NCBI GenBank assembly: GCA_020047755.1 | Contig: JAIFNL010000144.1 | Location: 1 to 61,603 of the forward strand | Source: Bacteroidota bacterium | GTDB lineage: Bacteria; Bacteroidota; Bacteroidia; Bacteroidales; JAIFNL01 | Reading direction: 5' to 3' | DNA length: 61,603 nt | Shown: positions 1 through 61,603 of the stretch, one piece after another | Layout: every line of letters starts with the position of its first letter | How positions within the stretch are numbered: position 1 is the first letter of the stretch | Notes under the pieces: model-generated | What the model saw: only the letters and a program-made list of their open reading frames with translations | What the model was told of the DNA's origin: nothing | Database searches by the model: none | Translations under genes and position numbers: made by a program

Positions 1-20
1 AAATGATGGATTTTTTTATT

Positions 21-1145
21 TTATAAACTATGCAAAACCACCAACCGAAACCCCAAATAGCTGAACCTGTAATCGGGATTCCAATTGTAGCGATAAGCAA
101 CACGGCAATAAGTAGCGAAGTAGTTCCAACTACCGCCACGACTGACGCGGTAAGAGCTAGAATTATCAATCCATGCAGAACCATTTTTCGGTGCATTTTC
201 ATAATTACTGTGCCAAGTATCCAAGCACCATTCCCACACATTGCCGCTCATGTCGTAAATGCCCAATGAATTTGCTTTTTGGGCTGTGCCAACTTCATGG
301 GTTATGCTATTTGAATTTGAACTATACCATGCATAATCTTTCAAATCTTTTTCATTGTTTGTTCCTGCCCATTTTGTGCGATTACTTGCACCGCCTCCGG
401 CAGCATATTCCCATTGGGCTTCGGTGGGTAAGCTGTATTTTTTTCCGGTTTTTTGGCTTAGCCAAGTGCAATATTCATTGGCATCGTTCAAACTTACATG
501 AATTACAGGATGATTGTAATCGCTCAAAGGTCGCTGATTTCCGGCTACATCACACTTCCAATTTACACCTTTTTTATTTTTCCATTCTCCGTTTTCATAA
601 ACATAACTTTCCCCTGATTTATCGGCATCGGTTTTATAATTTGTTTCTGATATAAATTGTTCAAATTCAGATACTTTTACTTCGTATTTTCCTATGTGAA
701 AATCGGAAAGGCTTACTTCGTGAGTGGGTTTTTCATCGTCAGGACCTTCGTTACTTCCCATAGTAAAAGTGCCGCCTTTTACAAAAACCATTTCGGGCTG
801 TTCAAAAAGTTTGTTTACGGTAACTTTAAATACAAACTTGTCGCCATCTAATCGGTTGCGGTCGCTAAGCACTTGCCAAGTAATTGTGTTTTTGTTGTTG
901 GCAAGGCGTATGTTTTCGCCTACTGCACCGCTCAGGGTTTTGGGAATTATAGCAAAAGAGCTTCCTTCATTGTTGGAACAAAGCACTTGTACATCAAATC
1001 GGTGGTTGCTTTGCACGCCACGCATATAAAAGTCAATCAGCACCTTAGAGCCTTCTTGTCTAAATGTGGTACTTTCCAAAGTTTGTGCAAGCAAAGTGCT
1101 AACAACTAGCACACTAAACACTAAAAAAGAGAAGAGTTTTTTCAT
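21..1145 (-). CDS. Exported FGE-sulfatase / SUMF1-family domain protein with an N-terminal beta-sandwich domain
   Basis: Signal peptide MKKLFSFLVFSVLVVSTLLAQT. The C-terminal ~260 aa carry FGE-family hallmarks: MVFVKGGTFTMGS, NWKCD, WEWCLDTW, RVSRGGSWNY and LGFRLV. The ORF track starts 4 codons upstream (1157); the ATG at 1145 gives a cleaner signal peptide. Confidence 0.8.
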   Translation of the reverse strand: MKKLFSFLVFSVLVVSTLLAQTLESTTFRQEGSKVLIDFYMRGVQSNHRFDVQVLCSNNEGSSFAIIPKTLSGAVGENIRLANNKNTITWQVLSDRNRLDGDKFVFKVTVNKLFEQPEMVFVKGGTFTMGSNEGPDDEKPTHEVSLSDFHIGKYEVKVSEFEQFISETNYKTDADKSGESYVYENGEWKNKKGVNWKCDVAGNQRPLSDYNHPVIHVSLNDANEYCTWLSQKTGKKYSLPTEAQWEYAAGGGASNRTKWAGTNNEKDLKDYAWYSSNSNSITHEVGTAQKANSLGIYDMSGNVWEWCLDTWHSNYENAPKNGSAWIDNSSSYRVSRGGSWNYFATYCRVAYRYNWNPDYRFSYLGFRLVVLHSL

Positions 1146-1292
1146 AAAACAAACCATTGATAACTAAAAACTCAAAAGTAAATAAATTCCACAATTAACA
1201 AAAAAAATAATTTAATGTTTGATAGCGTAACTTAAGAGTAACCGAAATTCTAAGAAAAGTAAAATTACGCAATTTCCCAAATTCTAATAACA

Positions 1293-1324
1293 AATTGTTA
1301 CATTGTTAAATTGTTAAATTGTTA
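1293..1324. repeat. Tandem array of four 8-bp units AATTGTTA (one unit is CATTGTTA)
   Basis: Read directly: aattgtta cattgtta aattgtta aattgtta. It is the inverted counterpart of the array at 1523-1562. Confidence 0.85.
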
Positions 1325-1439
1325 TTTTATCATTAAAAATTGAAAAAAATACAATTTTAGCAAACTTTTTCAAAAAAATCTCCTTTTTTTTACACTACCA
1401 AATGTTTAAGGGGTTTTGTTTTTTTTTAATGAAATAATG

Positions 1440-1499
1440 AAAAAAAGAATCCTAAATCGTTCATCGTACAATATTATTTTGTATTTTTGTAAAAAAAAA
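1440..1499 (+). repeat. 60-bp direct repeat, copy 1 (upstream of the TA cassette)
   Basis: aaaaaaagaatcctaaatcGttcatcgtacaatattattttgtatttttgtaaaaaaaaa matches 2283-2342 at 59 of 60 positions. It contains tatttttg, which fits the Bacteroidota -7 consensus TAnnTTTG, at 1482-1489. Confidence 0.9.
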
Positions 1500-1522
1500 T
1501 CATTTTTTAGTAACTAAAATTA

Positions 1523-1562
1523 CAATTTAGCAATTTAGCAATTTAACAATTTAGCAATTTGA
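1523..1562. repeat. Tandem array of five 8-bp units CAATTTAG (variants CAATTTAA and CAATTTGA)
   Basis: Read directly. The reverse complement reads AATTG(C/T)TA in tandem, which is the same 8-mer as 1293-1324 in inverted orientation. Confidence 0.85.
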
Positions 1563-1634
1563 ATTAAAATTTTTAGCTAATTATCAAATTACGCTATCAA
1601 CTACTTATAATTCAATCAACAAAAAAAATATTCG

Positions 1635-1859
1635 ATGAAACATATTGATTATTTGATAAAAGAAATAGATATTTTGCCTAAAAACGAATTGCTCTTTTTA
1701 TGGGAAACCCTGCAAAAAAAGATGCAAGCATCGTTGAAAAAAGCAAACCCGCAACCCGAAAAACGACCATTTGCCCTTTGCCAAGGCGAATTTAACGTTT
1801 CGAGTGCCTTCTTCGAACCACTTCCGAGCGAATATTTTGATTTATTTGAGGGCAGATAA
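1635..1859 (+). CDS. Putative antitoxin partner of the downstream PIN toxin
   Basis: 74-aa ORF ending 11 bp before the PIN gene. The acidic and aromatic C-terminal tail (FFEPLPSEYFDLFEG) is typical of small antitoxins paired with VapC-type toxins. Family not identified. Confidence 0.55.
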   Translation: MKHIDYLIKEIDILPKNELLFLWETLQKKMQASLKKANPQPEKRPFALCQGEFNVSSAFFEPLPSEYFDLFEGR

Positions 1860-1870
1860 ATAACTAAAAT

Positions 1871-2254
1871 ATGAATTATATTATCGATACTTCCATTTTT
1901 TTATGGTATATTTCGGGCGACAGCAGTTTAACGAAGAAGCATATTGAAATTATTCAAAATAAACAAAATACAATTTACTTGAGCGTAGCCTCAATATGGG
2001 AAGCTACTGTAAAACAAACAATTGGCAAATTAAATTTGCCACATAAAGCTGCATTTTATTTACCCGAACAGCGGGTAAAGCACAAAATATTATCGTTGCC
2101 TATTACCGAAGATGCATTATCGGAATTGCACAATTTGCCCGATATTCACAAAGACCCTTTTGATAGAATCATCATTTGCCAAGCATTAGCTAATGGCTAC
2201 ACAATTTTAACCAGCGATGGCTTAATCAAAAAATATTCTGTCGAAACGATTTAA
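1871..2254 (+). CDS. vapC: PIN-domain toxin (VapC-type type II TA toxin)
   Basis: 127 aa. Acidic PIN signature positions: IIDTS (N-terminal Asp), IWEAT (Glu), DPFDRII and LTSD near the C-terminus. Size and gene pairing fit VapBC. Confidence 0.8.
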   Translation: MNYIIDTSIFLWYISGDSSLTKKHIEIIQNKQNTIYLSVASIWEATVKQTIGKLNLPHKAAFYLPEQRVKHKILSLPITEDALSELHNLPDIHKDPFDRIIICQALANGYTILTSDGLIKKYSVETI

Positions 2255-2282
2255 CGATAAACGTTTTTTTATACTATTCATT

Positions 2283-2342
2283 AAAAAAAGAATCCTAAAT
2301 CATTCATCGTACAATATTATTTTGTATTTTTGTAAAAAAAAA
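2283..2342 (+). repeat. 60-bp direct repeat, copy 2 (downstream of the TA cassette, 45 bp upstream of the caspase-like gene)
   Basis: 59/60 identical to 1440-1499. The TAnnTTTG-like box tatttttg at 2325-2332 lies 55 nt before the ATG at 2387. Confidence 0.9.
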
Positions 2343-2386
2343 CAAACCTACTTATTTCTTTTTTTCTTGAAAATACCGAAAAAACC

Positions 2387-3481
2387 ATGAAAAAATTGTT
2401 TACTCTCTTTGTATTTGTGTTGTGTGCCTTTGGTGTTGAGGCGCAGCAATCGGCAGTTACGCCTGTGGGCGAAATCCATATTTTTGACGATGCACAGCCT
2501 GTGGTAGATACAAAAAAACCGGTAATAACTTTTGCACACGCCAAAAACATGACCGTAACCAGCAACAAATTTACCATCAAAGGCACGGCAAGCGATGAAA
2601 ACGGCATTAGTACGGTTTTTTTGAGTGGCGATATGAAAAATTATGTAGAAGCTTCGGCTTTTGATTTTGAAGTAGATTTGAAAGTAGGCGAAAATAAATT
2701 TACCATAAAAGCCAAAGATACACAAAACAACGAAACCATCGAAAATCTGACCATTTACTATCAAATAGAGCGCAAAGATTATGCCTTGTTATTTTACGTA
2801 AGCGATTACGGTGGCGGCACCAAAGATTTGAAAGGCACAAAAAGCGATGCTTTGGAATTGGCAAAAGTATTAAAAGAAAATTATGGCTTTGAAACCGAAG
2901 TGTGTGCCAATTTCACAGCCACCGAAATGGAAGAAAAGGTAAAAAAGTATGCAAAAAAGCAATACAACAACAACGACCAACTGCTGATTTACTATTCTGG
3001 TCATGGTAAAATAGATGAAGCGTTTAACGAAGGCGCGCTTCTCTGCTACAAAAACACTGAATTTACACACGATGACTTTATAAAATATGCCGATGGCAAC
3101 AAGACAAGTAGCTGCAATCATATTTTAATAGTCATGGACGCTTGCTTTAGTGGCTTAGCTCTGGATAAATTAGATATAGAAAACACCACAAACTACAAAC
3201 CTACGGCAGAAGAATATCTAAACGAATTACTTAGCGAGCAAGTGTGCCGCAAGGTGCTAACTTCGGGCGAAGGTGTAAGCAACACCGGAATAGACGAAGG
3301 GCTATCGGAATTTACCCAAAAATTTATCAAAAGCCTCAAGGAAAACAGCGGAAAATACCACAACATCATTTCGTACAAAGAAATAATTAAGCCTTTAGAG
3401 GACAACTATCCCAACTTAAAAGGAGGTAAATTTAGCAACGACAATTACAACAGTAATTTTATTTTTATTCGCAAAGAGTAA
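2387..3481 (+). CDS. Exported caspase-like (peptidase C14 / orthocaspase) protein with an N-terminal Ig-like domain
   Basis: Signal peptide MKKLFTLFVFVLCAFGVEAQQ. Catalytic dyad contexts are LLIYYSGHG (His206) and ILIVMDACFSG (Cys253), with the spacing expected for the caspase/hemoglobinase fold. Confidence 0.8.
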   Translation: MKKLFTLFVFVLCAFGVEAQQSAVTPVGEIHIFDDAQPVVDTKKPVITFAHAKNMTVTSNKFTIKGTASDENGISTVFLSGDMKNYVEASAFDFEVDLKVGENKFTIKAKDTQNNETIENLTIYYQIERKDYALLFYVSDYGGGTKDLKGTKSDALELAKVLKENYGFETEVCANFTATEMEEKVKKYAKKQYNNNDQLLIYYSGHGKIDEAFNEGALLCYKNTEFTHDDFIKYADGNKTSSCNHILIVMDACFSGLALDKLDIENTTNYKPTAEEYLNELLSEQVCRKVLTSGEGVSNTGIDEGLSEFTQKFIKSLKENSGKYHNIISYKEIIKPLEDNYPNLKGGKFSNDNYNSNFIFIRKE

Positions 3482-3532
3482 TTCGTAAATTAAAAAAAGA
3501 AGCAAATTATTTCCATTCAATCCAACTTGCAA

Positions 3533-3928
3533 ATGACCAACAAATTGCCCGATAATTACATTCAAACCTTTGCCGATTTAAAAGAGCGAATAAAACAGGC
3601 TCAATACAAAAGTCTGGTATCGGTAAACTCGGAAATGGTGTTAGCTTACCTCGATATTGGCAAAACCATTTCAGAAAAAACCAAAATAGGCTGGGGAACT
3701 TCGGTAATCGAAAAACTATCGAGAGATTTACAAGCCGAATTTGTGGGCATGGCTGGACTCTCAGAAAGAAATTTGTACCGTATGAGATTGATTTATGAGC
3801 ATCTAGCAAAAAATCAAATTTCGCCACAGCTTGTGGCGAAATTACCTTGGAGTCATACCGAAGTTATTTTCAGTAAGTTAAAAAACAAAGAGGAACAAGT
3901 TTTTTTTAAGCCAATTTTGATAGCATAA
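3533..3928 (+). pseudogene. Truncated DUF1016 (YhcG-like) gene: N-terminal domain only, PD-(D/E)xK nuclease half missing
   Basis: The translation matches the DUF1016 N-terminal pattern: QAQYKSLVSVNSEMVLAYLDIGK, WGTSVIEKLSRDLQAEF, SERNLYRMRLIYE, LPWSHTEVI. It stops at about 130 aa, whereas family members run about 340 aa. The next gene starts 30 bp later. Confidence 0.65.
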
Positions 3929-3958
3929 CAAACAGATTTTCTTTTTAACCAATTGAAT

Positions 3959-4921
3959 ATGAAAAAAATATACATTTTATTGATAATCAGCTTTTTTATA
4001 ACGCAATTTGCCTTTTCGCAAACCGAATTTAGTGCAGAAAACAAACAAGCTTTTGAAAAAAAACTTTCCGAAATGGGTTTGTTGCAAACACTCAAACTAA
4101 AGGAACTAAAGCAAGAAAAAGGAATTTACTATTTTCGGTTGCAATTAATAGCTGAAAATCAAGACGAAAGCAACGCCGCGTGGACAAGCATGAAAGCGGT
4201 TTTTGGCAAAGAAAAAAACGTATCCTTGCCCGAATATCTGTATTTTTTCTTTATTGGTTGGTTTGAAATTCCCAATCCGCAAAATGTTTTGCTCGAAATA
4301 CGCCACTCGTACCTAACCCAAGAATGTCCGTTTGTGCAATATTATTTTGATGACAAAACAAACGATTTTGTATTGAACGAAACCTTATGCAAAGCCGAAA
4401 TTTCAGAAACCATCAACCTAAACGAATTGAGCTTTTTGACCGAAAAATATGTTCTGGAAAACAAAAAAATTTCAAAAGAACTAATTTACGAAAAACTACT
4501 CAAACGTTTCAAAGAAATTTATGCCAACGGAAAAGGTTTTGAGAAAAAAAGCACAGCGAAGTTTGTTCCAACCTACCGCAAAGGCGCAGATTCATTAACC
4601 TTTGAAGTGAAAAATTTGCAAAAGGAAGTACTAACGCAAGCTGGCGAAAATTTTGTTTACACTATGCTCACTTTTTTAACAGGCGAAACGTATTTGCCTT
4701 TTGAACATTTAAAATTTTCGATAATTTACAACATCGAAAAACAAGAAATAAAAGTAAAAGTAATAGGCAGATACGGCTCCGGCTTGCATGGCAACAAAGA
4801 ATGGAGCGAAATGACAGATATGGACAAAGGATTTCCGGTTTTTATCAGTAACTATTTGAAAAACAAAATAATGCCCGAAATAATACGTACCATAACCAAC
4901 GATACAAATTACGGACAATAA
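3959..4921 (+). CDS. Hypothetical exported protein
   Basis: Long ORF with signal peptide MKKIYILLIISFFITQFAFSQ. No recognised family. Confidence 0.5.
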   Translation: MKKIYILLIISFFITQFAFSQTEFSAENKQAFEKKLSEMGLLQTLKLKELKQEKGIYYFRLQLIAENQDESNAAWTSMKAVFGKEKNVSLPEYLYFFFIGWFEIPNPQNVLLEIRHSYLTQECPFVQYYFDDKTNDFVLNETLCKAEISETINLNELSFLTEKYVLENKKISKELIYEKLLKRFKEIYANGKGFEKKSTAKFVPTYRKGADSLTFEVKNLQKEVLTQAGENFVYTMLTFLTGETYLPFEHLKFSIIYNIEKQEIKVKVIGRYGSGLHGNKEWSEMTDMDKGFPVFISNYLKNKIMPEIIRTITNDTNYGQ

Positions 4922-4965
4922 AATAAACAGTCCTAAAACAAGTTTTTAAAACTCAAAAAAAAACG

Positions 4966-5403
4966 ATGAAAGAAACACGATTAAAAACAATCATTTTTGT
5001 ATTTATGCTCATCGCCAAAATAGCTACTCTGCTGGCTATTTTGGTAGAATACGCAACCGATGGACTCGAAAAAAGCGAAATGTTTAGTTCTATTGCGCTT
5101 ATAATGCCACTTTTTACAGTTTATTTGAGTGTTATTATCAAAGATTTGATGGACAATCCATACAAAGAAAACAAAGAAATAAAATACGTAAAAACATCTA
5201 TTAGTGTACTTGCATTTGTTGTTTTTCCGCTGTATGCACTGGCTATTATTTGGCTGGTTGTTTTGGCAGGAAGCGGCAAAATAAGCGGCGAAGAGTTGCA
5301 ACCTTATTTAGGCATCATCGAAAGCATTTTTGGCATTTACGTGGGGCAAATTATACTAACTCTTTTTGGAAATAAAGAAACAAAAATAAAAACTGCTGTT
5401 TAA
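4966..5403 (+). CDS. Hypothetical small integral membrane protein (about 4 TM helices)
   Basis: Four hydrophobic segments in 145 aa. No recognised family. Confidence 0.5.
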   Translation: MKETRLKTIIFVFMLIAKIATLLAILVEYATDGLEKSEMFSSIALIMPLFTVYLSVIIKDLMDNPYKENKEIKYVKTSISVLAFVVFPLYALAIIWLVVLAGSGKISGEELQPYLGIIESIFGIYVGQIILTLFGNKETKIKTAV

Positions 5404-5433
5404 TTCTTAACTCACAATTAACTGCCAATACTC

Positions 5434-6036
5434 TTGTTTACAGACCAATACAAAACAATAAAAACAGCTTCGGAGGGTTTTTATAAAGACAAAGCCAGTA
5501 AATTCTACTCCTTTGCATTTCCGGTAGAAACCGAGGAGGAGATAAACGAGCATCTGAAAGAACTGCGCAAACGCTTTTTCGATGCTCGCCACCATTGCTA
5601 CGCTTGGCGTTTGGGTGCCGAAAAAACGCATTTTAGAGCCAACGACGATGGCGAGCCTTCAAACTCGGCAGGTGCGCCTATTTTGGGGCAAATCCGCTCG
5701 TTCGATTTAACCAATATTTTAATTGTAAATGTACGCTACTTTGGAGGCACGCTTTTAGGCGTAAGTGGCTTAATCAATGCCAACAAAACCGCCGCCGCCG
5801 AAGCCATAAAAGCCGCCGAAATAATAAACAAAACCGTAAATGCACTACTTTCGTTTTCCTTTGACTATATAGAAATGAATGATGTAATGAAAATAATCAA
5901 AGATGAAGACTTAAAGCCTATAAATCAAACCTTTGGCAATAATTGCTCCATGCAATTGAGCATACGCCTTGCGCACATAAACAAGGTAAAAGAACGGCTT
6001 TTGAAAGTAGAAAGTTTGGTTTTTGAACAAGAATAA
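5434..6036 (+). CDS. yigZ: YigZ / IMPACT-family protein (UPF0029)
   Basis: Family pattern YKTIK...KASKFYSFAFPV, ARHHCYAWRLG, NDDGEPSNSAGAPIL, VRYFGGTLLG. The start appears to be TTG, so the exact start is uncertain. Confidence 0.8.
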   Translation: MFTDQYKTIKTASEGFYKDKASKFYSFAFPVETEEEINEHLKELRKRFFDARHHCYAWRLGAEKTHFRANDDGEPSNSAGAPILGQIRSFDLTNILIVNVRYFGGTLLGVSGLINANKTAAAEAIKAAEIINKTVNALLSFSFDYIEMNDVMKIIKDEDLKPINQTFGNNCSMQLSIRLAHINKVKERLLKVESLVFEQE

Positions 6037-6185
6037 TGCACTTTTTTAGCTCCTAAAATTTATCAATAATTCAAAATTATTTTTTATTTTTGAAAGAATT
6101 ATTTCAAAAATAATATACAAAATAAAAAAAAGTTGTATATTAGCAAAAAAAACGTTGGTATTTTATTACGAAAAATAAGAGTACT

Positions 6186-9100
6186 ATGAAAGAGACAAGC
6201 TTAAAGAAATCAGATGTTTTCATTTCTTACGGACGTAAAGAAAGTAAAAATTTTGCTGCAAAATTGCACAACAAACTAAAAGAAAAAGGTCTCGAAGTTT
6301 GGTTTGACCAAAATGATATTCCATTAGGTATTGATTTTCAGGAACAAATAGACAATGGAATAGAAAAAGCAGAAAATTTTATTTTTATTATTGCTCCGCA
6401 CGCCATCATGTCTGAATTTTGCTTGAAAGAAATCGTTTTAGCCTTAAAATGCAACAAGCGAATTATTCCTATTTTACACATCGAGCCTAGCACAAAAGAA
6501 GTTTGGGATAAATTACACCCCGCAATTGGCAAAATTAACTGGGTGTATATGCGTGAAAAACAAGATACTAGCAAGCCACTAAACGAATGGGAATCCATCG
6601 ACGATTTCGAAAAAGCTTTTGTTGGGCTTTGGGATTTGCTCAATTTTCACAAAGAATATGTATCGAAACATACCGAAATACTAATAAAAGCACTCGATTG
6701 GAAACATAATAAAAAGAAAGATGAATTTTTGCTAATAAACGACGAGCGAACAGATGCCGTAGAATGGCTAAATACCAAGTTTGAAAAAACACAACCTCCT
6801 TGTTTGCCGTCAGATTTGCACTGCTCGTACATTTGCGAAAGTACCAAATTTGCATTCAACGGTTGGACTGAAATTTTCTTTTCATACGTGCGCAAAGACC
6901 TCGAAATACTTGACAAAATACGTGAAGCTCTTGAACGAGAAGCTCTTACTACTTGGTTTGATAGTAGCGATTTGAAAACAGGCGTAAAATTTTCGGGTGC
7001 CATCAACAAAGGAATTGAGCAAGCCGACAATCTTATTTTTCTAATTTCGCCCGAATCTATTGTTTCAGAATACTGCCTGCAAGAGCTCGACTATGCCCTG
7101 AAATTAAATAAACGGATAATTCCGCTTTTGATAAAAGAAACGGATATAAATGCAATTCCAGAATCGCTCAAAAAACTGCAATTTCTTAATTTGATTGAAA
7201 AAAATGTAGAAGTAAAACCCAAAGAATTAACTCCTTTTCAAGAAAATATGAACAGCCTTATCCGACAAATAAACCTGGATAAGGATTATATTTATTTGCA
7301 CAAAAAATTATTATCTTTAGCTTTAAAATGGAAAAAACACAACGAAAATCACAGCATTCTTTTGCGAGGTTATTCGCTCGAAAAAGCTGTTAATTGGCTA
7401 AATGCCGGAAAAAAAAGAGAGATAAACCAACCCATAGAATTGCACGAGGAGTTTATCAATGCAAGTATGAAATACAACGAAGATGCTTCTTCGTTCGATT
7501 TGTTTGTGAACTTTTCGCCCAACAATACCGACTACTTGCGCCAACTTTGGAACGAAATGCACACATTCGACAAATCGGTTTGGGTGGACAAAGACCATCT
7601 TGATTTACAAAGCGACGAAGCAATGCAACATCAAGTTTTAATGGACGGAATTCAAAAATCGGAAAATTTTTTATGCATCATTACCCCAGATTTGCTAAAA
7701 GATGAGAAATTAATACACAATATCGAAACTGCCGAAAAACAAAACAAGCGAATCATTAGCTTATTATTTGACGATTTAGAACCAACTCAAATTTTACCCG
7801 AAAATTTAAATAAAATAGTAATCGATTTCAATAGAAAACGAGTTGATTTCAACGCTGCTTGTGTCGATTTGGCACGAATATTAAATACCGACCGTGAGCA
7901 CGTACAGCAACATACTAAATGGTTGCAAAAATCACTGGATTGGCAAAAAGATAAAGATGCCGGAAAACTTTTGAGAGGTGTCGATTTTATTTTAGCAAGC
8001 AATTGGATAGAGGAAGCAGTAGAACAAAACAAATCACCCAAAGTTACAGACTTACAAACTGACTTTATTGAAGCAAGTAAGCAAGCACTTGATGCCGAAG
8101 CTCGCAAAAAGAAAAGAGTACAAGTAATGATGAAAGTGGGCTTGGTAGCTATTAGTATTTTGTTGGTAATAGCCATATTTGCAGGTGCTTACGCACTCAA
8201 GCAAACGCTCATAGCCAATCATAATTTAAAAATAGCAAAATCGAACAATCTCATTTTTTCGTCAAAAGAAATGGAAGTAAAAGACCCAACAATTGCTTTG
8301 GGAATAGCCATTGAAGCTCGAAAATTATATGAAAATGAGAATGTTGAAAATACTCTCCTGGCTATTTACAGCAAACACGTTTTTTATAAAATTGCAGCAC
8401 GACATGAATCGACCATTAACTCGGTTGCCTTTTCGCCCAACGAAGACCGTTTCATTACAGGAGCTGACGATAACAGCATGGCAATTTGGGATTTTTCAGG
8501 CAAATTAATCAACAAACAATCTTTGCACGATGCTCCGATTTCGTGTGTAAAATATTCGCCTAGTGGAAAAATAATTGCATCGGGTTCGCTCGATGGAAAA
8601 ATTATTTTGTACGACAAAAATGGTAACAAAAAAATGATAATTGAAAAAATAAAGCAGGATATTACTAGTATCGATTTTTCACCCAACGAACAATTTTTGG
8701 TTTTAGGAACAAATTTAGGCTTTATAGGTACTTACAATTTAGCAACCGATTCGCTTTATACATGGGAAGCTCACTCGCGTGCAATTAGATGTGTAACATA
8801 TTCATCTGACGGCAATTATATAATCAGTGGGTCAAACGATAAAACCGCCAAAGTGTGGGACTTGAATGGAAAAAAGAAACTAACCTTCGAAAAACATATC
8901 GAAAGTGTTACTTCCTTAGCCACTTCGCCCAATAGTCGCTACATTTTGAGCGGCTCAGGCGACAATACGGCTATGCTTTGGGACTTAAAAGGCAAAGTAT
9001 ATGCCCAAATGAAAGGACACGAAAACTGGATAAATTCAGTGCGATTTAGCACTCACGGCACACGTTTAATTACGGGTTCTGATGACGGAACTGTTTGTAT

Positions 9101-10976
9101 TTGGGATACTTTAGGAAATAAACTCAATGTTTTGAAAGGGCATTCGGGCAAAGTACTGTCGGTTGATTTTTCGAGCGACAACAAACACATAGTTAGTGTA
9201 GGAAACGACCAAACGGCGCGCTTGTGGAATATAGCCGAAACCGAAACCAGAATGTTTGATACAAACATAGCAAGTAACAGATACATAGACATTTCGCCCG
9301 ACGGAAAATACATAGCAAGCGGCGGACAAGACAAAATAGTGCGCATTTGGACTAGCTCGGGGCATTTAATCAAAGAACTAAAAGGGCACTCTGATAAAAT
9401 TAATTCGGTAAAATTTTCACCTGACAATAAATATTTAGTTTCGGCTTCTTTTGACAAAACAGCTATTATTTGGTCGTTGGAAACCTATAAAAAAAAGGTA
9501 ATCAAAGGGCACAAAGATTTACTTTACTTTGCGTCATTTTCACCCGACAGCAAGCAAATTGTTACAGCCTCGCGCGATTTGACGGCTCGCACGTGGAATC
9601 TGGAAGGCAAAAAAATAGATGTTTTCACAGGACACGATGATTTTGTGCGGTGTGCCGTTTTTTCGCCCGACGGTAAAATGATTGCAACAAGCTCACTCGA
9701 CAAAACAGCTCGCGTTTGGAACATCAAAGACAAAAGCTACATTTTGTTTAAAGGACATACTGACCTAGTAACCAGCGTAGTATTTACACCCGACAGCAAA
9801 AATATTATTACCGCATCAGCCGATAAAACCATGCGCTTGTGGGACATGGAAGGCAACGAAAAACAAATATTCATTGGACATACTTTGCCTATTTATTCTA
9901 TCGTAATTTCAAAAGATGGAAGCAAACTACTATCAAGTTCGTGGGACAAAACAGCCTGCTTGTGGAATATTAACGGCGATTTGCTACAAATTTTCGTTGG
10001 AGCAGAAAAATATTTATGGTCGGCGCAATTTTGCGACGAAGAAACATTTGTTGCCATTACCGGTGATGATGGCTATATTCGCAAGATTAAAGTAAAAAAA
10101 CCACTTAACGAGTTTGAAAAAGACAAAAATTATGAACCTTTAACCATCAATCAAAAACTTTGGAACCATATTTTGTTTTACGAAGACTTAGATACGCTCA
10201 AAAACCCCAAAGAATTACTCGACGGTGTTAATTATTATACCGAATTAGCAAATAAAACAAGAAGTAGTATAGAAAAACTATCACTTCTAAACAATTCATT
10301 GGCGTTGATTGAAAAAATTTGCACACTAAGTCCTACAGTCAACTATTTTACTACGCACATAGATGTATTGTTAGAAATGAATAAATGGAGCAAAGTTAAA
10401 ACAGCTAATGATTTGAAAATAAATGAAATAACAAAAAAAATAATTGCCATTAACAACAAAGACGAATTGATGTTGGCTGCAAAATATTATCTCAAAAAAA
10501 CAACAGAACAAAACAATGCAACAAAAAAATATGAGTTTGAAACCAAAACAATTGCCGTTTTTGAAAAGATAATAAAAAAATATACTACCAACAAACCATT
10601 AATGAACGAAGTAGCCGAAATCTGCGGCTGGGATTTACCGTATTTTCTATTGATAGAAAAAAAATACGATAAAGCTCGCAAGTCGTGCGATTTAGCTATT
10701 AAAGCCGATTCTACCGTAAATACAGCTTATACCAATTTGCCGCTCATTTATATGCTAGAAGGAAATTATGCCGAAGCCGAAAAAATTTATCTCAGCAAAA
10801 TGAACCTTACGTTCAATTTTGAAACCAAAGAAACTTTCGGTTCTGTATTTTTAAACGACATAGAAGACTTGGAAGCTCGCGGAATAAGCTGCCCTGAATT
10901 TTTGAAAGCCAAACTGTTACTTGCAGAAAAAGCAGAAGGGCTTAAAAAAAGCGAAGAACCAGAGTTGGAAGAATGA
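6186..10976 (+). CDS. Giant multidomain protein: (TIR + helical linker) x3, one TM helix, 14 WD40 repeats, TPR-like C-terminal region
   Basis: Single 1596-aa ORF. TIR motifs are DVFISYGRKES...SEFCLKEI...KRIIPIL, then EIFFSYVRKD...SEYCLQEL...KRIIPLL, then a degenerate third copy. The TM helix is VMMKVGLVAISILLVIAIFAGAYAL, preceded by ARKKKR. Fourteen units fit H-x4-V-x-FSPDG-x5-S-x-D-x-T-x-x-W. Confidence 0.9.
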   Translation: MKETSLKKSDVFISYGRKESKNFAAKLHNKLKEKGLEVWFDQNDIPLGIDFQEQIDNGIEKAENFIFIIAPHAIMSEFCLKEIVLALKCNKRIIPILHIEPSTKEVWDKLHPAIGKINWVYMREKQDTSKPLNEWESIDDFEKAFVGLWDLLNFHKEYVSKHTEILIKALDWKHNKKKDEFLLINDERTDAVEWLNTKFEKTQPPCLPSDLHCSYICESTKFAFNGWTEIFFSYVRKDLEILDKIREALEREALTTWFDSSDLKTGVKFSGAINKGIEQADNLIFLISPESIVSEYCLQELDYALKLNKRIIPLLIKETDINAIPESLKKLQFLNLIEKNVEVKPKELTPFQENMNSLIRQINLDKDYIYLHKKLLSLALKWKKHNENHSILLRGYSLEKAVNWLNAGKKREINQPIELHEEFINASMKYNEDASSFDLFVNFSPNNTDYLRQLWNEMHTFDKSVWVDKDHLDLQSDEAMQHQVLMDGIQKSENFLCIITPDLLKDEKLIHNIETAEKQNKRIISLLFDDLEPTQILPENLNKIVIDFNRKRVDFNAACVDLARILNTDREHVQQHTKWLQKSLDWQKDKDAGKLLRGVDFILASNWIEEAVEQNKSPKVTDLQTDFIEASKQALDAEARKKKRVQVMMKVGLVAISILLVIAIFAGAYALKQTLIANHNLKIAKSNNLIFSSKEMEVKDPTIALGIAIEARKLYENENVENTLLAIYSKHVFYKIAARHESTINSVAFSPNEDRFITGADDNSMAIWDFSGKLINKQSLHDAPISCVKYSPSGKIIASGSLDGKIILYDKNGNKKMIIEKIKQDITSIDFSPNEQFLVLGTNLGFIGTYNLATDSLYTWEAHSRAIRCVTYSSDGNYIISGSNDKTAKVWDLNGKKKLTFEKHIESVTSLATSPNSRYILSGSGDNTAMLWDLKGKVYAQMKGHENWINSVRFSTHGTRLITGSDDGTVCIWDTLGNKLNVLKGHSGKVLSVDFSSDNKHIVSVGNDQTARLWNIAETETRMFDTNIASNRYIDISPDGKYIASGGQDKIVRIWTSSGHLIKELKGHSDKINSVKFSPDNKYLVSASFDKTAIIWSLETYKKKVIKGHKDLLYFASFSPDSKQIVTASRDLTARTWNLEGKKIDVFTGHDDFVRCAVFSPDGKMIATSSLDKTARVWNIKDKSYILFKGHTDLVTSVVFTPDSKNIITASADKTMRLWDMEGNEKQIFIGHTLPIYSIVISKDGSKLLSSSWDKTACLWNINGDLLQIFVGAEKYLWSAQFCDEETFVAITGDDGYIRKIKVKKPLNEFEKDKNYEPLTINQKLWNHILFYEDLDTLKNPKELLDGVNYYTELANKTRSSIEKLSLLNNSLALIEKICTLSPTVNYFTTHIDVLLEMNKWSKVKTANDLKINEITKKIIAINNKDELMLAAKYYLKKTTEQNNATKKYEFETKTIAVFEKIIKKYTTNKPLMNEVAEICGWDLPYFLLIEKKYDKARKSCDLAIKADSTVNTAYTNLPLIYMLEGNYAEAEKIYLSKMNLTFNFETKETFGSVFLNDIEDLEARGISCPEFLKAKLLLAEKAEGLKKSEEPELEE
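6210..6485 (+). other. TIR domain 1 (catalytic-type Glu82 retained, codon 6429-6431)
   Basis: DVFISYGRKESKNFAAKLHNKLKEKGLEVWFDQNDIPLG...ENFIFIIAPHAIMSEFCLKEIVLALKCNKRIIPILH. Confidence 0.8.
6870..7140 (+). other. TIR domain 2 (catalytic-type Glu300 retained, codon 7083-7085)
   Basis: EIFFSYVRKDLEILDKIREALEREALTTWFDSSDLKTG...DNLIFLISPESIVSEYCLQELDYALKLNKRIIPLL. Confidence 0.8.
7494..7780 (+). other. TIR domain 3, degenerate (Glu position is Asn, no FxSY start motif)
   Basis: FDLFVNFSPNNTDYLRQLWNEMHTFDKSVWVDKDHL...ENFLCIITPDLLKDEKLIHNIETAEKQNKRIISLL. Anchoring on KRII puts N where the Glu of CLKEI / CLQEL sits. Confidence 0.6.
8403..10095 (+). other. 14 WD40 repeats, enough for two 7-bladed beta-propellers
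   Basis: I counted 14 units from HESTINSVAFSPNEDRFITGADDNSMAIWD to WSAQFCDEETFVAITGDDGYIRKIKV. Confidence 0.85.
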
Positions 10977-11082
10977 GTTTAGAAAATAAAAAACCAAGAT
11001 TTGGCTAAGATTTTTGATTTCCACCTGTGATAATTAAATATCTTAGCCAAGCAAAAATAGAATAATAACTAATATTTATACA

Positions 11083-11394
11083 ATGGAAAAATTGAGCATA
11101 ACAGGAGGAGCAAGAATAGGCATGAGAAACAGTACTTGGCCCTTTGCCACTTTAAACGTTACAAAAGACAAACTAGAGCTAATTGTAACGCTTTCAGGAA
11201 CTTTAACATTTTACCCCAAAGATATAATTTCAATAGAACCTTATTCTTTTTTGCCTCTAATAGGGCAAGGAGTAAAAATAAATCACAAAATAGCTAATTA
11301 CAATAAAAAAATAATCTTCTGGACATCAAATCCCAAACAAATAATTAATCAGATAAAACAAATCGGCTTTTTTGACCCTCTTTTAAACGCATAA
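11083..11394 (+). CDS. Hypothetical small protein
   Basis: 103-aa ORF followed by a strong bidirectional terminator. No recognised family. Confidence 0.4.
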   Translation: MEKLSITGGARIGMRNSTWPFATLNVTKDKLELIVTLSGTLTFYPKDIISIEPYSFLPLIGQGVKINHKIANYNKKIIFWTSNPKQIINQIKQIGFFDPLLNA

Positions 11395-11430
11395 TGTACA
11401 GAAAGCGATAATTTTTATGCTTAAATTCTA

Positions 11431-11474
11431 AAAAAACAAAAGCAAAGCTTTTTATTACTTTGCTTTTGTTTTTT
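11431..11474. terminator. Bidirectional intrinsic terminator between convergent genes
   Basis: Perfect 17-bp stem aaaaaacaaaagcaaag / ctttgcttttgtttttt with a 10-nt loop and A/T runs on both sides. Confidence 0.65.
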
Positions 11475-11497
11475 CAAATCATCACAAATATAATCAC

Positions 11498-12043
11498 CTA
11501 ATAACCAACCTTATACTCTTTAAATACTTGCCGTCTATAACACCATTTTTCGGTATGCGTTCCAACTCCAAGTTTTTCAATATCCAATATTAGCGAATCT
11601 TTACCAACAAGCCCACTTATCTTATAATAATCCCAATAGCTCAAACCAGCCACATGCACTATTGCCACAATAGAATCTGTCTTCGTTTTGAAGAAGCCAA
11701 AGTCGCTATTAGCAGATTCAGGAATACCAGATTTCTTTAATTCCGGATTCCATATTTTACTCCAAATAGCTACCGTATCGGGAACCATTGAAGTATTACT
11801 AAAATAAATTATCAAGCCGTCTCTTTGAAATGCCAAATAGGTAAAAAAACTAGAATCGTTGGGGCTAATTGTGTTATTAAAATAAAAGCCATCATATAAT
11901 AAATTAACGTTTTTCCCACCATAAGGAGGCTTCAATATTTCATAAAAATCCACCTTCTGGGGCCTCGAAAATAACATCTTTTCGACCATTTGACTACACG
12001 AAACAGCAATCAAAAAAATACTAATAACCAGAAATCGTTTCAT
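11498..12043 (-). CDS. Hypothetical lipoprotein
   Basis: Signal peptide with lipobox (LIAVSCSQ). No recognised family. Confidence 0.5.
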   Translation of the reverse strand: MKRFLVISIFLIAVSCSQMVEKMLFSRPQKVDFYEILKPPYGGKNVNLLYDGFYFNNTISPNDSSFFTYLAFQRDGLIIYFSNTSMVPDTVAIWSKIWNPELKKSGIPESANSDFGFFKTKTDSIVAIVHVAGLSYWDYYKISGLVGKDSLILDIEKLGVGTHTEKWCYRRQVFKEYKVGY

Positions 12044-12070
12044 AACAAATAAATATGCAATGGTTGATTA

Positions 12071-12922
12071 TCAAATTGGTTCAATTACTTGTTGGATAGG
12101 TATTTTAATTTTTGTTTTTTCAAAATCAATAAAAACTGTTCCTTTAATATAGAAGCCTCTTTCGTTGGTAAATACTTTTTTAAACATACTCAAACCGGCA
12201 TTAATATTCTGAATTTGAGCATTTACACTAAAATTGGTATCGTTTTTTGCTTCAATAATTAATTTATCTGTTTTTTTTGTAGAACCTAAAAGTGATTCCA
12301 TTTTTTCATTGTCGAAAATTTCAAAATTTAAGCTATCGAGCGTGTATGAAAAAGGGAATTTGTTTTCAAAGCCGAATTTGATGTCCATTTTTGTGTAACT
12401 AGGTTTTATTTCAGTTATCTTTAAGCCCTTAATTTTCAAGGATTCTTTAATTAAATCACCAGAAAGATTTTTCATAAGATCGGCTAATTTGAAATAAACT
12501 TGCGTTTTTTTATTAATTTTCAAACCCATTGGCGAAATTTTAGCCGAAACCGAAATATCGACCGGAAAACTGTCGCTTTCCATAATAAAGTCAATGGTTT
12601 TGAGTAGCTTAGAAATATTTAATTCTATTGTGTTTTGAATATCAGTAATTTCGTTTGCTTTAAGTGTAAATTCTTCTTTTACAAAGCCTTGCCCTATTTC
12701 TCGCCCTTGCAGCATAATGCTGTATTCTAAATCGCTGGCAGTAATTGACATCTTATTAGGGTTTTCTATCTGAGTAGTCATAGTGGTAAGTAGCATAGAA
12801 TCAAGTTTTTCCACAATTTCTAAATTAGAAATTCCTACTACTTTAGGGTCTTTGATACAGCCCGAGAGCCAAAAAGAAATGCTAAAAGCGAATAAGATAA
12901 ATATATACTTTTTTTTTATCAT
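12071..12922 (-). CDS. Hypothetical lipoprotein, possibly LEA_2 / Lea14-like beta-sandwich repeats
   Basis: Lipobox WLSGC. The rest is beta-rich and appears to contain two similar halves. The family call is tentative. Confidence 0.45.
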   Translation of the reverse strand: MIKKKYIFILFAFSISFWLSGCIKDPKVVGISNLEIVEKLDSMLLTTMTTQIENPNKMSITASDLEYSIMLQGREIGQGFVKEEFTLKANEITDIQNTIELNISKLLKTIDFIMESDSFPVDISVSAKISPMGLKINKKTQVYFKLADLMKNLSGDLIKESLKIKGLKITEIKPSYTKMDIKFGFENKFPFSYTLDSLNFEIFDNEKMESLLGSTKKTDKLIIEAKNDTNFSVNAQIQNINAGLSMFKKVFTNERGFYIKGTVFIDFEKTKIKIPIQQVIEPI

Positions 12923-12944
12923 TTTATTTTAGACTTATAAAAAA

Positions 12945-13799
12945 TTAAAATTTATAATTTGTTTCAATATGCTTTTTTAAACAATCATAGCGATCGTTGG
13001 AATAAGGGTGGCTTCTCAAAAAACTTTCAATCATATTCTTTTTTCCTTCCGACTCTGCCATTTTTTTCCACAATTCCATACCTTTTCGAGAGTCATAACC
13101 AGCAGCTTGGCACAAATCTGCTCCATAAGCATCAACTTCTACTTCATTTTTTTGATTAAAAAATGGGGTAATTGTTTGCTGCAAAGCCAAACCTATGTCC
13201 CCAAATCCGCCCATGAAACTATTGCCAAGTTTTATTTTTTTCAAGAGTAAATTTATATGCCCCTTTTCATTGTGCCCTATTTCGTGCCCAATTATTGCAG
13301 CAAGGGCACTTTCGCTGTTTGCAAAATCAATAATACCAGTATTTACAAAAACATGACCGCCCAGAGTGTAAGCATTTATTTCGCTGTTTTTAACCAGATG
13401 TATTTTATATCGAATACCACTCGGATTGCGACGTGTTTTGAGCAAATCGGCTAGCATTGCTTGCAAAGCATTGTATTGTGCTCCCGAAGTAATAAACTGA
13501 TATTCAGCCGAAGATTTCATTTCGTTGTAAACATCATCGCCAAAATCGCTTTCCTCTTCTGCACTAACTTTTACGCCCGCCATGGAAATTGCAAATTTCT
13601 CAGCCTCAGTAACTACGCCGCCACTTGTATAAATGGGGTCATTGGGCAAGCAATTCAAATTTGTTTTTATGCTCGTAGGAACTTTCTCCACGGTAGTTGT
13701 TAATCTATCCTTTTTTCCTAAACCGCTAACTTGGGAGCTACTATTTTTGTACAAAAAAAAGGAAAAAATACAAAGTGTTAATAATATTTTTATTTTCAT
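12945..13799 (-). CDS. Exported M48-family zinc metallopeptidase
   Basis: Signal peptide, HEIGHNEKGH (HExxH) and a downstream acidic ligand region. Overall length fits the periplasmic M48 type. Confidence 0.75.
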   Translation of the reverse strand: MKIKILLTLCIFSFFLYKNSSSQVSGLGKKDRLTTTVEKVPTSIKTNLNCLPNDPIYTSGGVVTEAEKFAISMAGVKVSAEEESDFGDDVYNEMKSSAEYQFITSGAQYNALQAMLADLLKTRRNPSGIRYKIHLVKNSEINAYTLGGHVFVNTGIIDFANSESALAAIIGHEIGHNEKGHINLLLKKIKLGNSFMGGFGDIGLALQQTITPFFNQKNEVEVDAYGADLCQAAGYDSRKGMELWKKMAESEGKKNMIESFLRSHPYSNDRYDCLKKHIETNYKF

Positions 13800-14129
13800 A
13801 TTTTAGTTTTTATTTATAATATACTATTAAGAGTATAAATTTTTATATTTATTTTTTCAAAAAAAAAGGAGTTTTGTAAATTTATATCGAATAAGAAGAA
13901 AATAAGTTTAACTTTTTTTTACAATATTAGACTTTTTTTTGTTAAAAAAAGTTTTTTTAACAGTTTTTTTATTATTATTGTTTTTTGAAAAACATGAAAT
14001 TTTCTTATTATATTTTAACGCATTCTATCAAAAAAAATTGTATTTAAAAAATTTCGCAAATAATAATCCTCTAAATAAAAAGGAATTAGCCGAAATTAAA
14101 TTCAATAGAACTAAACAAAAATACTTATA

Positions 14130-17045
14130 ATGAGCGAGCAATTAGTTAAATTTATCATCACACTCAAGGGAAATGAAATTAATAAATTTGCATTTTCAAA
14201 AGGAAAGAGAGTTAGTATTATTTTGGGCAAAAACAAGTCGAAAGTAGATTTTGCAGTAGAATCGAATTACGTTTCGGGTACACATTTAGAACTTATTAAA
14301 GATGAGAATGATAACCTCTTTGTCAAAGATTTGGATTCTACCAATGGAACTTATGTGAACAACAAAAGAATAACTTCGGGGCAGTTAGTTTCCATAAAAA
14401 TTAATGATATTATTTCTTTTACAGAAGGCTCAGATATTCAATTACTTGTACTTCCGCCTTCGTTTGGTAGCCAAAAATCGGAAAATAATCCCACAAATAA
14501 TTTTGTAAATTCAGAAAACAATTATGCTAATAATAAAATAAAGTCTTCTGGTAATTTCTCACAAAAAACAGAAATTGTAATAGGGCGAAATGCCGATTGT
14601 GATTTTATAATTGATAATCAAATTGTTTCGCGCCGACATGCCATTATTTTTAAAGACTCTGACGGTTTGTACACTATTAAGGACAATAACTCTTCAAACG
14701 GAACATACATCAACAATTCATTACTCACAGGAAGCCGAAAAATTAGTAATTCAGACAAAATTACTATAGGAAAACAAACATTCACCTTAAGTGATTTAAT
14801 GGGCGGAAAGGCTCAGAATTTAGCCAATCAAACACCCGATAATAGCACTAGTTTAGCCCAACTTTTGAGCAACAAAAATACCTTATTAATTGGTAGAGCA
14901 CAAACTGCAGATGTTGTAATTAACGACAACTTGGTTTCGCGCCAACACACCCGAATTACCAAGGAAAACGGAAAATATTTTGTACAAGATTTAGGTTCTA
15001 CCAACGGAACTTTTTTGAACGAAAACAGAATCCAACAAAAAGTAGAGTTAAAAGTTGGTGATGAATTACGTATTGGCTTGAAAGTGTTTAGTTTAGAACA
15101 AGCTGAAAAAGCCTTGAGCGACACAACGGCTATTCGTGCAATTAACGTAACTAAAAAGTTTTCAAATGGTTATGTGGGATTAAAACCGATGAGCGTAAAC
15201 ATTCCGAGCAGAGCATTTATTGCACTCATGGGACCTTCGGGATGCGGAAAAACTACGCTCATGAACACACTCAACGGCGACAATCCGGCAACAGGCGGAA
15301 GTGTTCATATTCACGGACTTGAGCTTACCAAGAACTATTCGATGCTAAAGCAAAAAATAGGCTATGTACCTCAAGATGACATAGTTCATAGAGATTTGAC
15401 AGTAGAAAGCTCGCTTTATTATGCTGCCAAACTGCGCATGAACCCCGACACTACCGATCAAGAAATAACGCAACGCATTGACGAAGTGCTTACTAGCCTC
15501 AAAATCAACAGAACAGATATAAGAACCAAGCCCGTAGGGAAGCTTTCAGGAGGGCAACGCAAGCGTGTTTCAATTGCCGTAGAACTTTTAAACAAACCTA
15601 CTATTTTATTTCTCGATGAGCCAACCTCACCTCTCGACCCCGAAACCATTGACGGTTTTTTAACTAGTATCAAAGAGCTTACCGAATTAGAAGAAACCAC
15701 AGTAATAATGGTTACTCACAAACCTTCGGACTTAAATTATGTGGACAGAGTAATATTCTTAGGTACAGAAGGTTATCAAGCTTTTTATGGTAGCGAAAAT
15801 GATTTATACAATCATTTCGATATCAAAGACCGAAATATTATTGGCATTTATTCGTTGCTAAGTACCAAAGAAAAAGCAAACGAATGGGGAGAAAAATGGA
15901 AAATAAAAAGCCAAACAACAACACAAGAGCTAAAAGAAGAAAAAGGTTTTGCCCAAAAACCAGAAAAAGTTTCTTGGTTTTCGCAACTCTTCTGGCTCAC
16001 CAAGCGTTATGCAAATATCAAACTCAACGACAAAGGCAATATGGCATTGCTAATGTTGCAACCCATTATTATACCACTTGCACTTATCTATTTATTTGAT
16101 AAACTGCAACTTGGAGTGCTGTTTATGATGGCAATTTCCGCCATTTGGTTTGGAGTAAGCAACGCGGCAAAAGAAATTGTGAGCGAAATTCCAATTTACA
16201 AGCGCGAACGCATGTTCAACCTGAATATTACCACCTACATGCTCTCTAAAATCTTGGTTTTATCGGTCATTGCCCTCATTCAAGTAACTATTTTCTTGCA
16301 AATTGTTCAGTTACGTTTTCTAAGCGACGAAATTCACATTGTGAATATGTTTCAAGCCACTTTTTTCTTGTTTTTATTGTCTTTTTCAGCTACTTTATTA
16401 GGTTTGCTTTTGTCAGTTATTTTTGATAATGCTGAAAAAGTAATGACTTTTATTCCAATCATTCTAATACCGCAAATTATATTTTCGGGTGTTATTGCCG
16501 ATATTGATTCTAAAGACAAAGAGCTTTTTAGTTACACCATGTTTGGACGTTGGGGAACGGAAGGACTGGCGCGAATACAAAGTGATTATACTGGTTACAA
16601 GCATATTAAATCAGATACCCTTTTAATTAAAATTTCCGAAAAACAAGACACCATTCCAACAATAGACACAATAATGCCTAATGGAATGACAATTTTAAAA
16701 GATAAAATAATATCAATACCCGAATTTAAAGACAGTATTCAAAGCGAAACTCTTATAAAAAGTGTTTATAATTCTGTTCCTGAAGTAATTATATTTTCTG
16801 ATACTTTATTAATTACTAACGATGGAAAAGACGAAAATACGCAAAATGACACAATTCCTTATAAAAAAACAGGCGATGCAAAGTTTAAAGGCGCAGACCC
16901 TTTGAAAAATTTGAAATTTTATGAAAACGCTGAACTGTTAAATAAATTCGATAGTTTAGAAAAAAATATTCTGGCAATAAGTTTGATTGATTTATTGTTG
17001 TTAATTTCAATTTATGTGATTTTAAAAAGGAAAGATACAATTTAA
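14130..17045 (+). CDS. Triple-FHA ABC exporter (FHA x3, ABC ATPase, ABC-2/ABCG-type permease, fused in one polypeptide)
   Basis: FHA1 is at about nt 14208-14420 (GKN...VSGTH...DSTNGT). FHA2 is at 14568-14783 (IGRN...VSRRH...SSNGT). FHA3 is at 14880-15086 (IGRA...VSRQH...GSTNGT). ATPase motifs are Walker A GPSGCGKTT, signature LSGGQRKR, Walker B ILFLDEPTS and H-loop VTHKP. Several TM helices follow, then a final C-terminal TM. Confidence 0.9.
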   Translation: MSEQLVKFIITLKGNEINKFAFSKGKRVSIILGKNKSKVDFAVESNYVSGTHLELIKDENDNLFVKDLDSTNGTYVNNKRITSGQLVSIKINDIISFTEGSDIQLLVLPPSFGSQKSENNPTNNFVNSENNYANNKIKSSGNFSQKTEIVIGRNADCDFIIDNQIVSRRHAIIFKDSDGLYTIKDNNSSNGTYINNSLLTGSRKISNSDKITIGKQTFTLSDLMGGKAQNLANQTPDNSTSLAQLLSNKNTLLIGRAQTADVVINDNLVSRQHTRITKENGKYFVQDLGSTNGTFLNENRIQQKVELKVGDELRIGLKVFSLEQAEKALSDTTAIRAINVTKKFSNGYVGLKPMSVNIPSRAFIALMGPSGCGKTTLMNTLNGDNPATGGSVHIHGLELTKNYSMLKQKIGYVPQDDIVHRDLTVESSLYYAAKLRMNPDTTDQEITQRIDEVLTSLKINRTDIRTKPVGKLSGGQRKRVSIAVELLNKPTILFLDEPTSPLDPETIDGFLTSIKELTELEETTVIMVTHKPSDLNYVDRVIFLGTEGYQAFYGSENDLYNHFDIKDRNIIGIYSLLSTKEKANEWGEKWKIKSQTTTQELKEEKGFAQKPEKVSWFSQLFWLTKRYANIKLNDKGNMALLMLQPIIIPLALIYLFDKLQLGVLFMMAISAIWFGVSNAAKEIVSEIPIYKRERMFNLNITTYMLSKILVLSVIALIQVTIFLQIVQLRFLSDEIHIVNMFQATFFLFLLSFSATLLGLLLSVIFDNAEKVMTFIPIILIPQIIFSGVIADIDSKDKELFSYTMFGRWGTEGLARIQSDYTGYKHIKSDTLLIKISEKQDTIPTIDTIMPNGMTILKDKIISIPEFKDSIQSETLIKSVYNSVPEVIIFSDTLLITNDGKDENTQNDTIPYKKTGDAKFKGADPLKNLKFYENAELLNKFDSLEKNILAISLIDLLLLISIYVILKRKDTI

Positions 17046-17092
17046 TTTTTTAAAATAAAATAAAATAATATAAAAATATAAAAATTTGAATT

Positions 17093-17785
17093 ATGAAAAA
17101 ATGCAACAACGGACATTATTACAATCCCGAAAAAAATAGCTATTGCCCTTATTGCCCGCAACCAGAAGGGCAAAATAATATCGACAGCAACAAAACCAAG
17201 CTTCAAGATAATAAAGGAGACAAAACCGAATTATTGGGTGGAAATAGCAGTAATCCTTTGAAAACTAGTGCTTTTGAGCCGCAAAAAAACGAACATAACA
17301 AAACACAGATTTTCGATAACAACGGTAATGAAACTGAAATATTTGACAAATCGAGCAAAAAATCAAGCGATTTTGCCGAAAGCAATCAGCAAGATTGGAA
17401 CAAAACTTACATAGGTATAAGCGAAGACGAGACAGATGACGATTTTGGTGCGCAAAAAGAAGCTCCCAGAGCACAGCGCAAACTGGTTGGCTGGCTTGTT
17501 TCATTTACAATTGACCCGCTTGGCATCGATTTTAGGCTCTACGAAGGGAAAAATATGATAGGTTCGGCACCCGGAAACGAAATTACAATACTTGGCGACA
17601 AGCTCGTTTCGTCGAAACACGCCACTATTTTGTTTAGAAATGGAAAATACAGATTAAAAGACGAATTTTCGACCAACGGAACCTATTTAAACGGTTCAGA
17701 CCTTGACGATGAAGTACTTAACCTTACTGACGGCGATATTATAAAAGTAGGTTCTACTCTGCTAAAATTCCGCTCGGCGTTTTAA
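17093..17785 (+). CDS. Zinc-ribbon, disordered linker, FHA protein
   Basis: N-terminal CNNGHYYNPEKNSYCPYCP (CxxH...CxxC ribbon). The middle is low-complexity and rich in N/K/S/E. The C-terminal FHA reads IGSAPGNEITI...VSSKHATI...FSTNGTYLNG. Confidence 0.8.
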   Translation: MKKCNNGHYYNPEKNSYCPYCPQPEGQNNIDSNKTKLQDNKGDKTELLGGNSSNPLKTSAFEPQKNEHNKTQIFDNNGNETEIFDKSSKKSSDFAESNQQDWNKTYIGISEDETDDDFGAQKEAPRAQRKLVGWLVSFTIDPLGIDFRLYEGKNMIGSAPGNEITILGDKLVSSKHATILFRNGKYRLKDEFSTNGTYLNGSDLDDEVLNLTDGDIIKVGSTLLKFRSAF

Positions 17786-17862
17786 ATTTTAATTTCTTTT
17801 GGTATTTTTTCTTAAAAGATAATTAATTAAAAGATTAATTTAAAATTATAAAAATATAAGTG

Positions 17863-19494
17863 ATGAAAAAGCTAAAAATTACCTTATTTTTTATTTTAAC
17901 TGTACTTTTTGCATTTTCGCAACAAATAGGAAAAGTAAGTAAAGTAAATGTGGATAAATTTCCGAAAGTAGAATTTACATTAAATTTATACAAACCTGAT
18001 GCTAAGGAAAATAAAGATTTTGAAATTTTTGAAAACCAGCAAAAAATTCAATTTACTTTTAGCAGAACAAATGCGCCCATTGCCGATACTCAAAAGCATA
18101 TTTTGATACTTTTTGAAGACATGACTCATACATCTCATGCCCTGCAACGCGAATATTTTCAATATGTTCTGGAAAATTCACTGCCCAAGTTTGTGAATAA
18201 AGGCGATAAGGTAAATATAGCCGTTTTTGACAGAAACAGAGGAAGTGAAACTTCTTTGCGCTTTTTGTTGGAAAACTATACCGACGATGTGGAGTTGTTA
18301 AAAAATGCAGCTAACACATTTAGAAGTATTTACGATGAACATAGCAACCAAAAAAGTTCAGAACTTTACGACGCGCTAGACGATGGAATGGCTGATTTGC
18401 ATGAAAAGTTTCCCAATAAAAATACCTTCATTTTGGAACTTTCGGCAGGTTTCAATTTAAGCGCGAACAATGCTATAACGCAAGAAGGCTTAATTGCGAC
18501 CTCGCGCGAGTACAGAATACCCATTTACTCAGTGTATTACAACATTTACGACAATAGAACAGACAACGATTATGCAGAGAAATCGTTTGGATTGTTTTTT
18601 CTTTCAGACAAAAGCAGAAACGATAAAGATGCTGCAAAAGAGAAAGTTATAGAATTTATGACCAATGCTTTAAAGCGTCATTATGGATTTAACTACACTT
18701 TTAGTTACGATACAAAAGTAGAACAAGACGGAAAATTGCATACTGTTTCGATAAAGGTTGATGGACAAGCAATTGAGGAAAAATTTCAAGCACCAGCTTG
18801 CGATATTGCTTGTTTCATAAAAAAGAATACAATTTTAGTAGCTTTAATTCTAATTATTATCATTGGTTTTATTATTGGGCTCGTTCTTTTTTTGAAAAAG
18901 AAAAAAGAAAAAGAATTAGCCTTGCAAGCTGAAAAAGAAGCTCAACAAACAGAAAAACTTAGGCAAATAGAGATTCAACGCCAAAAAGACAAGGAAGAAC
19001 AAGTAAAAAAACAAGAGCTACAACAACTTGAAAATGAGCGTTTAGAGCAAAAAATGCGCGAAGAGCGTGAAGAACAGTTGCGTTTTCAACAACGTTTGGA
19101 AGCTGAAAAACTTGCAGAACAGCGTCAGCATGAACAACAACTACTTGAAAAACAACAAGAAGAACAAAACAAGCGACTCACAGAAGAAATGCGCAACAAC
19201 CGCGGAGGTTTCCCTTCGTTGAAAATTGTTTCGCATGGATTGAACAAAGATTTTGTAATAAATAAGCCTATTATTTCTTTTGGAAGAGAAAAACATTTAA
19301 ACGATTTCTTTTTGCAAGAACCCACAGTTTCGGGCAAACATTTTGAAATTCAATATTTTGGAGGTGATTATTTTATTCAAGATGTAGGAAGCACCAATGG
19401 AACAAAAATAAATGGCATGGCAGTTCGTAGGCACAAACTAAAGCACAACGACATTATTCAAGCCGGAAAAGCACAAATGATGTTTGTTTGGTAA
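17863..19494 (+). CDS. Signal peptide, vWA-like domain, TM helix, Q/E/K/R coiled coil, C-terminal FHA
   Basis: Signal peptide MKKLKITLFFILTVLFAFSQQ. The vWA-like strand/helix pattern has a degenerate MIDAS: HILILFEDMTHTS, KVNIAVFDRN, SELYDALDDGMADL, FILELSAGFN. The TM is ILVALILIIIIGFIIGLVLFL followed by KKKKEKE. About 100 aa of coiled coil follow. The FHA reads FGREKH...VSGKHFEI...GSTNGTKING. The vWA call is inference. Confidence 0.75.
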   Translation: MKKLKITLFFILTVLFAFSQQIGKVSKVNVDKFPKVEFTLNLYKPDAKENKDFEIFENQQKIQFTFSRTNAPIADTQKHILILFEDMTHTSHALQREYFQYVLENSLPKFVNKGDKVNIAVFDRNRGSETSLRFLLENYTDDVELLKNAANTFRSIYDEHSNQKSSELYDALDDGMADLHEKFPNKNTFILELSAGFNLSANNAITQEGLIATSREYRIPIYSVYYNIYDNRTDNDYAEKSFGLFFLSDKSRNDKDAAKEKVIEFMTNALKRHYGFNYTFSYDTKVEQDGKLHTVSIKVDGQAIEEKFQAPACDIACFIKKNTILVALILIIIIGFIIGLVLFLKKKKEKELALQAEKEAQQTEKLRQIEIQRQKDKEEQVKKQELQQLENERLEQKMREEREEQLRFQQRLEAEKLAEQRQHEQQLLEKQQEEQNKRLTEEMRNNRGGFPSLKIVSHGLNKDFVINKPIISFGREKHLNDFFLQEPTVSGKHFEIQYFGGDYFIQDVGSTNGTKINGMAVRRHKLKHNDIIQAGKAQMMFVW

Positions 19495-19577
19495 ATTCTA
19501 AATTCTATTATTTTAATAATACTCTAATTTTAAAATTATAAAAAAATAATACTTCTATACAATAAATATAAAACAAA

Positions 19578-21578
19578 ATGGATATATTTGATATAAAGAA
19601 AGATGTATGCAATATAACGCATGAAGGCAAAGTAAGACCTAAAAATGAAGATAATCAGGGATATACTTACACGTCTAACGGTCATATTTTTGTGGTTTGC
19701 GATGGAATGGGCGGGCATGTAGGCGGGCAAGTTGCCTCAAATATAGCCGTTGAAAGTATTATTGAGTATTTTGCCTCGGATAAAAAGCCAGATATATATG
19801 TGGCTATGTGTGAGGCTATTGAGTACGCTAATCGTAATATTTACGAGCGTTCGAGGCAAGATACTAGCTTGGAAGGTATGGGCACAACTGCGGTTTTACT
19901 AGTTATTCAAAACGAAAACTCGTACATAGCGCACGTGGGCGACAGTCGGATTTATCTGCACACCAGCGGGCAGTTGCACCGAGTTACCAAAGACCATTCG
20001 TATGTGCAAAGTTTAGTGGATAATGGCACTATTTCTGACGACGATGCCGAAAGACACCCTCGTAAAAATGAGCTAATGAGAGCATTAGGTATTAGCCCAA
20101 AAGTAAAAGTAGAAGTGGCTTCGCAGCCCATTAGAACAAAAAACGGCGATACTTTTTTGCTATGCAGTGATGGTTTGAATGGCATGGTGAACGACATGAC
20201 CATGGAAGCTACGCTAAATAAAACGCTTAGTATTCAGCAAAAAGGCGAAGAACTTTTGCAGTTTGCACTAAATGCCGGCGGAAAAGACAACATTACTTTG
20301 TCGTTGATAGAAATAAGCAAAAGTCCAAACCCAAAAACTTATTTTATATCGAAATCACCTGAACGTAAGGAAATTCCGGTAACTAATCCCGACATTAAAT
20401 ACACAAAAACACTTGGTGGTAGCGAATTTGGCGAAATAGACACGCAAAAAACCGAAAATCTTTTAAATATAAACAACCAACAACAAGAGCTACCTCTGAA
20501 AAACGAAATAGCAAAAGACACAATAAATAAAGATAACAAAAAAAAGAAAACCTTTTTTATGCTATTGGGAGGAGTAGCTTTTGTTTTATTACTTATTGTT
20601 GGACTGTATGTTACAGGAATTATAGGCTCAAAACCTTACCAGGTTCTTATTTTGAAAGAAAAAGGAAAATTTGAACTTGGAAATTTTGCCACTTTAGACG
20701 AAGCAAAAGAGGAAGCCAGAAATTATATAGAACAAAAGAAATTAAAAGGTAAATTTGAAATTTGGTACATAAAAAATAAATTTGCCAATTTAGAATTTGA
20801 AGAAGACCCAAATTCAACAGTAATTTCAACAGAATCAGGAGATAACAAAACATCTCTTACACAAAATAATAAAAAAGTTTTAATGCCCGAAGGCATTGGC
20901 TGGAAAGCTTTGTACGAAGAATATGGAGTATGTAAATGCTATATTATAGAAGTGAACGACCCAAAGTTGTTTGGTAAAAATAATAGCCTCAAAGCCAATA
21001 CTTCGTACATAATTCCGCTCGATTATTCGAGTAAAGAAGAATACAATCCCAAAAACTATCAAAAATATTTACCGGAAAAAGTGGGTTACGATAACAACGG
21101 AGATTGCTCAAAAATAGGTAAGCAATGTGGAGGCACTTCGGCAACAAACTCAACAAAAGTAACTGATAATAAGACAGAAACAACAACGGAAGAGAAAAAA
21201 GACGACAAGACCGTAACTGACGACAAAACAGATACCAAAATTGAAGAAAAAAAGGAAGAAACAAAAAAAGAATTGACTTACGAAGAAAAGAAAGCGGCTG
21301 CAAAAAAAGATTATGATGAAGCATTTACAAAATATGAAGCGGCAAAGAAGGTAACTATAACAGCAGAAGCAGAGTATAAAAAAATATCAGAAACCAATTT
21401 TCCAATTATAAAAGAAGAAAAGAAAAAAACGGAAAAAAAGCAGGATGCAGAAAAAATAGAACGATTAAACAATGAAATAAGCATAGCAAGTAAAAAGCTA
21501 AAAGATGCTCAAACTGCCGAAAAAACAGCAAAAGCAAACTTAGATAAGGCAAAAATTGAATTGGAAAAGTACAAATAA
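19578..21578 (+). CDS. Membrane-anchored PP2C-family Ser/Thr phosphatase with a large extracytoplasmic C-terminal region
   Basis: PP2C motifs NEDN, VCDGMGGHVGG, GTTAV, HVGDSRIY, LLCSDGL, GGKDNITL. The TM is FFMLLGGVAFVLLLIVGLYVTGIIG after NKKKKT. About 315 aa follow, ending in a K/E/T-rich coiled-coil tail. Confidence 0.9.
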   Translation: MDIFDIKKDVCNITHEGKVRPKNEDNQGYTYTSNGHIFVVCDGMGGHVGGQVASNIAVESIIEYFASDKKPDIYVAMCEAIEYANRNIYERSRQDTSLEGMGTTAVLLVIQNENSYIAHVGDSRIYLHTSGQLHRVTKDHSYVQSLVDNGTISDDDAERHPRKNELMRALGISPKVKVEVASQPIRTKNGDTFLLCSDGLNGMVNDMTMEATLNKTLSIQQKGEELLQFALNAGGKDNITLSLIEISKSPNPKTYFISKSPERKEIPVTNPDIKYTKTLGGSEFGEIDTQKTENLLNINNQQQELPLKNEIAKDTINKDNKKKKTFFMLLGGVAFVLLLIVGLYVTGIIGSKPYQVLILKEKGKFELGNFATLDEAKEEARNYIEQKKLKGKFEIWYIKNKFANLEFEEDPNSTVISTESGDNKTSLTQNNKKVLMPEGIGWKALYEEYGVCKCYIIEVNDPKLFGKNNSLKANTSYIIPLDYSSKEEYNPKNYQKYLPEKVGYDNNGDCSKIGKQCGGTSATNSTKVTDNKTETTTEEKKDDKTVTDDKTDTKIEEKKEETKKELTYEEKKAAAKKDYDEAFTKYEAAKKVTITAEAEYKKISETNFPIIKEEKKKTEKKQDAEKIERLNNEISIASKKLKDAQTAEKTAKANLDKAKIELEKYK

Positions 21579-21594
21579 TGCAAAATAATAAGAA

Positions 21595-22404
21595 ATGTAT
21601 CCATTTGTAAAAGAAAATTTAGAAATAAAGCGTGAATTAGGACGTGGCGGAACGGCAGCAGTTTACTTGGCTTGGGACAAGTGGGCAAAAAAGCAAGTTG
21701 CTATAAAAGCCTTATTTAAAACACGTTACGAGGATAGAATGATTCGCGAAAAATTCAAACAAGAAGCCAATTTGTATCTTTACCTCGAACACCCCAATAT
21801 AGCCGATTTGACCGATTACATTGTAACGCCCGAAACGGATTATATCGTGATGGAATACATTCAAGGCATTAATTTAGAGGAATATATACAAACCAAATCG
21901 GGACCAATTGCCGACGAAAATTTGTTCAAAATATTTACGCAAATATTGCACGGTGTAGCTTATGCTCATCATCAAAAAGTTACGCATTTAGATATAAAAC
22001 CAAGCAATATAATGGTAACTAATGACCTAATAGTGAAAATTTTAGATTTTGGAATTTCGTCCTCGAAAGATGAGAAAATAGAAAATGCCAAGCGCAGAAT
22101 GGGCACGCCCATGTACATGAGCCCCGAGCAAATAGATATGAAAAATGTAGGCAGACAAAGCGATATTTATTCGCTGGGAGTAACTCTACATCACATGGTT
22201 ACAGGTCAATTGCCTTACAAAGGCGGCTCGATAAAAGAAATTTTTCATAAAATTAAGAACGAAAAATTGCCTAAAATTAGAGATATTTATCCTCATGCAA
22301 ATATAAAATTGCAACCAATAATAGATGCTGCAACAGAGAAAAATTTGCAAAAGCGATACAAAACATGCGAAGAATTTGAGTATTTTCTTTCGCAAGCAGT
22401 TTGA
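21595..22404 (+). CDS. Soluble Hanks-type Ser/Thr protein kinase (kinase domain only, non-RD)
   Basis: LGRGGTAAVY (G-loop), VAIKAL (Lys), HLDIKPSNIMV (HLD instead of HRD), ILDFGIS (DFG), GTPMYMSPEQ. 269 aa with no TM. Confidence 0.9.
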   Translation: MYPFVKENLEIKRELGRGGTAAVYLAWDKWAKKQVAIKALFKTRYEDRMIREKFKQEANLYLYLEHPNIADLTDYIVTPETDYIVMEYIQGINLEEYIQTKSGPIADENLFKIFTQILHGVAYAHHQKVTHLDIKPSNIMVTNDLIVKILDFGISSSKDEKIENAKRRMGTPMYMSPEQIDMKNVGRQSDIYSLGVTLHHMVTGQLPYKGGSIKEIFHKIKNEKLPKIRDIYPHANIKLQPIIDAATEKNLQKRYKTCEEFEYFLSQAV

Positions 22405-22440
22405 TTGTTTTTTATAATATAAGAAAAAATTTATAAAAAT

Positions 22441-23421
22441 ATGGAGGTTAAAATAATAGGACGTGCATCGAGTTGCGATTTTGTCGTAAAAGACGAATTT
22501 GTATCGCGCGAGCATTTACAAATCATAAAATATTCCGAAACGGATTTTCGTATTATTGATATTGATTCAACTACCGGAACTTACGTAAATGGGCAAAAAA
22601 TAAAGCCAGAAATTGAAATTTCGGTAGAAAAAACAGATATTATTAAAATAGGAAATACGCTTTTGAAGTGGAATGAATTTTTCAAAAAAGAAAGTAAAAT
22701 GCCTATAAATGACATTTATGCAACAAAACCCGACGACGACAAGCCAGGCAATGCTGAGAATAACAACCGAACCACATTTCCTGAAGAGCTTTACCAAATG
22801 GTGAAAGCTTTTGCAGAAGATGGAATTTATTCAGAAACAGAAAAAGTAACATTAAAAGGCTATTGTACTTCGCATAACATTGATTATGAGAATACTATTT
22901 TACCACTAATGAACAGCGCCATTGACGAAATAAATTTAAGCAACAAACAAAAGGAACAACACCAATCAACTAATAAACAAATAATTACAAATGTAGAAAA
23001 AGAACCAAGTTCTGTTATTTTCGCTACGTTTGGACAACGTTTGGGCGCATTTGTTATTGATGCAATAATTGTTGGCATTTTGGATTTTAGTGCAATTTTA
23101 GTGATAGTATTGACTACAGGAATTGCAACTTCAGATGATGAAGTTGCTTTAAATAATGCAATTCTATTGGTAATTAATTGGTTCTATTTTGCGCTTTTTG
23201 AAAGTTCAAAAGCACAAGCTACTTTAGGAAAACAGGCAATAGGAATAAAAGTAACCAATGAAAATGAAAATAGAATTTCGTTTGCCAAAGCAAGCGGTCG
23301 TTTTTTTGGAAGAATAGTTTCAACCGTAATTCTTTTAATTGGCTATTTGATGCCATTGTGGACAGAAAAAAAGCAAGCATTACATGATATAATCTCAGGT
23401 TGTTTGGTTGTTCGAAAATAA
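22441..23421 (+). CDS. FHA, helical module, RDD-family membrane domain protein
   Basis: N-terminal FHA (IGRASSCDFVV...VSREHLQI...DSTTGTYVNG). The C-terminal ~130 aa carry 3 hydrophobic helices and RDD-type features (FGQRLGAFVIDAII ... ALHDIISGCLVV). Confidence 0.8.
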   Translation: MEVKIIGRASSCDFVVKDEFVSREHLQIIKYSETDFRIIDIDSTTGTYVNGQKIKPEIEISVEKTDIIKIGNTLLKWNEFFKKESKMPINDIYATKPDDDKPGNAENNNRTTFPEELYQMVKAFAEDGIYSETEKVTLKGYCTSHNIDYENTILPLMNSAIDEINLSNKQKEQHQSTNKQIITNVEKEPSSVIFATFGQRLGAFVIDAIIVGILDFSAILVIVLTTGIATSDDEVALNNAILLVINWFYFALFESSKAQATLGKQAIGIKVTNENENRISFAKASGRFFGRIVSTVILLIGYLMPLWTEKKQALHDIISGCLVVRK

Positions 23422-23444
23422 AAAAAGCAATTTATAATTAGCAG

Positions 23445-25016
23445 ATGATAGGAAAAGAGATAAATAATTATAAGATAGAAAGCCTCTTAGGACAAGGAGG
23501 AATGGGCAGCGTGTATAAAGTAATACACTCCGTTTTGAAGCGAAAAGCTGCCTTAAAATTACTACATTTCAACTTTTCGGAAAATCCAAAAGTGTTAGAA
23601 AGATTTAAAAATGAGGCACTTACACTCGACGACCTCAAGCATGAAGCCATTGTTCAGTTAATAGATTATGGAAAATTTGAAAACCGTCCTTTTCTTTTAC
23701 TCGAATACATTGAAGGTGTGCCACTTGACGATTATATAAAAAAAATTTCGGGTCCCATTCCTGAAGAGCGTGCCTTAGAATTGCTATTTCAAATGCTTGA
23801 AGGCATTAATTATGCTCACAAAAAAACCGTTGTGCACCGAGATATAAAGCCTTCAAATTTTATGCTTACGCCCGATGGTAAAATTAAAATTTTGGATTTT
23901 GGAATAGCTAAAATCTTGTCGGACAACAATATGAATATGACCAAAGAGGGACAAAAAATTGGTACTATTCCTTACATGAGTCCCGAACAAATTCAAGGAA
24001 AAATAATCGACACACGCAGCGATATTTACTCGCTAGGTGTAACCTTTTTTCAAATGCTTACAGGTCAAGAACCTTATGAACAATCACTTACAGAATGGGA
24101 CATTTCCAATAAAATTGTTTTTGAGCCTTTGCCCAAAGCAAATTTAATTTATCCTCATATTTCGGAATCGATGCAACATTTAATTGACAAAGCAACCGCA
24201 AAAAACAAAGAAGAGCGTTTCCAAACATGCGAGGAGTTTTTAAAAGAAGTACATGATTTATTGCCTACCAAAAAGGAAAAGCATATTTTGCCCGAAGCAA
24301 AAAAAGATTTGGTAAAAGCAAAAAAAGAATACGCCGATTTGTTTGAAGTTTTTTACGAAGATAAAAATATTTCAAACTCGGAGCGAGAATTGTTGAAGAA
24401 AAAGCAAGCAGAACTATCACTTAGTTCGCTAGAAATAAGTGAAATAGAAAGTTTTATTGTTTTAAAATATTCTAAAAAAGAAAAACAACCTATTAAGTTG
24501 GATAATACAAAAAAAATAGAGCAACTAGTTGTTAATGAAAATAATGTAAATTTCAAAAAAAGTAATGAAAACTCAATTAGAAAAAGAAAAAAAGTAATTA
24601 CCTTTGTAGCAGGTTTTATTTTTATACTTTTTATTGGAATAGTTCTTTTTTCAATTTTTTCTAAAAAAAACCAAAATATTGATTATGAAAGTGTTGATTT
24701 TAAAACTCAGTACATTGGGAAAATGGAAATAGAAGGCAGCGAGGTTTCTATACGGCTAAAAATAAACGAAGTAAAACCAGATTGGACTGTTTACTATGAT
24801 TTCTATTTGAAAGCAGAGCAAAAATTGAGCAACAAACAAGCACGTATAAACACGAAAACAAATGAGATTACTTTTTTGCTAAAAGGAGCTAATAACTCTG
24901 AAAAAGAAGTAATTAAAATATTAAATATTGCCGATATTTCAAAAAATAAAAGTGATAAAATAGTATTAACTTCTCGAAACAAAAACTGGGAACTATCGCA
25001 ATTAATTCAAAAATAA
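23445..25016 (+). CDS. Transmembrane Hanks-type Ser/Thr kinase with an extracytoplasmic C-terminal domain
   Basis: LGQGGMGSVY, AALKLL, HRDIKPSNFML, ILDFGIAK, GTIPYMSPEQ. The TM is ITFVAGFIFILFIGIVLFSIF after RKRKK. A ~115-aa C-terminal domain of unknown family follows. Confidence 0.9.
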   Translation: MIGKEINNYKIESLLGQGGMGSVYKVIHSVLKRKAALKLLHFNFSENPKVLERFKNEALTLDDLKHEAIVQLIDYGKFENRPFLLLEYIEGVPLDDYIKKISGPIPEERALELLFQMLEGINYAHKKTVVHRDIKPSNFMLTPDGKIKILDFGIAKILSDNNMNMTKEGQKIGTIPYMSPEQIQGKIIDTRSDIYSLGVTFFQMLTGQEPYEQSLTEWDISNKIVFEPLPKANLIYPHISESMQHLIDKATAKNKEERFQTCEEFLKEVHDLLPTKKEKHILPEAKKDLVKAKKEYADLFEVFYEDKNISNSERELLKKKQAELSLSSLEISEIESFIVLKYSKKEKQPIKLDNTKKIEQLVVNENNVNFKKSNENSIRKRKKVITFVAGFIFILFIGIVLFSIFSKKNQNIDYESVDFKTQYIGKMEIEGSEVSIRLKINEVKPDWTVYYDFYLKAEQKLSNKQARINTKTNEITFLLKGANNSEKEVIKILNIADISKNKSDKIVLTSRNKNWELSQLIQK

Positions 25017-25041
25017 AAGATAAACTATATACATCAAATCT

Positions 25042-26019
25042 ATGAAAATCAATATTTTACTAATTTCAGCTCTTGTGCTATTGGCTTATGCGTGTGGCGG
25101 TAATTGTGCCGAAGAAAATGCTAAATTAAAAGACCAAATAGCTGAATATGAGCAACAAGAGCAACTAACAGCCTTGGCAATGAACGATTACGATGCGCAG
25201 ATAAAAGAATACAAAACCAAGGACGACTCGCTAAAAATGTTTCGCGATTCTATTGATATTATGACAAATAAAATGCGTTCGAGTGGGAAAGCTAGTGCTG
25301 GCGATAACAAAGCAATGAATAAATACGTAAATGAAATGCGGCGTATATTAGCTGAGAATAAGAAACTTACAGCAGATTTAAGTCAATATGTAGATAGTGC
25401 CGACATTGGAGAAAATCCGGCATTAGTTGTAAAGGTTTTGGCTCAAAACTTAGAAACCAAAGAACGCGAAATAGCTGATTTACAAAAACAAATAGAAGAA
25501 CTCCAAAAAGAAGTAAAAGGCTTAAAAGTTGAATTGACTGTAATTGCCGAAGAAAAACAAAACCTAGAAACCGTAAATCAAGATCTTTCTAATAAAAATG
25601 AAGAGCTTACAGAAGAAGTTAAAGTACTGAAAATAAGCAAAATAACTAATGCAATTTTTAATAAAAACGGAAAAGATATTACAGATAATAAAGTAAAACT
25701 TTATAATTCAATCAGCACATTAGAAGTTTGTTACACATTAGAAAAAAATAAATTTGCTGAAGTTGGAAATCATAACATTTACATTTGCATAATAAAAAAT
25801 GGAACAATTTTAACCAATTCTTCGTCCAATCTTTTTAGTGCAGAAAATGGAAAACAGCTAGGCTATACTATAAAATCAAATGTAAATTACAAAGGTGAAT
25901 TAATACGAACTTGTTCAAAATGGGAAGTTGGCAATAATAAAATAGAAAAAGGATCGTATGAAATTATAATTTATGATGAAAAAGGACGAAAAATAGGTAG
26001 CGATTTATTTAGTTTATAA
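25042..26019 (+). CDS. Lipoprotein with an N-terminal coiled coil and a C-terminal beta-rich domain
   Basis: Lipobox LLAYACGG. There is a heptad-like charged region of ~170 aa. No recognised family. Confidence 0.55.
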   Translation: MKINILLISALVLLAYACGGNCAEENAKLKDQIAEYEQQEQLTALAMNDYDAQIKEYKTKDDSLKMFRDSIDIMTNKMRSSGKASAGDNKAMNKYVNEMRRILAENKKLTADLSQYVDSADIGENPALVVKVLAQNLETKEREIADLQKQIEELQKEVKGLKVELTVIAEEKQNLETVNQDLSNKNEELTEEVKVLKISKITNAIFNKNGKDITDNKVKLYNSISTLEVCYTLEKNKFAEVGNHNIYICIIKNGTILTNSSSNLFSAENGKQLGYTIKSNVNYKGELIRTCSKWEVGNNKIEKGSYEIIIYDEKGRKIGSDLFSL

Positions 26020-26102
26020 TTAAAAACCAATTAAATATGCCACCAAAATACCTTTTTACTTATAAAGAATTTACGCTAAGTTTCATCTATAAATTATAGA
26101 AA

Positions 26103-27686
26103 ATGATAGGTCGAATTATACAAAATTATGAAATATTGCGTTTAATTGGCGAAGGCGGAATGGGAAACGTATATGCAGCAAAGCATGTTCATTTAGACAA
26201 AATTGCGGCAATTAAAATATTGAAAATTGAAACAAGCAAGCACAAAGATGCTTTGGCACGCTTTGAGAAAGAAGCAAAAACACTTAATAAACTAAGACAT
26301 AAACATATAGTAGAACTTTTTGATTATGGAGTAAGCAACGAAATTCCATACATTATAATGGAATATATTGATGGAATACCTTTAGATGAATACATCAAAA
26401 CAAAATCAGGTCCTATTCCTGAGGAAAAAGCAAGTAAATATACGCTCCAAATACTTACAGCACTGGAAATTGCGCACATCAATGGCATTATTCACCGCGA
26501 CATAAAACCATCAAATTTTATCCTTACAAAGAATGATGATATTAAAATATTAGATTTTGGTATAGCCAAAATGGTTTCGGAAACAGAAACTCATCAGCTC
26601 ACAAAAATAGGTCAAGGTATTGGTACTCTGCCTTATATGAGTCCTGAGCAAATTTATATGAAAAATATAACAAATGCCATAGATATTTACGCGCTAGGTG
26701 TTTGTTTGCATCAAATGATTACTGCAAAAGAGCCTTACGATTTGGGTTTGTCGCGAAGAGAAATTGAGGATAAAATTTTAAAAGAACCTTTGCCTCGCAT
26801 AAAAGAATTTTACCCTTTTGCTAGCGATAAAATACAAGCAATTATTGATAAAGCAACAGAAAAAGAAATTCAAAATCGATACAAAAATTGCCATGAATTT
26901 GCTGAAGCGTTAAAAAATAATAAGGTAATAGAAACGGAATTAATCGAAGATTTTTCAAAAACATTGAAATTTGAAGAAAAACCGAAAGAAATAATTGAAA
27001 ATAAAATAGATACAGTAATTTCTATTGAAAAAGAAATACCAAAAATAAATGAAAAAAAATCGAATTCATTTTTATATGTTGGTATATTTGTTGCAATGAT
27101 TTTAATTATCTTCGGTATTTTCATTTTTGCAAAAGAAGAATACCGCGTGAAAATAGAAAAAAATAATACGGTATTTTTTGAAAAAAAATATCCTGATAGT
27201 ACTGAAGCTATAAAAGTAGGAAAACTTGAACTAGAGAAATGTGAAAATGAAAGCGAATTGACAGTAAAAAGCAAAGATGAACTTATTTTTAGGCTAGTGA
27301 AAACAGAAAAAATAGAAGGAAATGAAGCTGAAACTATAGAACAACCAGAGCAAAAGCCTGAAAATAATATAAATACGGTAGCTACAACAACTACCGAGAA
27401 AAAAAGTTCGGTTCAAATATTTACGCCAACTTCATTTCAAGATAACTTTAGAATTTTGGCAAATAAAAACTACGATTATGCTTCGAGGCAGGCGCATTTA
27501 GAGAAATTTTTGAAAGAATTTACTTCCGATGCAGCCGTTTTGGTTTATCAAAATGGGGAAAAAGTTGAAACAAAGGGTATTAAAGAATATCTACAAGCAA
27601 TCATGTTTAATGGAAAACAAGTAAAAGTTTCGGTAACACAAAAAAGCGGTTCGCTTGTTCGAGATATAGAAGTTGTTGAAAATTAA
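26103..27686 (+). CDS. Transmembrane Hanks-type Ser/Thr kinase with an extracytoplasmic C-terminal domain
   Basis: IGEGGMGNVY, AAIKIL, HRDIKPSNFIL, ILDFGIAK, GTLPYMSPEQ. The TM is FLYVGIFVAMILIIFGIFIFA. A ~180-aa C-terminal region of unknown family follows. It is a close paralogue of 23445-25016. Confidence 0.9.
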   Translation: MIGRIIQNYEILRLIGEGGMGNVYAAKHVHLDKIAAIKILKIETSKHKDALARFEKEAKTLNKLRHKHIVELFDYGVSNEIPYIIMEYIDGIPLDEYIKTKSGPIPEEKASKYTLQILTALEIAHINGIIHRDIKPSNFILTKNDDIKILDFGIAKMVSETETHQLTKIGQGIGTLPYMSPEQIYMKNITNAIDIYALGVCLHQMITAKEPYDLGLSRREIEDKILKEPLPRIKEFYPFASDKIQAIIDKATEKEIQNRYKNCHEFAEALKNNKVIETELIEDFSKTLKFEEKPKEIIENKIDTVISIEKEIPKINEKKSNSFLYVGIFVAMILIIFGIFIFAKEEYRVKIEKNNTVFFEKKYPDSTEAIKVGKLELEKCENESELTVKSKDELIFRLVKTEKIEGNEAETIEQPEQKPENNINTVATTTTEKKSSVQIFTPTSFQDNFRILANKNYDYASRQAHLEKFLKEFTSDAAVLVYQNGEKVETKGIKEYLQAIMFNGKQVKVSVTQKSGSLVRDIEVVEN

Positions 27687-27748
27687 TCATTTAATGTTTA
27701 TATTCACAAAATAAATAGATTTAGAATTTTAAAATAACAAATAAATAT

Positions 27749-28348
27749 ATGAAAGAGCTTTTACTTATACTCTTGTTATTAAATTGCGGGATTACTTATT
27801 CTCAACATAAATTTAATTTAAAATCGGAAGATAATTCTAGCTCTTCGGGAACGATAGAACTGAGCGAAGAAAGATACGAAGCATTCAAAAAACGCTCACT
27901 TGAGAAGGTTACTGACTTAGGAAATTACATCATTTCGTTGACAGACAAATCAATTCCCGCAGAACAAGGCAAAATAGTTGTTAATCTGGCTGTTAGCTTA
28001 TTTCAAGATGAAGAGAAAGTTGTAGAAATTTCGTCAAAAACAAGTACTCAAGTGCAACAATTGAAAGTAAGGGCATACTTCAATAAACTGAGAGTACTCA
28101 AATACAGCAAGGTAGATATTCAATGGTACGATATTCAATACGTTTCAAATTTACGCTTGGGTAGCGATGGCAGTTATTACGGAGTTATTACAGTTTTTCA
28201 AAAGTTTACTGGTTTTAGTGGCGATAAAATTGCCTATACCGATATAACTCAAAAAAATATTGAAATCAAAGTAATGCAAGTAGCAACAGTAAGAGGTTTG
28301 GACTGGGAAGTATTACTAGGAAACATTTCAGTAGTTGAAACTAAGTAG
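27749..28348 (+). CDS. Hypothetical exported protein
   Basis: Signal peptide MKELLLILLLLNCGITYSQ. No recognised family. Lies inside the co-directional array. Confidence 0.5.
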   Translation: MKELLLILLLLNCGITYSQHKFNLKSEDNSSSSGTIELSEERYEAFKKRSLEKVTDLGNYIISLTDKSIPAEQGKIVVNLAVSLFQDEEKVVEISSKTSTQVQQLKVRAYFNKLRVLKYSKVDIQWYDIQYVSNLRLGSDGSYYGVITVFQKFTGFSGDKIAYTDITQKNIEIKVMQVATVRGLDWEVLLGNISVVETK

Positions 28349-28380
28349 CTAAATAGAATAAAAATTAAATATATTTTTTT

Positions 28381-29304
28381 ATGAAACAAATTTATTTATT
28401 TGCCTTTTTTATTACTTTTTTTACTTATTCATATAGCCAAATTTCAATCAATTCGGAAGAGAAAATAAATGAGGAAACTCAAATTTTTAAATATAAAGTG
28501 AAATTGCTTGATGATTTTATGGATAGATTCAATTATGAAAGAAACTTTGAAGGTGAAAAAATAAAAAATGATGATTCATTTAAGTACGATAGAGCTTTTA
28601 TGCTAAAATCGCTTTTTGAATATGAATATTATTTGAAGGACAGCTCGTTAGCACAAGAATTTACACAATGGATATTGAAAAATAATATAACTCTCGATTT
28701 TTATTCAAATAATTGGTATTCAGTGGCTAATGCAACTATTTTGTACAATAAAATTTCGTACTCAGCAGATTTGAAAATGCAAATCGAATCAGAAACGAGC
28801 GATAGACGTGCAAAATGGGTAATTAAAGATGTGGCTGCTCCTTTTTTGAATGTAGAAAAGCAAAATACCAATTTATTTATTCATCCTGTAGCACACGAAA
28901 CTAATTTTATTTCGCTATCTGAGGCTTTTAATAATAGTCAAGATATTTTTGAATACACAGATTCTAACTTTGTAACCAGCGAGTTGAATATTTTTTTATT
29001 TTTGGTAAAAACAAAACAACTAACGCTAACCAAAATAAACGAAGTTAGCTATATTTTTGATCTTCAAAATTGGTCATTTGAGGTAAGAAACTATAATAGA
29101 ATGCAATACAATTCTGGTTGGTTAATTTGTCAGTTGAAGAAAACCAAAAACGTTGAAATAACAACAACAGAAAAAAAAGAGTCTGGCATTGGCAATTCTG
29201 AAAAAGTAAACTCGGAAAATGAACAAACAGAAAAAATTGATAATCAAGTGATAGATGTAAATAACGGAAATTCAACAAAAACGGATAAAAAGAAGAGAAA
29301 ATAA
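28381..29304 (+). CDS. Hypothetical exported protein
   Basis: Signal peptide MKQIYLFAFFITFFTYSYSQ. The tail is low-complexity (E/K/N/T). No recognised family. Confidence 0.5.
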   Translation: MKQIYLFAFFITFFTYSYSQISINSEEKINEETQIFKYKVKLLDDFMDRFNYERNFEGEKIKNDDSFKYDRAFMLKSLFEYEYYLKDSSLAQEFTQWILKNNITLDFYSNNWYSVANATILYNKISYSADLKMQIESETSDRRAKWVIKDVAAPFLNVEKQNTNLFIHPVAHETNFISLSEAFNNSQDIFEYTDSNFVTSELNIFLFLVKTKQLTLTKINEVSYIFDLQNWSFEVRNYNRMQYNSGWLICQLKKTKNVEITTTEKKESGIGNSEKVNSENEQTEKIDNQVIDVNNGNSTKTDKKKRK

Positions 29305-29350
29305 TCAATTTTAGAAAAAACTGAGTGTAAAAATTTTAATTTGAGAAATC

Positions 29351-31336
29351 ATGAACTATTTTAACTTAAAAAAACTGTACCTTTTACTATCATTTTCTTT
29401 ATTTGTAAACATATTATCAGCTCAAAATGAGGGAGTAATAAGCTTAGACATGGAAAATGATTTGAAAGAAAAAGCAAGAACAGCTGTTCAAACTTACTAC
29501 GATGGGTTAATGATAATTGGAAGTTTGCAAGAAGCAAGCGAACGCCAACAATTTCAGCAAGATGCTCTTACATTCTTTGAACATAGAAACGTTCAGGTTT
29601 TCAATGATTTGAGTGAAGGTTCGCGAACTATAACAGTAGAGCGCTATGTTGAAAATATTCCAATTATATACCCGAAAACGGATTTTTTAATCGAAGGTTT
29701 GGTCGAAAACTTGAGTAATTCAACCCTTTATTACAATGAAAACTCGCTTTTGGTTAAGGTTGTTGTAAATGTGTCAATCAAAGGTACAAACAACAAAGGC
29801 GAATGGGTAAACAAAGCCAATAAGCTAAATGCTTTTGTGAAATATATAAAAAATGGGGACAGAATTAACACTTCTCCAAAGATTTTTAATATATTGGAAA
29901 ATGACGATTACGATGGCGACAAACTTAGTGGGTTCAAGCCCATAATCGTTTCGACAAGCGAAGTAAATACCTCATATACAGCTGATAATACGGAATATAA
30001 CGAAAAAATGCGTGTTATAAAAGAAACGGAAGCTCGTTTAGCCGAAGAAGAAGAAAGCATTAGAATACGAAAAGAAGAATTGGCAAGGCGCGAAATGGAA
30101 TTAGAAGACGAAAAATATATTGCAGAACTAAAAAGACAAAAAGCTGAACAAGAGAGAATTGAAGCAGAACGACAAAAAGAAGAAGCTCGTATAGCAAAAG
30201 AACAAGCCGAACGCCAACGCATTGAAGCTGAGCGACAAAAAGCTGAAGCTGAAGCAGCACGCTTGAAAGCCGAACAAGAAGCTTTGCTTTTGAAAAGTGA
30301 GCGTTTTGTATTCAACGTAGGTGCAGGACTTTATAAGCATGTTGGTCTTTTTGAGCAAGTTGTGAATAAGCAAACTCCAGAGCAAAGTCTTTTTGCCACC
30401 CAAATAAATGCCATGCTTGGCTATCGTTTTGATATTAACGTGAATAACAATTCAGCACGAAAAATAAACAGGGGAACTATTGTGGCTGCTTTTGGACGTT
30501 ATGGAATAAATTCGCAAGACATTGTCAATTCTAATAATTTGAACCAAAACTTGCAAATCCCTGAAGATAAGCTCGAACCCATTTACAATCATTACATGGA
30601 ATTGGAAACTGGTTTTGTTTTCTCCGAACTATTGAGAACTAGCTTTGGTGTTGGAAAACAAAACGATAAGAAATATTTTGTATCCACTTTGGCTTTAAAT
30701 ATAAATTTCGGCAAATTGATTTGGGAAATTGGCGCAACGGCAATGTTTGGCAAAGATTTCCAAAAATTGCAAATACGTCCGGCAACTTCATTGGCTTTTC
30801 AATTCAACGAGCGCAATCCACAACATTTGAAAGAACCAAAATCTGGTTTTTTAAGCTTTGAATTAAATCCTGAAATAGCTTATAATGTGCCTATTAGCTC
30901 CATTAAAGGCTCTGCTGCAACCAATTCTATGTCGTACCAAACTAACGCATTTTTGGGTTTTAAAATAGGAAAAAGGTCAAAAATTGGAGCTTTTGGAACT
31001 TTTGGAATAAATCCGAATGCAATATCTCAAAACATATTAGAATCAAACGAGTTACAATCTTCTTATACGCTCAACGGCGACTACAATCCCTACGCTGGTA
31101 TCGAAGCTGGTATTTTATTAAAAGGCTTCCGGATTTCATACGGAGTTGGTGAATTTAGCTATCTTAATCGTGTCAATTTACCATATCAAAGTATGACTTT
31201 GGGAGTAGATGTGGCTCTTTACAGAGTACTTCGTTTTACCCTAAATACTTCAACCTTAATACTTAATAGCGATTACACCCGCCCTTTACTTAGAATATCA
31301 TCGGGTTTGGCGTTACGTTTTAATTATGTTCGATAA
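29351..31336 (+). CDS. Exported protein: N-terminal globular domain, ERQKAE-type coiled coil, probable C-terminal beta-barrel
   Basis: Signal peptide LLLSFSLFVNILSAQ. The coiled coil contains a duplicated IEAERQK segment (near 30155-30180 and 30218-30243). The last ~330 aa show alternating hydrophobic/polar beta-strand-like segments rich in G/Y/F/N, consistent with an outer-membrane barrel (inference). Confidence 0.55.
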   Translation: MNYFNLKKLYLLLSFSLFVNILSAQNEGVISLDMENDLKEKARTAVQTYYDGLMIIGSLQEASERQQFQQDALTFFEHRNVQVFNDLSEGSRTITVERYVENIPIIYPKTDFLIEGLVENLSNSTLYYNENSLLVKVVVNVSIKGTNNKGEWVNKANKLNAFVKYIKNGDRINTSPKIFNILENDDYDGDKLSGFKPIIVSTSEVNTSYTADNTEYNEKMRVIKETEARLAEEEESIRIRKEELARREMELEDEKYIAELKRQKAEQERIEAERQKEEARIAKEQAERQRIEAERQKAEAEAARLKAEQEALLLKSERFVFNVGAGLYKHVGLFEQVVNKQTPEQSLFATQINAMLGYRFDINVNNNSARKINRGTIVAAFGRYGINSQDIVNSNNLNQNLQIPEDKLEPIYNHYMELETGFVFSELLRTSFGVGKQNDKKYFVSTLALNINFGKLIWEIGATAMFGKDFQKLQIRPATSLAFQFNERNPQHLKEPKSGFLSFELNPEIAYNVPISSIKGSAATNSMSYQTNAFLGFKIGKRSKIGAFGTFGINPNAISQNILESNELQSSYTLNGDYNPYAGIEAGILLKGFRISYGVGEFSYLNRVNLPYQSMTLGVDVALYRVLRFTLNTSTLILNSDYTRPLLRISSGLALRFNYVR

Positions 31337-31578
31337 TTTTTAATCTATAATTTAAAATTTAAGTATTTAAAATTTAAATTAACGGTGATTTATTTTCCTT
31401 TAGCCGATATTTTTAGGTATTTTAAGGCTTCTAGCAATTACATAAAATAATAACATTTTTAGTGATTGTCAAGGCTATATCCATATAAAAATCTATAAAT
31501 CAAATAAAAAGTAGGTGGCTGAAAAATATCTAATTCTCAGAAGCCCTAAGTATTTATTTTTAAAAGAAATACCGCAAA

Positions 31579-32526
31579 ATGTCATTAAAAATTGCACTCA
31601 TTATTTCAATTGTTTTGCAAGTAATTACTGCTATAATTGCAATAAGTTTGATAAAACGAACCAAAACAAATATTGCTTGGTGGCTTATTTCACTAGGTTT
31701 TTTGCTTATGGCAGTAAGACGCGTATTCGAGTTTTTTACAATTTATTATCCTGAAAATATAGTAATTAACGAATGGATAAATAGCTGGACAGGGATAATA
31801 ATTTCACTTGTAATGCTTGCTAGTTTAAGTTTTATTAAGCGAATTTTCAATGTACAAGAGCGCATACAACAGCTTAAAAAACAGAACGAAGCAAGAGTTT
31901 TTTCATCAATCATAAAAACGGAAGAAAATTTAAAACATCATTTTTCAAAAGAACTACACGATGGTTTAGGTCCACTTCTTTCGGCAGTAAAAATGGCTTT
32001 AAGTGCTATAAATAATGAAACGATTTCTGAAAAAGACAAGAGAATACTCACAAATGCCGAAAAACTTATTAATGAATCAGTTCATACAGTCAAAGAAATT
32101 TCAAACAAATTAAGCCCTCATGTTTTAAATAATTTTGGGTTACAAAAAGCGTTAAAGACTTTTATTGGCAAGCTAGGTATTGAAAATTCGCCAAAACTTA
32201 TTTTCAAAACAAATATTGAAGATTTACGTTTTGCATATAACCTCGAAACAACAATTTATCGTATTGTATGTGAATTAATTACAAATAGTTTGAAACACGC
32301 CGAAGCTCAAAATATTTATTTAGATATTTTTAAACACACTAGCGATTTGAATATTAGCTATATTGACGACGGAAAAGGATTTGAATACATTGAAAATGAA
32401 GAAAATGTGCAAGGATTAGGCATCTTAAATATAAAATCGAGATTAAAATCAGTAAATGCAAATTTTCATCTTTTTTCAAAACTAGGCGAAGGTTTTAGTG
32501 CCAATATTACAATAAAAATAGACTAA
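31579..32526 (+). CDS. Membrane sensor histidine kinase, HisKA_3 (NarX/DesK-like) class
   Basis: N-terminal TM helices, H-box FSKELHDGLGPLLSAVKMAL, and HATPase motifs ELITNSLKHA, DDGKGF, GLGILNI. Confidence 0.85.
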   Translation: MSLKIALIISIVLQVITAIIAISLIKRTKTNIAWWLISLGFLLMAVRRVFEFFTIYYPENIVINEWINSWTGIIISLVMLASLSFIKRIFNVQERIQQLKKQNEARVFSSIIKTEENLKHHFSKELHDGLGPLLSAVKMALSAINNETISEKDKRILTNAEKLINESVHTVKEISNKLSPHVLNNFGLQKALKTFIGKLGIENSPKLIFKTNIEDLRFAYNLETTIYRIVCELITNSLKHAEAQNIYLDIFKHTSDLNISYIDDGKGFEYIENEENVQGLGILNIKSRLKSVNANFHLFSKLGEGFSANITIKID

Positions 32527-33165
32527 ATGAAAAAATATACAGTATTTTTGGTAGATGACCACAAACTTTTTAGAGAAGGTCTGAAACTTTTACTTGAAAC
32601 TTTAAATTACATCGAAGCAGTTTGGGAAGCTGAAAATGGAAAACAGTTTTTAGCTTCGTTGAACTTACACAAGCCCGACATTGTTTTTATGGACATTGAA
32701 ATGCCCGAAATGGACGGAATTGCCACAACCGAAAAAGCCATAGAACTTTTTCCAGATTTGAATATTATTGCGCTTTCTATTTATGGAAATGAAAATTACT
32801 ATACGCGTATGATAAAAGCTGGAGCCAAAGGCTTTGTGCTTAAAAACTCTAGTTTACAAGACGTTGAAAATGCAATGGCTAATGTTTTAAATGGCGACAA
32901 TTACGTTTCGCAAGAAATTTTGAATAGACTAATTAATTCAATTGATAAAAAGAAAAACCTCAATTCTGATTTTTTAACCGAAAGGGAAAAAGAAGTTTTA
33001 TTTCATATTTGCAGAGGACTTTCCAATCAAGATATAGCTAATGTACTCTATTTGAGCAAAAGAACAGTTGATAAACACCGCGAAAATTTGCTTTTCAAAA
33101 CCGATTCTAAAAATACCGCCGGACTTGTAATGTACGCCGTAAAAAATGGTATTGTTGATATTTAA
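32527..33165 (+). CDS. NarL/FixJ-family response regulator (REC + LuxR-type HTH)
   Basis: The ATG directly follows the kinase stop codon. REC features are VFLVDDH, DIVFMDIEMPEMDG, IIALS and K(A)GAKGFVLK. The C-terminal HTH reads LTEREKEVLFHICRGLSNQDIANVLYLSKRTVDKHRENL. Confidence 0.9.
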   Translation: MKKYTVFLVDDHKLFREGLKLLLETLNYIEAVWEAENGKQFLASLNLHKPDIVFMDIEMPEMDGIATTEKAIELFPDLNIIALSIYGNENYYTRMIKAGAKGFVLKNSSLQDVENAMANVLNGDNYVSQEILNRLINSIDKKKNLNSDFLTEREKEVLFHICRGLSNQDIANVLYLSKRTVDKHRENLLFKTDSKNTAGLVMYAVKNGIVDI

Positions 33166-33365
33166 GCAAATAACAACTTAAATATCAAAACTTTAACACA
33201 CCAAAATAACCAATTTAAAACCCCTTACGTCTTTAAACGTAGGCAAACTTTAAGTGTTTGAACTGTTTTTTAACGCCTAATAAGCTTCTACTTTTGTGTC
33301 GTAATTTAATTCCTTCCTTTTTGATGGATTAAAATACTTTTTTTTGATAACAAAAACAGAAAAAC

Positions 33366-34634
33366 ATGAACAAATACTTATTTCTTATAGTAAACTTATT
33401 ATTCCTATTTATTTATTCAGAAAGTTTCGGGCAGTTTCAAATCGATGCGCAACTTAGAAATCGTTTAGAATTACGTAATGGCTACAAGCAATTAATTGCT
33501 GAAAACCAGCAAACTGCGGCATTTATTTCGCAGCGTACTCGCTTAACTTTTTTATTTCAGAATGAAAACCTGAAACTTAAAATTTCCCCTCAAGACGTTA
33601 GAGTTTGGGGCGACGAACAACTCGGCAGTTCGAGTGGAGTTATGGGCGATAATGCCTCAGTGGATATTCACGAAGCGTATGCCGAATTAAAATTAAACTC
33701 AAAAGCTTCAATTTCAGTAGGTAGGCAAGAACTTGTGTACGACAACGAATGGCTTTTGGCAGCACGCAATTGGAATCAAAACGGGCTCACTTATGACGCG
33801 GCGCTCCTAAAGCTTGCACTTAATTCAGTTTCAATACATTTAGCGTCGTCTTGGAATTCAACGACAGAAACCGTTCAAGACAATTTTTACGCAACAGATA
33901 GAATTAAATCTCTGAATTTCTTGTGGATAGATAAAAAAGTAAACGAAAATTTAGAAGCCTCCTTCTCTTATTTGGCAACAGGAGTTACCAAAACTGCAAC
34001 TAGTAACGCCTTGAGATTTAAGCATACAGGTGGTTTGTATGCAAATTACAAAAGCAAAACCCTTAATTTTAGAGCAAATGCTTATTATCAAATAGGTAAA
34101 AATATTGCAGATAACTCGGTAAATGCCTTTCTTTTAGATGGCGAATTTTCATATATTTTTGGAAATTTCTCAACGGGAATAGGAACTAGCTATTTATCGG
34201 GCGATGATGATTTGAGTGATAATACAGATGCACTTTTTGATATGTTTTACGGTGCAAGGCATAAATATTTTGGGCACATGGATTATTTTGGAAATATTCC
34301 AAAAACAACCAAGCAAGGTGGCTTAATTGACTACAACGCTTTTATTAAATTTAAAATTTCAGATAAAACATCTCTATCAAATTATGTGCATTATTTACAA
34401 CTTGCAAAAACTAATTTAACAACACCTGCAGATAAAAACTTAGGATTTGAGAATGAATTAGCATTGCAATATAAAATAAATAACTGGGCAAATATTCAAA
34501 CCTCATATCTTTTATTTTTGCCAACAGAAAGTATGAAAACAATACAAGCTGTTAACGATGCAAAAATGCAACATTTTTTCTTTTTACAATTAACAATAAA
34601 TCCAATGTTATTTTCAAATTCTAAACAAGAATAG
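33366..34634 (+). CDS. Putative outer-membrane beta-barrel porin upstream of pstS
   Basis: Signal peptide, then alternating beta-strand pattern throughout with frequent aromatic girdle residues. Its position next to pstSCAB suggests an anion/phosphate channel, but specificity cannot be read from the sequence. Confidence 0.6.
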   Translation: MNKYLFLIVNLLFLFIYSESFGQFQIDAQLRNRLELRNGYKQLIAENQQTAAFISQRTRLTFLFQNENLKLKISPQDVRVWGDEQLGSSSGVMGDNASVDIHEAYAELKLNSKASISVGRQELVYDNEWLLAARNWNQNGLTYDAALLKLALNSVSIHLASSWNSTTETVQDNFYATDRIKSLNFLWIDKKVNENLEASFSYLATGVTKTATSNALRFKHTGGLYANYKSKTLNFRANAYYQIGKNIADNSVNAFLLDGEFSYIFGNFSTGIGTSYLSGDDDLSDNTDALFDMFYGARHKYFGHMDYFGNIPKTTKQGGLIDYNAFIKFKISDKTSLSNYVHYLQLAKTNLTTPADKNLGFENELALQYKINNWANIQTSYLLFLPTESMKTIQAVNDAKMQHFFFLQLTINPMLFSNSKQE

Positions 34635-34694
34635 TTTTAAATAGCAATCATTAATCGGTACAAATTTCACAAACAGAATTAATTTATATAAAAA

Positions 34695-35636
34695 ATGAAA
34701 AACTCAATTTTTACTTATTTTATAATCAGTTTATTGGCACTAAGTTCTTGTGTATCAAAAGAACAAAAAGAACAAACCATAAATATTTCGGGTGCTTTTG
34801 CACTTTACCCAATGGTAGTGCAATGGTCGGAAATTTATCAAAAAGAACACCCCGAAGTTCGTTTCAATATTTCGGCGGGTGGTGCAGGAAAAGGTATGAC
34901 CGATGCTTTGTCTGGAACGGTAGATATTGGACTGGTTTCACGCGAAATATCTCCTGAGGAAATTACAAATGGGGCTTGGTTTTTAGGACTTTGCAAAGAT
35001 GCCGTTTTGCCAACTATCAGTGCCGATAATCCTTATTTAGACTCTATTAGCAAACGAGGATTAACAAAAGCTGAACTTACAGCAATATTTATAGAAGGAA
35101 CAATTACCGATTGGAATCAAATTTTCAAAGGCGGCAAATCGGTAAAAATGCAAGTATATACACGCTCCGATGCGTGCGGTGCAGCCGATGTTTGGGCTGG
35201 TTATATGGGCGGTAAGCAAGAAAATTTGAAGGGAATAGGCATAAATGGCGACCCTGCACTTGCCGAAGCTGTTGCTAAAGATGCCGGAGGTATCGCTTTT
35301 AACAATACAATCTTTGTTTACGACATAAAAACGGGCAAGAAAAACACAAAAATGGAAGTACTTCCACTCGATAAAAATGAAAATGGTAAAATAGACCCCG
35401 AAGAAAACTTTTATGGTGCTTTTGGAACTGTTTTAGAAGCCATTTCAAATGGAAATTTTCCTTCGCCTCCGGCGCGTGAATTATATTTTGTAGCCAAAGG
35501 AAAACCAACAAAAGATGCTACAATCCAATTTGTAGAATGGTGCTTAACCGAAGGACAAAAATACGTAAAAGATGCTGGTTATGTACCCATTTCGCAAGAA
35601 AAAATAGACGCTTATTTGTTAATGCTAAATAATTAA
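34695..35636 (+). CDS. pstS: Phosphate ABC transporter substrate-binding lipoprotein PstS
   Basis: Lipobox LALSSC. PBP-type motifs are ISGAFALYP, NISAGGAGKGMTD and DIGLVSREI. Sits directly upstream of pstCAB. Confidence 0.85.
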   Translation: MKNSIFTYFIISLLALSSCVSKEQKEQTINISGAFALYPMVVQWSEIYQKEHPEVRFNISAGGAGKGMTDALSGTVDIGLVSREISPEEITNGAWFLGLCKDAVLPTISADNPYLDSISKRGLTKAELTAIFIEGTITDWNQIFKGGKSVKMQVYTRSDACGAADVWAGYMGGKQENLKGIGINGDPALAEAVAKDAGGIAFNNTIFVYDIKTGKKNTKMEVLPLDKNENGKIDPEENFYGAFGTVLEAISNGNFPSPPARELYFVAKGKPTKDATIQFVEWCLTEGQKYVKDAGYVPISQEKIDAYLLMLNN

Positions 35637-35829
35637 TTGAAAATAAATTCTAAAATAGCAACCTTTAAAAGCAAAATATTGATTTTCAAAAAAATAAAAG
35701 TAATGTAGTAGTTATATTATCTTTATATCATTAATTATCAAATTTTTGACTTCTAAAATGTAGTAATCAAATTTTACAAAAAAAGGTGTAAAATCCCTTT
35801 TATAGGCAATCAATTAATTACTAATTTAT

Positions 35830-35876
35830 AATGCTTACTATTCAAATTGATGTTAATTAACAGAATAGTAAGCATT
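35830..35876 (+). promoter_or_regulatory. Intercistronic stem-loop between pstS and pstC
   Basis: Perfect 14-bp stem (35830-35843 aatgcttactattc / 35863-35876 gaatagtaagcatt) with a 19-nt loop, 20 nt upstream of the pstC ATG. Confidence 0.5.
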
Positions 35877-35895
35877 TATAATAAAATATTAAAAA

Positions 35896-36783
35896 ATGTA
35901 TCTCAGACGCAAAATTTTGAGCAGAATGTCAGATGCTTGGATGCTTATCACATTGGCTATGATTATTTTATTACCTTTAATAATAGGAGTAGCCTTGTAT
36001 TTTAGAGCTAGCGGTTTACTCCAGAATACCGGATTAATTCATCTTTTAGGTACAAGCGAGTGGCTCCCACACGAAAAAAAATTCGGATTTGTCCCATTTA
36101 TCTTTAGTTCGCTGTATGTTACGACTTTAGCATTCGCTTTTTCAGCTCCGATTTCGTTTTTTGCTGCTATTTACCTTACACAATTTTCGCATGGCAGAAT
36201 GTTAAAAATTATGCAACCAGTAATTGACATTTTAGCAGGAATTCCTTCGGTAGTATATGGAGTTTGGGGCATTTTAGTCATTGTTCCATTTGTATCAAAA
36301 GTAGTCGCTCCAGCCTTCCATTTTACAACTTCAGGCTATTCTATACTTGCAGGAGGAATGGTTTTAGCAGTAATGTGTATACCTTACATGCTTAACATGC
36401 TGGTAGAAAGTTTTTTAACTGTACCACAAGGATTAAAAGAAGCAAGTTTTTCTCTGGGAGCAACAGCGTGGGAATCGGTAAAGCATGCCGTTATCCGAAA
36501 AAGTTTTCCAGGAATAATTTCATCTTTTGGACTTGGAATGGCTAAAGCTTTTGGCGAAACCTTAGCCGTGATGATGGTAGTAGGCAACATGGTAAAACTA
36601 AGCCTAAACCCACTAGAAGCAGGCTATCCACTCCCTGCCTTGATTGCCAATAATTTTGGCGAAATGATGTCCATTCCCATGTACGACTCAGCGCTTATGT
36701 TTGCAGCCTTTCTATTATTTATTATAATTATGGCTATTAATTTAATATTCAGATACTTTATTTATAAAACACAAATGCGATGA
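35896..36783 (+). CDS. pstC: Phosphate ABC transporter permease PstC
   Basis: About 6 TM helices, an EAA-type loop (LKEASFSLGATAWESVKHAVI) and operon position. Confidence 0.85.
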   Translation: MYLRRKILSRMSDAWMLITLAMIILLPLIIGVALYFRASGLLQNTGLIHLLGTSEWLPHEKKFGFVPFIFSSLYVTTLAFAFSAPISFFAAIYLTQFSHGRMLKIMQPVIDILAGIPSVVYGVWGILVIVPFVSKVVAPAFHFTTSGYSILAGGMVLAVMCIPYMLNMLVESFLTVPQGLKEASFSLGATAWESVKHAVIRKSFPGIISSFGLGMAKAFGETLAVMMVVGNMVKLSLNPLEAGYPLPALIANNFGEMMSIPMYDSALMFAAFLLFIIIMAINLIFRYFIYKTQMR

Positions 36784-37637
36784 ATAGATTTAAACGTATA
36801 GAAGAACTTGTTTTCAAATGGATTTGTGGCATAGCAAGTTATTCATTAATAGGCATTTTAGGCTTTATTATTATTATTATTTTCGTTAAAGGATTCAATG
36901 CCCTATCACTAGAAATGATTATAGAGGCTCCCAAAGGCGGCTATTACTATGGAGGCGAAGGTGGTGTATTAAATGCAATAATTGGGTCTCTTTATATTGC
37001 ACTAGGCTCTAGTCTTTTAGCTATAATTATCGGAGTTCCAGCAGCTTTATACATCAATGTGCATTTGGTACGTTACAAGAAAATTCAAAACATTATTCGC
37101 TACTTGCTCGATGCGCTATGGGGCATTCCGTCAATTGTTTACGGTGCTTTTGGCTTCTCGCTGATGTTGTACTTAGGAATGAACGCCTCGCTTTTAGCAG
37201 GAATTATAACCGTAGCCTTGCTCACCACGCCTATTGTAATCCGAACGTTCGACGATGTGCTGGATACAATCCCCAAAGGTTTGCAGGAAGCGTCTTTTGC
37301 TTTAGGCTCAACTCGCAGCGAAACAGCCTTTAAGATAATATTCAAGCAAGGTTTTTCGGGTTTTATTACCGCCGCTTTGCTGGCTTTCGGACGTGGAATA
37401 GGTGATGCCGCTTCGGTGCTGTTTACTGCCGGATATACTGATTTGATTCCGAAAAATCTTGACGAACCTGCTGCTACATTACCACTTGCAATTTTTTTCC
37501 AACTTGGTTCACCCAATCCATTAGTGCGCGAACGAGCTTTTGCTGCCGCTGCCATTCTCACTATTATAATTATGATTATTAGTATTTTAGCTCGAATTTT
37601 ATCGAACAAATATTCAAAATTAAATTTGAATAATTAA
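36780..37637 (+). CDS. pstA: Phosphate ABC transporter permease PstA
   Basis: ATGA start/stop overlap with pstC, an EAA-type loop (LQEASFALGSTRSETAFKIIF) and about 6 TM helices. Confidence 0.85.
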   Translation: MNRFKRIEELVFKWICGIASYSLIGILGFIIIIIFVKGFNALSLEMIIEAPKGGYYYGGEGGVLNAIIGSLYIALGSSLLAIIIGVPAALYINVHLVRYKKIQNIIRYLLDALWGIPSIVYGAFGFSLMLYLGMNASLLAGIITVALLTTPIVIRTFDDVLDTIPKGLQEASFALGSTRSETAFKIIFKQGFSGFITAALLAFGRGIGDAASVLFTAGYTDLIPKNLDEPAATLPLAIFFQLGSPNPLVRERAFAAAAILTIIIMIISILARILSNKYSKLNLNN

Positions 37638-37687
37638 ATAATATCTGAGACTAAAAAAAAGGAATTAATTTTAAACAAATATAAATC

Positions 37688-38518
37688 ATGACGCTCGATA
37701 TAATTAAAAACATAGAAAATTCTGAAATTTTACTTACAAATTGTATTTTTGAAGAAGTTGAAAAAAATGAAACCATTTTAAAAATAGAAAATTTGAATGT
37801 GTATGCAAAAAAAGAACACATTTTAAAAAATATAAATCTGGAAATTCCAAAAAATAAAATTACCGTATTATTAGGACCTTCCGGTTGTGGAAAAACCACA
37901 CTTTTAAAATCGTTAAATAGACTAACCGATTTGTACAAAGAATTAAAAGTAAGCGGGCATATTTTCATCGAAAATGACGATATCCTTGCTTCAAAACAAA
38001 ACACTTCTGTTTTACGGCAAAAAATGGGATTACTTTCCCAAAGACCTTATCCACTACCCTACTCTATTTACAAAAATGTAGCTTATGGTATAAAGTTAAA
38101 AGGTATTAAAAATAAAAAATTGATTGAATTTAACGTAGAAAAAAAATTACGAGAAGTAGGCTTATGGGAAGAAGTAAAAGATCGTTTGCATTCATCGCCC
38201 GAAAGTCTTTCGATTGGTCAGCAACAAAGGCTTTGCTTAGCAAGAGGCTTGGCTGTAAAGCCTCGAATTATTTTAGCCGATGAGCCAACTTCGGCACTAG
38301 ACCCTGTTTCAAGCAAAATAATTGAAAACTTATTTAAAGAATTGAAAAAACACTACACTATTATTTTGGTAACTCACGTACTACGTCAAGCTCAAAGACT
38401 TGCAGACCATGTAGTTTTTATGAATTATGGCGAAGTTATAGAGCAAGGTAGCTCGAAAGAAATTTTCAGCAATCCTCAAACATCACAATTAAAAGAATAT
38501 TTAATTGAAGGAAACTAA
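37688..38518 (+). CDS. pstB: Phosphate ABC transporter ATP-binding protein PstB
   Basis: GPSGCGKTTLLKSLNRLTDL, LSIGQQQRLCLARGLA, ILADEPTSALDP, VTHVLRQA. Confidence 0.9.
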   Translation: MTLDIIKNIENSEILLTNCIFEEVEKNETILKIENLNVYAKKEHILKNINLEIPKNKITVLLGPSGCGKTTLLKSLNRLTDLYKELKVSGHIFIENDDILASKQNTSVLRQKMGLLSQRPYPLPYSIYKNVAYGIKLKGIKNKKLIEFNVEKKLREVGLWEEVKDRLHSSPESLSIGQQQRLCLARGLAVKPRIILADEPTSALDPVSSKIIENLFKELKKHYTIILVTHVLRQAQRLADHVVFMNYGEVIEQGSSKEIFSNPQTSQLKEYLIEGN

Positions 38519-38741
38519 TTTTCTTCACTGCTAAAAATATAAACGACTGTTTTAAAAATTATTCCGTTTTTTTTGAAAATAAAAGTAAAAAAACATTAAT
38601 TTGATATTATTTGTTATATTTGTAATCGAAAGCAAAACGATTTATACTCATTTTATTGCATTTTCTTTCAGTTTAAATATTTGAATTTCAATTATTTAAA
38701 GGAAATTGTACAAAAAGAGGTAACTTCCGATTCGATAAAAT

Positions 38742-39758
38742 ATGCTCAAATTATTCAATAATTTTAATTTACGCCAATATAATTCTTTCGGTATAGAGGT
38801 AACTACAAAATATTTTGTAGAATTTACAACCGAAAAAGATTTAATTGATTATTTATCAAAGAATTTAACTTTGGTAAATGAAAATTCGTTATTGATAATT
38901 GGTGGCGGAACAAATATATTATTTACAAAAAATTATAACGGTATTTTATTCCATTCACTTATTGATAAATTAGAAGTACTAAAAGAAGAAGAAAATTATA
39001 TTTTATTAAAAGTAGGCGGAGGAATTCTTTGGGAACATTTTGTAGAATATGCAGTAATGAACGACTACCAAGGAATTGAAAATCTTTCACTTATACCCGG
39101 AAATGTAGGTTCGAGTGCAGTACAAAACATTGGAGCCTACGGTGTAGAAGCTAAAGACTGCATTGAAAGCGTAGAATGCATTGATTTACTGAAAAATACA
39201 AAGCATATATATAGCAATAAAGAGTGCCAATTTGCTTACAGAGATAGTATTTTTAAGAAAAAAACGAATTTACTAATTACATTTGTAATTTATAAGCTCA
39301 GAAAAAACACCTCAAAATTTAATTTAGAGTATGGCGAACTAAAAAAACATTTTTTGAATACTCCCACTCCTTGTTTAAAAGACATTAGAGAAGCAATTAT
39401 TAAAATTAGAGAAGGTAAATTACCAAATCCAAGAAAAATAGGAAATGCCGGAAGTTTTTTCAAAAATCCAGTCGTAACGGCTGAAAAATACGACAGTTTA
39501 AAACAAAAATACCCCGAAATAGTTGCCTTTCCGTTTTTGCACACTAAAATGAAATTAGCCGCCGGTTGGCTTATCGAAGCTTGCGGATGGAAAGGCAAAG
39601 TAATAGGAAATGTAGGTGTTTACGAAAAACAAGCACTTGTTATCTTTAACAAAGGGCAAGCCACAGGTAAGGAAATTTTAGACTTTTCGCAACAAATAAT
39701 TGATTCCGTTTTTGAAAAATTTGAAATCAGACTAGAACCCGAAGTTATTATAAAATAG
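38742..39758 (+). CDS. murB: UDP-N-acetylenolpyruvoylglucosamine reductase MurB
   Basis: Type II MurB pattern: NSFGIEV, IIGGGTNILF, LSLIPGNVGSSAVQNIGAYG, AGSFFKNP, KLAAGWLIEACGWKG. Confidence 0.9.
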   Translation: MLKLFNNFNLRQYNSFGIEVTTKYFVEFTTEKDLIDYLSKNLTLVNENSLLIIGGGTNILFTKNYNGILFHSLIDKLEVLKEEENYILLKVGGGILWEHFVEYAVMNDYQGIENLSLIPGNVGSSAVQNIGAYGVEAKDCIESVECIDLLKNTKHIYSNKECQFAYRDSIFKKKTNLLITFVIYKLRKNTSKFNLEYGELKKHFLNTPTPCLKDIREAIIKIREGKLPNPRKIGNAGSFFKNPVVTAEKYDSLKQKYPEIVAFPFLHTKMKLAAGWLIEACGWKGKVIGNVGVYEKQALVIFNKGQATGKEILDFSQQIIDSVFEKFEIRLEPEVIIK

Positions 39759-39766
39759 CTTGTTTT

Positions 39767-40444
39767 TTAAAGTAATTCGGCAAAAAATTCTAACTGAAAA
39801 AAAGCGCCATCAACTATAAATTTTGAATTTTCTGTATTTTGAGTACCTATCGCTTTTACTACTTGAATCGCCTTATAATTGTATTCTTTACTCAATTTTC
39901 CAACTTCTACGATTGCTCTAATTATTGCATTTTTCACATGTAAACTATCTGATTTTGAGTAATTTAAAGCTTCTTTGAGTACTAAATTAATAAATTGGTC
40001 GTCACTTTTTTGTTCGTTTTTTATTAGAAGCGATGCCAAAACAAACGCTGACATTTTAACATATTCCTCGCTTTCGGGTTTGGAAAACCAAGCAGAACAA
40101 CACGAACTGGCTAACTCACTGTTAGAAAATAAATTGATACAACACTGCTCAACAATTTCGGGATTGTTAAAATTTTCTGCCCAGTTGTTCATTTTTTCAA
40201 TAGAGAGTAAATCAACGGGTTGCAAAAGGCTCGCTAAAATTCGCATTTCGCGTATATCGCTTGCCCAAAACTCATCAGCAAGTTGTTCATTGGGCACAAA
40301 TTCGTGTGCAATTGCCTTTAAAACAGGCAGTTTAATGCCATAATTGCGTTTGTATTTTACACCACGCTTCAACAATTGAAACATAGTATCACCATCTGCA
40401 TTGCGGCTTATTTTTTTCAATATTGCTTTAAAATCCTCTGACAT
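39767..40444 (-). CDS. HEAT-like repeat protein, probably of the DNA alkylation repair (AlkD-like) family
   Basis: All-helical ~225-aa protein. Pattern YGIKLPVLKAIAHEF ... FWASDIREMRILASLL is typical of that family. A GTG four codons upstream (40456) is an alternative start. Confidence 0.5.
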   Translation of the reverse strand: MSEDFKAILKKISRNADGDTMFQLLKRGVKYKRNYGIKLPVLKAIAHEFVPNEQLADEFWASDIREMRILASLLQPVDLLSIEKMNNWAENFNNPEIVEQCCINLFSNSELASSCCSAWFSKPESEEYVKMSAFVLASLLIKNEQKSDDQFINLVLKEALNYSKSDSLHVKNAIIRAIVEVGKLSKEYNYKAIQVVKAIGTQNTENSKFIVDGAFFQLEFFAELL

Positions 40445-40672
40445 GTTTTTTTTCACAAAATTAAAAAATCATTTTAATAATCGAAACAAAATAAAATAAA
40501 ATACGTAAAATGAAGAAATCAACAAAAGAAAAATAATAAAAAAAGCAAATTCATTGAATGCAAAAAAAAAACAGATTTAAAATACATTTTGGTTTGAAAT
40601 TTGCTTTATAAAGATTATTCAAAACTTGATTTTTTTAACAGAACTAAGTATTAATTTTAAGCATAGATTCCA

Positions 40673-40804
40673 ATGAAAAAGATATTACTCATATTAGCTG
40701 CTTTTGTTTTGATAGGAACTTTGGCTAGCTCTTGTCAGCTCAGAAAACCTTTATGTCCAGCATATTCAAAAGTTGAAACAGGAACTCAAAAGACTCAATC
40801 TTAA
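40673..40804 (+). CDS. Candidate 43-aa lipoprotein (below the ORF-track size cutoff)
   Basis: My own translation is MKKILLILAAFVLIGTLASSCQLRKPLCPAYSKVETGTQKTQS, a textbook signal peptide plus lipobox (LASSC). A hairpin follows at 40840-40883. Confidence 0.4.
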   Translation: MKKILLILAAFVLIGTLASSCQLRKPLCPAYSKVETGTQKTQS

Positions 40805-40839
40805 GTTTTTCAAAAAAACAAACAAACCATATACGCATA

Positions 40840-40883
40840 GGCGCAATAATTTATTGATGAGCACTTTATCAATAATTTGCGCC
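40840..40883 (+). terminator. Putative intrinsic terminator after the small lipoprotein ORF
   Basis: Imperfect stem ggcgcaa..ttattgat / atcaataa..ttgcgcc, followed by tttatgcttttg. Confidence 0.4.
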
Positions 40884-41005
40884 TTTATGCTTTTGTTAAA
40901 AACAAACAAATAATTATCGAACGTCTAGTTTTTTAGCAAAAAACTTGTTTTTGTTGTTAAATTTTTGTTTTTTTGAAAAAAATATATCCACAAAAAACAA
41001 AAAAA

Positions 41006-41812
41006 ATGAAATTTAGACTAAATATACTTATTTCCTTAGTATTCATAGCTTTTATGAATCAATTAAGTTATGCACAAGGTGAAGTAAATGACGAAGAGTC
41101 GAAAATATTTTTTCAAAATTACAAAACTGGCGCCGTTACACTTACCTCAAACGCATTTGGTGGCGATTTTCGATTTGGAAAGCGTATCGATGGCTACAAA
41201 AAAGAAATTTTAGAGCTAGGCATTGATTTTCCAAAACATACCAAAGAATCGCGCGTAGAAAGCTACTACATACCCACTACCACATTTATTTATGGAAAAC
41301 GAAATTTTGTAACCAACCTAAGGGCTTCTTACGGAAGAGAAAAAGAAATTTACAGCAGGCGTGATAAAGGAGGAATTGCCATAAAACTTAATTATCAATT
41401 AGGCGGAAATATCGCTCTTTTAAAACCCGTTTATTACCAGATAGTAGTTAGTTATAATCAACTTACCAATACTATCGAGATAGAAGATTTAAAATTTGAT
41501 GGTGATTTGCGCCAAGATATTTACGGGAAATCTTCCTTTACAAAGGGAATTAAGGAAACAAGTTTAACACCAGGAGGTTTCATTAAATTAGGAGCATGTT
41601 TTGATTTCTCATCGAGAGCAAATTCAATTAATGTGCTTGAAACAGGAATTATTTTCGATGCTTACTTGACGAAACTAAACATCATGGCGATAGAAGAAAA
41701 CAAGCAATTTTTATTTTCATTTTATCTAACTTACCGAGTGGGAAAAATTGTTTCAGCCCGAAAAATGAATTTAAGCAAAGAGAGAAAAGCTGAATTATAC
41801 GGTGAAGAATAA
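41006..41812 (+). CDS. Hypothetical exported beta-rich protein
   Basis: Signal peptide MKFRLNILISLVFIAFMNQLSYAQG. The ORF-track start at 40973 is TTG, so the ATG at 41006 is preferred. No recognised family. Confidence 0.5.
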   Translation: MKFRLNILISLVFIAFMNQLSYAQGEVNDEESKIFFQNYKTGAVTLTSNAFGGDFRFGKRIDGYKKEILELGIDFPKHTKESRVESYYIPTTTFIYGKRNFVTNLRASYGREKEIYSRRDKGGIAIKLNYQLGGNIALLKPVYYQIVVSYNQLTNTIEIEDLKFDGDLRQDIYGKSSFTKGIKETSLTPGGFIKLGACFDFSSRANSINVLETGIIFDAYLTKLNIMAIEENKQFLFSFYLTYRVGKIVSARKMNLSKERKAELYGEE

Positions 41813-41906
41813 AAAAACATAAAGGAAATTCTATAAAATATTTTCCGCCAAAATTTTTATTTTTAGAAATTTCCTTAAATTAAAAAATGTTCTAGATTTT
41901 CACCAA

Positions 41907-44747
41907 CTAAATTAATTCTCTCTTTAAAAATTGTCCAGTAATACTTTTTTTAGTTTTTGCTATTTCTTCAGGCGTTCCGGTTGCAATTAATTTTCCGCCT
42001 TTTCTTCCTCCTTCGGGTCCAATATCTATCACATAATCAGCCACTTTTATAACATCAAGATTGTGTTCGATAACAATTACCGTATTGCCTTTGTCCACCA
42101 AACGTTGCAAAACAGTCAATAGCACGCGAATATCTTCAAAATGCAAGCCTGTGGTAGGCTCGTCGAGAATGTAAAGCGTTTTGCCCGTGTCTTTCTTTGA
42201 AAGCTCGGTTGCTAACTTTACACGCTGTGCTTCGCCGCCAGAAAGCGTAGTAGAAGCCTGACCTAGAGTTATATAGCCTAAGCCTACTTCTTGCAAGGCT
42301 TTTAATTTTTGCATTATTTTAGGAATCGACGAGAAAAATTCAACTGCTTGGTTTATAGTCATATCCAACACATCGCTAATTGATTTTCCTTTATAGCGAA
42401 CCTCTAAAGTTTCTCTATTGTAACGCTTGCCGCTGCAATCTTCGCAATGCACATACACATCGGGTAAAAAGTTCATTTCTATGGTTTTAAGTCCAGCTCC
42501 TTGGCAGGTTTCGCACCTTCCGCCTGTAACGTTGAACGAAAAACGCCCTGATTTGTAGTTGCGGATTTGAGCTTCGGGCAAAGAAGCAAAAATGGTACGT
42601 ATTTCATCAAATAATTTAGTATAAGTAGCTGGATTTGAACGCGGTGTCCGACCAATTGGCGACTGATTAACTTCAATTACTTTGTCGATATGCTCGATGC
42701 CTTCTAATTTTTCATAAGGTAATGGTTCTGTGAGCGAATGGAAAAATTTTTGACTCAAAATAGGGTGCAAAGTTTCATTTATCAAAGTCGATTTTCCACT
42801 TCCTGAAACTCCCGTAACACAAATAAATGTTCCCAATGGAAATTCGACATCTATATTTTTCAAATTATTGCCTTTTGCACCCAAAAGTTTTAAGCTTTTT
42901 CCATTTCCTTTTCTTCTTTTTGAAGGAATTTCAATGAATAATTCTTTACGTAAGTATTTTGCTGTCAATGAATTACCTTGCCTAATCTGCTCTGGCGTTC
43001 CACTAGCAACTACTTCGCCACCATGCCTTCCGGCGTGGGGACCTAAATCGATAACATAATCTGCCGAAAGAATCATATCTTGGTCGTGTTCAACTACAAT
43101 AACCGAATTTTCGGCATCGCGCAAATCAATTAAAGCTTTTATTAATCTCTCATTATCACGCTGATGCAAACCAATACTTGGCTCGTCTAAAATATAAAGT
43201 ACATTTACTAATTGCGAACCAATTTGTGTAGCTAGTCTAATGCGCTGACTTTCACCACCCGACAAGCTCCTTGAGGTTCTATCGAGCGAAAGATAATCTA
43301 AGCCCACGTTGAGCAAAAACGTAATTCGAGTACGAATTTCTTTTAATATTTCTGCCGCAATTTTATTTTGCTTATCCGAAAGTTTTTCCTCAATAGTATC
43401 AAACCATTCGGCAAGTTCCGAAATATCCATTTGTGCTATTTCAGATATATTTTTATCGCTTATTTTAAAATGAAGTGATTCTTTTTTCAATCGATGCCCA
43501 TTGCAAATAGGGCATTTTATTTCGTTTGTAAATTGCTCTGCCCAAATATTTGCCTTTTTTGATTTACTTTCGTCTTTGTTTTGATGAATGTACGACAAAA
43601 TTCCAGCAAAAGGAGCATTTAACTCCGAAATTGTGCCAAGCGGTGAATTTTTAAGCGAAAATTTTTCAGTTGAACCATTTAAAATTACATCAATTGCCTC
43701 GTCGGTAATCTCTTCGATTGGTGTATCGAGTGTGAATCCGTATTTTTCGCCAATTGCCTCTATTTGCCAAAAAATGAAAGAGTTTTTGTGCGAGCCCAAA
43801 GGAGCAAAACCACCATGCCTGATGCTCAGCTTTTTGTTGGGTATTACTTTGTCTAAATCCACTTCTATAATTTCGCCTAAGCCCTTGCATTTCGGACAGT
43901 TACCTTGTGGCGAATTGAACGAAAAAGCATTTGGTGCAGGTTCGTCGTAAGAAATTCCGGTAGTTGGGCACATCAAAAGCCGTGAAAAATAGCGAACTTG
44001 CTCACTTTCTTTTTCAAGTAGCATAATAATTCCCTCGCCGTGTTTCATTGCCGTTTGAATTGAGGATTTTAACCTTTTTACATCTAAATCTTCCTTATTT
44101 TCAAACAGTTCTTTTGCTGGAATAAGCAATTTATCTATTACTATTTCAATGTTGTGTGTTTTGTATCTGTCGAGTTTCATTGCCGGAACAATTTCCATTA
44201 TTTCGCCATTTACACGCACACTCAAAAAGCCTTTTTTGCGTATTTGCTCAAAAAGTTCTTTGTAATGTCCTTTTCTGCTTTTTACAACAGGTGCAAGCAA
44301 AAATACTTTTTTTCCCGAAAATTGCTCTTGTATCAGATTTATAATTTGTTCTTCCGTATATTTTACCATTTTTTCGCCTGTTTCGTAAGAATAGGCAATG
44401 CCTGCTCTGGCAAAAAGCAAGCGCAAAAAATCATAAATTTCGGTGGTAGTGCCAACGGTAGAACGAGGATTTTTGTTTACAGTTTTCTGTTCAATCGAAA
44501 TTACGGGGCTTAGTCCAGTGATTTTATCCACATCGGGGCGCTCCAACCCGCCCAAAAACTGGCGAGCATAAGCCGAAAAAGTTTCGATATAGCGTCTTTG
44601 TCCTTCGGCATAAATAGTGTCGAAAGCCAACGATGATTTTCCGCTTCCGCTCAAACCTGTAATTACTGTTAATTTATTGCGAGGTATCTCTACATCAATG
44701 TTTTGAAGGTTGTGCTCACGCGCACCCAATACTTGAATATTATCCAT
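41907..44747 (-). CDS. uvrA: Excinuclease ABC subunit UvrA
   Basis: 946 aa. [53 protein letters not shown], two ABC modules ([34 protein letters not shown]) and zinc-finger Cys clusters. Confidence 0.97.
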
Positions 44748-44815
44748 TTTAATTTTATAAAAAGCACAAATAAATGATAAAAAAAATCAATAGCGACAGA
44801 AAATCTAATAATAAA

Positions 44816-45259
44816 TTATCTTTTCATCATTCTGTCCATTTCGCGTTTTGTGTCTTTTGTTTTTAAATCTTCGCGTTTATCGAATGTTTTTTTACCTCTA
44901 GCAAGCGCAATCTCTAATTTTGCCAACCCTCTATCGTTTATAAAAAGATTTAAAGGCACAATTGTATAGCCTTTTTGGTCTTTTTTTTCTTCTAATTTAT
45001 CCAATTCGCGGCGAGAAAGTAATAATTTTCTATCTCTTTTGGCTTCGTGGTTGTTGTAAGTTCCGTAAGTGTATTCGGCAATGTGCATCTTTACAAATAA
45101 CTCATTATTAAAGAAATAACAAAAAGAATCGTTCAAGCTAGCTTTGCCTTCTCTAAGTGATTTTATTTCCGTGCCCCACAATGCAATTCCTGCTACAAAT
45201 TTGTCTTCAATTTCGTAGTGATGCCAAGCTTTTTTATTTCTAACATTTACATTGCTCAT
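44816..45259 (-). CDS. smpB: SsrA-binding protein SmpB
   Basis: 147 aa. [39 protein letters not shown] ... [11 protein letters not shown] ... GYTIVPL. Confidence 0.95.
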
Positions 45260-45460
45260 AATTTTTCTTTTTGCAATATGTCAACTTTAATTATTTTAAT
45301 TTACAAAAATACTCTTTTCATTCAAAAAAGGCAACAAATATAATACCTATTTCAAGAAAAAGAAACGTGAAAATACAAATAATATTTCAGAATAGTAAGT
45401 ATAACAGATACAAAATTATCTTTAGTACTGCTAATGAATGAATTAAACAATTTATACTAA

Positions 45461-45883
45461 TCAATACGATTTGTACAATTCCCAGCGAACAATTTTGCCA
45501 TCTTTGTTGGTGGATTCTAAATATGTATCGGCGTAAGTTAGCCTTTTAATTTCCCAATCCCAAGAGTAAGTTTCTGATTCAAAGTAAACTAGCATTGCCA
45601 AACGCTTTTTATTATCTGAAAGAGTCCAAGTGCCCGGATATGTTTCTTTCAAAATATTGTTGTCGTAAATATACCAAACAAAACTTCCATTTTTGAAAAA
45701 TTCGACGTATTGGTCTTTATAATCGGTTGTAATATCTTCGCCATCTACCAATACTTTTTTAAAAGATTTGTTTCCCACTATACGCTCTGTTTTCGTGTAA
45801 ATACTTATAAACGGACCATCATCGTACTTACATGAAGGCACAACGAAAAGGATAGTAAGAAAAAGTAAAATATATTTCTTCAT
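45461..45883 (-). CDS. Hypothetical lipoprotein
   Basis: The internal ATG gives MKKYILLFLTILFVVPSCKYDD (lipobox). The longer ORF-track start at 45949 adds a non-signal-like extension. Confidence 0.55.
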   Translation of the reverse strand: MKKYILLFLTILFVVPSCKYDDGPFISIYTKTERIVGNKSFKKVLVDGEDITTDYKDQYVEFFKNGSFVWYIYDNNILKETYPGTWTLSDNKKRLAMLVYFESETYSWDWEIKRLTYADTYLESTNKDGKIVRWELYKSY

Positions 45884-46522
45884 AAGTTTTAATTGTATTT
45901 TTAATGAAATTTTTTGACTAATTAACTGTGTCTGCATGCAAATTATCAATCAGTTTGCGCGTAAAATTTGTTTTTAAAATGAATTGTCCCAATGTGCTAA
46001 TAATTTGTATATTAGCTATATATCGACATTTTTAATGTATTATTTTTCAATCGAACATGTTCATTCTCCAAAATTTCTGTTTGAATTTAGTTTATATTAA
46101 TGCTTATTTATCTATATATTTGTGGCAATATTTTCCGCCACAGATACACAGATATTATGATTTTAATATAAACTAATTTTAATCACTTACTTATCAATTC
46201 GTTTTGTATTATATTTTGCAAAATTAATCAATTTTTGCAAACTAATTAATTTTTAAATCAAGTTTTGTGTAATTTGAAATTTATTAGTTGTTTGTTTTTA
46301 GAATAACTACACCTATAACTTTAAGATAAACTCTTGGTTTACAACAAATTGAAAACTATCTCCTTTCGATTGTCTATTTTTTAGGAGAACTTCTAAAAAT
46401 ATATCAAAATTTTGATTCTTTAGAAGCTCTCTAATTTCATTTTTACGTATAGTTTAGAAACGCAAAAGCAAAATTTCTATTGCTTTTAGTGCTGCTAATC
46501 TAACGTTTACACTTCTTTTTTA

Positions 46523-47281
46523 TCACACTCTATGCGTGTGCGACGAATTGGCTTGAGCAGTGGGCATAATCAATATATCATTGATATTCACATGATTAGG
46601 TCGAGTTATAGCAAATTCGATAGCATCGGCTATATCTTGCGCAAAAAGAGGAGTTAGCCCTTTGTAAACCTCAGCTGCTTTTTGTTTGTCGCCATGAAAG
46701 CGAACTTCAGAAAACTCGGTTTCCACCATGCCCGGACTGATAGATGTTACTTTAACTCCAAAAGGTAACAAATCAATTCTCATGGCTTTTGTTAGAGCCT
46801 CAACACTGTGTTTTGTAGCACAATACACATTGCCTTTGAGGTAAGTTTCTTTTCCAGCTATGGAGCTAATGTTGATAATATGCCCTTTTTTCCGATTTAC
46901 CATAAGTGGCATTATTTGGCGCGAAATGTACAAAAGTCCCTTTACGTTGGTATCAATCATTTTTTCCCAATCGTCGATATCGGCTTCGTGAATTAAGCTC
47001 AAACCTGAGGCTAAACCCGCATTATTAACTAAAATATCGATATTTTTCCAATTTTCGGGAATCTGTGCTATCGAATTTTGAACTTCTTCGCGATTCCGAA
47101 CATCAAAATTTAGTTCAAGCGTTTGCACATTAAATTCCTTTTGAAGCGAAAGAGCCAATTCTGCTAGCCTTTCTTTTCTCCTGCCTGTTATAATTAAATG
47201 ATAGTTATTTTTTGCTAACATAGTAGCAGTAGCCTTTCCTATGCCCGACGTAGCACCTGTAACTAAAGCGATTTTGTTCAT
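46523..47281 (-). CDS. Short-chain dehydrogenase/reductase (YdfG-like NADP-dependent SDR)
   Basis: TGATSGIGKA (TGxxxGxG), NNAG and the catalytic YCATK (YxxxK). 252 aa. Confidence 0.9.
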   Translation of the reverse strand: MNKIALVTGATSGIGKATATMLAKNNYHLIITGRRKERLAELALSLQKEFNVQTLELNFDVRNREEVQNSIAQIPENWKNIDILVNNAGLASGLSLIHEADIDDWEKMIDTNVKGLLYISRQIMPLMVNRKKGHIINISSIAGKETYLKGNVYCATKHSVEALTKAMRIDLLPFGVKVTSISPGMVETEFSEVRFHGDKQKAAEVYKGLTPLFAQDIADAIEFAITRPNHVNINDILIMPTAQANSSHTHRV

Positions 47282-47521
47282 AATTGAAGTAAATTAAATT
47301 TTTAAGATTTGGTACAAAAGTAACAAAGCTTATTCATTTAGCAAGAATAAAATAGCCCAATACACTCAAAAAAAAATCAAAAAATATAAAAAAGAAAAAA
47401 ATACTTGTTTGTATGTTTTTTTTTTGTAAATTTAGTAAATTTTCAAATCAATTATAGCATAAAAAAATATAATTTAATAAAAGATAAATGTCTTTTAAAT
47501 ATATAATACTATTGGTGCTAA

Positions 47522-49462
47522 ATGAAGAAACTGGCAATTTATATTCTGTTTTTTTTAACCTTTAACAGTAGTTATTCTCAAAATTATCAAAGAATTGATA
47601 GTTTAAAGAAACTTCTACTTATTTTTGACGAACTCAAAATAGAGCAAGAAACAAAGAACGATATACTCAATACACTTTTTGATGAATACCGAAAATTTAA
47701 TTACGACTCCGCCCTGTTCTACGCACAACAGGGTTTGAAAACAACGGCTGCCTTCGAAACAAAAAAATCAAATATCAATTGGCATTCAAAAATAGGTATC
47801 TTATATAAGCAATATCGAATATATAATTTATCACTCAATGCGTATGCAAACGTATTGAAAAATTTAAGGCAAACACAAGGAAATGACCGATTTATAGGTT
47901 GGACATTAATTGAAGTTGGCAATATTTATTTTATTTTAGAAGATTTTAAAAAAGGAACCGACATATACAACGAATCGATTTTCTATTTTGAAAAAATAAA
48001 TGATGTTTTTGGCAAAAGTGTAGCAACCAGTAATATAGGGTTATCTATGCTCGAACAGCACAAATACAGCGAAGCATTGGTTTATTTTAGAAAAGCATGT
48101 TTTTTTAATAAACAAGCCGACAAATATGCTTCTTTGGCTTACAATTATGCTCATTTAGGACTAACTTTCACTGAGTTAGGTAAAACAGACAGTATTGAGT
48201 TTTATTTTCAAAAAAGCTTGTCGATTATAGAACAAGAAGGAAATAAAAATTACAAGGCAGACATTCAAAGCATGTACGCTATTGCATTGCTTAAAATGCA
48301 ACACAATGATAGTGCTATAAATATTATGAATCAAGCAATTACCTTTTGCGACACAACCATTGAACCACAAAAATTAGCACTATATCATCAAATACTTGCA
48401 AAAGCTTATGCCGCAAAGCGTGATTATAAAAATGCACTCGCTACGGTTCTTAAAAGTTTGGAAATCGACAGCCGCTCTGTGCTAAATACTTATAAAATAA
48501 AGCCTTACATCGATGCAGCCGAATATTACTTTGAACTAGAAGATTACAAAAATGCCTACATAATGTTAAAAACACACAATTCGCTTCGCGACGAAATTTT
48601 CAATGAAAATGTGTGGGAAAATACATACACTTTTGAAAAAGAAAGAACCGACACAGAGAAAAAATTTTTAATCAAAGACTTAAATATAAAAGAAACGGAA
48701 AAGAAATTACTTGAGTTACAAATAATTGCGGGCATATCATTAATTGTATTTCTGAGTATTTTTATCTTACTCATTAGCAAACGCAACACTATGCGAAAAA
48801 AAGCCAACGCGCTACTTGAAGAAAAAAATAAATTAATTAACGATAGAAATTATGAATTAACACTCCGTAATAAAAAAATATCAGATCAAAATATCGAATT
48901 AAGCTTTAAACAAGAGCAAATCAAACGGTTACTGCAAAAATACGAAACTCAAGAGCGCGAAATTTCTAGCCCTGCAATGGAATATGAAGATAGCAAATTG
49001 ATTCAAAATCGTGATTATCATAGCATAGCAAGTCAAATTCAAGAAGTAATTATTTTGCACGACAAAAAATTAGCGTCCAAGCAAATAGAGATTATTCAAG
49101 AATTAGATACAATTGAACCATTTTTTTGCAACAAAGATGAAATGATTTCTGTTTGGTCTAACTTGCTCGAAAACTCAATCAATGCAATTTTTCTTTCGGG
49201 TAAAATAAAAATACAAATTATTGACAATCAAGGTTTTGTAACTATAAAATTTACCGACACCGGTATTGGAATTGAAAAATCGGAATACGAAAATATCTTC
49301 AAACCGTTTGTTACATACAGCAAAAACGCCGAAAACAAAGGCTTAGGTTTGTATATTGTAAAAAAAATTATAGAGAAACATGGTGGCAAAATTAATGTAG
49401 AATCGGAAAAAAACGTGGCTACTTGTTTCACCATTAAGCTGCCCAAAACACTAACAGAATAA
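47522..49462 (+). CDS. Signal peptide, TPR repeats, TM helix, coiled coil, HATPase_c sensor-kinase-like protein
   Basis: TPR-like helical repeats cover about aa 40-350. The TM is IIAGISLIVFLSIFILLI. ATP-lid motifs are LLENSINA (N), DTGIGI (G1), IFKPF (F) and GLGLYIV (G2). I could not find a canonical H-box. Confidence 0.7.
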   Translation: MKKLAIYILFFLTFNSSYSQNYQRIDSLKKLLLIFDELKIEQETKNDILNTLFDEYRKFNYDSALFYAQQGLKTTAAFETKKSNINWHSKIGILYKQYRIYNLSLNAYANVLKNLRQTQGNDRFIGWTLIEVGNIYFILEDFKKGTDIYNESIFYFEKINDVFGKSVATSNIGLSMLEQHKYSEALVYFRKACFFNKQADKYASLAYNYAHLGLTFTELGKTDSIEFYFQKSLSIIEQEGNKNYKADIQSMYAIALLKMQHNDSAINIMNQAITFCDTTIEPQKLALYHQILAKAYAAKRDYKNALATVLKSLEIDSRSVLNTYKIKPYIDAAEYYFELEDYKNAYIMLKTHNSLRDEIFNENVWENTYTFEKERTDTEKKFLIKDLNIKETEKKLLELQIIAGISLIVFLSIFILLISKRNTMRKKANALLEEKNKLINDRNYELTLRNKKISDQNIELSFKQEQIKRLLQKYETQEREISSPAMEYEDSKLIQNRDYHSIASQIQEVIILHDKKLASKQIEIIQELDTIEPFFCNKDEMISVWSNLLENSINAIFLSGKIKIQIIDNQGFVTIKFTDTGIGIEKSEYENIFKPFVTYSKNAENKGLGLYIVKKIIEKHGGKINVESEKNVATCFTIKLPKTLTE

Positions 49463-49471
49463 GGGTAAAGC

Positions 49472-49513
49472 AAAAAAGCCACACAAATGTTTTATTTTTT
49501 TGTGCGGCTTTAT
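49472..49513. terminator. Bidirectional intrinsic terminator between convergent genes
   Basis: aaaagccacacaaa / tttgtgcggcttt stem (one mismatch) with a T-rich loop and flanks. Confidence 0.6.
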
Positions 49514-49530
49514 TTATTTTTGTATTTTAA

Positions 49531-51054
49531 TTACTCTTCAAGTGCATAGAAAAACCCATTCACAATTACAGCTACCACCAAACCGTGCTTTTTCAAAATG
49601 AAATTTGCCTTGTTATTTAATTTTACTGCATTGTTTACTTCCTTGTTTCCTGCCACTAAATTGATAGGCAATCGGCTAAAATCAACTCCATAAGGTAATT
49701 TTTTTAGCTTCAATGTAGTATAACCCATTTTCAACAAATCCACAAACGTTTCAAAATTCAGTTTTTTCAACGAGCGAATGGAGTTCAAAACTTGTGGGAA
49801 AATTCTTCCTGCTTCCACTTCGTAGCCACTAGCATCAAATTCTTCGTAAGCACCGTAAGCAGCTAAATCACCCAAATCGCGAATTTTGCTTTTGATATAA
49901 TTTTTGTCGTTTTTGCCATCTAATATAGTTACTTCATCGCGGTCGATTCCTATATCTACATTAAAAAGCTTCCCTTCGCCTTTGATTTGTGCATTTCTGA
50001 TTATCAAATCAAAGTAATCTTGCTTTACAAACGGAATTTTGTCGTATTTTTTTATATCTTCTTGCTCGTAACTACCTTCGGCTATGCTAATTAAACTGCA
50101 CAAAATAAGTAGAAAATTGAACTTACGAACAAGCTGTTTTTCAGGGTCATCGAGAATATTTCCGGCTTCAATCAAAATTGTGCTGGTTCCGGCTTTTTGG
50201 AATTGGTCGCCAAAGCAACGTGCATCAAAGGTAGAGCGGAAACGAGCAATGTGACCTGGAATATATTTTTCGAGCAAATTATTCAAGCCAACAACCAATT
50301 TTATCGAATTAACTCTTATCGGGTTAATATTTTCGGCTTCGTCGAAAGCAGGAGCTAAAAGCGAAATAATAGCCGAATTTGTGGTTCCATCAACACGGTA
50401 ATGCTGATTGTGATCGTGCAAGTTGAAACCAAAATCGGGCAAAAGGTCAGCTCTTACTTTGGTCAAAATCTTGGATTCTGGTGCCGTTTGAGTTATTGCA
50501 TCGCGGTTTAAATCAATATCTAAGGCATTTCGGCGGCTAAATACTTCAGCACCATCGGGGTTTACCATTGGCACAAAGTAAATAGACAAATTGTTTAAAA
50601 GCTGTTTTTTCAATTCTGAATATTCGTCTTCTTTTTGAAAGAAATTCAAAACATCAAAAATAGCAGCAGTTCCGGTGGGTTCATCGCCGTGCATTTGCGA
50701 CCAAAGCAATACTTTTACTTTGCCCTTGCCTATTTTAATTTGATTGATGTTGCGACCTTCAACCGATTTGCCTAGATTTTTAATCTTAAAATCGGTAATG
50801 CGCGATAATCTTTTGATAAGTGCCTGAACGTCATTATATTTGAATCGCTGAGTTTGAATAGATTGCTCTTTGTAATTTTCAAATTTATTAAAAAATTCAT
50901 CGCACAAACTACTATTCAAAACAGAATCATAATCTTTATTTTCAGCAGCTTGCTGAGTTATGTTGTCCTTTTTTGCCGTTTTCTTTTCATTAGTGCTATC
51001 TACTAATTCCGATTGCTCTAATTTTTTGTTTATATTGTTATCTTTTATCTCCAT
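49531..51054 (-). CDS. M14-family zinc carboxypeptidase-like protein
   Basis: LWSQMHGDEPTG (HxxE zinc motif), a downstream NLHDH and an N-terminal low-complexity extension. Confidence 0.75.
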   Translation of the reverse strand: MEIKDNNINKKLEQSELVDSTNEKKTAKKDNITQQAAENKDYDSVLNSSLCDEFFNKFENYKEQSIQTQRFKYNDVQALIKRLSRITDFKIKNLGKSVEGRNINQIKIGKGKVKVLLWSQMHGDEPTGTAAIFDVLNFFQKEDEYSELKKQLLNNLSIYFVPMVNPDGAEVFSRRNALDIDLNRDAITQTAPESKILTKVRADLLPDFGFNLHDHNQHYRVDGTTNSAIISLLAPAFDEAENINPIRVNSIKLVVGLNNLLEKYIPGHIARFRSTFDARCFGDQFQKAGTSTILIEAGNILDDPEKQLVRKFNFLLILCSLISIAEGSYEQEDIKKYDKIPFVKQDYFDLIIRNAQIKGEGKLFNVDIGIDRDEVTILDGKNDKNYIKSKIRDLGDLAAYGAYEEFDASGYEVEAGRIFPQVLNSIRSLKKLNFETFVDLLKMGYTTLKLKKLPYGVDFSRLPINLVAGNKEVNNAVKLNNKANFILKKHGLVVAVIVNGFFYALEE

Positions 51055-51356
51055 AATTACTTGTTTTTCAGTTGGTCTATTTGAATTTTTTACGCTTTTT
51101 CTTTTATAAAAAAATGCTTTTCACAGCAAATATTACCTTTTTTTTAGAATACTAAAGTATAAAAAAAAATTACGTTCTTAAAGTATTTTTCTATATTTTT
51201 AAACATTATTTTGATAAAAAGATTTTTCTAAGTATAAATACCTTTTTATCAAATAATTAAACTCGTCAAAATCTAAAAAAAATATAAAATAGCAACAAGA
51301 AAATTTTCTTTGAAATAAGTTTAGGACAGTTCTACGAGATTTATTCTAAAAAAAAA

Positions 51357-51398
51357 TCCGAAAAAGAAAGCTAAAATAAGTTAGCTTTCCTTTTCGGA
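51357..51398 (-). terminator. Intrinsic terminator of secDF
   Basis: 17-bp stem tccgaaaaagaaagcta / tagctttccttttcgga (one mismatch). On the minus strand a run of 9 T follows the hairpin. Confidence 0.7.
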
Positions 51399-51427
51399 TA
51401 GTATGTTTGAGTTTGCTTAAAAACAAA

Positions 51428-54400
51428 CTATACGGTAGCTTTTTTCTTTTTCTTCAATTCGGCTTGCTCTTGGTCTTTTAATTCATTTTGCTTGCGCATA
51501 GAATCGAAAGTGATAGGAGTTGCAACAAAAATAGAAGAATATGTTCCAACTGTAATACCTACAAGCATTGCAAAAACAAATCCTCTAATTACCTCACCAC
51601 CAAAGATGAAGATAGCAAGCAAAACCACCAGAGTAGTACCCGAAGTGTTAATAGTACGGCTCAAAGTTGTATTCATTGCCGAGTTGTACACTTCTTTTAC
51701 AGTTCCACGTTTTCCAATATTCACGTATTCACGTATCCTATCGAACACTATCACCGTATCGTTAATGGAATAACCAATTACCGTAAGAATTGCCGCAATA
51801 AAGGCTTGGTCGATTTCTAAGTTAAAAGGTAAAATTCCATGAAACATTGAAAATGTACCGATTACAATCATGGCATCGTGTGTAAGTGCTACAATGCCAC
51901 CCATAGCAAATTGCCAGTTGCTAAAACGAATGAAAATGTAAATAAACATAATGATAAGCGAGAAAAGAATGGCATAAACAGCCGCAATTCTAATATCATC
52001 AGCCACCGAAGGACCTACTTTTTGTGAAGACATTTTGTAGTCTGTACTAAATTGTTCAAACGTAACGTCTTTTCCAATAATGGGTTTTAAACCTTCATAA
52101 ATAGCAGTTTCAACTTCGTTATCTACGTTTTCACCTTCTTTATCAATCAAATAAGCAGTAGTTATTTTCATTCCTTCTTCACCAAAAGTTTTCACTTCGG
52201 GCGCGCTGCCTAATGTTTTAGATAAAGCTGAAGCTACCTTTTGAGTAGTAACTTGCTCGGTAAAGCGAACTACATAAGTTCTACCACCTTTGAAATCAAC
52301 ACCTTGGTTTAAGCCTCTTATCGATAAAGAAACGATACTCAAGATAATAAATGTTCCTGAAATAAAATAAGCAATTTTGCGGTTTCCTAAGAAATCGAAA
52401 TTGAAATTACTAAATATTTTTTCAGAAAATTTAGCAGAGAAACTAATTGGTTTGTCTTTTTCAAGTAAGGTTGCAAAAATAATTCTTGTAATGAAAATAG
52501 CACTAAACACTGATGTTAAAATACCAATAATCAATGTAGTAGCAAAACCTTTGATAGGTCCGTGTCCAAAAACATAAAGCACAACTCCTGTTAATAAAGT
52601 AGTAACGTTACCGTCGATAATAGCAGAATAAGCATTTTTGTAACCATCGGCTATTGCCAAGCGAAGACCTTTTCCTAAACTTAATTCTTCTCTAACGCGC
52701 TCAAAGATAAGTACGTTGGCATCTACTGCCATACCCATAGTAAGCACAATACCAGCAATACCAGGCAAAGTAAGCACAGCACCTAACGAAGCTAAAACTC
52801 CAAAAATGAAGAATAAGTTAGCTAAAAGAGCAAGGTTTGCAATCAAACCGGCTTTTCTATAGAATAACCACATGTAAAGCAATACAAGGAAAAATGCGAT
52901 AACAAACGACATCAAACCGTTGTTAATTGCTTCTTTACCTAATGTTGGACCTACAATTTCTTCTTCTATAATTTTAGCAGGAGCATCAAGTTTACCCGAT
53001 TTTAATACGTTCGCCAAATCTTGTGCCTCGTTGATAGTGAAATTGCCCGAAATTTCTGAACGACCGCCGGTTATTTCGCCATTTACGTTAGGAAAAGAAT
53101 ATACATAATTGTCGAGAACAATAGCAATTTGTCTGTTCACATTGTCTTTGGTCAAACGTGCCCAAATTTTAGCACCTTCGCCGTTCATCGACATGTTTAC
53201 TACCGAGTTAGCTTGGTTTTGAGCAAAGTCTGCATTTGCATCTACAATTACATCGCCACTCAAAGCTGGTTTTCCATCGCGGTCTTTCACTTTGATAGCA
53301 ACTAAGCGGTAATACTCGCCTTTGTCGTTAGTAATGAAAGGTTTAACCTCCCAAAGTAATTTCAAATCGCGTGGGAAAATTTCAGCGATTTTTTGCATAC
53401 GCAAATAAGCATTTACTTTTGAAGTATCTTTAAGCTCAGTAATACCTACCGCAGCACTATGCTCTAATTGGTTTTGAGCGTTTACATTCGGATTTAAAAC
53501 AAAAAACAACGGATTGTTTTTCTTGTACATATTTGCACTTTCGTTCAAAACTGCCGATGTATCTTTTTTAATCTCGTCGAGAATAGCAAGTTCGGTACTT
53601 GCTTTTGTAGTATCTTTTAGGGTCGAATCCTTCTTAGTAGAATCAGCAGCAGCAACTTCGCTTGTTGCTAGTGAATCGTTTGTTACTTTTTTGTCGTCGC
53701 CGCCTTCATTGATTAATTTCAATTTATCGTTGGCAGTTTGCAAATATTGAAAAACTTCTTCGTTGAAATAAGTTTCCCAAAATTCTAAATTTGCAGTTCC
53801 TTGCAATAACTTACGAACACGAGCAGGGTCTTTTACACCAGGCAACTCCACCAAAATACGTCCACTATTTTCCAACTGCTGAATGTTGGGCTGAGCCACA
53901 CCAAAGTGGTCAATTCTAGTACGTAAAATATTGAAAGAGTTAGTGATAGCCGCTTGAGTTTCGTCTCTAATTACTTTCAATACATCTTCGTTAGAAGTGC
54001 TGTAAGTAACTTTTTCTTTTAACTCTAAAGTGGCAAAAACTGATGCCATTTTTGCATTGGGGGCTACTTTTTCCCAAGCCTTACCAAAAAGAGTAACAAA
54101 ATCTTCTTGGCTGTTTTTCTGCATTTTTTTAGCTTCGTTTATGGCTTTTACAAAAACTGAATCTTTGCTGTTGTTTGCCATGTTTTGAATTAAATCCGGT
54201 ACCGAAACTTCTAACGTTACGTTCATACCGCCCTTTAAGTCAAGCCCTAAGTTTAGTTCTCTTTCTTGGCACTCGCGCAAAGTAAATTTACGCATCCACA
54301 AAAAGTTATAAACTGGTTGTGTTTTTACAGAATCTAAATAAAATAATTCTTTTTTAGCGTCCCCTTTTGCAAATTCCTTGGCATCGTTCTTTACTCCGGC

Positions 54401-54484
54401 GGTAATCCACGAAAAAGAAAGCTGATATAAGCTTACCAAAGCTAAGGCAATTGCAAAAGTAATTATTGCTCCTTTGTTTTGCAT
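51428..54484 (-). CDS. secDF: Fused protein-export membrane protein SecDF
   Basis: 1018 aa. The SecD periplasmic domain and 6 TM helices are followed by SecF-type 6 TM helices (LGLDLKGG, GPTLG, DANVLIFERVREE, INDTVIVFDRIRE). Confidence 0.95.
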   Translation of the reverse strand: MQNKGAIITFAIALALVSLYQLSFSWITAGVKNDAKEFAKGDAKKELFYLDSVKTQPVYNFLWMRKFTLRECQERELNLGLDLKGGMNVTLEVSVPDLIQNMANNSKDSVFVKAINEAKKMQKNSQEDFVTLFGKAWEKVAPNAKMASVFATLELKEKVTYSTSNEDVLKVIRDETQAAITNSFNILRTRIDHFGVAQPNIQQLENSGRILVELPGVKDPARVRKLLQGTANLEFWETYFNEEVFQYLQTANDKLKLINEGGDDKKVTNDSLATSEVAAADSTKKDSTLKDTTKASTELAILDEIKKDTSAVLNESANMYKKNNPLFFVLNPNVNAQNQLEHSAAVGITELKDTSKVNAYLRMQKIAEIFPRDLKLLWEVKPFITNDKGEYYRLVAIKVKDRDGKPALSGDVIVDANADFAQNQANSVVNMSMNGEGAKIWARLTKDNVNRQIAIVLDNYVYSFPNVNGEITGGRSEISGNFTINEAQDLANVLKSGKLDAPAKIIEEEIVGPTLGKEAINNGLMSFVIAFFLVLLYMWLFYRKAGLIANLALLANLFFIFGVLASLGAVLTLPGIAGIVLTMGMAVDANVLIFERVREELSLGKGLRLAIADGYKNAYSAIIDGNVTTLLTGVVLYVFGHGPIKGFATTLIIGILTSVFSAIFITRIIFATLLEKDKPISFSAKFSEKIFSNFNFDFLGNRKIAYFISGTFIILSIVSLSIRGLNQGVDFKGGRTYVVRFTEQVTTQKVASALSKTLGSAPEVKTFGEEGMKITTAYLIDKEGENVDNEVETAIYEGLKPIIGKDVTFEQFSTDYKMSSQKVGPSVADDIRIAAVYAILFSLIIMFIYIFIRFSNWQFAMGGIVALTHDAMIVIGTFSMFHGILPFNLEIDQAFIAAILTVIGYSINDTVIVFDRIREYVNIGKRGTVKEVYNSAMNTTLSRTINTSGTTLVVLLAIFIFGGEVIRGFVFAMLVGITVGTYSSIFVATPITFDSMRKQNELKDQEQAELKKKKKATV

Positions 54485-54729
54485 TTGTAAATAGTTGTTT
54501 TTTTAATATGTTTATTTATGAATATTTTTATCAATTTTTGCATACTTAAATTTCTAATAATGAGATATTTAAACAAAAACCGATTGATGTATTTTCATTC
54601 GTTTAAAATAGTTATACTATCAATTTTTAGCATAAACTTTTTGCGGCTGCAAATGTAAAGTATTTTTTATTAATAACGAAACATGTTTAAAGAAAATTTA
54701 TTCGATTTATTTAAAATATCTAAAAAAAA

Positions 54730-55410
54730 CTATTTTGCTTGGTGAAATTCCGAAAAAATATCTTTCATTTTATAATGTGCGCGGAGGTCAAAAAACAGTT
54801 TAAACACAATCAGCATCACCAAAAAGAATATTGGAGCTCCTGTTGCTAAAATAACAAACACCCCAAAAATAACGGTAAACTGTTGAATGAAAATACGTTT
54901 GTAAGGTTGTAACATTAGTTGGTCTTCCGAAACCAATAAATATTCTTTCTTTTTTATGAAATAAAAATAAAAAGAATAAGCATGCCCAAATAAAAGGAGT
55001 AAAATATTCATACCAAATTCTAAATTGTAAAAGCTATCAAACGAAGTATCCAAACCACCAAATTGACTGCTAATCACAAAAACAAAAATAGATTGCCCAA
55101 GCACAAAAGCATTGAAATGAAACAGAAAAAAAGGAATTAAAAACAGTTTCAAACAGCCACGACCTAGCGCAAGTTCCTTAGAATTTGAAGTTTTTTGTGT
55201 GCTTTTGAGCTGTGCCGGTTCGCCTCTTGCCATAATCATTTTTGGCACATTAAATAAGCCAATGATAAATGTTTCAATGATATAGAGCACCACAACGGAC
55301 AAATAATTCCAATCGAAAAACAGCACTCCTATTATAGGATAAACATTGACGGCTATTAAAAGCCAAACAGACTTATCCAAAACATCAAAATCTAATCCTA
55401 ATACTTTCAT
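54730..55410 (-). CDS. Hypothetical multi-pass membrane protein
   Basis: About 6 hydrophobic helices. No recognised family. Confidence 0.5.
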   Translation of the reverse strand: MKVLGLDFDVLDKSVWLLIAVNVYPIIGVLFFDWNYLSVVVLYIIETFIIGLFNVPKMIMARGEPAQLKSTQKTSNSKELALGRGCLKLFLIPFFLFHFNAFVLGQSIFVFVISSQFGGLDTSFDSFYNLEFGMNILLLLFGHAYSFYFYFIKKKEYLLVSEDQLMLQPYKRIFIQQFTVIFGVFVILATGAPIFFLVMLIVFKLFFDLRAHYKMKDIFSEFHQAK

Positions 55411-55676
55411 AATTAATAATTTAAATAGAATATACTCGAAAAAAAAATCACAACACGCTTAAAATAATTGCTCAAAATAAATAATACTTGAAAGAAAATA
55501 AATAAATAGAAATCGTTCTTTTAAACTTTTTTTATTCAGTTTTTTGTTCAAATATAAATATTTTTAATAAATTTGTAAAAAGATTTTTTTTAAACATTTG
55601 GCAAAACGGTAAAAAAAAATTACTGCTTTGATTATAATGACAAAACAACAATTATAATTCACTCAAAAACAGAAAA

Positions 55677-56975
55677 ATGCGCTACTCAAAAATAGAAACA
55701 ACTTTCTTTTTGCAAAACAGAAGTCAATTAAAAGAAAAGTTAAAAGAAAATTCAATTGCCATTATAAACTCAAACGACGAGATGCCAAGAAATGGCGACC
55801 AAACTTTCCCTTACAGGCAAAGTTCTGATTTCTTTTACTTTACAGGCATTGAGCAAGAACAAAGTATATTAGTTTTGTGCCCAAATCACCCAGATGCTGA
55901 ATTACAAGAAGTTTTATTCATCGAACGCCCCGAAAAAACAAAAGAACGCTGGTATGGCTACCGATTGAGTAAAAAAGAAGCCCAAGAAATTTCGGGCATT
56001 TCAATGATTAAATATTTAGATGAATTTAGCAACATTAGCCGAAATTTAATACTCAATTCAGAAAATATCTACTTGAATATCAATGAATTTTCAAAATATT
56101 CAACCGATATAGAAAGCCGCGATTTTCGTTTTTTAAATACTCTCAAAAAAAATTATCCACTCCATAAATTCAAACGATTAGCTCCACACATTACCAATTT
56201 GCGCTTGATAAAAAAACCGGTAGAAATAGAGTTAATGCAAAAAGCCATCGACATTACCAATAGCGCATTCAAACGAGTGCTAACATTCACAAAACCAGAC
56301 GTATTGGAGTATGAAATTGAAGCAGAATTGACTCACGAATTTATACGAAACGGCGCAAATGGGCACGCCTACGCCCCCATAGTAGCCTCAGGTGCAAACG
56401 GTTTAGTGCTTCACTATGTGAAAAACAATAAAAAATGCCTAAATGGCGAATTGGTTTTAATGGATTTTGGAGCTGAATATGCCAATTATTCCGCCGATTG
56501 CACAAGAACTTTTCCAGCAAATGGTAAATTCACTCCACGCCAAAAAGAGGTGTACGAAGCCGTTTTGAGAGTACTCAAAAAAGCTAAAAAATTATTAGTT
56601 CCAGGTACAATTATAGAGCAATACAATAAAAAAATAAAAGAATTTATGGCTCAAGAATGTGTTCAACTCGGACTTTTTTCGCAAGAAGAACTAGACCATC
56701 AAAATCCAGACAAGCCTCTGGTAATGAAATACTTTATGCACGGAACATCGCATTTTATGGGCTTAGATGTGCACGACGTAGGTTCATATTACAACCCCCT
56801 AGAAAAAGGAATGGTTTTGAGCTGCGAACCTGCTCTTTACATCGACGATGAAAATATTGCCATTAGGCTCGAAAACGATATTTTGGTAGATGATATTCCT
56901 ATTGATTTGATGGAAAATATTCCAATAGAAATAGAAGACATAGAACGAATTATGAACGAAAATAAAAAAAATTGA
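55677..56975 (+). CDS. pepP: Xaa-Pro aminopeptidase (M24B, aminopeptidase P family)
   Basis: N-terminal AMP_N-like domain (FPYRQSSDFFYFTG). The pita-bread metal ligand contexts are MDFGAEY, YSADCTRTF, HGTSHFMGLDVHD, VLSCEPALY and RLENDILV. Confidence 0.85.
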   Translation: MRYSKIETTFFLQNRSQLKEKLKENSIAIINSNDEMPRNGDQTFPYRQSSDFFYFTGIEQEQSILVLCPNHPDAELQEVLFIERPEKTKERWYGYRLSKKEAQEISGISMIKYLDEFSNISRNLILNSENIYLNINEFSKYSTDIESRDFRFLNTLKKNYPLHKFKRLAPHITNLRLIKKPVEIELMQKAIDITNSAFKRVLTFTKPDVLEYEIEAELTHEFIRNGANGHAYAPIVASGANGLVLHYVKNNKKCLNGELVLMDFGAEYANYSADCTRTFPANGKFTPRQKEVYEAVLRVLKKAKKLLVPGTIIEQYNKKIKEFMAQECVQLGLFSQEELDHQNPDKPLVMKYFMHGTSHFMGLDVHDVGSYYNPLEKGMVLSCEPALYIDDENIAIRLENDILVDDIPIDLMENIPIEIEDIERIMNENKKN

Positions 56976-57112
56976 TACAAAATAAATTTATTAAAAAGAA
57001 TTTTATTGACTAAATTCATTTTTTTTTGTAAATTGCATTTAAATTACAAAAAGAAGAAAATATTATTTGAATATAATTAATTGTTTATAAACATATAAAT
57101 AAACATTTAGCT

Positions 57113-58501
57113 GTGAATAAAAAAAACGAACAAAAAATACTCGAAGAATTACGAAAACGAGTAATTGAAAAAGATAGAGAACTTCAAGAAAAAACTGAAA
57201 GTTCTAATCTAATCGACTCAAACAAAGAGGCTTTGGTTGAATTGACCAATCTATCGCGTAAAGATGTAGATGCAATAGAAAAGCAAATTAGAGCCGAAAT
57301 GCAAGCAAAAGCAGCAAAAACAAATAAACGAAGAACTTGGATTATTGTAATTGCTGTAGTTGTTGGATTTATAGTGTTTAGAATTATAATGAACAAAATA
57401 AACCAAGAGCCGCCTATTCCTCCGATGCACTTTGTCGAAAAATTTGATAATAACAACCACCACTGGGATATTTTCAACGACTTTGAAAACAAACGAAACA
57501 TCGAAAATGGTAGCTACACTTTTTTTGCCAACAAAGCCGACTGGTGTTTCTGGGACGATATAGAATTGAGCTTCCCCCAACAATACAGCATAAAATTAGT
57601 ATCAAAATGGAATAGAGGAGCTTACGATGAATATGGACTAATGTTAATGCAAAATACCGAAAATTATTATACCTTTGTACTTAGAGCCGATGGCAATACA
57701 GCACAAGCTATTTACCAAGCAGCCGGCTGGATTAAAAATAATGAATGGAAAAGTGTTGGTTTTTCGCAAAAAAACGAGGTAGTGCAAGAACTAAAAGTAA
57801 ATAATACTCATTTTCAACATTTTGTAAACGGAACTTTAACACACGAAGGTGTTTTTCAAATCGCTCCTTTCAACTCATTTGCTTTGAGAATTTGCGACAA
57901 GCAAAGTGTTAGTTTTAACAGTATTGAAGTAAAAAATACACAAAACGGAAATATTTTATTTTCAGATAATTTCGACCAAAAATCGCCAACAACACAATGG
58001 GAAGAAAAAAATAAAGCGATAAAAGAAAGTAAGCTGGAAAATGGAAAATATATTCTCACAACCAACGATGCCGAGCAATGTTATTGGGCAGTTACAACGC
58101 CCAAAATTGAATTGCCACCAGCAAACGTAAGTAAATACACTATTAAAGTGAAAATGAACTGGATAACGGGCGAAGATGCCAATTTTGGCATCATGCTCAT
58201 GTCCGACGATTTGAATTATACCGCGTTTCAAACACGCAGTACGGGCGATTCGCGCGCAGTACGCTCTGAAAATGGCGAATACGTTTTGACTCCTGAATTT
58301 CTTCCAACTGGAATTATGAGCGACGAAAAAACACCTATCACCATGCTAATCAAGGTTGATTCAAATAATTACGAATATTTTATAAACGACAAACTGATAA
58401 ATTCTGGCGATTTTAATTATATGAACATAACTTACATTGGATTAAGAGTTTGTGGTCGCCAAACCATTGCTTTTGACGAAATTGAACTTATTCAAGAATA
58501 G
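57113..58501 (+). CDS. Membrane-anchored protein with two tandem jelly-roll-like domains
   Basis: GTG start, a charged N-terminus and the TM WIIVIAVVVGFIVFRIIM. Two ~170-aa units then share the pattern W...ENG.Y......A....W......P..YSIK/YTIKV...W..G....YG/FGLML/IML...NYYTF/NYTAF ...F.N......G......F/I.LR.C..Q...F..IE. Confidence 0.55.
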   Translation: MNKKNEQKILEELRKRVIEKDRELQEKTESSNLIDSNKEALVELTNLSRKDVDAIEKQIRAEMQAKAAKTNKRRTWIIVIAVVVGFIVFRIIMNKINQEPPIPPMHFVEKFDNNNHHWDIFNDFENKRNIENGSYTFFANKADWCFWDDIELSFPQQYSIKLVSKWNRGAYDEYGLMLMQNTENYYTFVLRADGNTAQAIYQAAGWIKNNEWKSVGFSQKNEVVQELKVNNTHFQHFVNGTLTHEGVFQIAPFNSFALRICDKQSVSFNSIEVKNTQNGNILFSDNFDQKSPTTQWEEKNKAIKESKLENGKYILTTNDAEQCYWAVTTPKIELPPANVSKYTIKVKMNWITGEDANFGIMLMSDDLNYTAFQTRSTGDSRAVRSENGEYVLTPEFLPTGIMSDEKTPITMLIKVDSNNYEYFINDKLINSGDFNYMNITYIGLRVCGRQTIAFDEIELIQE

Positions 58502-58520
58502 ATTTTGGCAAAAGGAAACA

Positions 58521-58559
58521 AAAAACTTCCCAAAAAATTAATTCTTTTGGGAAGTTTTT
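58521..58559. terminator. Bidirectional intrinsic terminator between convergent genes
   Basis: Perfect 15-bp stem aaaaacttcccaaaa / ttttgggaagttttt with a 9-nt loop. Confidence 0.7.
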
Positions 58560-58580
58560 TTATAAAGTTTTTTGGTTTTT

Positions 58581-59915
58581 TTAATAATTCAAATGAATAT
58601 GCCACAAAATGCGCGTCATCATCTCTTTCACACCCGAAGCACTTCCCAAATAATGATTGTTCATAAAACTGAAAATCAAAACTTTACCATTTTTTGTAAT
58701 TAAAAAACCACTCAAACTGTGGTTGTTTGAAAGAGTACCAGTTTTAGCGATTATATAAGGTTTGTCAGCTTTGTAGTAATTTTTGATGGTGCCAGAAACT
58801 CCACCCACTGGCATTAAATTATAGAGTTGCTCAATGGTGCGTTTTTTGGAAATCTTTTCGAGTAAAAACACAAAATCACGAGGCGAAAACAAATTATAGC
58901 GCGACAAACCCGAACCATCTACCCAGCGCAATTTATCGGGTAAATCAGCTAAGTATTTTTGAGTTGTATAGCGAATGGCAAAATCAGTATTTAAACTATC
59001 ATTCATTGTAAATGAACACATTAAAAGCACTTGCTCAGCCATAAAGTTATCACTAACATAAAGCATTTGTTTATAGAGCGAATCTACCGGAATACTTTTT
59101 AAAACATGTGCTTTTTTAAGTTTTTCTAAACGTTCAGTAGTTGTTTTTGAATAAAAAACAGCTTTATTTAATGTATCGCTAAGCAATTTCAGCATCAAGT
59201 CAGTAGATGTTTTAAACGGAACATCTTGCTCAAACTTCTTGTAAGGTAGCGGAAAATATTGAAATTTGTTTTCGGCAACAGCCCTTTCTACTTTTGTATA
59301 TTTTCGTTGAACTTGCTTATTTTCAATAAAATATGGTTTAAAATACCTTGGTAAAAAAGAATAATTACCTTTGTCATCGCCCTCGAAGCGCAAAATATTT
59401 CCATAAATAGGAAAATTTGTTCTTTCGGGTTGAAAATACTCGTTGTAATCATCGTAAGCCCAGCCTACTCCATAAGCTTCACTTGTATAAGCACCTTCTA
59501 GGTAACAAAGTTTTTCGGTTCTTTTTGCCAAAAAATCATACACAGGATTGTATGTATGAATGTCGAAATTTAAAAACGAAGGGTCACCTGAACCTGTAAA
59601 AAATAATGTGTCATTTTCAACATAATATTTTAAAGCAGGCAAACTGTCGCCTAAAATTTCCAAGCCTGCATAAAAAGAAACTAATTTTGTATTAGAAGCA
59701 GGAATAAAATAGCGATTTGAATTATATTCGGCTATCATCTTTTTTTCTTGCAAATCGTAAAGCGCAAAGCCAGTAAAAGAATTGGTTTGCTCTGGCGATT
59801 TCTCTATCATTTTTGCAATATTTTTCGAATTTATTTTTTGCGCATTTGCACTGAATACAACAAAACTAAAAAATATAAAAAATAATAGTTTACTATATTT
59901 TTCTAAAAATTTCAT
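58581..59915 (-). CDS. dacB: D-alanyl-D-alanine carboxypeptidase/endopeptidase (PBP4, S13 family)
   Basis: Signal peptide, IPASNTKL (SxxK), a YVSDN-type SxN region and AKTGTL (KTG). Confidence 0.8.
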   Translation of the reverse strand: MKFLEKYSKLLFFIFFSFVVFSANAQKINSKNIAKMIEKSPEQTNSFTGFALYDLQEKKMIAEYNSNRYFIPASNTKLVSFYAGLEILGDSLPALKYYVENDTLFFTGSGDPSFLNFDIHTYNPVYDFLAKRTEKLCYLEGAYTSEAYGVGWAYDDYNEYFQPERTNFPIYGNILRFEGDDKGNYSFLPRYFKPYFIENKQVQRKYTKVERAVAENKFQYFPLPYKKFEQDVPFKTSTDLMLKLLSDTLNKAVFYSKTTTERLEKLKKAHVLKSIPVDSLYKQMLYVSDNFMAEQVLLMCSFTMNDSLNTDFAIRYTTQKYLADLPDKLRWVDGSGLSRYNLFSPRDFVFLLEKISKKRTIEQLYNLMPVGGVSGTIKNYYKADKPYIIAKTGTLSNNHSLSGFLITKNGKVLIFSFMNNHYLGSASGVKEMMTRILWHIHLNY

Positions 59916-59966
59916 CGTTATAAATATTAAATTAGATATAGTCTAAAAATAAAAGAACGGAAATAT

Positions 59967-60557
59967 TTACAACGGTCTTTGATCAACTACCTGAACATAA
60001 ACTTGCTTTTTGCGCGCAACAAACCCAAAAACACTACCAATTAAACCGCCAATAATATGAGCAAATTGTGAAATTTGGTCTGCCTGAAAACTTTTTACAA
60101 TTTCAGTGCCCAAATACAAAGCGATAACTAATAAAAAAGTAAGCGGAATTCCACCTTTTTCTGTTTTTGTAAAAGACGATAAAATAATGAGCATAAACAC
60201 TATACCACTTGCTCCCATCAATCCATAGCTAAACATAGAAATTTGGAACAATGCTGTTATTAAAGCAGTTACAAGCATCATAAAAAATAAACTCCTACTT
60301 CCGTATTTTTCTTCAATTATAGGACCCAAAATAAGAAAAAGCGACATGTTGCCCAATAAATGAGCAGTATCGGCATGACCTAATGTGTAAGTAAATAAAG
60401 CCACATAATTACTAATTGACTGATTATCAAAAGTCGGCTGCAAAATCAAAATAGGATCAAGTGCATTTGCCAACAAACTGTTTAAGAAATAAAGTCCTAC
60501 CGACAAAATAGAAAAAGTTAAGACTACGGGAGAATTGTACGTTATTTTCATTCTCAT
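59967..60557 (-). CDS. Rhomboid-family intramembrane serine protease
   Basis: 6 TM helices, HADTAHLLGNM, catalytic GASG (LMGASGIVF) and a downstream AHIIGGLIG His. Confidence 0.85.
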   Translation of the reverse strand: MRMKITYNSPVVLTFSILSVGLYFLNSLLANALDPILILQPTFDNQSISNYVALFTYTLGHADTAHLLGNMSLFLILGPIIEEKYGSRSLFFMMLVTALITALFQISMFSYGLMGASGIVFMLIILSSFTKTEKGGIPLTFLLVIALYLGTEIVKSFQADQISQFAHIIGGLIGSVFGFVARKKQVYVQVVDQRPL

Positions 60558-60647
60558 AAATTTAAGATTTTTAAATATTTATTATAAATTGAATATTATA
60601 CACTAAAAAAATAAAACTTTTAATATAATTAAAAGCCATAAAATATT

Positions 60648-61603
60648 TTATTTCATTAATTCAGAAAGAAGACTAAAATATTTTTGTGTTTCAAGTGTGT
60701 CAGAAAAATTTTCTTCAATGTGTTTTTTCATTTTGTTACCCATTTCTTGCAAAATATTTTCTTCTGTATTTACAAAATCAAACAACGCATGTGCACAAGC
60801 ATTTAAATTTCCTACTTCAAACAAAAAACCATGTTCTCCTGCGCTCAAAACATCGCTAATTCCATGAATATCAGCAGCTATAAACGGAATTGCAAGTCCA
60901 CCAGCTTCGAGCAAAACATTAGGCATCCCATCGTAAAAAGAAGGAAGCGCAACTGCATGACAAACAGGATAGTACGATAAGAGTTCATATTTATCCATAA
61001 AATCATACTGCGAGTATGAAATTTGTGAAATAGCAAGTAATTCTTGGGTTTCAGTAGGCAAATCGCCAACGATAAGCAAATGAATTTTGCTCGAAATCAT
61101 TGATAAACATAAGGCTTCAATAAAAAAATCAATTCCTTTTTTTTGTTTTAAATGACCAAACAAACCAATTATTCTTGCCTGTTTTTGTACATTTTTTTCT
61201 TTCCATTTTTTTGCATTTTTCAAATCGCTTTTGCTTAATTTCCAATCAGATAAATTAATTCCATTTGCAATAAATTCAGTTCTAATTGACGGAATAAGCT
61301 CGGATTTTTCTAATGCGTAAAAAAGAATATCTCTACGTTTGGGCGTAAACAAAGCACTATCAAAATCATTGCCTCTAATCATAGTTATTAACCTTATACC
61401 TAACCATTTAGAAAAAACAGGTGCACTAAAAATAGGCAAATAACCTCCAAAAGCTAATATAAAATCATATATGCTCTTTTTCGCAAGTAAAAAATTAGAT
61501 AATAAGTTGAGCGAATGAGAAATATCTTCGTCTATTGAACATGCGGTATAGCTTCCATTCTGTTGAATTTCAGTAACAAAAGCTTTGCCCCTATTTGTAA
61601 AAT
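60648..61603 (-). CDS. GT4-family glycosyltransferase, 5' end cut by the window edge
   Basis: The C-terminal GT-B half shows the E-x7-E region (PSFYDGMPNVLLEAGGLAIPFIA). My hand translation shows the frame stays open from 61439 to 61603. The ORF-track M at 61439 is therefore a TTG artefact. Confidence 0.8.
   Translation of the reverse strand, partial: FTNRGKAFVTEIQQNGSYTACSIDEDISHSLNLLSNFLLAKKSIYDFILAFGGYLPIFSAPVFSKWLGIRLITMIRGNDFDSALFTPKRRDILFYALEKSELIPSIRTEFIANGINLSDWKLSKSDLKNAKKWKEKNVQKQARIIGLFGHLKQKKGIDFFIEALCLSMISSKIHLLIVGDLPTETQELLAISQISYSQYDFMDKYELLSYYPVCHAVALPSFYDGMPNVLLEAGGLAIPFIAADIHGISDVLSAGEHGFLFEVGNLNACAHALFDFVNTEENILQEMGNKMKKHIEENFSDTLETQKYFSLLSELMK

Follow-up and report, generated by a model that had tools for sequence, protein, structure and literature searches.

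The gene at positions 6186-10976 (+) of the window, which is the whole 61,603-nucleotide stretch of Bacteroidota DNA analysed here, encodes a 1596-aa protein composed of three consecutive pairs of a TIR domain and a three-helix linker, one transmembrane (TM) helix, 14 WD40 blades, and an orphan tail of ~290 aa. We lean towards predicting that this product is a single-pass membrane receptor of type II (N-in), and the functional reading that we somewhat favour is an outside-in receptor, in which a propeller sensor outside the cytoplasm would control a TIR module inside it that works as an NADase or generates a signal. The family to which it belongs is large and apparently undescribed, as the searchable literature returned no paper on the 3xTIR-TM-WD40 architecture and no experiments on any member. 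The features of the gene are as follows:

6186..10976, + strand: whole gene, 1596 codons plus stop
6210..6644, + strand: TIR1 (aa 9-153), TIR_2 87.9 bits, catalytic Glu E82 at nt 6429-6431
6645..6863, + strand: linker 1 (aa 154-226), three-helix module with a conserved His and two conserved Trp
6864..7274, + strand: TIR2 (aa 227-363), TIR_2 82.7 bits, catalytic Glu E300 at nt 7083-7085
7275..7493, + strand: linker 2 (aa 364-436), with an LLRG motif
7494..7886, + strand: TIR3, degenerate (aa 437-567), TIR_2 33.4 bits, Asn512 at nt 7719-7721
7887..8105, + strand: linker 3 (aa 568-640), last helix continuous with the TM helix
8124..8180, + strand: TM helix (aa 647-665), Kyte-Doolittle mean 2.7, best 19-residue window
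8181..8399, + strand: membrane-adjacent helical stalk (aa 666-738), joining the TM helix to the first blade
8400..10100, + strand: 14 WD40 blades (aa 739-1305), Pfam WD40 388 bits
10101..10973, + strand: orphan C-terminal extension (aa 1306-1596), with abundant Leu, Lys, and Glu

The open reading frame starts with ATG and is separated by an AT-rich spacer of 150 bp from the gene at 5434-6036, a yigZ-like UPF0029/Impact_N gene that the first-pass annotation had correctly named as a housekeeping neighbour; a scan for sigma-70 promoters and terminators gave a signal no higher than the shuffled expectation. The domain calls of that annotation (three TIRs, one TM helix, 14 WD40 blades) agree with profiles and hydropathy, and the N-terminal triplication that it described is borne out by three units (aa 1-226, 227-436, and 437-650) that align over their full length with 27-34% pairwise identity and an end-to-end similarity far above chance. 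The three helical motifs that it quoted lie where they had been placed, at aa 162-195, 372-405, and 576-608. Moreover, Pfam and NCBIfam scans of every segment of the protein returned no NTPase domain, in keeping with the earlier claim, and specifically no STAND NTPase (NACHT, NB-ARC, and similar).

Conversely, the idea of a singular design is refuted, because the protein belongs to a large family with a fixed unit arrangement. Relatives occur at no fewer than 565 genomic loci (at least 565), and >150 protein clusters (50% identity) match the entire three-unit profile; at E<=1e-30 the search retrieves 5,056 representative clusters, a figure to which strong hits on individual TIR units also contribute. 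The family as defined here consists of U1, U2, U3, a TM helix within ~40 residues, and a variable C-terminal domain, and the query protein fits this definition with U1(10-225), U2(228-429), U3(438-633), and the TM helix at 647-665. Three full units are present in 107 of 121 proteins (the query plus the 120 best matches), and across the family the units are ordered (U1 U2)n U3 ahead of the TM helix. Between proteins, units in the same position are 52-63% identical and units in different positions 32-38%; judged from sequence, the triplication of the TIR unit is ancient and position-specific. The N-terminal TIR array has a mean identity of 67% and the WD40 part of 45%, the N-terminal part being the better conserved in 99.6% of pairs, and the region after the TM helix consists of WD40, CHASE2, or multi-TM blocks depending on the relative. 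This pattern of a constant head and a variable tail is also found in tandem paralogues, whose N-terminal parts are 77-97% identical and whose WD40 parts are 42-85% identical, and the host genomes carry multiple paralogues each. The hosts are mostly filamentous cyanobacteria, with some Cytophagales, Bacteroidales, and Gemmatimonadota, and the family is concentrated in multicellular bacteria. Cyanobacteria, mostly filamentous ones, account for ~60 of the 77 best loci, and the remainder include filamentous or gliding Cytophagales (Bernardetia, Flexibacter).

The TIR identity of the three units is supported by the PF13676 profile that had been proposed as a check, which matches each of them, when scanned separately, with the scores given above and over its cut-off of 28 bits. 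The AF2 model of aa 1-700 reaches a pLDDT of 84.5 and a pTM of 0.67, and TIR1 has an alternating strand-helix pattern in the AF2 secondary structure. Foldseek retrieves the flavodoxin-like alpha/beta TIR fold through matches to the SARM1 TIR, Hydra TRR-2, and MyD88, with target-normalised TM-scores of ~0.6-0.86, and the whole N-terminal model, when compared with the PDB, matches single TIR domains only and no array. By PDB sequence search, the closest solved relatives are the active NADase TIRs Cat1, SARM1, and AbTIR, the top match of TIR2 being the filament-forming TIR of Cat1. E82 aligns with the catalytic Glu of the SARM1 'KEIV' motif, and E82 and E300 both align with the Glu of SARM1 and Cat1; across the family, this Glu is present in 107 of 107 members in TIR1, in 107 of 107 in TIR2, and in 102 of 107 in TIR3. 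By alignment, TIR1 and TIR2 of the query carry the catalytic glutamate that enzymatic (NADase or signal-producing) TIRs have in the alpha-C helix, and TIR3 lacks it.

The adaptor TIRs MyD88, TLR1, and TLR6 are also among the Foldseek matches, TIR3 is kept in the query despite its lost catalytic residue, and the unique linker modules are possible docking sites, all of which would suit a non-enzymatic scaffold or adaptor that recruits proteins at the membrane, as in animal TLR/MyD88. We regard this explanation as very unlikely, given the invariance of the catalytic Glu in TIR1 and TIR2 and its retention in 95% of TIR3 domains among 107 proteins, the position of NADases as best sequence relatives, and the linkage of relatives to SLATT, SLOG, TPR-S, and Nuc_deoxyri_tr2 genes, which are nucleotide-signal components.

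The linkers are a distinctive element of the array. Linker 1 modelled alone with AF2 folds into three helices (pLDDT 94.6, pTM 0.80), and the linker model has no fold match in the PDB by Foldseek at E<=0.001, just as the linker sequence has no Pfam or NCBIfam match. A linker HMM run over 884 neighbour proteins of the relatives found no convincing carrier without a TIR, and on the evidence of this set the three-helix linker would be private to the TIR-array family. At the end of the array, linker 3 runs into the TM segment, with aa 622-686 forming one unbroken helix in the AF2 model.

The hydrophobic helix VGLVAISILLVIAIFAGAYAL corresponds to aa 651-671, the hydrophobic run reaching aa 671, and it is preceded by the ARKKKR motif at aa 639-644, as annotated. 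The first-pass placement of the TIRs in the cytoplasm (N-in) is upheld in silico by six Lys/Arg within the 15 residues upstream of the TM helix, and the same bias is found across the family, with a mean of 5.3 Lys/Arg in the N-flank versus 2.7 in the C-flank and an excess on the N side in 169 of 185 proteins. The stalk that follows the TM helix is longer and coiled-coil-like in relatives. CHASE2 is a known extracytoplasmic sensor located between TM helices, and in 10 of the 120 best matches it takes the place of the post-TM domain, with TM helices on both sides. From these residues and flanks, the predicted topology is N-in, with the WD40 propellers outside the membrane. A point against this placement is that, to our knowledge, no classical G-beta-type WD40 propeller has been experimentally localised to a bacterial periplasm.

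The topology is a prediction, cytoplasmic sensing in STAND immune proteins usually falls to WD40 and TPR arrays, and the PADLOC match of the WD40 region, HEAT-ARM_XIII, is a cytoplasmic-type candidate; on these grounds, the hydrophobic segment could be a mere anchor or have another topology, with the WD40 part sensing a cytoplasmic target in an NLR/STAND-like manner without an NTPase. This is the least probable of the explanations considered, and a highly improbable one, as the mean hydropathy of 2.7 and the strong positive-inside bias of this single helix of 19-21 residues require it to cross the membrane once, and therefore its two flanks cannot both be cytoplasmic. Furthermore, the TIRs require cytoplasmic NAD+, and the CHASE2 variants and outer-membrane partner genes of relatives indicate an envelope location, in line with the favoured outside-in receptor.

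The count of 14 blades proposed at first pass holds, since a repeat HMM scores 13 of them at aa 739-1271 and a degenerate 14th fits ~1272-1305; a canonical family member likewise has 14 WD40 blades, and we infer that they form two 7-bladed propellers. In relatives, the blades are closely alike within one protein. The ~290-aa tail had been described as TPR-like, a label that is unproven because all its TPR matches are sub-threshold (best match, TPR_1, 16.7 bits, E 0.0066, under the cut-off of 27.8), and its TPR membership was accordingly rejected. When compared with 5.8 billion proteins, the C-terminal 307 aa retrieved one short relative, P0121 (199 aa, 33% identity), and the extension is absent in all other family members examined.

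As to the genomic context, the claim that the gene has no partner genes stands for the 61-kb window but not for the relatives, at which effector-type genes are linked. Specifically, when the window was scanned in six-frame translation with an HMM for each recurrent neighbour family, the DUF4231/SLATT, LSDAT, patatin, TPR-S, outer-membrane barrel, lipoprotein, and Nuc_deoxyri_tr2 families all gave no match. Apart from housekeeping genes, the neighbourhood has only a PIN pair and secreted proteins of the caspase and FGE-sulfatase types, and it is no classical defence island. Among the relatives, 21 of 77, all cyanobacterial, lie near SLATT/DUF4231, SLOG-patatin, or TPR-S genes, which are effector types of TIR signalling. 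DUF4231/SLATT genes are found within a few kb at 15 of 77 loci, mostly directly adjacent, and some of them are fused to a phage-lysozyme, a GH19-like (below the Pfam cut-off), or a C39-like peptidase domain; LSDAT/SLOG, patatin, and TPR-S genes are found at 5 of the 77 loci each, and Nuc_deoxyri_tr2 genes are linked as well. Four loci of Bacteroidota relatives carry an outer-membrane beta-barrel gene, located directly downstream at L002, L013, and L052 and ~1 kb upstream at L012; at L002 and L052, a lipoprotein gene comes after it. An ABC ATPase cluster shared with 11 loci was dropped as generic domain similarity, and response-regulator and kinase neighbours of relatives were likewise set aside as generic.

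In the mechanism that we propose, the propellers would bind a ligand in the periplasm or envelope, for instance part of a phage or a signal of danger or of self/non-self, and binding would change how the receptor oligomerises or shift the TM-linker helix. The TIR array would then be rearranged to build composite TIR-TIR active sites, at which TIR1 and TIR2 (E82, E300) would cleave NAD+, while TIR3 of the query may serve as a membrane-proximal structural spacer and no enzyme. The output would be a loss of NAD+ or, alternatively, a signal derived from ADP-ribose that acts on an effector encoded elsewhere, and both could lead to growth arrest or cell death. We know of no characterised bacterial TIR system that departs from cytoplasmic sensing and activation by oligomerised single-TIR proteins; the combination of fused position-specific TIRs, a private linker, a TM helix, and a fast-evolving outer domain suggests envelope sensing and in-chain activation.

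A more specific version of this model, which we put forward tentatively and consider possible though doubtful, makes the family genuine outside-in receptors of bacterial innate immunity or cell death and functional TLR analogues, in which the periplasmic WD40 part would detect a cue at the envelope, such as incoming phage or the debris of lysed neighbours, and switch on a pre-assembled cis TIR array through the rigid linker-TM helix; in many cyanobacteria, the resulting signal would cause SLATT pores, fused to wall hydrolases, to open and thereby lyse the cell. The periplasm of filamentous cyanobacteria is considered continuous along the filament. If true, this version would mean that TIR immunity can sense in a compartment new to it and that TIRs can be activated in a new manner, based on in-chain rearrangement instead of filament growth. 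The linkage of some relatives to SLATT-lysozyme and SLOG-patatin genes offers a testable model of such regulated lysis.

With the same architecture and topology, the family could instead serve cell-cell, kin-recognition, or developmental cell-death purposes in multicellular or filamentous bacteria, a reading that we deem unlikely; its members would perceive periplasmic signals that come from neighbours or lysed cells, set off regulated death or lysis, and have no antiphage role. The filamentous hosts described above are in its favour, as are the lysis-type output implied by the SLATT-lysozyme-type wall hydrolase fusions, the secreted caspase and FGE-sulfatase genes near the query gene, and a scan of viral contigs that found no relatives of the TIR-array family; moreover, similar conflict systems are statistically tied to the multicellular habit (PMC7159879). 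Nevertheless, antiviral receptors just as typically have sensors that diverge fast and paralogues arrayed in tandem, the pairing of TIR and SLATT is experimentally antiphage (bioRxiv 10.64898/2025.12.03.692087), and self and non-self ligands are not separable from these data.

Of the known systems most similar to the family, Thoeris type VII is a validated pair of a TIR protein (ThsB) and a SLATT effector (ThsH) that communicate through a cADPR signal (bioRxiv 10.64898/2025.12.03.692087), and the family shares with it a TIR with a catalytic Glu and the 2-TM DUF4231/SLATT gene near the TIR gene in 15 of 77 relatives. In contrast, the family protein fuses three TIRs and a predicted extracytoplasmic sensor in one membrane receptor of 1,350-1,600 aa, and the query window has no SLATT gene. 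The arrangement typical of Thoeris, with a TIR gene beside the gene of an effector that senses the signal through a SIR2-SLOG, Macro, SLATT, or other domain, is absent from the window and present at 21 of 77 relatives. Thoeris type III, with several TIR proteins and a SLOG effector, is similar in that multiple non-identical TIRs apparently act together and in that SLOG (LSDAT_prok)-patatin genes are near 5 relatives, whereas the TIRs of the query family are cis-fused in a fixed order and membrane-anchored. The ThcB4 model (NCBIfam NF058526) scores 72.8 bits in the TIR part only, under its equivalog cut-off of 220, and the query is therefore no ThcB4 member.

SARM1, AbTIR, TIR-STING, TIR-SAVED, and Cat1 have in common with the query the TIR fold and the aligned catalytic Glu, and provide its best PDB sequence matches; they are activated by oligomerisation and have cytoplasmic nucleotide-binding sensors (ARM, STING, SAVED, CARF) and one TIR per chain, whereas each chain of the query combines three TIRs with helical linkers that are unique to it and a sensor predicted to lie beyond the membrane. 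Animal Toll-like receptors likewise connect an ectodomain built of repeats to a cytoplasmic TIR by a single TM helix, but they are type I proteins with an LRR ectodomain and one TIR in an adaptor role, unlike the query with its predicted N-in type II orientation, WD40 ectodomain, and three, probably enzymatic, TIRs. The resemblance of the family to Toll-like receptors, as their bacterial counterpart, is one of analogy, not of whole-protein homology. Lastly, STAND/NLR proteins with TIR and WD40 (Avs-like, fungal and plant TIR-NLRs) similarly join a TIR effector to a rapidly diverging repeat sensor, while the query has no NACHT, NB-ARC, or other NTPase and places a TM helix between effector and sensor.

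A last observation concerns TIR3, whose loss of the catalytic Glu and of the BB-loop Gly was overlooked in the first-pass annotation. At the catalytic position (E512N), the query is the sole Asn among 107 members; its BB-loop has a Gly to Asp change plus a 2-aa insertion, its SYSRAD motif has turned into NFSPNN, and its unit 3 is only ~39% identical to the unit 3 of the family, against a family mean of 60%. With a dead TIR3, the query departs from the family, and since this domain is catalytically degenerate, at most two active sites are possible in the protein. The query copy, with a dead TIR3 and no linked effector, is a handy natural variant for assessing the contribution of the TIR at each position.

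The open reading frame at window 6186-10976 (+) is intact and codes for a protein of 1596 aa, and an identical protein is found on a JGI metagenome contig (sample 3300033514) whose flanking genes agree with those of the window. The best-supported reading of this protein, which we regard as slightly more probable than even, is that of an N-in receptor whose extracytoplasmic propellers would gate a cytoplasmic TIR array. Its domains were checked by profile searches. Specifically, Pfam TIR_2 (cut-off 28 bits) matches all three proposed units when these are scanned one by one (87.9, 82.7, and 33.4 bits), and full-length alignments of the units (aa 1-226, 227-436, and 437-650) give 27-34% identity, in support of the triplication claimed by the first-pass annotation; the TIR fold is confirmed by Foldseek. 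The three helical motifs it quoted, the ARKKKR patch, and the hydrophobic helix are all found where it had placed them, the top hydropathy window being aa 647-665 (mean 2.7). The count of 14 WD40 blades also stands, with a Pfam score of 388 bits, 13 blades scored by a repeat HMM at aa 739-1271, and a degenerate 14th fitting at approximately aa 1272-1305. As had been noted, Pfam and NCBIfam scans detect no NTPase domain anywhere in the query, which thus falls outside the STAND class. The "TPR-like" description of the C-terminal part is not sustained, since the Pfam scan returns only sub-threshold TPR matches over the last ~290 aa. Canonical family proteins, of ~1,350-1,400 aa, have exactly 14 blades followed by ~35 aa of tail; the query tail of ~290-325 aa is unique, and a search of 5.8 billion proteins gives it a single short relative.

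The query belongs to a large family, defined by a TIR + linker array, a TM helix, and a variable C-terminal domain. Of 8,000 candidates scored in a search with aa 1-740, 812 were matches; the best 120 of these reached 560-846 bits at a query coverage of 56-98% (mostly at least 84%). According to a unit HMM, three full units are present in 107 of the 121 proteins formed by the query and these 120, and the TM helix usually comes next (~aa 620-690) where the sequence extends beyond the last unit. Relatives are encoded at no fewer than 565 loci (one genome per species), and a library of 1.84 billion representatives holds 5,056 clusters at E<=1e-30, a count in which strong single-unit TIR matches are also included; all of the top 150 clusters exceed 788 bits, mostly across the whole three-unit profile. 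About 60 of the best 77 loci are cyanobacterial, mostly filamentous; the others are from Cytophagales (Bernardetia, Flexibacter), Bacteroidales and Gemmatimonadota MAGs, and a few MAGs whose placement is uncertain or unlikely. Among the matches listed, none exceeds 47% identity to the query, a value reached by a Bacteroidales MAG (locus L002), and the viral contigs scanned contain no relatives. The literature searched contains no description of this architecture, and database names of members are generic ("TIR domain-containing protein", "WD40 repeat protein").

The linker after each TIR is helical in the AF2 model of aa 1-700 (pLDDT 84.5, pTM 0.67), and one helix of the third unit (aa 622-686) crosses the membrane segment. 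Modelled alone, the linker is a confident three-helix module (pLDDT 94.6) with invariant His24, Trp34, and Trp56; it has no PDB fold match for its AF2 model and no Pfam or NCBIfam family, and it appears to be private to these proteins.

The units, termed U1, U2, and U3 along the chain, are 52-63% identical between same positions and 32-38% between different positions, within one protein or between proteins (107 proteins), so that their sequences indicate an ancient, position-specific triplication. Position-specific HMMs show a fixed order, with U3 always adjoining the TM helix. Arrays of greater length read (U1 U2)n U3 or U1 U2 U3 U2 U3, and one-unit (U3) and two-unit (U2 U3) versions exist. 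Two giant Cytophagales relatives of 2445 and 2622 aa, respectively, carry 9-10 TIR + linker units before the TM helix, ordered (U1 U2)n U3:
L013 6524-13861
L051 5927-13795

The array is the constant part of the family. Across 53 canonical members, mean identity is 67% in the N-terminal array and 45% in the WD40 region, and 99.6% of pairs show the stronger conservation in the former. Between tandem paralogues, identity is 77-97% in the N-terminal part, against 42-85% in the WD40 part; loci L026 and L035, for instance, have three copies each, the third L035 copy running off the locus end. Blades inside one cyanobacterial protein are 41-84% mutually identical (mean 55%), and those of the query 33%.

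The best solved sequence relatives of the TIRs are active NADases (Cat1, SARM1 TIR, AbTIR, and PdTIR), E82 of the query aligning with the Glu of the SARM1 "KEIV" motif. Glu occupies the catalytic column in 107/107 proteins for U1, 107/107 for U2, and 102/107 for U3. The query keeps E82 and E300; Asn512 in its TIR3 is the sole Asn among the 107 proteins. This unit also has NFSPNN in place of SYSRAD and a BB-loop with Gly replaced by Asp plus a 2-aa insertion, and its identity to family U3 is only ~39%, the family mean being 60%. TIR1 and TIR2 would be the candidate enzymes of the query and TIR3 a spacer, with NAD+ depletion or an ADPR-derived signal as the putative output. A non-enzymatic scaffold is a much less probable rival reading of the array; the degenerate TIR3 speaks for it and the retained Glu columns speak against it. 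Under the enzymatic reading, a dead unit ending a head-to-tail array would be expected if neighbours form composite sites in cis, and because Glu is kept in U3 family-wide, arrays may interact between molecules too. Such working would resemble that of oligomerisation-gated TIR NADases and Thoeris sensors, and its overall logic that of a Toll-like receptor.

The TIRs are predicted to be cytoplasmic and the C-terminal part extracytoplasmic, with support from three lines of evidence. Lys/Arg residues beside the TM helix average 5.3 on the N-flank and 2.7 on the C-flank, and 169 of 185 family proteins have more of them on the N-flank. The TM helix is followed by the extracytoplasmic sensor domain CHASE2 in 10 of the best 120 matches, with more TM helices beyond in several cases. 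Moreover, four Bacteroidota loci (L002, L052, L013, and L012) have a gene for an outer-membrane beta-barrel protein (PF13568, signal peptide), which in L012 lies ~1 kb upstream of the receptor gene. In the other three it lies directly downstream, in the same direction and with a TPR-like N-terminus in its product:
L002 4251-6629
L052 13480-15937
L013 13904-15055
A lipoprotein gene comes next in L002 and L052; barrel and lipoprotein genes are absent from the window. A topology different from the N-in model is an improbable alternative, against which these data speak.

When 884 neighbour proteins of the relatives are clustered, the one that recurs most often is a DUF4231/SLATT 2-TM protein; in 15 of 77 loci its gene is no more than a few kb away from the focal gene, and in most of these it is directly adjacent, whether upstream, downstream, or divergent. 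The protein is found alone or fused to phage lysozyme (PF00959), GH19-like (below the Pfam cut-off), or C39-like peptidase domains, a pairing with wall hydrolases that resembles holin + endolysin:
L015 14228-15784, C-terminal GH19-like domain (below the cut-off), adjoining the receptor gene
L030 7211-8641, C-terminal phage lysozyme PF00959, adjoining the receptor gene
L035 454-2778, C-terminal GH19-like domain (below the cut-off) + Peptidase_C39_2, ~4.6 kb upstream of the receptor gene
LSDAT_prok (SLOG) and patatin genes are each present in 5 loci, 3 of which have the two next to each other, and TPR-S proteins are encoded in 5. SLATT, SLOG, and TPR-S serve as effector modules that respond to signals in TIR and CBASS-type systems, and the union of these three with patatin covers 21 of 77 loci, cyanobacterial without exception. 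Type VII Thoeris is a validated TIR + SLATT system with a cADPR signal (bioRxiv 10.64898/2025.12.03.692087). A developmental or kin-recognition role instead of an antiphage one is a less probable rival, in favour of which are the wall-hydrolase fusions in these neighbourhoods and the mostly filamentous cyanobacterial hosts. A small Nuc_deoxyri_tr2-like gene overlaps the receptor gene start in a Bacteroidota locus (L012 9613-10011) and lies 63 bp upstream in a Gemmatimonadota locus (L063 9108-9515), and the same domain is N-terminally fused to the receptor in two protein hits (P0103, P0120), a pattern of fusion/fission that links the receptor with a second domain for nucleotide processing.

The 61.6-kb window, besides lacking barrel and lipoprotein genes, has no DUF4231/SLATT, LSDAT_prok, patatin, TPR-S, or Nuc_deoxyri_tr2 gene. 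Since no effector gene is present, the query is not part of a Thoeris operon here, and with 72.8 bits against a cut-off of 220 it is not a Thoeris type III ThcB4. The housekeeping neighbour reported earlier is indeed yigZ-like (UPF0029/Impact_N); it lies upstream, separated from the query gene by a 150-bp AT-rich spacer, and ends an apparent three-gene unit (3953-6036, +) that codes for a 322-aa secreted protein without family, a 145-aa 4-TM protein, and YigZ, with gaps of 44 and 30 bp. Small unknown genes lie downstream of the query.

Further upstream, an FGE-sulfatase-domain protein and a Peptidase_C14 protein are predicted to be exported because both bear N-terminal signal peptides; these domains are typical of multicellular-bacterial conflict systems. 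The 74-aa ORF and the PIN protein that directly follows it look like a VapBC-type toxin-antitoxin pair, and the DUF1016 ORF probably represents what is left of a gene. The long AT-rich intergenic region from the FGE-sulfatase gene to the PIN pair contains two arrays of 8-nt tandem repeats, whose units are near reverse complements of each other:
21-1157 (-), FGE-sulfatase-domain protein
1292-1324, AAATTGTT x4
1523-1560, CAATTTAG x4.8
1635-1859 (+), 74-aa ORF
1871-2254 (+), PIN-domain protein
2387-3481 (+), Peptidase_C14 (caspase-like) protein with a Glucodextran_B-like beta-sandwich
3527-3928 (+), ORF limited to the DUF1016 N-terminal domain (YhcG-like nuclease family)
Elsewhere in the window, Ser/Thr phospho-signalling genes are densely clustered at 14130-27686:
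14130-17045, triple-FHA-ABC transporter fusion
17093-17785 and 17860-19494, two further FHA proteins
19578-21578, PP2C phosphatase
23445-25016 and 26103-27686, two Ser/Thr kinases

Follow-up and report, generated by a model that had tools for sequence, protein, structure and literature searches.

Twelve consecutive open reading frames, all on the plus strand, occupy positions 14130–31336 of the 61.6-kb stretch of DNA analyzed here (the window). The gaps between them measured 47, 74, 83, 16, 36, 23, 25, 83, 62, 32, and 46 bp from ORF1 to ORF12, bearing out the closely packed array with 16–83 bp gaps that an initial annotation had described. Pfam confirmed the six FHA domains called on four proteins (three in ORF1 and one each in ORF2, ORF3, and ORF6) and backed the assignment of ORF1 as an ABC exporter and of ORF6 as an FHA-RDD protein. 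Pfam, catalytic motifs, and TM prediction agreed on one TM-anchored PP2C phosphatase (ORF4) and three kinases, two of them TM-anchored (ORF7 and ORF9) and one soluble (ORF5, no TM). The exported ORFs without a recognizable family, previously counted as five, number four (ORF8, ORF10, ORF11, and ORF12). The array and the two genes upstream of it are as follows.

12071–12922, minus strand: LEA_2 lipoprotein (Pfam)
12945–13799, minus strand: exported M48 metallopeptidase (Pfam)
14130–17045, plus strand: ORF1, 971 aa, three FHA domains, ABC_tran, and ABC2_membrane (Pfam)
17093–17785, plus strand: ORF2, 230 aa, CHCC Zn-ribbon, linker, and C-terminal FHA
17860–19494, plus strand: ORF3, 544 aa, signal peptide, vWA-like ectodomain, TM, coiled coil, and FHA
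19578–21578, plus strand: ORF4, 666 aa, PP2C, TM (327–345), and extracytoplasmic region
21595–22404, plus strand: ORF5, 269 aa, soluble Hanks kinase (Pkinase, 4.6e-54)
22441–23421, plus strand: ORF6, 326 aa, FHA (8.4e-18) and RDD (5.2e-24; Pfam)
23445–25016, plus strand: ORF7, 523 aa, receptor Hanks kinase (Pkinase, 2.1e-53; TM 384–402)
25042–26019, plus strand: ORF8, 325 aa, lipoprotein (lipobox LAYAC)
26103–27686, plus strand: ORF9, 527 aa, second receptor Hanks kinase (Pkinase, 2.4e-53; TM 323–341)
27749–28348, plus strand: ORF10, 199 aa, exported orphan
28381–29304, plus strand: ORF11, 307 aa, exported orphan
29351–31336, plus strand: ORF12, 661 aa, signal peptide, alpha/beta domain, coiled coil, and beta-rich C-terminus

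ORF3, ORF4, ORF7, and ORF9 each have a single predicted TM, and the predicted topology, with all FHA and catalytic domains in the cytoplasm and all unknown domains facing the envelope, matches the cytoplasm/envelope division proposed initially. ORF2 is a core gene and the first in the core. Its N-terminal Zn-ribbon call was supported by a CxNGHYY...CPYC motif that is conserved across the family; a disordered linker of ~120 aa follows, in which three T[EQ][IL][FL] motifs (T45, T71, and T81) are concentrated as candidate docking sites, and then the FHA domain (Pfam, E 1.1e-14). In this branch, Gly-Ser replaces Gly-Arg in the ORF2 FHA domain. Within ORF1, FHA2 and FHA3 have the canonical GR...SRxH...NG residues, and FHA1 has GK instead. 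The missing phosphate-binding Arg in ORF2 and the Gly-Lys of ORF1 FHA1 thus suggest that some of these readers may be weak or non-canonical.

The operon family is defined by its hub protein, ORF3. A signal peptide is followed by an ectodomain composed of a beta-sandwich and a divergent vWA domain, a TM (325–343), a charged coiled coil, and a cytoplasmic C-terminal FHA domain (Pfam, E 5.4e-17). The vWA-like call was supported by fold rather than by Pfam: Foldseek searches with an AF2 model (pLDDT 81.6) matched the vWA domains of ITIH1, integrin beta-3, TRAP, and TFIIH p44 (E 1e-9 to 1e-7) and also returned FHA structures, among them FHA-1 of Rv1747 (6ccd) and the FHA domain of ArnA (5a8i). The MIDAS is non-canonical, with [IVL]L[IF]L[WF]EDM in place of DxSxS, making ligand binding by this vWA domain speculative. 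The hub family comprises ~232 clusters at 50% identity; a C-terminal FHA domain is present in 162 of 166 representatives and a TM near residue 320–340 in 154 of them.

ORF4 and ORF5 are core genes as well. The cytoplasmic PP2C domain of ORF4 (Pfam PP2C and PP2C_2; 264 bits against the NCBIfam Stp1/IreP model NF033484, for which the cut-off is 230 bits) has all of the metal-binding motifs DGMGG, DGL, and GGKDN, and its extracytoplasmic region ends in a Lys/Glu-rich tail. Judged by motif, the three Hanks kinases are catalytically intact, as ORF5, ORF7, and ORF9 all keep the VAIK-type Lys, H[RL]D, DFG, and SPE. ORF5, a kinase of the non-RD type (HLD), is 86% identical to its counterpart in the related locus L001 and 63–67% identical to those in L009 and L017, and distant loci also carry a soluble kinase of ~285 aa. 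ORF7 aligned over its full length with L001 (69% identity); its ectodomain of ~120 aa matches no known family. The ORF9 ectodomain (~185 aa) is not conserved even in L001, where the match is restricted to residues 1–276.

ORF6, in which an N-terminal FHA domain is joined through a helical linker module to the RDD membrane domain, is one of several membrane-anchored FHA clients. Its synteny is kept in L001, L003, and L009, and the equivalent slot elsewhere holds an FHA-DUF805, FHA-DUF4190, or FHA-PQQ protein. A published account describes RDD domains as having a cytoplasm-facing intramembrane site and as occurring in lipid-carrier and exopolysaccharide contexts (PMC12419801). ORF8, which lies between kinases 2 and 3, consists of a coiled coil followed by a C-terminal beta domain, and its L001 counterpart (66% identity) is assigned to DUF8428 (PF28532) in newer Pfam. 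ORF8 is conserved only in the closest relatives.

We compared the array with 55 related loci, in which the core could be traced down to ~25% identity. The genes were syntenic rather than scattered: ORF1–9 are colinear in L001 (71% identity), and the ORF2-ORF3-ORF4-kinase-FHA core was found in the 55 loci. The invariant core runs from Zn-ribbon-FHA through signal peptide-vWA-TM-FHA and TM-PP2C to soluble and receptor kinases and membrane-anchored FHA proteins. In 51 of 53 loci, the gene immediately before the hub gene encodes the Zn-FHA protein; downstream of the hub gene, a PP2C gene was present in 30/30 loci and a kinase gene in 28/30. The core is retained in L003, L005, L009–L011, and L015–L017 and in each of the 26 distant loci that span at least 9 kb, and gene order held across ~25% identity and GC contents of 0.29–0.53. 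In the close relative L012 (61–88% amino-acid identity), the same chromosomal site retains nothing of the array but the PP2C catalytic domain, ORF8, and ORF12, with ORF8 beside ORF12, indicating that the system is dispensable. A literature search found no paper on such an FHA/PP2C/kinase operon in Bacteroides, Bacteroidales, or Bacteroidetes, in keeping with the initial statement that no characterized Bacteroidota equivalent was known.

The FHA-tagged partners of this core differ among lineages and include the ABC exporter, a subtilase, an FtsK-like ATPase, beta-propellers, DUF805, DUF4190, and RDD proteins. ORF1 (three N-terminal FHA domains, E 9.5e-56 in Pfam, followed by an ABC NBD, an ABC-2 membrane domain, a large external loop, and a last TM) has a type V, ABCG/ABCA-like membrane domain; the PDB chains nearest to its NBD are ABCA/ABCG, and its NBD-first ABC-2 architecture resembles that of ABCG/ABCA lipid exporters. 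The initial annotation had suggested this exporter as the output of the system, a role that does not hold generally: the 3xFHA-ABC exporter accompanies the core only in the branch comprising L001, L005, L008, and L009, and no ABC exporter adjoins the core in L003, L010, L011, or any of the 26 distant loci of at least 9 kb. ORF1 is therefore a branch-specific FHA-tagged client, and export regulation is at best one output. Where distant loci have a large FHA-tagged gene, it encodes an FHA-subtilase (S8) or an FHA-FtsK-like ATPase. In L005, a kinase-DUF805 gene lies beside an FHA-DUF805 gene and a kinase-PQQ gene beside an FHA-PQQ gene; such matching argues that a sensor module held in common brings each writer to its reader.

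On balance, and with somewhat better than even confidence, we infer that ORF1–9 (14130–27686) are a member of a conserved, uncharacterized Bacteroidota operon family encoding a membrane-bound phospho-threonine signaling hub. Its core members here are ORF2, ORF3, ORF4, ORF5, one or two receptor kinases (ORF7 and ORF9), and FHA-small-membrane-module proteins (ORF6). With its variable FHA-tagged partners around this core, the operon is in our reading a form of the known kinase/PP2C/FHA type. Envelope or surface-polymer homeostasis is the likely physiological field. The receptor kinases would sense the periplasmic or envelope state, probably together with the ectodomains of ORF3 and ORF4, and would phosphorylate Thr residues, with the ORF2 linker (at its three T-x-x-hydrophobic motifs) and the juxtamembrane and inter-FHA linkers offering candidate sites. 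FHA domains would then dock on pThr and gather FHA-tagged membrane proteins around the hub, so that the clients, in this lineage the 3xFHA type-V ABC exporter and the RDD protein, may be switched on or clustered until the PP2C resets the system.

Such client control has a precedent in Mycobacterium tuberculosis, where PknF regulates the FHA-ABC exporter Rv1747 by way of the exporter's FHA domains. ORF1 shares with Rv1747 the layout of N-terminal FHA, NBD, and ABC-2 domains and a position beside Hanks kinases. However, ORF1 comes from Bacteroidota, has three FHA domains rather than two, and belongs to an operon of nine genes that also encodes a PP2C, three kinases, and three further FHA proteins; across the operon family, the ABC exporter is dispensable. 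The Sulfolobus Arn proteins also pair a Zn-finger-FHA protein (ArnA) with a vWA protein (ArnB) under kinase (ArnC/D) and phosphatase control, but that system is archaeal, cytoplasmic, and soluble and controls archaellum expression, whereas the vWA domain here is periplasmic and shares a polypeptide with its own FHA domain, the two joined by a TM. Deinococcus radiodurans DRA0331–DRA0334 likewise combine a vWA protein, a TM-STPK, FHA, and PP2C in one operon, although this operon has four genes, a separate vWA protein, FHA fused to PP2C, a link to DNA-damage kinases, and no membrane clients (bioRxiv 10.64898/2026.01.23.701218). The "vWA+FHA/PP2C/kinase ternary class" named in the initial annotation differs from the ternary systems of Kaur et al., 2020, which are vWA-MoxR-VMAP systems with FHA as a sporadic effector domain and mostly inactive kinases (PMC7159879). 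Those systems resemble the present operon in combining a vWA protein with variable effector-like partners, but the operon lacks a MoxR AAA+ or VMAP protein. No Tss, RodA/PBP, or MoxR genes were present, upholding the absence of Tss, RodA, and PBP genes noted earlier, and the locus does not qualify as a T6SS, division, or vWA-MoxR one.

A fixed core with effector-like partners that vary by lineage also speaks for an alternative that we consider unlikely, in which the operon serves in biological conflict (anti-phage or inter-bacterial), its kinase/PP2C/vWA sensor-switch acting on attack through FHA adaptors that recruit interchangeable effectors (the ABC exporter, subtilase, and FtsK-like or STAND-like ATPase). 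Defense-type genes neighbor the operon in three loci (encoding a caspase-like and a 3xTIR-WD40 protein in the window, two AAA_35 ATPases in L001, and, in L053, type I R-M components), the system was lost in L012, and kinase/phosphatase defense modules such as KKP exist (PMC11341870). However, PADLOC returned generic kinase and ABC matches only and no system, the partners are mostly small membrane modules and not toxins, and the flanking genes are mostly housekeeping (H+-PPase, MgtE, C69 peptidase, MM-CoA mutase, murB, uvrA, and secDF); conservation of gene order over the range of identity and GC content noted above is unusual in defense islands.

Quite unlikely, in our judgment, is a Bacteroidales counterpart of the actinobacterial FhaA/FhaB-PstP-RodA-PbpA-PknA-PknB cluster that regulates cell-wall growth or division and not export. 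Both have, within one operon, a pair of small FHA proteins, a PP2C anchored by a TM, and a pair of TM Hanks kinases; in L001, the gene immediately after kinase 3 is murB, which in the window is found 11 kb downstream; and distant loci encode fusions of FHA to an FtsK/SpoIIIE-type ATPase. Other loci, however, do not retain the murB adjacency, and the present cluster lacks RodA/FtsW, PBP, and PASTA domains (the PknB_PASTA model scored 300 bits, with a cut-off of 450) and gave FhaB-model scores below cut-off for ORF2, ORF3, and ORF6. It differs further in carrying a vWA hub and membrane clients tagged with FHA. The dispensability seen in L012 also argues against this role.

The initial annotation had suggested that all twelve genes form a trans-envelope machine, with an FHA/kinase layer connected through lipoproteins to an ORF12 barrel and the ABC exporter as output; we regard this version as highly improbable. 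In its favor are the tight spacing of the twelve genes on one strand and the placement of ORF12 directly after ORF8 in L012 and L014. ORF12 has a signal peptide, an N-terminal alpha/beta domain, an ERK-rich coiled coil (~215–315), and a beta-rich C-terminal 340 aa whose beta-amphipathicity equals that of the AlgE barrel control, although a soluble beta protein scores equally high. An outer-membrane barrel is possible, but the AF2 model (pLDDT 35) does not establish the fold; it is confident for the coiled coil only, which is real as annotated. Only ORF1–9 belong to the unit: ORF10–12 are absent from all relatives that retain the core, including L001, whose ORF1–9 are intact, and the ABC exporter is missing from most of the family. 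Neither ORF10 (Pfam, NCBIfam, PADLOC, and PDB) nor ORF11 (family and PDB searches) gave a match, and neither has a counterpart in any related locus compared. ORF10–12 are lineage-specific neighbors, and nothing supports membership of ORF10 or ORF11 in the system. The one ORF12 homologue found is 77% identical, and in one relative ORF12 travels with ORF8 and a downstream HK/RR unit.

A threonine-phosphorylation checkpoint of a Bacteroidota T6SS has a very slight probability: the Pseudomonas aeruginosa PpkA-PppA-Fha1-TagQRST pathway has the same component types (a Hanks kinase, a PP2C, an FHA reader, an envelope-sensing periplasmic vWA domain, a lipoprotein, and an ABC-type component) and a TssR gene lies ~6 kb from the core on the opposite strand in L003, but the vWA domain here is fused to an FHA protein and not to a kinase, the TagH/VI_FHA model reached 27–36 bits against a 120-bit cut-off, and Tss genes are absent from the window and were noted in no other locus by operon-derived queries and partial Pfam annotation, as distinct from Tss models.

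The M48 and LEA_2 genes form a pair upstream of the operon, divergent from it, and are branch-specific neighbors: neither was found in distant loci, and one or both also adjoin the core in L005, L010, and L011.

The initial annotation described twelve consecutive plus-strand ORFs (ORF1–ORF12, 14130–31336) separated by 16–83 bp; ORF calling bore this out, with measured gaps of 47, 74, 83, 16, 36, 23, 25, 83, 62, 32, and 46 bp. An AT-rich 330-bp gap lies between the array and a divergent gene for an exported M48 peptidase, and 242 bp lie between ORF12 and the gene pair that follows it, a HisKA_3 kinase and a LuxR regulator. Scans of the gaps for sigma-70 promoters, terminators, and the Bacteroidetes −7 motif TAnnTTTG were uninformative. 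All of the FHA, ABC, PP2C, kinase, and RDD domains called previously were confirmed by Pfam.

Domains confirmed in the array (plus strand)
ORF1, exporter: three FHA domains, ABC_tran (351–500), ABC2_membrane (619–814)
ORF2, Zn-ribbon protein: C-terminal FHA (window 17525–17785)
ORF3, hub protein: C-terminal FHA
ORF4, TM-anchored phosphatase: PP2C (also NCBIfam Stp1/IreP, 264 bits against a 230-bit cut-off)
ORF5, ORF7, and ORF9, kinases: Pkinase
ORF6, membrane protein: FHA and RDD

The VAIK-type Lys, H[RL]D, DFG, and SPE motifs are retained by all three kinases, and DGMGG, DGL, and GGKDN by the ORF4 PP2C. Hydropathy analysis gave one TM helix each for ORF3, ORF4, ORF7, and ORF9 and none for ORF5. 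The canonical GR...S-x-x-H...NG/TG pocket is present in four of the six FHA domains, the non-canonical ones being ORF1 FHA1 (Gly-Lys) and the ORF2 FHA domain (Gly-Ser). From these sequence features, the operon is predicted to encode writers and an eraser with intact catalytic motifs and many readers, all cytoplasmic, with the domains of unrecognised function outside. NCBIfam returned nothing specific: the only matches above cut-off were Stp1/IreP on ORF4 and an FhaB model on ORF1 (178 versus 125 bits), the latter rejected as an artefact, since it adds up the scores of three FHA domains. Exported ORFs lacking an assigned family number four (ORF8, ORF10, ORF11, and ORF12) rather than the five first counted, and the lipoprotein ORF8 is not an unassigned gene of the tail, as it sits between kinases 2 and 3 and its counterpart in L001, a 71%-identity relative, is DUF8428 in newer Pfam. 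All-against-all phmmer and blastp comparisons detected no paralogy among ORF4C, ORF7C, ORF9C, ORF8, ORF10, ORF11, ORF12, the ORF1 loop, LEA_2, and o181.

Relatives were sought with ORF3 as the system-specific probe. A word-indexed protein database contained only about 23 relatives, and a profile of 42 diverse hub proteins brought nothing out of it beyond the known close set. Scanning 185,579 species genomes with two branch-specific peptide motifs gave five carriers, all Bacteroidales MAGs (one labelled Paludibacter propionicigenes). Exhaustive phmmer with the ORF3 ectodomain alone recovered 232 representative clusters (50% identity), of which almost all measure 490–550 aa; among 166 inspected clusters, 162 had a C-terminal FHA domain and 154 a TM segment near residue 320–340. 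A metagenome scan with twelve distant hub members, queried as a tight 12-sequence alignment, added 45 further loci.

Homologues of the array genes proved to be co-located and not scattered. ORF1–ORF9 are colinear in L001, where murB directly follows kinase 3. At 28–41% identity, a string of Zn-ribbon–FHA, hub, and PP2C genes is always present (L003, L005, L009, L010, L011, L015, L016, and L017), followed, where the contig is long enough, by one or more kinases and FHA-membrane proteins, with the remainder varying. The distant loci were annotated by ORF calling, phmmer with window queries, and Pfam on samples. Tallied over the family, the hub gene is immediately preceded by a Zn-ribbon–FHA gene in 51 of 53 loci, and among the loci having at least 6 kb downstream of the hub, a PP2C gene follows in 30/30 and a Hanks kinase in 28/30. 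The window operon likewise carries its TM-PP2C (ORF4), kinases (ORF5, ORF7, and ORF9), and N-terminal-FHA protein (ORF6) on one strand. FHA proteins number one to nine per locus, and GC content ranges from 0.29 to 0.53. The distant-branch locus L059 can be placed in Bacteroidota because its flank contains SusD-like and T9SS-CTD genes.

Across the operon family, the core is fixed and its FHA-tagged membrane partners are interchangeable. Only the branch of the window (L001, L005, L008, and L009) has the ABC exporter beside the core, and it is not adjacent to the core in L003, L010, L011, or any of the 26 distant loci of at least 9 kb; the exporter, first proposed as the output of the system, is one lineage's client. 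The large FHA-tagged gene of distant loci, where present, is either a membrane-anchored subtilase (FHA-TM followed by a fervidolysin prodomain and subtilase S8) or an FtsK-like ATPase.

Large FHA-tagged genes of distant loci
L015, 7341–9623: FHA-TM-fervidolysin prodomain-S8
L018, 7931–10189: FHA-TM-fervidolysin prodomain-S8
L026, 10896–13151: FHA-TM-fervidolysin prodomain-S8
L036, 13413–15491: FHA-TM-fervidolysin prodomain-S8
L027, 17317–20619: FHA-FtsK-like ATPase
L033, 9673–12966: FHA-FtsK-like ATPase
L039, 8884 onward: FHA-FtsK-like ATPase

The FHA-TM-S8 proteins are probably periplasmic proteases with a cytoplasmic pThr reader. The FtsK-like proteins, which close the operon in all three of their loci, are ~1100 aa long, with an N-terminal FHA domain, one FtsK/SpoIIIE-type P-loop domain, and weak nSTAND1 similarity; unlike EssC/EccC, they are soluble and lack TM helices. 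In the small FHA proteins, FHA is combined with RDD, DUF805, DUF4190, a PQQ-like propeller, or one to three TM helices. In L005 (9089–18403), FHA-DUF805 adjoins kinase-DUF805 and FHA-PQQ adjoins kinase-PQQ, and these matched pairs suggest sensor modules common to reader and writer. The helical linker module of ORF6 (residues 114–175, window 22780–22965) recurs behind a kinase domain in L017 (6322–6513; 52% identity by tblastn), as if domains had been shuffled between readers and writers; BLASTP gave no alignment between this linker and the ORF7 juxtamembrane region. An operon kinase in L059 is fused to an FGE-sulfatase domain. The ORF9 ectodomain is not conserved even in L001.

The hub protein has a signal peptide, a divergent vWA domain, a single TM segment, and a C-terminal FHA domain. 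An AlphaFold2 model of ORF3 built on 15 homologues (pLDDT 81.6) matched vWA domains of ITIH1, integrin beta-3, TRAP, TFIIH p44, and SpaC in Foldseek searches (E = 1e-9 to 1e-7), and its C-terminus matched GarA/OdhI-type FHA domains. The modeled ectodomain is thus a divergent version of the vWA alpha/beta fold, and the earlier vWA-like call holds at the level of fold and not by Pfam, which gave no VWA match, or by metal-site motif. The canonical MIDAS (DxSxS...T...D) is absent from ORF3, which has EDMTHTSH for DxSxS and LSAG for TDG, and the MIDAS-region Ser positions are not conserved across the hub family. ORF3 shares with the family the motif [IVL]L[IF]L[WF]EDM, which closes the vWA beta-1 strand. 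The adjoining ORF2 gene, 74 bp upstream, encodes a Zn-ribbon (CxNGHYY..CPYC), a linker, and the FHA domain. The phosphate-binding Arg of this FHA domain is replaced by Ser in the window, L001, L005, L008, L009, L016, and L017; the pocket Arg is kept in 37 of 48 family members. Three T[EQ][IL][FL] motifs (T45, T71, and T81) occur in the disordered ORF2 linker, and such motifs are nearly absent from the other eleven proteins.

The initial interpretation survives as a conserved pThr operon and not in its extent of twelve genes or its choice of exporter as output. In our reading, which with its mechanism included is somewhat more likely than not to be correct, the locus is a hub-centred, envelope-spanning pThr signalling operon of nine genes; the identity of this system is much firmer than how it works. 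Receptor kinases ORF7 and ORF9, perhaps aided by the ORF3 and ORF4 ectodomains, would answer an envelope cue, and the kinases would then phosphorylate Thr residues. FHA domains prefer a hydrophobic residue at pT+3, and the fit of the three ORF2 linker motifs to this preference makes them the best candidate sites. FHA docking would build a membrane complex of ORF1, ORF3, and ORF6, which in the window's lineage may control or cluster ORF1, a type-V (ABCG/ABCA-like) exporter, with PknF/Rv1747 as precedent, and the ORF4 PP2C would reset the system. Like Rv1747, ORF1 fuses N-terminal FHA to an NBD-first ABC-2 half-transporter and is encoded near Hanks kinases, here three; by analogy, we infer that its activity may be governed by cognate-kinase phosphorylation read by FHA. 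RDD domains have been reported to possess a cytoplasm-facing intramembrane site and to occur alongside genes of lipid carriers and exopolysaccharides (PMC12419801), a context that fits an envelope or surface-polymer role.

A more speculative and less likely version is that the operon serves, Bacteroidota-wide, as a modular 'FHA socket', in which a periplasm-sensing vWA/kinase/PP2C hub would write pThr marks that recruit whichever FHA-tagged effector the lineage carries, be it an ABC exporter of lipids or glycans, a periplasmic subtilase with a membrane anchor, or an FtsK-like motor. Kinases and FHA readers would have matched sensor modules in common. Such a socket would achieve by phosphorylation what adaptor domains achieve in effector recruitment, and it might answer envelope damage or attack; to our knowledge, nothing of the kind has been described in bacteria.

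We weighed four other explanations against the hub-centred signalling operon. A conflict or defence system with interchangeable effectors would account for the variation of effector-like partners between lineages and for the defence-type neighbours at three loci (TIR-WD40 and caspase-like in the window, AAA_35 in L001, and type I restriction-modification in L053), but the gene order is unusually stable, PADLOC on ten proteins yielded no defence system and only generic kinase (PD-T4-6, mad6) and ABC matches, and most flanks are housekeeping genes, as Pfam found for the distant loci L020, L022, L023, L024, L027, L053, L055, and L059 plus the region upstream of L027 (counted as nine). We regard this explanation as unlikely. 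Regulation of division or the cell wall, as by FhaA/FhaB-PstP-PknAB, fits the parts list and the adjoining murB in L001; it is nonetheless quite improbable, as the Pfam results contain neither RodA/FtsW nor a class B PBP, in line with the initial annotation, and PASTA is lacking, the PknB_PASTA model scoring 300 bits versus a 450-bit cut-off with the kinase domain alone matched.

A literal twelve-gene trans-envelope machine is very unlikely, as it fails on the distribution of the ABC exporter and on ORF10–ORF12, which lie outside a conserved unit of nine genes (ORF1–ORF9, 14130–27686). ORF10 and ORF11 have no counterpart at any related locus compared, no family match in Pfam, NCBIfam, or PADLOC, and no PDB match. 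ORF12 has a single homologue (77% identity), and an AlphaFold2 model made with it reached pLDDT 35, with the coiled coil alone confident. The outer-membrane barrel first called probable for ORF12 is here a candidate only: the beta-amphipathicity of the ORF12 C-terminus equals that of the AlgE-type barrel encoded downstream, used as control, but a soluble all-beta LEA_2 protein scores higher still, and a PDB sequence search with this region gave nothing meaningful. In the genome of the homologue (L012, L014), ORF12 comes directly after ORF8, and the genes beyond it match those of the window (HK/RR, AlgE-like porin, Pst, and murB). L012 (1–14704, GCA_973680205.1; 61–88% amino acid identity) occupies the corresponding chromosomal site, again preceded by the o181 lipoprotein gene, and represents a decayed or a minimal form of the locus; that it keeps only the 265-aa PP2C catalytic domain, ORF8, and ORF12 indicates that the system is dispensable and can decay. 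Several L012 genes look frameshifted. For annotators, the caution is that three of twelve tightly packed genes fall outside the conserved unit.

A T6SS phosphorylation checkpoint is scarcely credible and was dropped, because the window ORFs scanned lack any Tss family (TssB/C, Hcp, VgrG, TssK), as the first reading had held, and the Fha1/TagH model (TIGR03354) scored 27–36 bits versus a 120-bit cut-off.

The signalling operon is made wholly of known part types. Its closest known relatives in design are Rv1747/PknF, the T6SS PpkA/PppA/Fha1/TagQRST proteins, the actinobacterial division cluster, Sulfolobus ArnA (Zn-finger-FHA)/ArnB (vWA), and the Deinococcus DRA0331-0334 vWA/STPK/FHA/PP2C operon. 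The 'ternary class' of vWA+FHA, PP2C, and kinase systems named previously does not correspond to the systems of Kaur et al., which are vWA-MoxR-VMAP (PMC7159879), with a MoxR AAA+ ATPase and a VMAP partner adjoining the vWA gene; Pfam found no AAA+/MoxR gene in the cluster. A full-text literature search found no description of a Bacteroidota equivalent, as anticipated, and the operon is a conserved envelope-spanning pThr signalling system without a characterised counterpart. Signalling by Hanks kinases, PP2C phosphatases, and FHA domains has been studied in depth in Actinobacteria, Firmicutes, Myxococcus, and the Pseudomonas T6SS. The empty search marks a gap for Bacteroidota, a phylum dominant in the gut and the environment. 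The locus delimits a conserved operon family that is unusually rich in pThr readers, with as many as nine FHA proteins in one operon; the family has its own vWA-TM-FHA hub proteins, in ~232 clusters (50% identity), and FHA-tagged membrane partners that are interchangeable. If the mechanism holds, one phospho-code would wire an exporter, a protease, and an ATPase to the same sensor, and the operon would make envelope sensing in Bacteroidales accessible to genetics.

Several features of the surroundings are recorded here. M48/LEA_2 neighbours occur in four loci of the window's branch; the distant branch has neither these genes nor the 181-aa lipoprotein gene of the window.

Neighbouring genes of the core
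Window, 11498–13799 (−): exported M48 metallopeptidase, LEA_2 lipoprotein, 181-aa lipoprotein
L005, 3110–4009: M48 and/or LEA_2 (Pfam)
L010, 150–1878: M48 and/or LEA_2 (Pfam)
L011, 688–1518: M48 and/or LEA_2 (Pfam)
Window, 6186–10976 (+): 1596-aa protein with TIR domains (three) and WD40 repeats (about 11 or more)
Window, 2387–3481 (+): caspase-like Peptidase_C14
Window, 21–1157 (−): FGE-sulfatase-domain protein
Window, 27749–38700: ~11-kb block, extra relative to L001 (20255)
L053, 574–7322: full type I restriction-modification system (HsdM, HsdS, HsdR) and DUF4062
L003, 15694–15869 (−): TssR (Bacteroidota T6SS-iii)

The three window genes between 21 and 10976 are of conflict or programmed-death type and lie just upstream of the cluster. 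The ~11-kb block falls between kinase 3 and murB; besides ORF10–ORF12, the HisKA_3 kinase, and the LuxR regulator, it encodes a porin of the Alginate_exp family and a phosphate ABC system resembling PstS/PstC. The TssR gene lies ~6 kb from the core on the other strand and is the sole T6SS gene noted near any locus in a non-systematic annotation of neighbours. In L053, a 233-kb contig, the restriction-modification genes directly precede the operon.

Follow-up and report, generated by a model that had tools for sequence, protein, structure and literature searches.

Three adjacent plus-strand genes (17863-22404) in a 61,603-nucleotide stretch of Bacteroidota DNA, referred to here as the window, encode a vWA-TM-stalk-FHA protein, a TM-anchored PP2C and a 269-aa kinase, and we propose, with moderate confidence, that they form the middle of a conserved operon of Bacteroidota that builds an envelope-spanning phospho-threonine signalling hub. 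The architecture that a first-pass annotation had described for all three genes is present, as judged by Pfam, TM and signal-peptide prediction and motif inspection. The triad does not represent chance reading frames, since the ORFs are long, the domain E-values are strong and the orthologues are conserved.

The first gene encodes a bitopic adaptor of 543 aa counted from the ATG (17863-19494, + strand), in which ORF, Pfam, AF2, Foldseek and topology evidence delineate a vWA domain, a TM helix, a stalk and an FHA domain. In the ORF list this frame begins with a GTG (17860-19494), and the very next codon is the ATG at 17863, which is the better start because homologues likewise begin MKK. The hydrophobic N-terminus is signal-peptide-like (MKKLKITLFFILTVLFAFSQ; aa 1-20, 17863-17922) and is followed by an ectodomain of ~300 aa, a TM helix predicted at aa 324-342 (18832-18888) and the basic sequence KKKKEK. 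Across the family, the TM helix is found in 90/90 members, a basic patch past it in 87/90 and the signal peptide in 85/90, and topology prediction (signal peptide, TM helix and positive-inside) places the vWA domain outside the cytoplasm, as had been suggested. On the cytoplasmic side, composition and the AF2 model define a Q/E/K/R-rich helical stalk (18889-19215), with these four residues making up 72 of the 109 positions at aa 344-452 and two long helices modelled at 324-384 and 392-449. Thr and Ser account for only 3 of the 109 stalk residues, and the stalk is therefore probably not a phospho-target itself. The C-terminal FHA domain (19273-19467; Pfam E=5e-17) retains an intact pThr-binding signature, with the GR, SxxH (here SGKH) and TNGT motifs all kept, and its AF2 model superposes in Foldseek on the FHA domains of GarA/OdhI with an rmsd of ~1.1 Å. 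This arrangement is best read as a link by which the vWA-FHA protein connects a partner outside the cytoplasm with pThr docking inside it.

The vWA assignment rests on structural models and family-level sequence links, and both agree with the fold first suggested for the N-terminal domain. The window protein alone gives no Pfam VWA match, even at E<=10. In two independent AF2 models (pLDDT 82 and 90), the ectodomain adopts a Rossmann-like α/β fold of the vWA superfamily and matches vWA structures only (Foldseek PDB, probability 1.0); the top non-FHA matches are ITIH1, integrin β, ArnB, TRAP, TFIIH p44 and vWF-A1, all of them vWA domains. The core spans aa ~78-274 (18094-18684), with pLDDT mostly >93, and in the models the β-strands flanking it at aa 23-70 and 276-309 probably form a β-sandwich. 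At the family level, 8 of 90 relatives match PF00092 (VWA) directly (best 2e-8), the family profile matches canonical multi-vWA proteins at ~1e-23, and the vWA domain of α2δ-1 aligns in register (E=0.04). The MIDAS motif, DxSxS...T...D, is typical of the vWA family but not obligatory. Alignment confirms the earlier observation that it is degenerate here: EDMTHTS follows strand β1 in the AF2 model, LSAG aligns with FTDG of α2δ-1, and the canonical combination of DxSxS with (S/T)DG occurs in 0/90 relatives. The family instead carries its own signature at these positions, E-(D/N)-M...Q, (S/T)(D/E)LY and (S/T)AG. Acidic and hydroxyl residues are kept on the MIDAS face (E86, D/N87, S/T167, D/E168 and S/T195), so the site may still bind metal.

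Downstream lies a membrane-anchored PP2C of the Stp1/PstP type (19578-21578, + strand; Pfam 1e-17), which scores 264 bits against NCBIfam NF033484 (Stp1/IreP), above the cutoff of 230. With a complete set of catalytic motifs (RxxNED, DGMGG, GTT, GDSR, SDGL and DN), it appears from its sequence to be active, and its TM helix (aa 327-345) is followed by an extracytoplasmic tail of ~320 aa. Exactly 16 bp past the PP2C stop begins the gene for a soluble, kinase-domain-only Hanks-type Ser/Thr kinase of 269 aa (21595-22404, + strand; Pkinase E=5e-54), with the motifs HLDIKPSN, DFG and SPE. This non-RD HLD motif is present in the short-kinase orthologues of 9/9 loci, and the long kinases are all HRD. 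No known sensor domain was matched in the tails that the PP2C and the kinases expose outside the cytoplasm, and those of the kinases match no family, vWA or other.

We compared synteny over 13 independent Bacteroidota loci, down to ~25% identity. In 13/13 loci the vWA-FHA gene is directly preceded by a gene for a zinc-ribbon FHA (ZnR-FHA) protein, a PP2C is within the cluster in 12/12 and the short HLD kinase is present in 9/11. An FHA-ABC gene is found in 8 of the 13 loci, M48 in 6 (fused to FHA in 2) and LEA_2 in 5, and other FHA membrane proteins as well as RD membrane kinases are repeatedly among the partners. The short spacing between genes (16-83 bp) suggests a single operon, for which there are 353 protein clusters at 50% identity. 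The trio is usually syntenic, the three genes being contiguous in 7/11 loci, and to this extent the suggestion that it forms the core of the array holds. It was never seen to travel without the rest of the array among the Bacteroidota loci compared, and the conserved unit is larger; the trio is thus one part of that unit rather than a core sufficient in itself, because ZnR-FHA is always upstream and further FHA, kinase, M48, LEA_2 and FHA-ABC genes recur. The genomic surroundings vary, with housekeeping genes (window, L009 and L012), R-M genes (L008) or TssR genes (L007). In the window, genes for a TIR-WD40 and a caspase-like protein lie a few kb upstream.

The ternary module invoked in the first-pass annotation is probably the TerY-P triad, although its description mixed MoxR-vWA-VMAP systems (PMC7159879) with TerY-P (PMC11090510), and the locus fits neither. 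MoxR-vWA ternary systems have a MoxR AAA+ ATPase and a third component (VMAP, iSTAND or FtsH) beside the vWA gene (PMC7159879); no MoxR/AAA+ or VMAP gene occurs in the array or in the 13 related loci, and this assignment was rejected. TerY-P triads, recognised and recurring, combine a vWA and a PP2C with a kinase bearing a zinc ribbon or OB fold (Anantharaman 2012, cited in PMC11090510), and TerY-P-like modules were shown to defend against phage (Gao 2020, cited in PMC11090510). The window has the same three domain types side by side, the TIR-WD40 and caspase-like genes lie nearby and the R-M genes of L008 flank the module, all of which would suit a mobile switch for stress or phage defence, set among unrelated genes, with a kinase-phosphatase pair governed by a metal-sensing vWA. 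We regard this as very improbable. The vWA domain is extracytoplasmic and none of the 90 relatives has a canonical MIDAS, the 269-aa kinase lacks any zinc-ribbon or OB extension, and the adjacent PP2C is of the membrane-anchored, housekeeping Stp1/PstP type. PADLOC-DB 2.0 contains TerY-P models; the vWA-FHA protein matches no PADLOC family, TerY-P or other, at E<=0.01, the PP2C matches PDC-M21C only, and weakly, and the kinases match generic kinase models only. Furthermore, vertical inheritance fits better than a mobile island, because the gene set is kept with envelope proteins to ~25% identity, often in housekeeping contexts. The locus should be classed neither with TerY-P or MoxR-type conflict modules nor with known defence modules.

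Upstream, on the opposite strand, are two conserved accessory genes of the system, which encode a LEA_2 (WHy-like) lipoprotein (12071-12922, - strand; Pfam LEA_2 2e-12; lipobox WLSGC) and a secreted M48 zinc metallopeptidase divergent from the array (12945-13799, - strand; Pfam Peptidase_M48 7e-22). Orthologues of the M48 protein are found in L001, L008, L009, L011 and L012, with an N-terminal FHA fusion in L008 and L009, and LEA_2 orthologues adjoin M48 in L008, L009, L011 and L012. Then comes a 971-aa ABC-2 half-transporter with three N-terminal FHA domains (14130-17045, + strand; Pfam FHA x3 at 1e-55, ABC_tran, ABC2_membrane), followed by the ArnA/FraH-like ZnR-FHA protein (17093-17785, + strand; FHA 1e-14), in which a zinc ribbon (C-x2-GH...CPYC, conserved among orthologues) is joined to the FHA domain by a disordered Thr-repeat linker. 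The linker repeats, (D/N)KTx(I/L/V)F(D/G), occur in most orthologues and are scarce or missing in some, with one weak match to DKTxIF in L001 and none in L007. Beyond the trio, the slot after the short kinase holds an FHA-RDD membrane protein in the window (22441-23421, + strand; FHA 8e-18, RDD 5e-24) and an FHA-X membrane protein in most loci. Next come an RD Ser/Thr kinase (23445-25016, + strand; Pkinase 2e-53; HRD) with a TM helix at 384-402 and an extracytoplasmic tail of ~120 aa, a coiled-coil lipoprotein (25042-26019, + strand; lipobox LAYAC) kept only in the closest relative, L004 (66% identical), and a second RD Ser/Thr kinase (26103-27686, + strand; Pkinase 2e-53) with a TM helix at 323-341 and a tail of ~185 aa. 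The second RD kinase forms the conserved 3' end of the array, and murB directly follows its orthologue in L004.

The order of these genes invites comparison with the actinobacterial fhaA-fhaB-pstP-(rodA-pbpA)-pknA-pknB cluster. In the M. tuberculosis fhaA-pknB locus, FHA proteins stand ahead of a membrane PP2C and kinases come after it; the array likewise runs from FHA proteins through a membrane PP2C to two or more kinases. A PP2C scoring above the Stp1/IreP (PstP-type) cutoff, kinase domains that most resemble those of Stk1/PknB, and murB, which lies near the array in the window as well, would suit a Bacteroidota counterpart of this cluster, a regulator of growth and division in which FHA proteins act as scaffolds for cell-wall synthesis and ABC, M48 and LEA_2 are secondary passengers. 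We consider this unlikely: a rodA/ftsW or pbp gene is present in 0/13 loci, the kinases lack PASTA domains, the FHA proteins score far under the FhaA/FhaB model cutoffs, and the actinobacterial cluster has no equivalent of the vWA ectodomain. Less likely again is a TagQRST-PpkA-PppA-Fha1-like threonine-phosphorylation pathway that acts post-translationally to turn on a secretion or contractile machine with genes elsewhere (e.g., the Bacteroidota T6SS-iii), the vWA domain sensing envelope damage. The parts are analogous, namely an extracytoplasmic vWA, a PP2C, a kinase, FHA proteins, an ABC transporter and lipoproteins (PMC13584744, PMC3224232), and in L007 the module is directly preceded by two TssR-family genes and by an ABC_tran + FtsX pair resembling TagT/TagS. 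However, T6SS-related genes stand beside the module only in this one of the 13 loci, no T6SS gene was found within the 61.6-kb window, the vWA is fused to FHA and the kinase tails match no vWA, and the recurrent partners are the ABC-2 exporter, M48 and LEA_2 rather than Tss proteins.

For the envelope-spanning hub that we favour, a working scheme can be proposed. Threonines would be phosphorylated by the membrane kinases, the short kinase or both, most plausibly in the ZnR-FHA linker repeats and in loops or juxtamembrane segments of the kinases themselves. These pThr sites would serve as docking points for the FHA domains carried by the vWA adaptor, the ABC exporter and the remaining FHA membrane proteins. 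As in Rv1747/PknF clustering, docking would assemble and activate a membrane complex, and the PP2C would take this complex apart. The vWA ectodomain may bind protein without metal (or with metal in a non-canonical way) and connect the hub with a partner in the periplasm or the outer membrane; it would thereby report or position an envelope event. The likely output would be control of cell-envelope export and proteolysis. A bolder version, which we put forward tentatively, is a hitherto undescribed, Bacteroidota-wide "FHA-tag" system in which a pThr-rich scaffold, namely the ZnR-FHA linker and its DKTxIF repeats, multivalently clusters FHA-bearing membrane effectors. The RD membrane kinases and the dedicated non-RD kinase would then be writers and the membrane PP2C the eraser, the effectors would comprise the ABC-2 exporter, the M48 protease, RDD, DUF805 and DUF4190 proteins and the vWA receptor, and the MIDAS-less periplasmic vWA would tie the system physically to either the outer membrane or an exported substrate. 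The result could be a switchable envelope-maintenance machine.

Bacteroidota dominate gut and many environmental communities, and Hanks-type Ser/Thr signalling in them is barely studied. Public annotation calls the central protein just "FHA domain-containing" or "hypothetical" and misses its extracytoplasmic vWA domain, and we found no literature description of a protein with a vWA domain outside and an FHA domain inside the membrane. The conserved operon, now delimited, is a tractable unit, and its predictions are open to test, including the FHA-pThr pairings, the vWA ligand and an Rv1747-like exporter switched by clustering.

Modules of this kind had been described as experimentally uncharacterised, a view now outdated for related systems: TerY-P-like modules, ArnA/ArnB, PpkA/PppA/Fha1 and Deinococcus DRA0331-0334 have all been studied. 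Like a TerY-P triad, the locus has adjacent vWA, PP2C and Ser/Thr kinase genes, whereas its vWA is extracytoplasmic, without MIDAS, fused to TM and FHA, and set in a multi-FHA envelope operon. In the Deinococcus radiodurans DRA0331-DRA0334 operon, which has a proposed role in the DNA-damage response, vWA, TM Ser/Thr kinase, FraH-like FHA and PP2C genes also stand together and FHA is also fused to signalling components (bioRxiv 10.64898/2026.01.23.701218); there, however, the phosphatase bears the FHA domain, the vWA forms a protein of its own, and ABC, M48 and LEA_2 are absent. The integrin β I-like domain (3vi3) and ITIH1 (6fpy), the best structural matches to the ectodomain, keep a functional MIDAS (and ADMIDAS), and the likeness is at the fold level only (8-12% identity).

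ArnB is also among the best structural matches (8s05_A, E=1e-8, 360 columns, nearly the whole of ArnB). In Sulfolobus acidocaldarius, ArnA (ZnF-FHA) and ArnB (vWA, β-sandwich and helical bundle) form a phospho-dependent complex (PMC6509490), and the ZnR-FHA and vWA-FHA proteins form a comparable gene pair inside a kinase/phosphatase network, with 13/13 adjacency and a conserved zinc ribbon. Compartment, MIDAS state and phospho-target domain differ: ArnB resides in the cytoplasm, keeps its MIDAS intact and is phosphorylated on its own C-terminal four-helix bundle (PMC6509490), whereas the window vWA is secreted, TM-anchored and MIDAS-degenerate and has its own FHA domain. Furthermore, the Arn system is archaeal with a PP2A phosphatase, and that of the window belongs to Bacteroidota and uses a PP2C.

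The periplasmic, MIDAS-degenerate vWA had been suggested to be an unusual variant. PpkA, a kinase-TM-periplasmic vWA protein with an extracellular vWA sensor in the T6SS threonine phosphorylation pathway (PMC3224232), provides a precedent for an extracytoplasmic vWA in Ser/Thr signalling; the unusual part is the TM-linked fusion to FHA instead of to a kinase. PpkA/PppA/Fha1/TagQRST resembles the locus in coupling an extracytoplasmic vWA across the membrane to Ser/Thr phospho-signalling (PMC3224232, PMC13584744), with a PP2C antagonist, an FHA reader and an accompanying ABC transporter and lipoproteins. Besides carrying the vWA on an FHA protein and not on a kinase, the window has many more FHA proteins, and its ABC component is an FHA-bearing ABC-2 exporter, compared with the LolCDE-like TagTS pair. 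The exporter finds its counterpart in Rv1747/PknF of Mycobacterium tuberculosis, in which an FHA-FHA-ABC exporter is regulated by a co-encoded kinase and clustered through pThr-FHA interactions (PMC8339232; also PMC3138270). The window protein combines N-terminal FHA domains, an NBD and an ABC-2 membrane domain, with Hanks kinases encoded in the same operon, as expected of an Rv1747-type FHA-ABC protein, although it has three FHA domains compared with two in Rv1747 and the phyla are unrelated. By this analogy, pThr/FHA multivalency is a plausible assembly principle of the window FHA-ABC, as for Rv1747.

From its gene content, the locus is best described as a Bacteroidota-specific multi-FHA Ser/Thr signalling operon, whose central protein is predicted to be a vWA(out)-TM-FHA(in) adaptor not recognised as such in current annotation. 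Same-strand ORFs run from 14130 to 31336 in the window, with intergenic gaps of 16-83 bp, and the three adjacent genes described in the first-pass annotation, encoding the vWA-FHA protein, a PP2C and a short kinase, are all present. The ORF call for the vWA-FHA gene (17863-19494, 543 aa) opens at GTG 17860, with ATG 17863 as the next codon; since homologues likewise begin MKK, the start first proposed, 17863, is the better one. The protein has a signal-peptide-like N-terminus, one TM helix (aa 324-342) with KKKKEK after it, a stalk rich in Q, E, K and R (72 of 109 residues), and a C-terminal FHA domain (Pfam 5e-17) with intact GR, SxxH and TNGT motifs.

A word-indexed homologue search returned only 8 relatives of this protein and was superseded by an exhaustive profile search, which puts the vWA-FHA family at 353 clusters (50% identity) whose members are, with few exceptions, 500-540 aa long. 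Among 90 sampled members, the TM helix is universal, a basic patch follows it in 87 and the N-terminus is signal-peptide-like in 85. All named sources are Bacteroidota, Bacteroidia, Bacteroidales or Paludibacter, and the public names of members are "FHA domain-containing protein" or "hypothetical protein".

Sequence searches with the ectodomain gave no indication of its fold: Pfam, applied to residues 1-323 at E<=10, produced no vWA match and noise only (MmeI_hel, Spiralin), phmmer against PDB sequences gave only chance matches to utrophin, and hhalign of the 8-sequence alignment against an integrin alphaM I-domain sequence gave a probability of 0.3 and no meaningful alignment. Because that alignment is too shallow for hhalign, we relied on structure and family-level evidence. 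An AF2 model of the ectodomain, built with the 8 relatives (pLDDT 82, pTM 0.81), has a beta-alpha-beta core with beta-strands on its flanks, and every Foldseek match to it is a vWA domain at probability 1.0, including ITIH1 (1e-9), integrin beta headpieces, TRAP, TFIIH p44, Rpn10, CLCA1 and vWF-A1. The full-length model built with 90 relatives (pLDDT 90, ectodomain mostly >93) retrieves the same vWA matches together with ArnB of the ArnA-ArnB complex (8s05_A, 1e-8, 360 aligned columns), and its FHA domain fits GarA/OdhI with an rmsd of ~1.1 A. Furthermore, a direct Pfam VWA match is obtained for 8 of 90 family members (best 2e-8), canonical multi-vWA proteins are matched by the family profile at ~1e-23, and the alpha2delta-1 vWA aligns in register with the ectodomain. 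Together, the predicted structures and the family-level matches settle the N-terminal domain as a vWA, in agreement with the vWA-like domain proposed in the first-pass annotation. In the AF2 model, strands on the N-terminal (aa 24-71) and C-terminal (aa 277-310) sides flank the core; as the best Foldseek matches are proteins with a vWA inserted in a beta-sandwich, the same arrangement is likely here. The family profile also matches two giant surface proteins, P0146 and P0156 (1688 and 2453 aa), which combine 3-4 canonical vWA domains with PKD, RCC1 and BACON domains and are possibly the ectodomain's closest canonical vWA relatives. Just N-terminal to the TM helix lies a CxxxC pair (CDIAC; aa 313-317, window 18799-18813), invariant in close relatives but not family-wide, which might form a disulfide or bind metal close to the membrane.

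The first-pass annotation had noted that the MIDAS looks degenerate, and the alignments bear this out. After strand beta1 the protein reads E86-D-M-T-H-T-S-H-A-L-Q96, a loop longer than the canonical D-x-S-x-S, and in the alpha2delta-1 alignment its LSAG falls on FTDG. The 90 relatives share the signature hLhL(W/F)E(D/N)M...Q, (S/T)(D/E)LY.A and (S/T)AG.N, and none combines DxSxS with (S/T)DG; the degeneracy is thus an old trait of the family rather than a peculiarity of the window gene. MIDAS-equivalent positions are still occupied by the best-conserved polar residues (E86, D/N87, S/T167, D/E168 and S/T195). This face is probably still the functional surface, and non-canonical cation binding there is conceivable.

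The PP2C (19578-21578) carries the full set of catalytic motifs and scores 264 bits against the curated NCBIfam Stp1/IreP model, above its cutoff of 230, with a TM helix at aa 327-345 and ~320 residues beyond it. In Pfam, neither the PP2C nor the long kinases have a known match in their extracytoplasmic tails, and SPOR- or LysM-like peptidoglycan-binding modules in the PP2C tail were rejected, having no Pfam support at E<=1. The kinase gene (21595-22404) begins 16 bp past the PP2C stop and encodes a 269-aa kinase domain (5e-54). This short soluble kinase is non-RD (HLD) in 9/9 loci (the window and the related Bacteroidota loci L003, L004, L006-L008 and L010-L012), in contrast to the long membrane kinases, every one of which is RD (HRD). 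The short HLD kinase is a conserved, distinct orthologue group, and its regulation probably differs from that of the long RD kinases.

The triad had been proposed as a possible core of the array, a view that synteny supports only in part: across 13 independent loci, with identity to the window vWA-FHA protein down to ~25%, the triad was never found without other FHA genes. A zinc-ribbon-FHA (ZnR-FHA) gene, at 17093-17785 in the window, lies directly upstream of the vWA-FHA gene in 13/13 loci, and in most loci its linker contains between one and five copies of the repeat (D/N)KTx(I/L/V)F(D/G). The PP2C is within the cluster in 12/12 loci and adjacent in 10/12, a short (~270 aa) kinase is present in 9/11, and the triad is contiguous in 7/11. 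An FHA-ABC-2 exporter (8 loci), an M48 peptidase (6 loci), a LEA_2 protein (5 loci), FHA-tagged membrane proteins (RDD, DUF805, DUF4190) and one to three long kinases also recur. In the window, the M48 (12945-13799) and LEA_2 (12071-12922) genes are divergent from the array; both recur across related loci and therefore belong to the signalling system. The M48 peptidase is unfused in the window, L001, L011 and L012, and has its own N-terminal FHA domain in the distant relatives L008 (14686-15939) and L009 (12795-14162), a fusion which suggests that the protease, too, may be recruited via pThr. In the divergent region 13800-14129, the Bacteroidota -7 motif TAnnTTTG has a sole match, at 14123 on the minus strand. 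At the other end, three predicted secreted proteins of 199, 307 and 661 aa (27749-31336, +) run in the direction of the array without family match; they were rejected as members, having no relatives in other loci. In L004, the closest relative of the window, murB directly follows the orthologue of the last long kinase (26103-27686 in the window), without counterparts of these three.

Downstream, a HisKA_3 histidine kinase, a LuxR-type response regulator and an alginate-export-like porin (31579-34634, +), with pstSCAB next, seem not to belong to the array. A few kb upstream of it, a 1596-aa protein with three TIR domains and a long WD40 array (6186-10976, +; PADLOC TIR/ThsB-like matches) and a caspase-like Peptidase_C14 protein (2387-3481, +) are conflict- or defence-like, without evident link to the array. 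The remainder of the window is housekeeping (pstSCAB, murB, uvrA, secDF). In L007, two TssR-family genes and a TagT/TagS-like pair of ABC ATPase and FtsX-like permease (34-5438) lie directly upstream of ZnR-FHA, vWA-FHA and PP2C. TssR is a Bacteroidota T6SS component, and T6SS-related genes flank the module in this locus only (1/13). In L011, the most divergent locus, MlaE, an MlaF-like ABC ATPase and MlaD, of outer-membrane lipid transport, lie directly upstream (5522-8050), which fits an envelope role.

The analysis establishes the domain identities, topology, intact motifs and conserved gene set, and a mechanism is proposed beyond these. In this model, the kinases would phosphorylate threonines, with the ZnR-FHA linker repeats and the kinases themselves as the most plausible targets; a membrane complex would form as the vWA adaptor, the ABC exporter and other FHA-tagged membrane proteins dock at pThr through their FHA domains; the PP2C would reset the system; and the vWA ectodomain would bind a periplasmic or outer-membrane partner. 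The model is borrowed from Rv1747/PknF, in which threonine phosphorylation in the linker causes the ABC exporter to associate and cluster via its FHA domains (PMC8339232), from the ZnF-FHA and vWA pair ArnA/ArnB, whose complex is phosphorylation-dependent (PMC6509490), and from PpkA, whose extracellular vWA was proposed to sense signals (PMC3224232). Against it, the stalk of the vWA-FHA protein is nearly devoid of Ser/Thr, two ZnR-FHA orthologues have few or no linker repeats, and the PP2C and kinase extracytoplasmic tails lack a known match.

The observation of the triad is confirmed, and its interpretation is supported in part only. The recurring "ternary module" invoked for it conflates MoxR-vWA-VMAP ternary systems (PMC7159879) with the TerY-P triad (PMC11090510). 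By the definition in PMC7159879 the former is ruled out, as neither MoxR nor VMAP is found here. The latter is rejected on PADLOC, which gives no TerY-P match for the triad, and on topology and architecture: unlike TerY-P, the window triad has an extracytoplasmic, MIDAS-less vWA and a kinase with neither a ZnR nor an OB extension, and its PP2C belongs to the housekeeping Stp1/PstP type. The statement that such modules lack experimental characterisation is outdated, since related vWA/FHA/kinase/phosphatase modules have been studied (PMC11090510, PMC6509490, PMC13584744, bioRxiv 10.64898/2026.01.23.701218); this work concerns related modules only, none of it the vWA-FHA family itself. To a specialist the system is coherent rather than startling, and what it offers is a testable system in a phylum that has been little studied, together with a correction of the defence-triad label. 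The T6SS threonine phosphorylation pathway has analogous parts but different wiring, and the actinobacterial fhaA-fhaB-pstP-pknA-pknB cluster offers a looser parallel, from which the present locus differs in having no rodA, pbp genes or PASTA domains.
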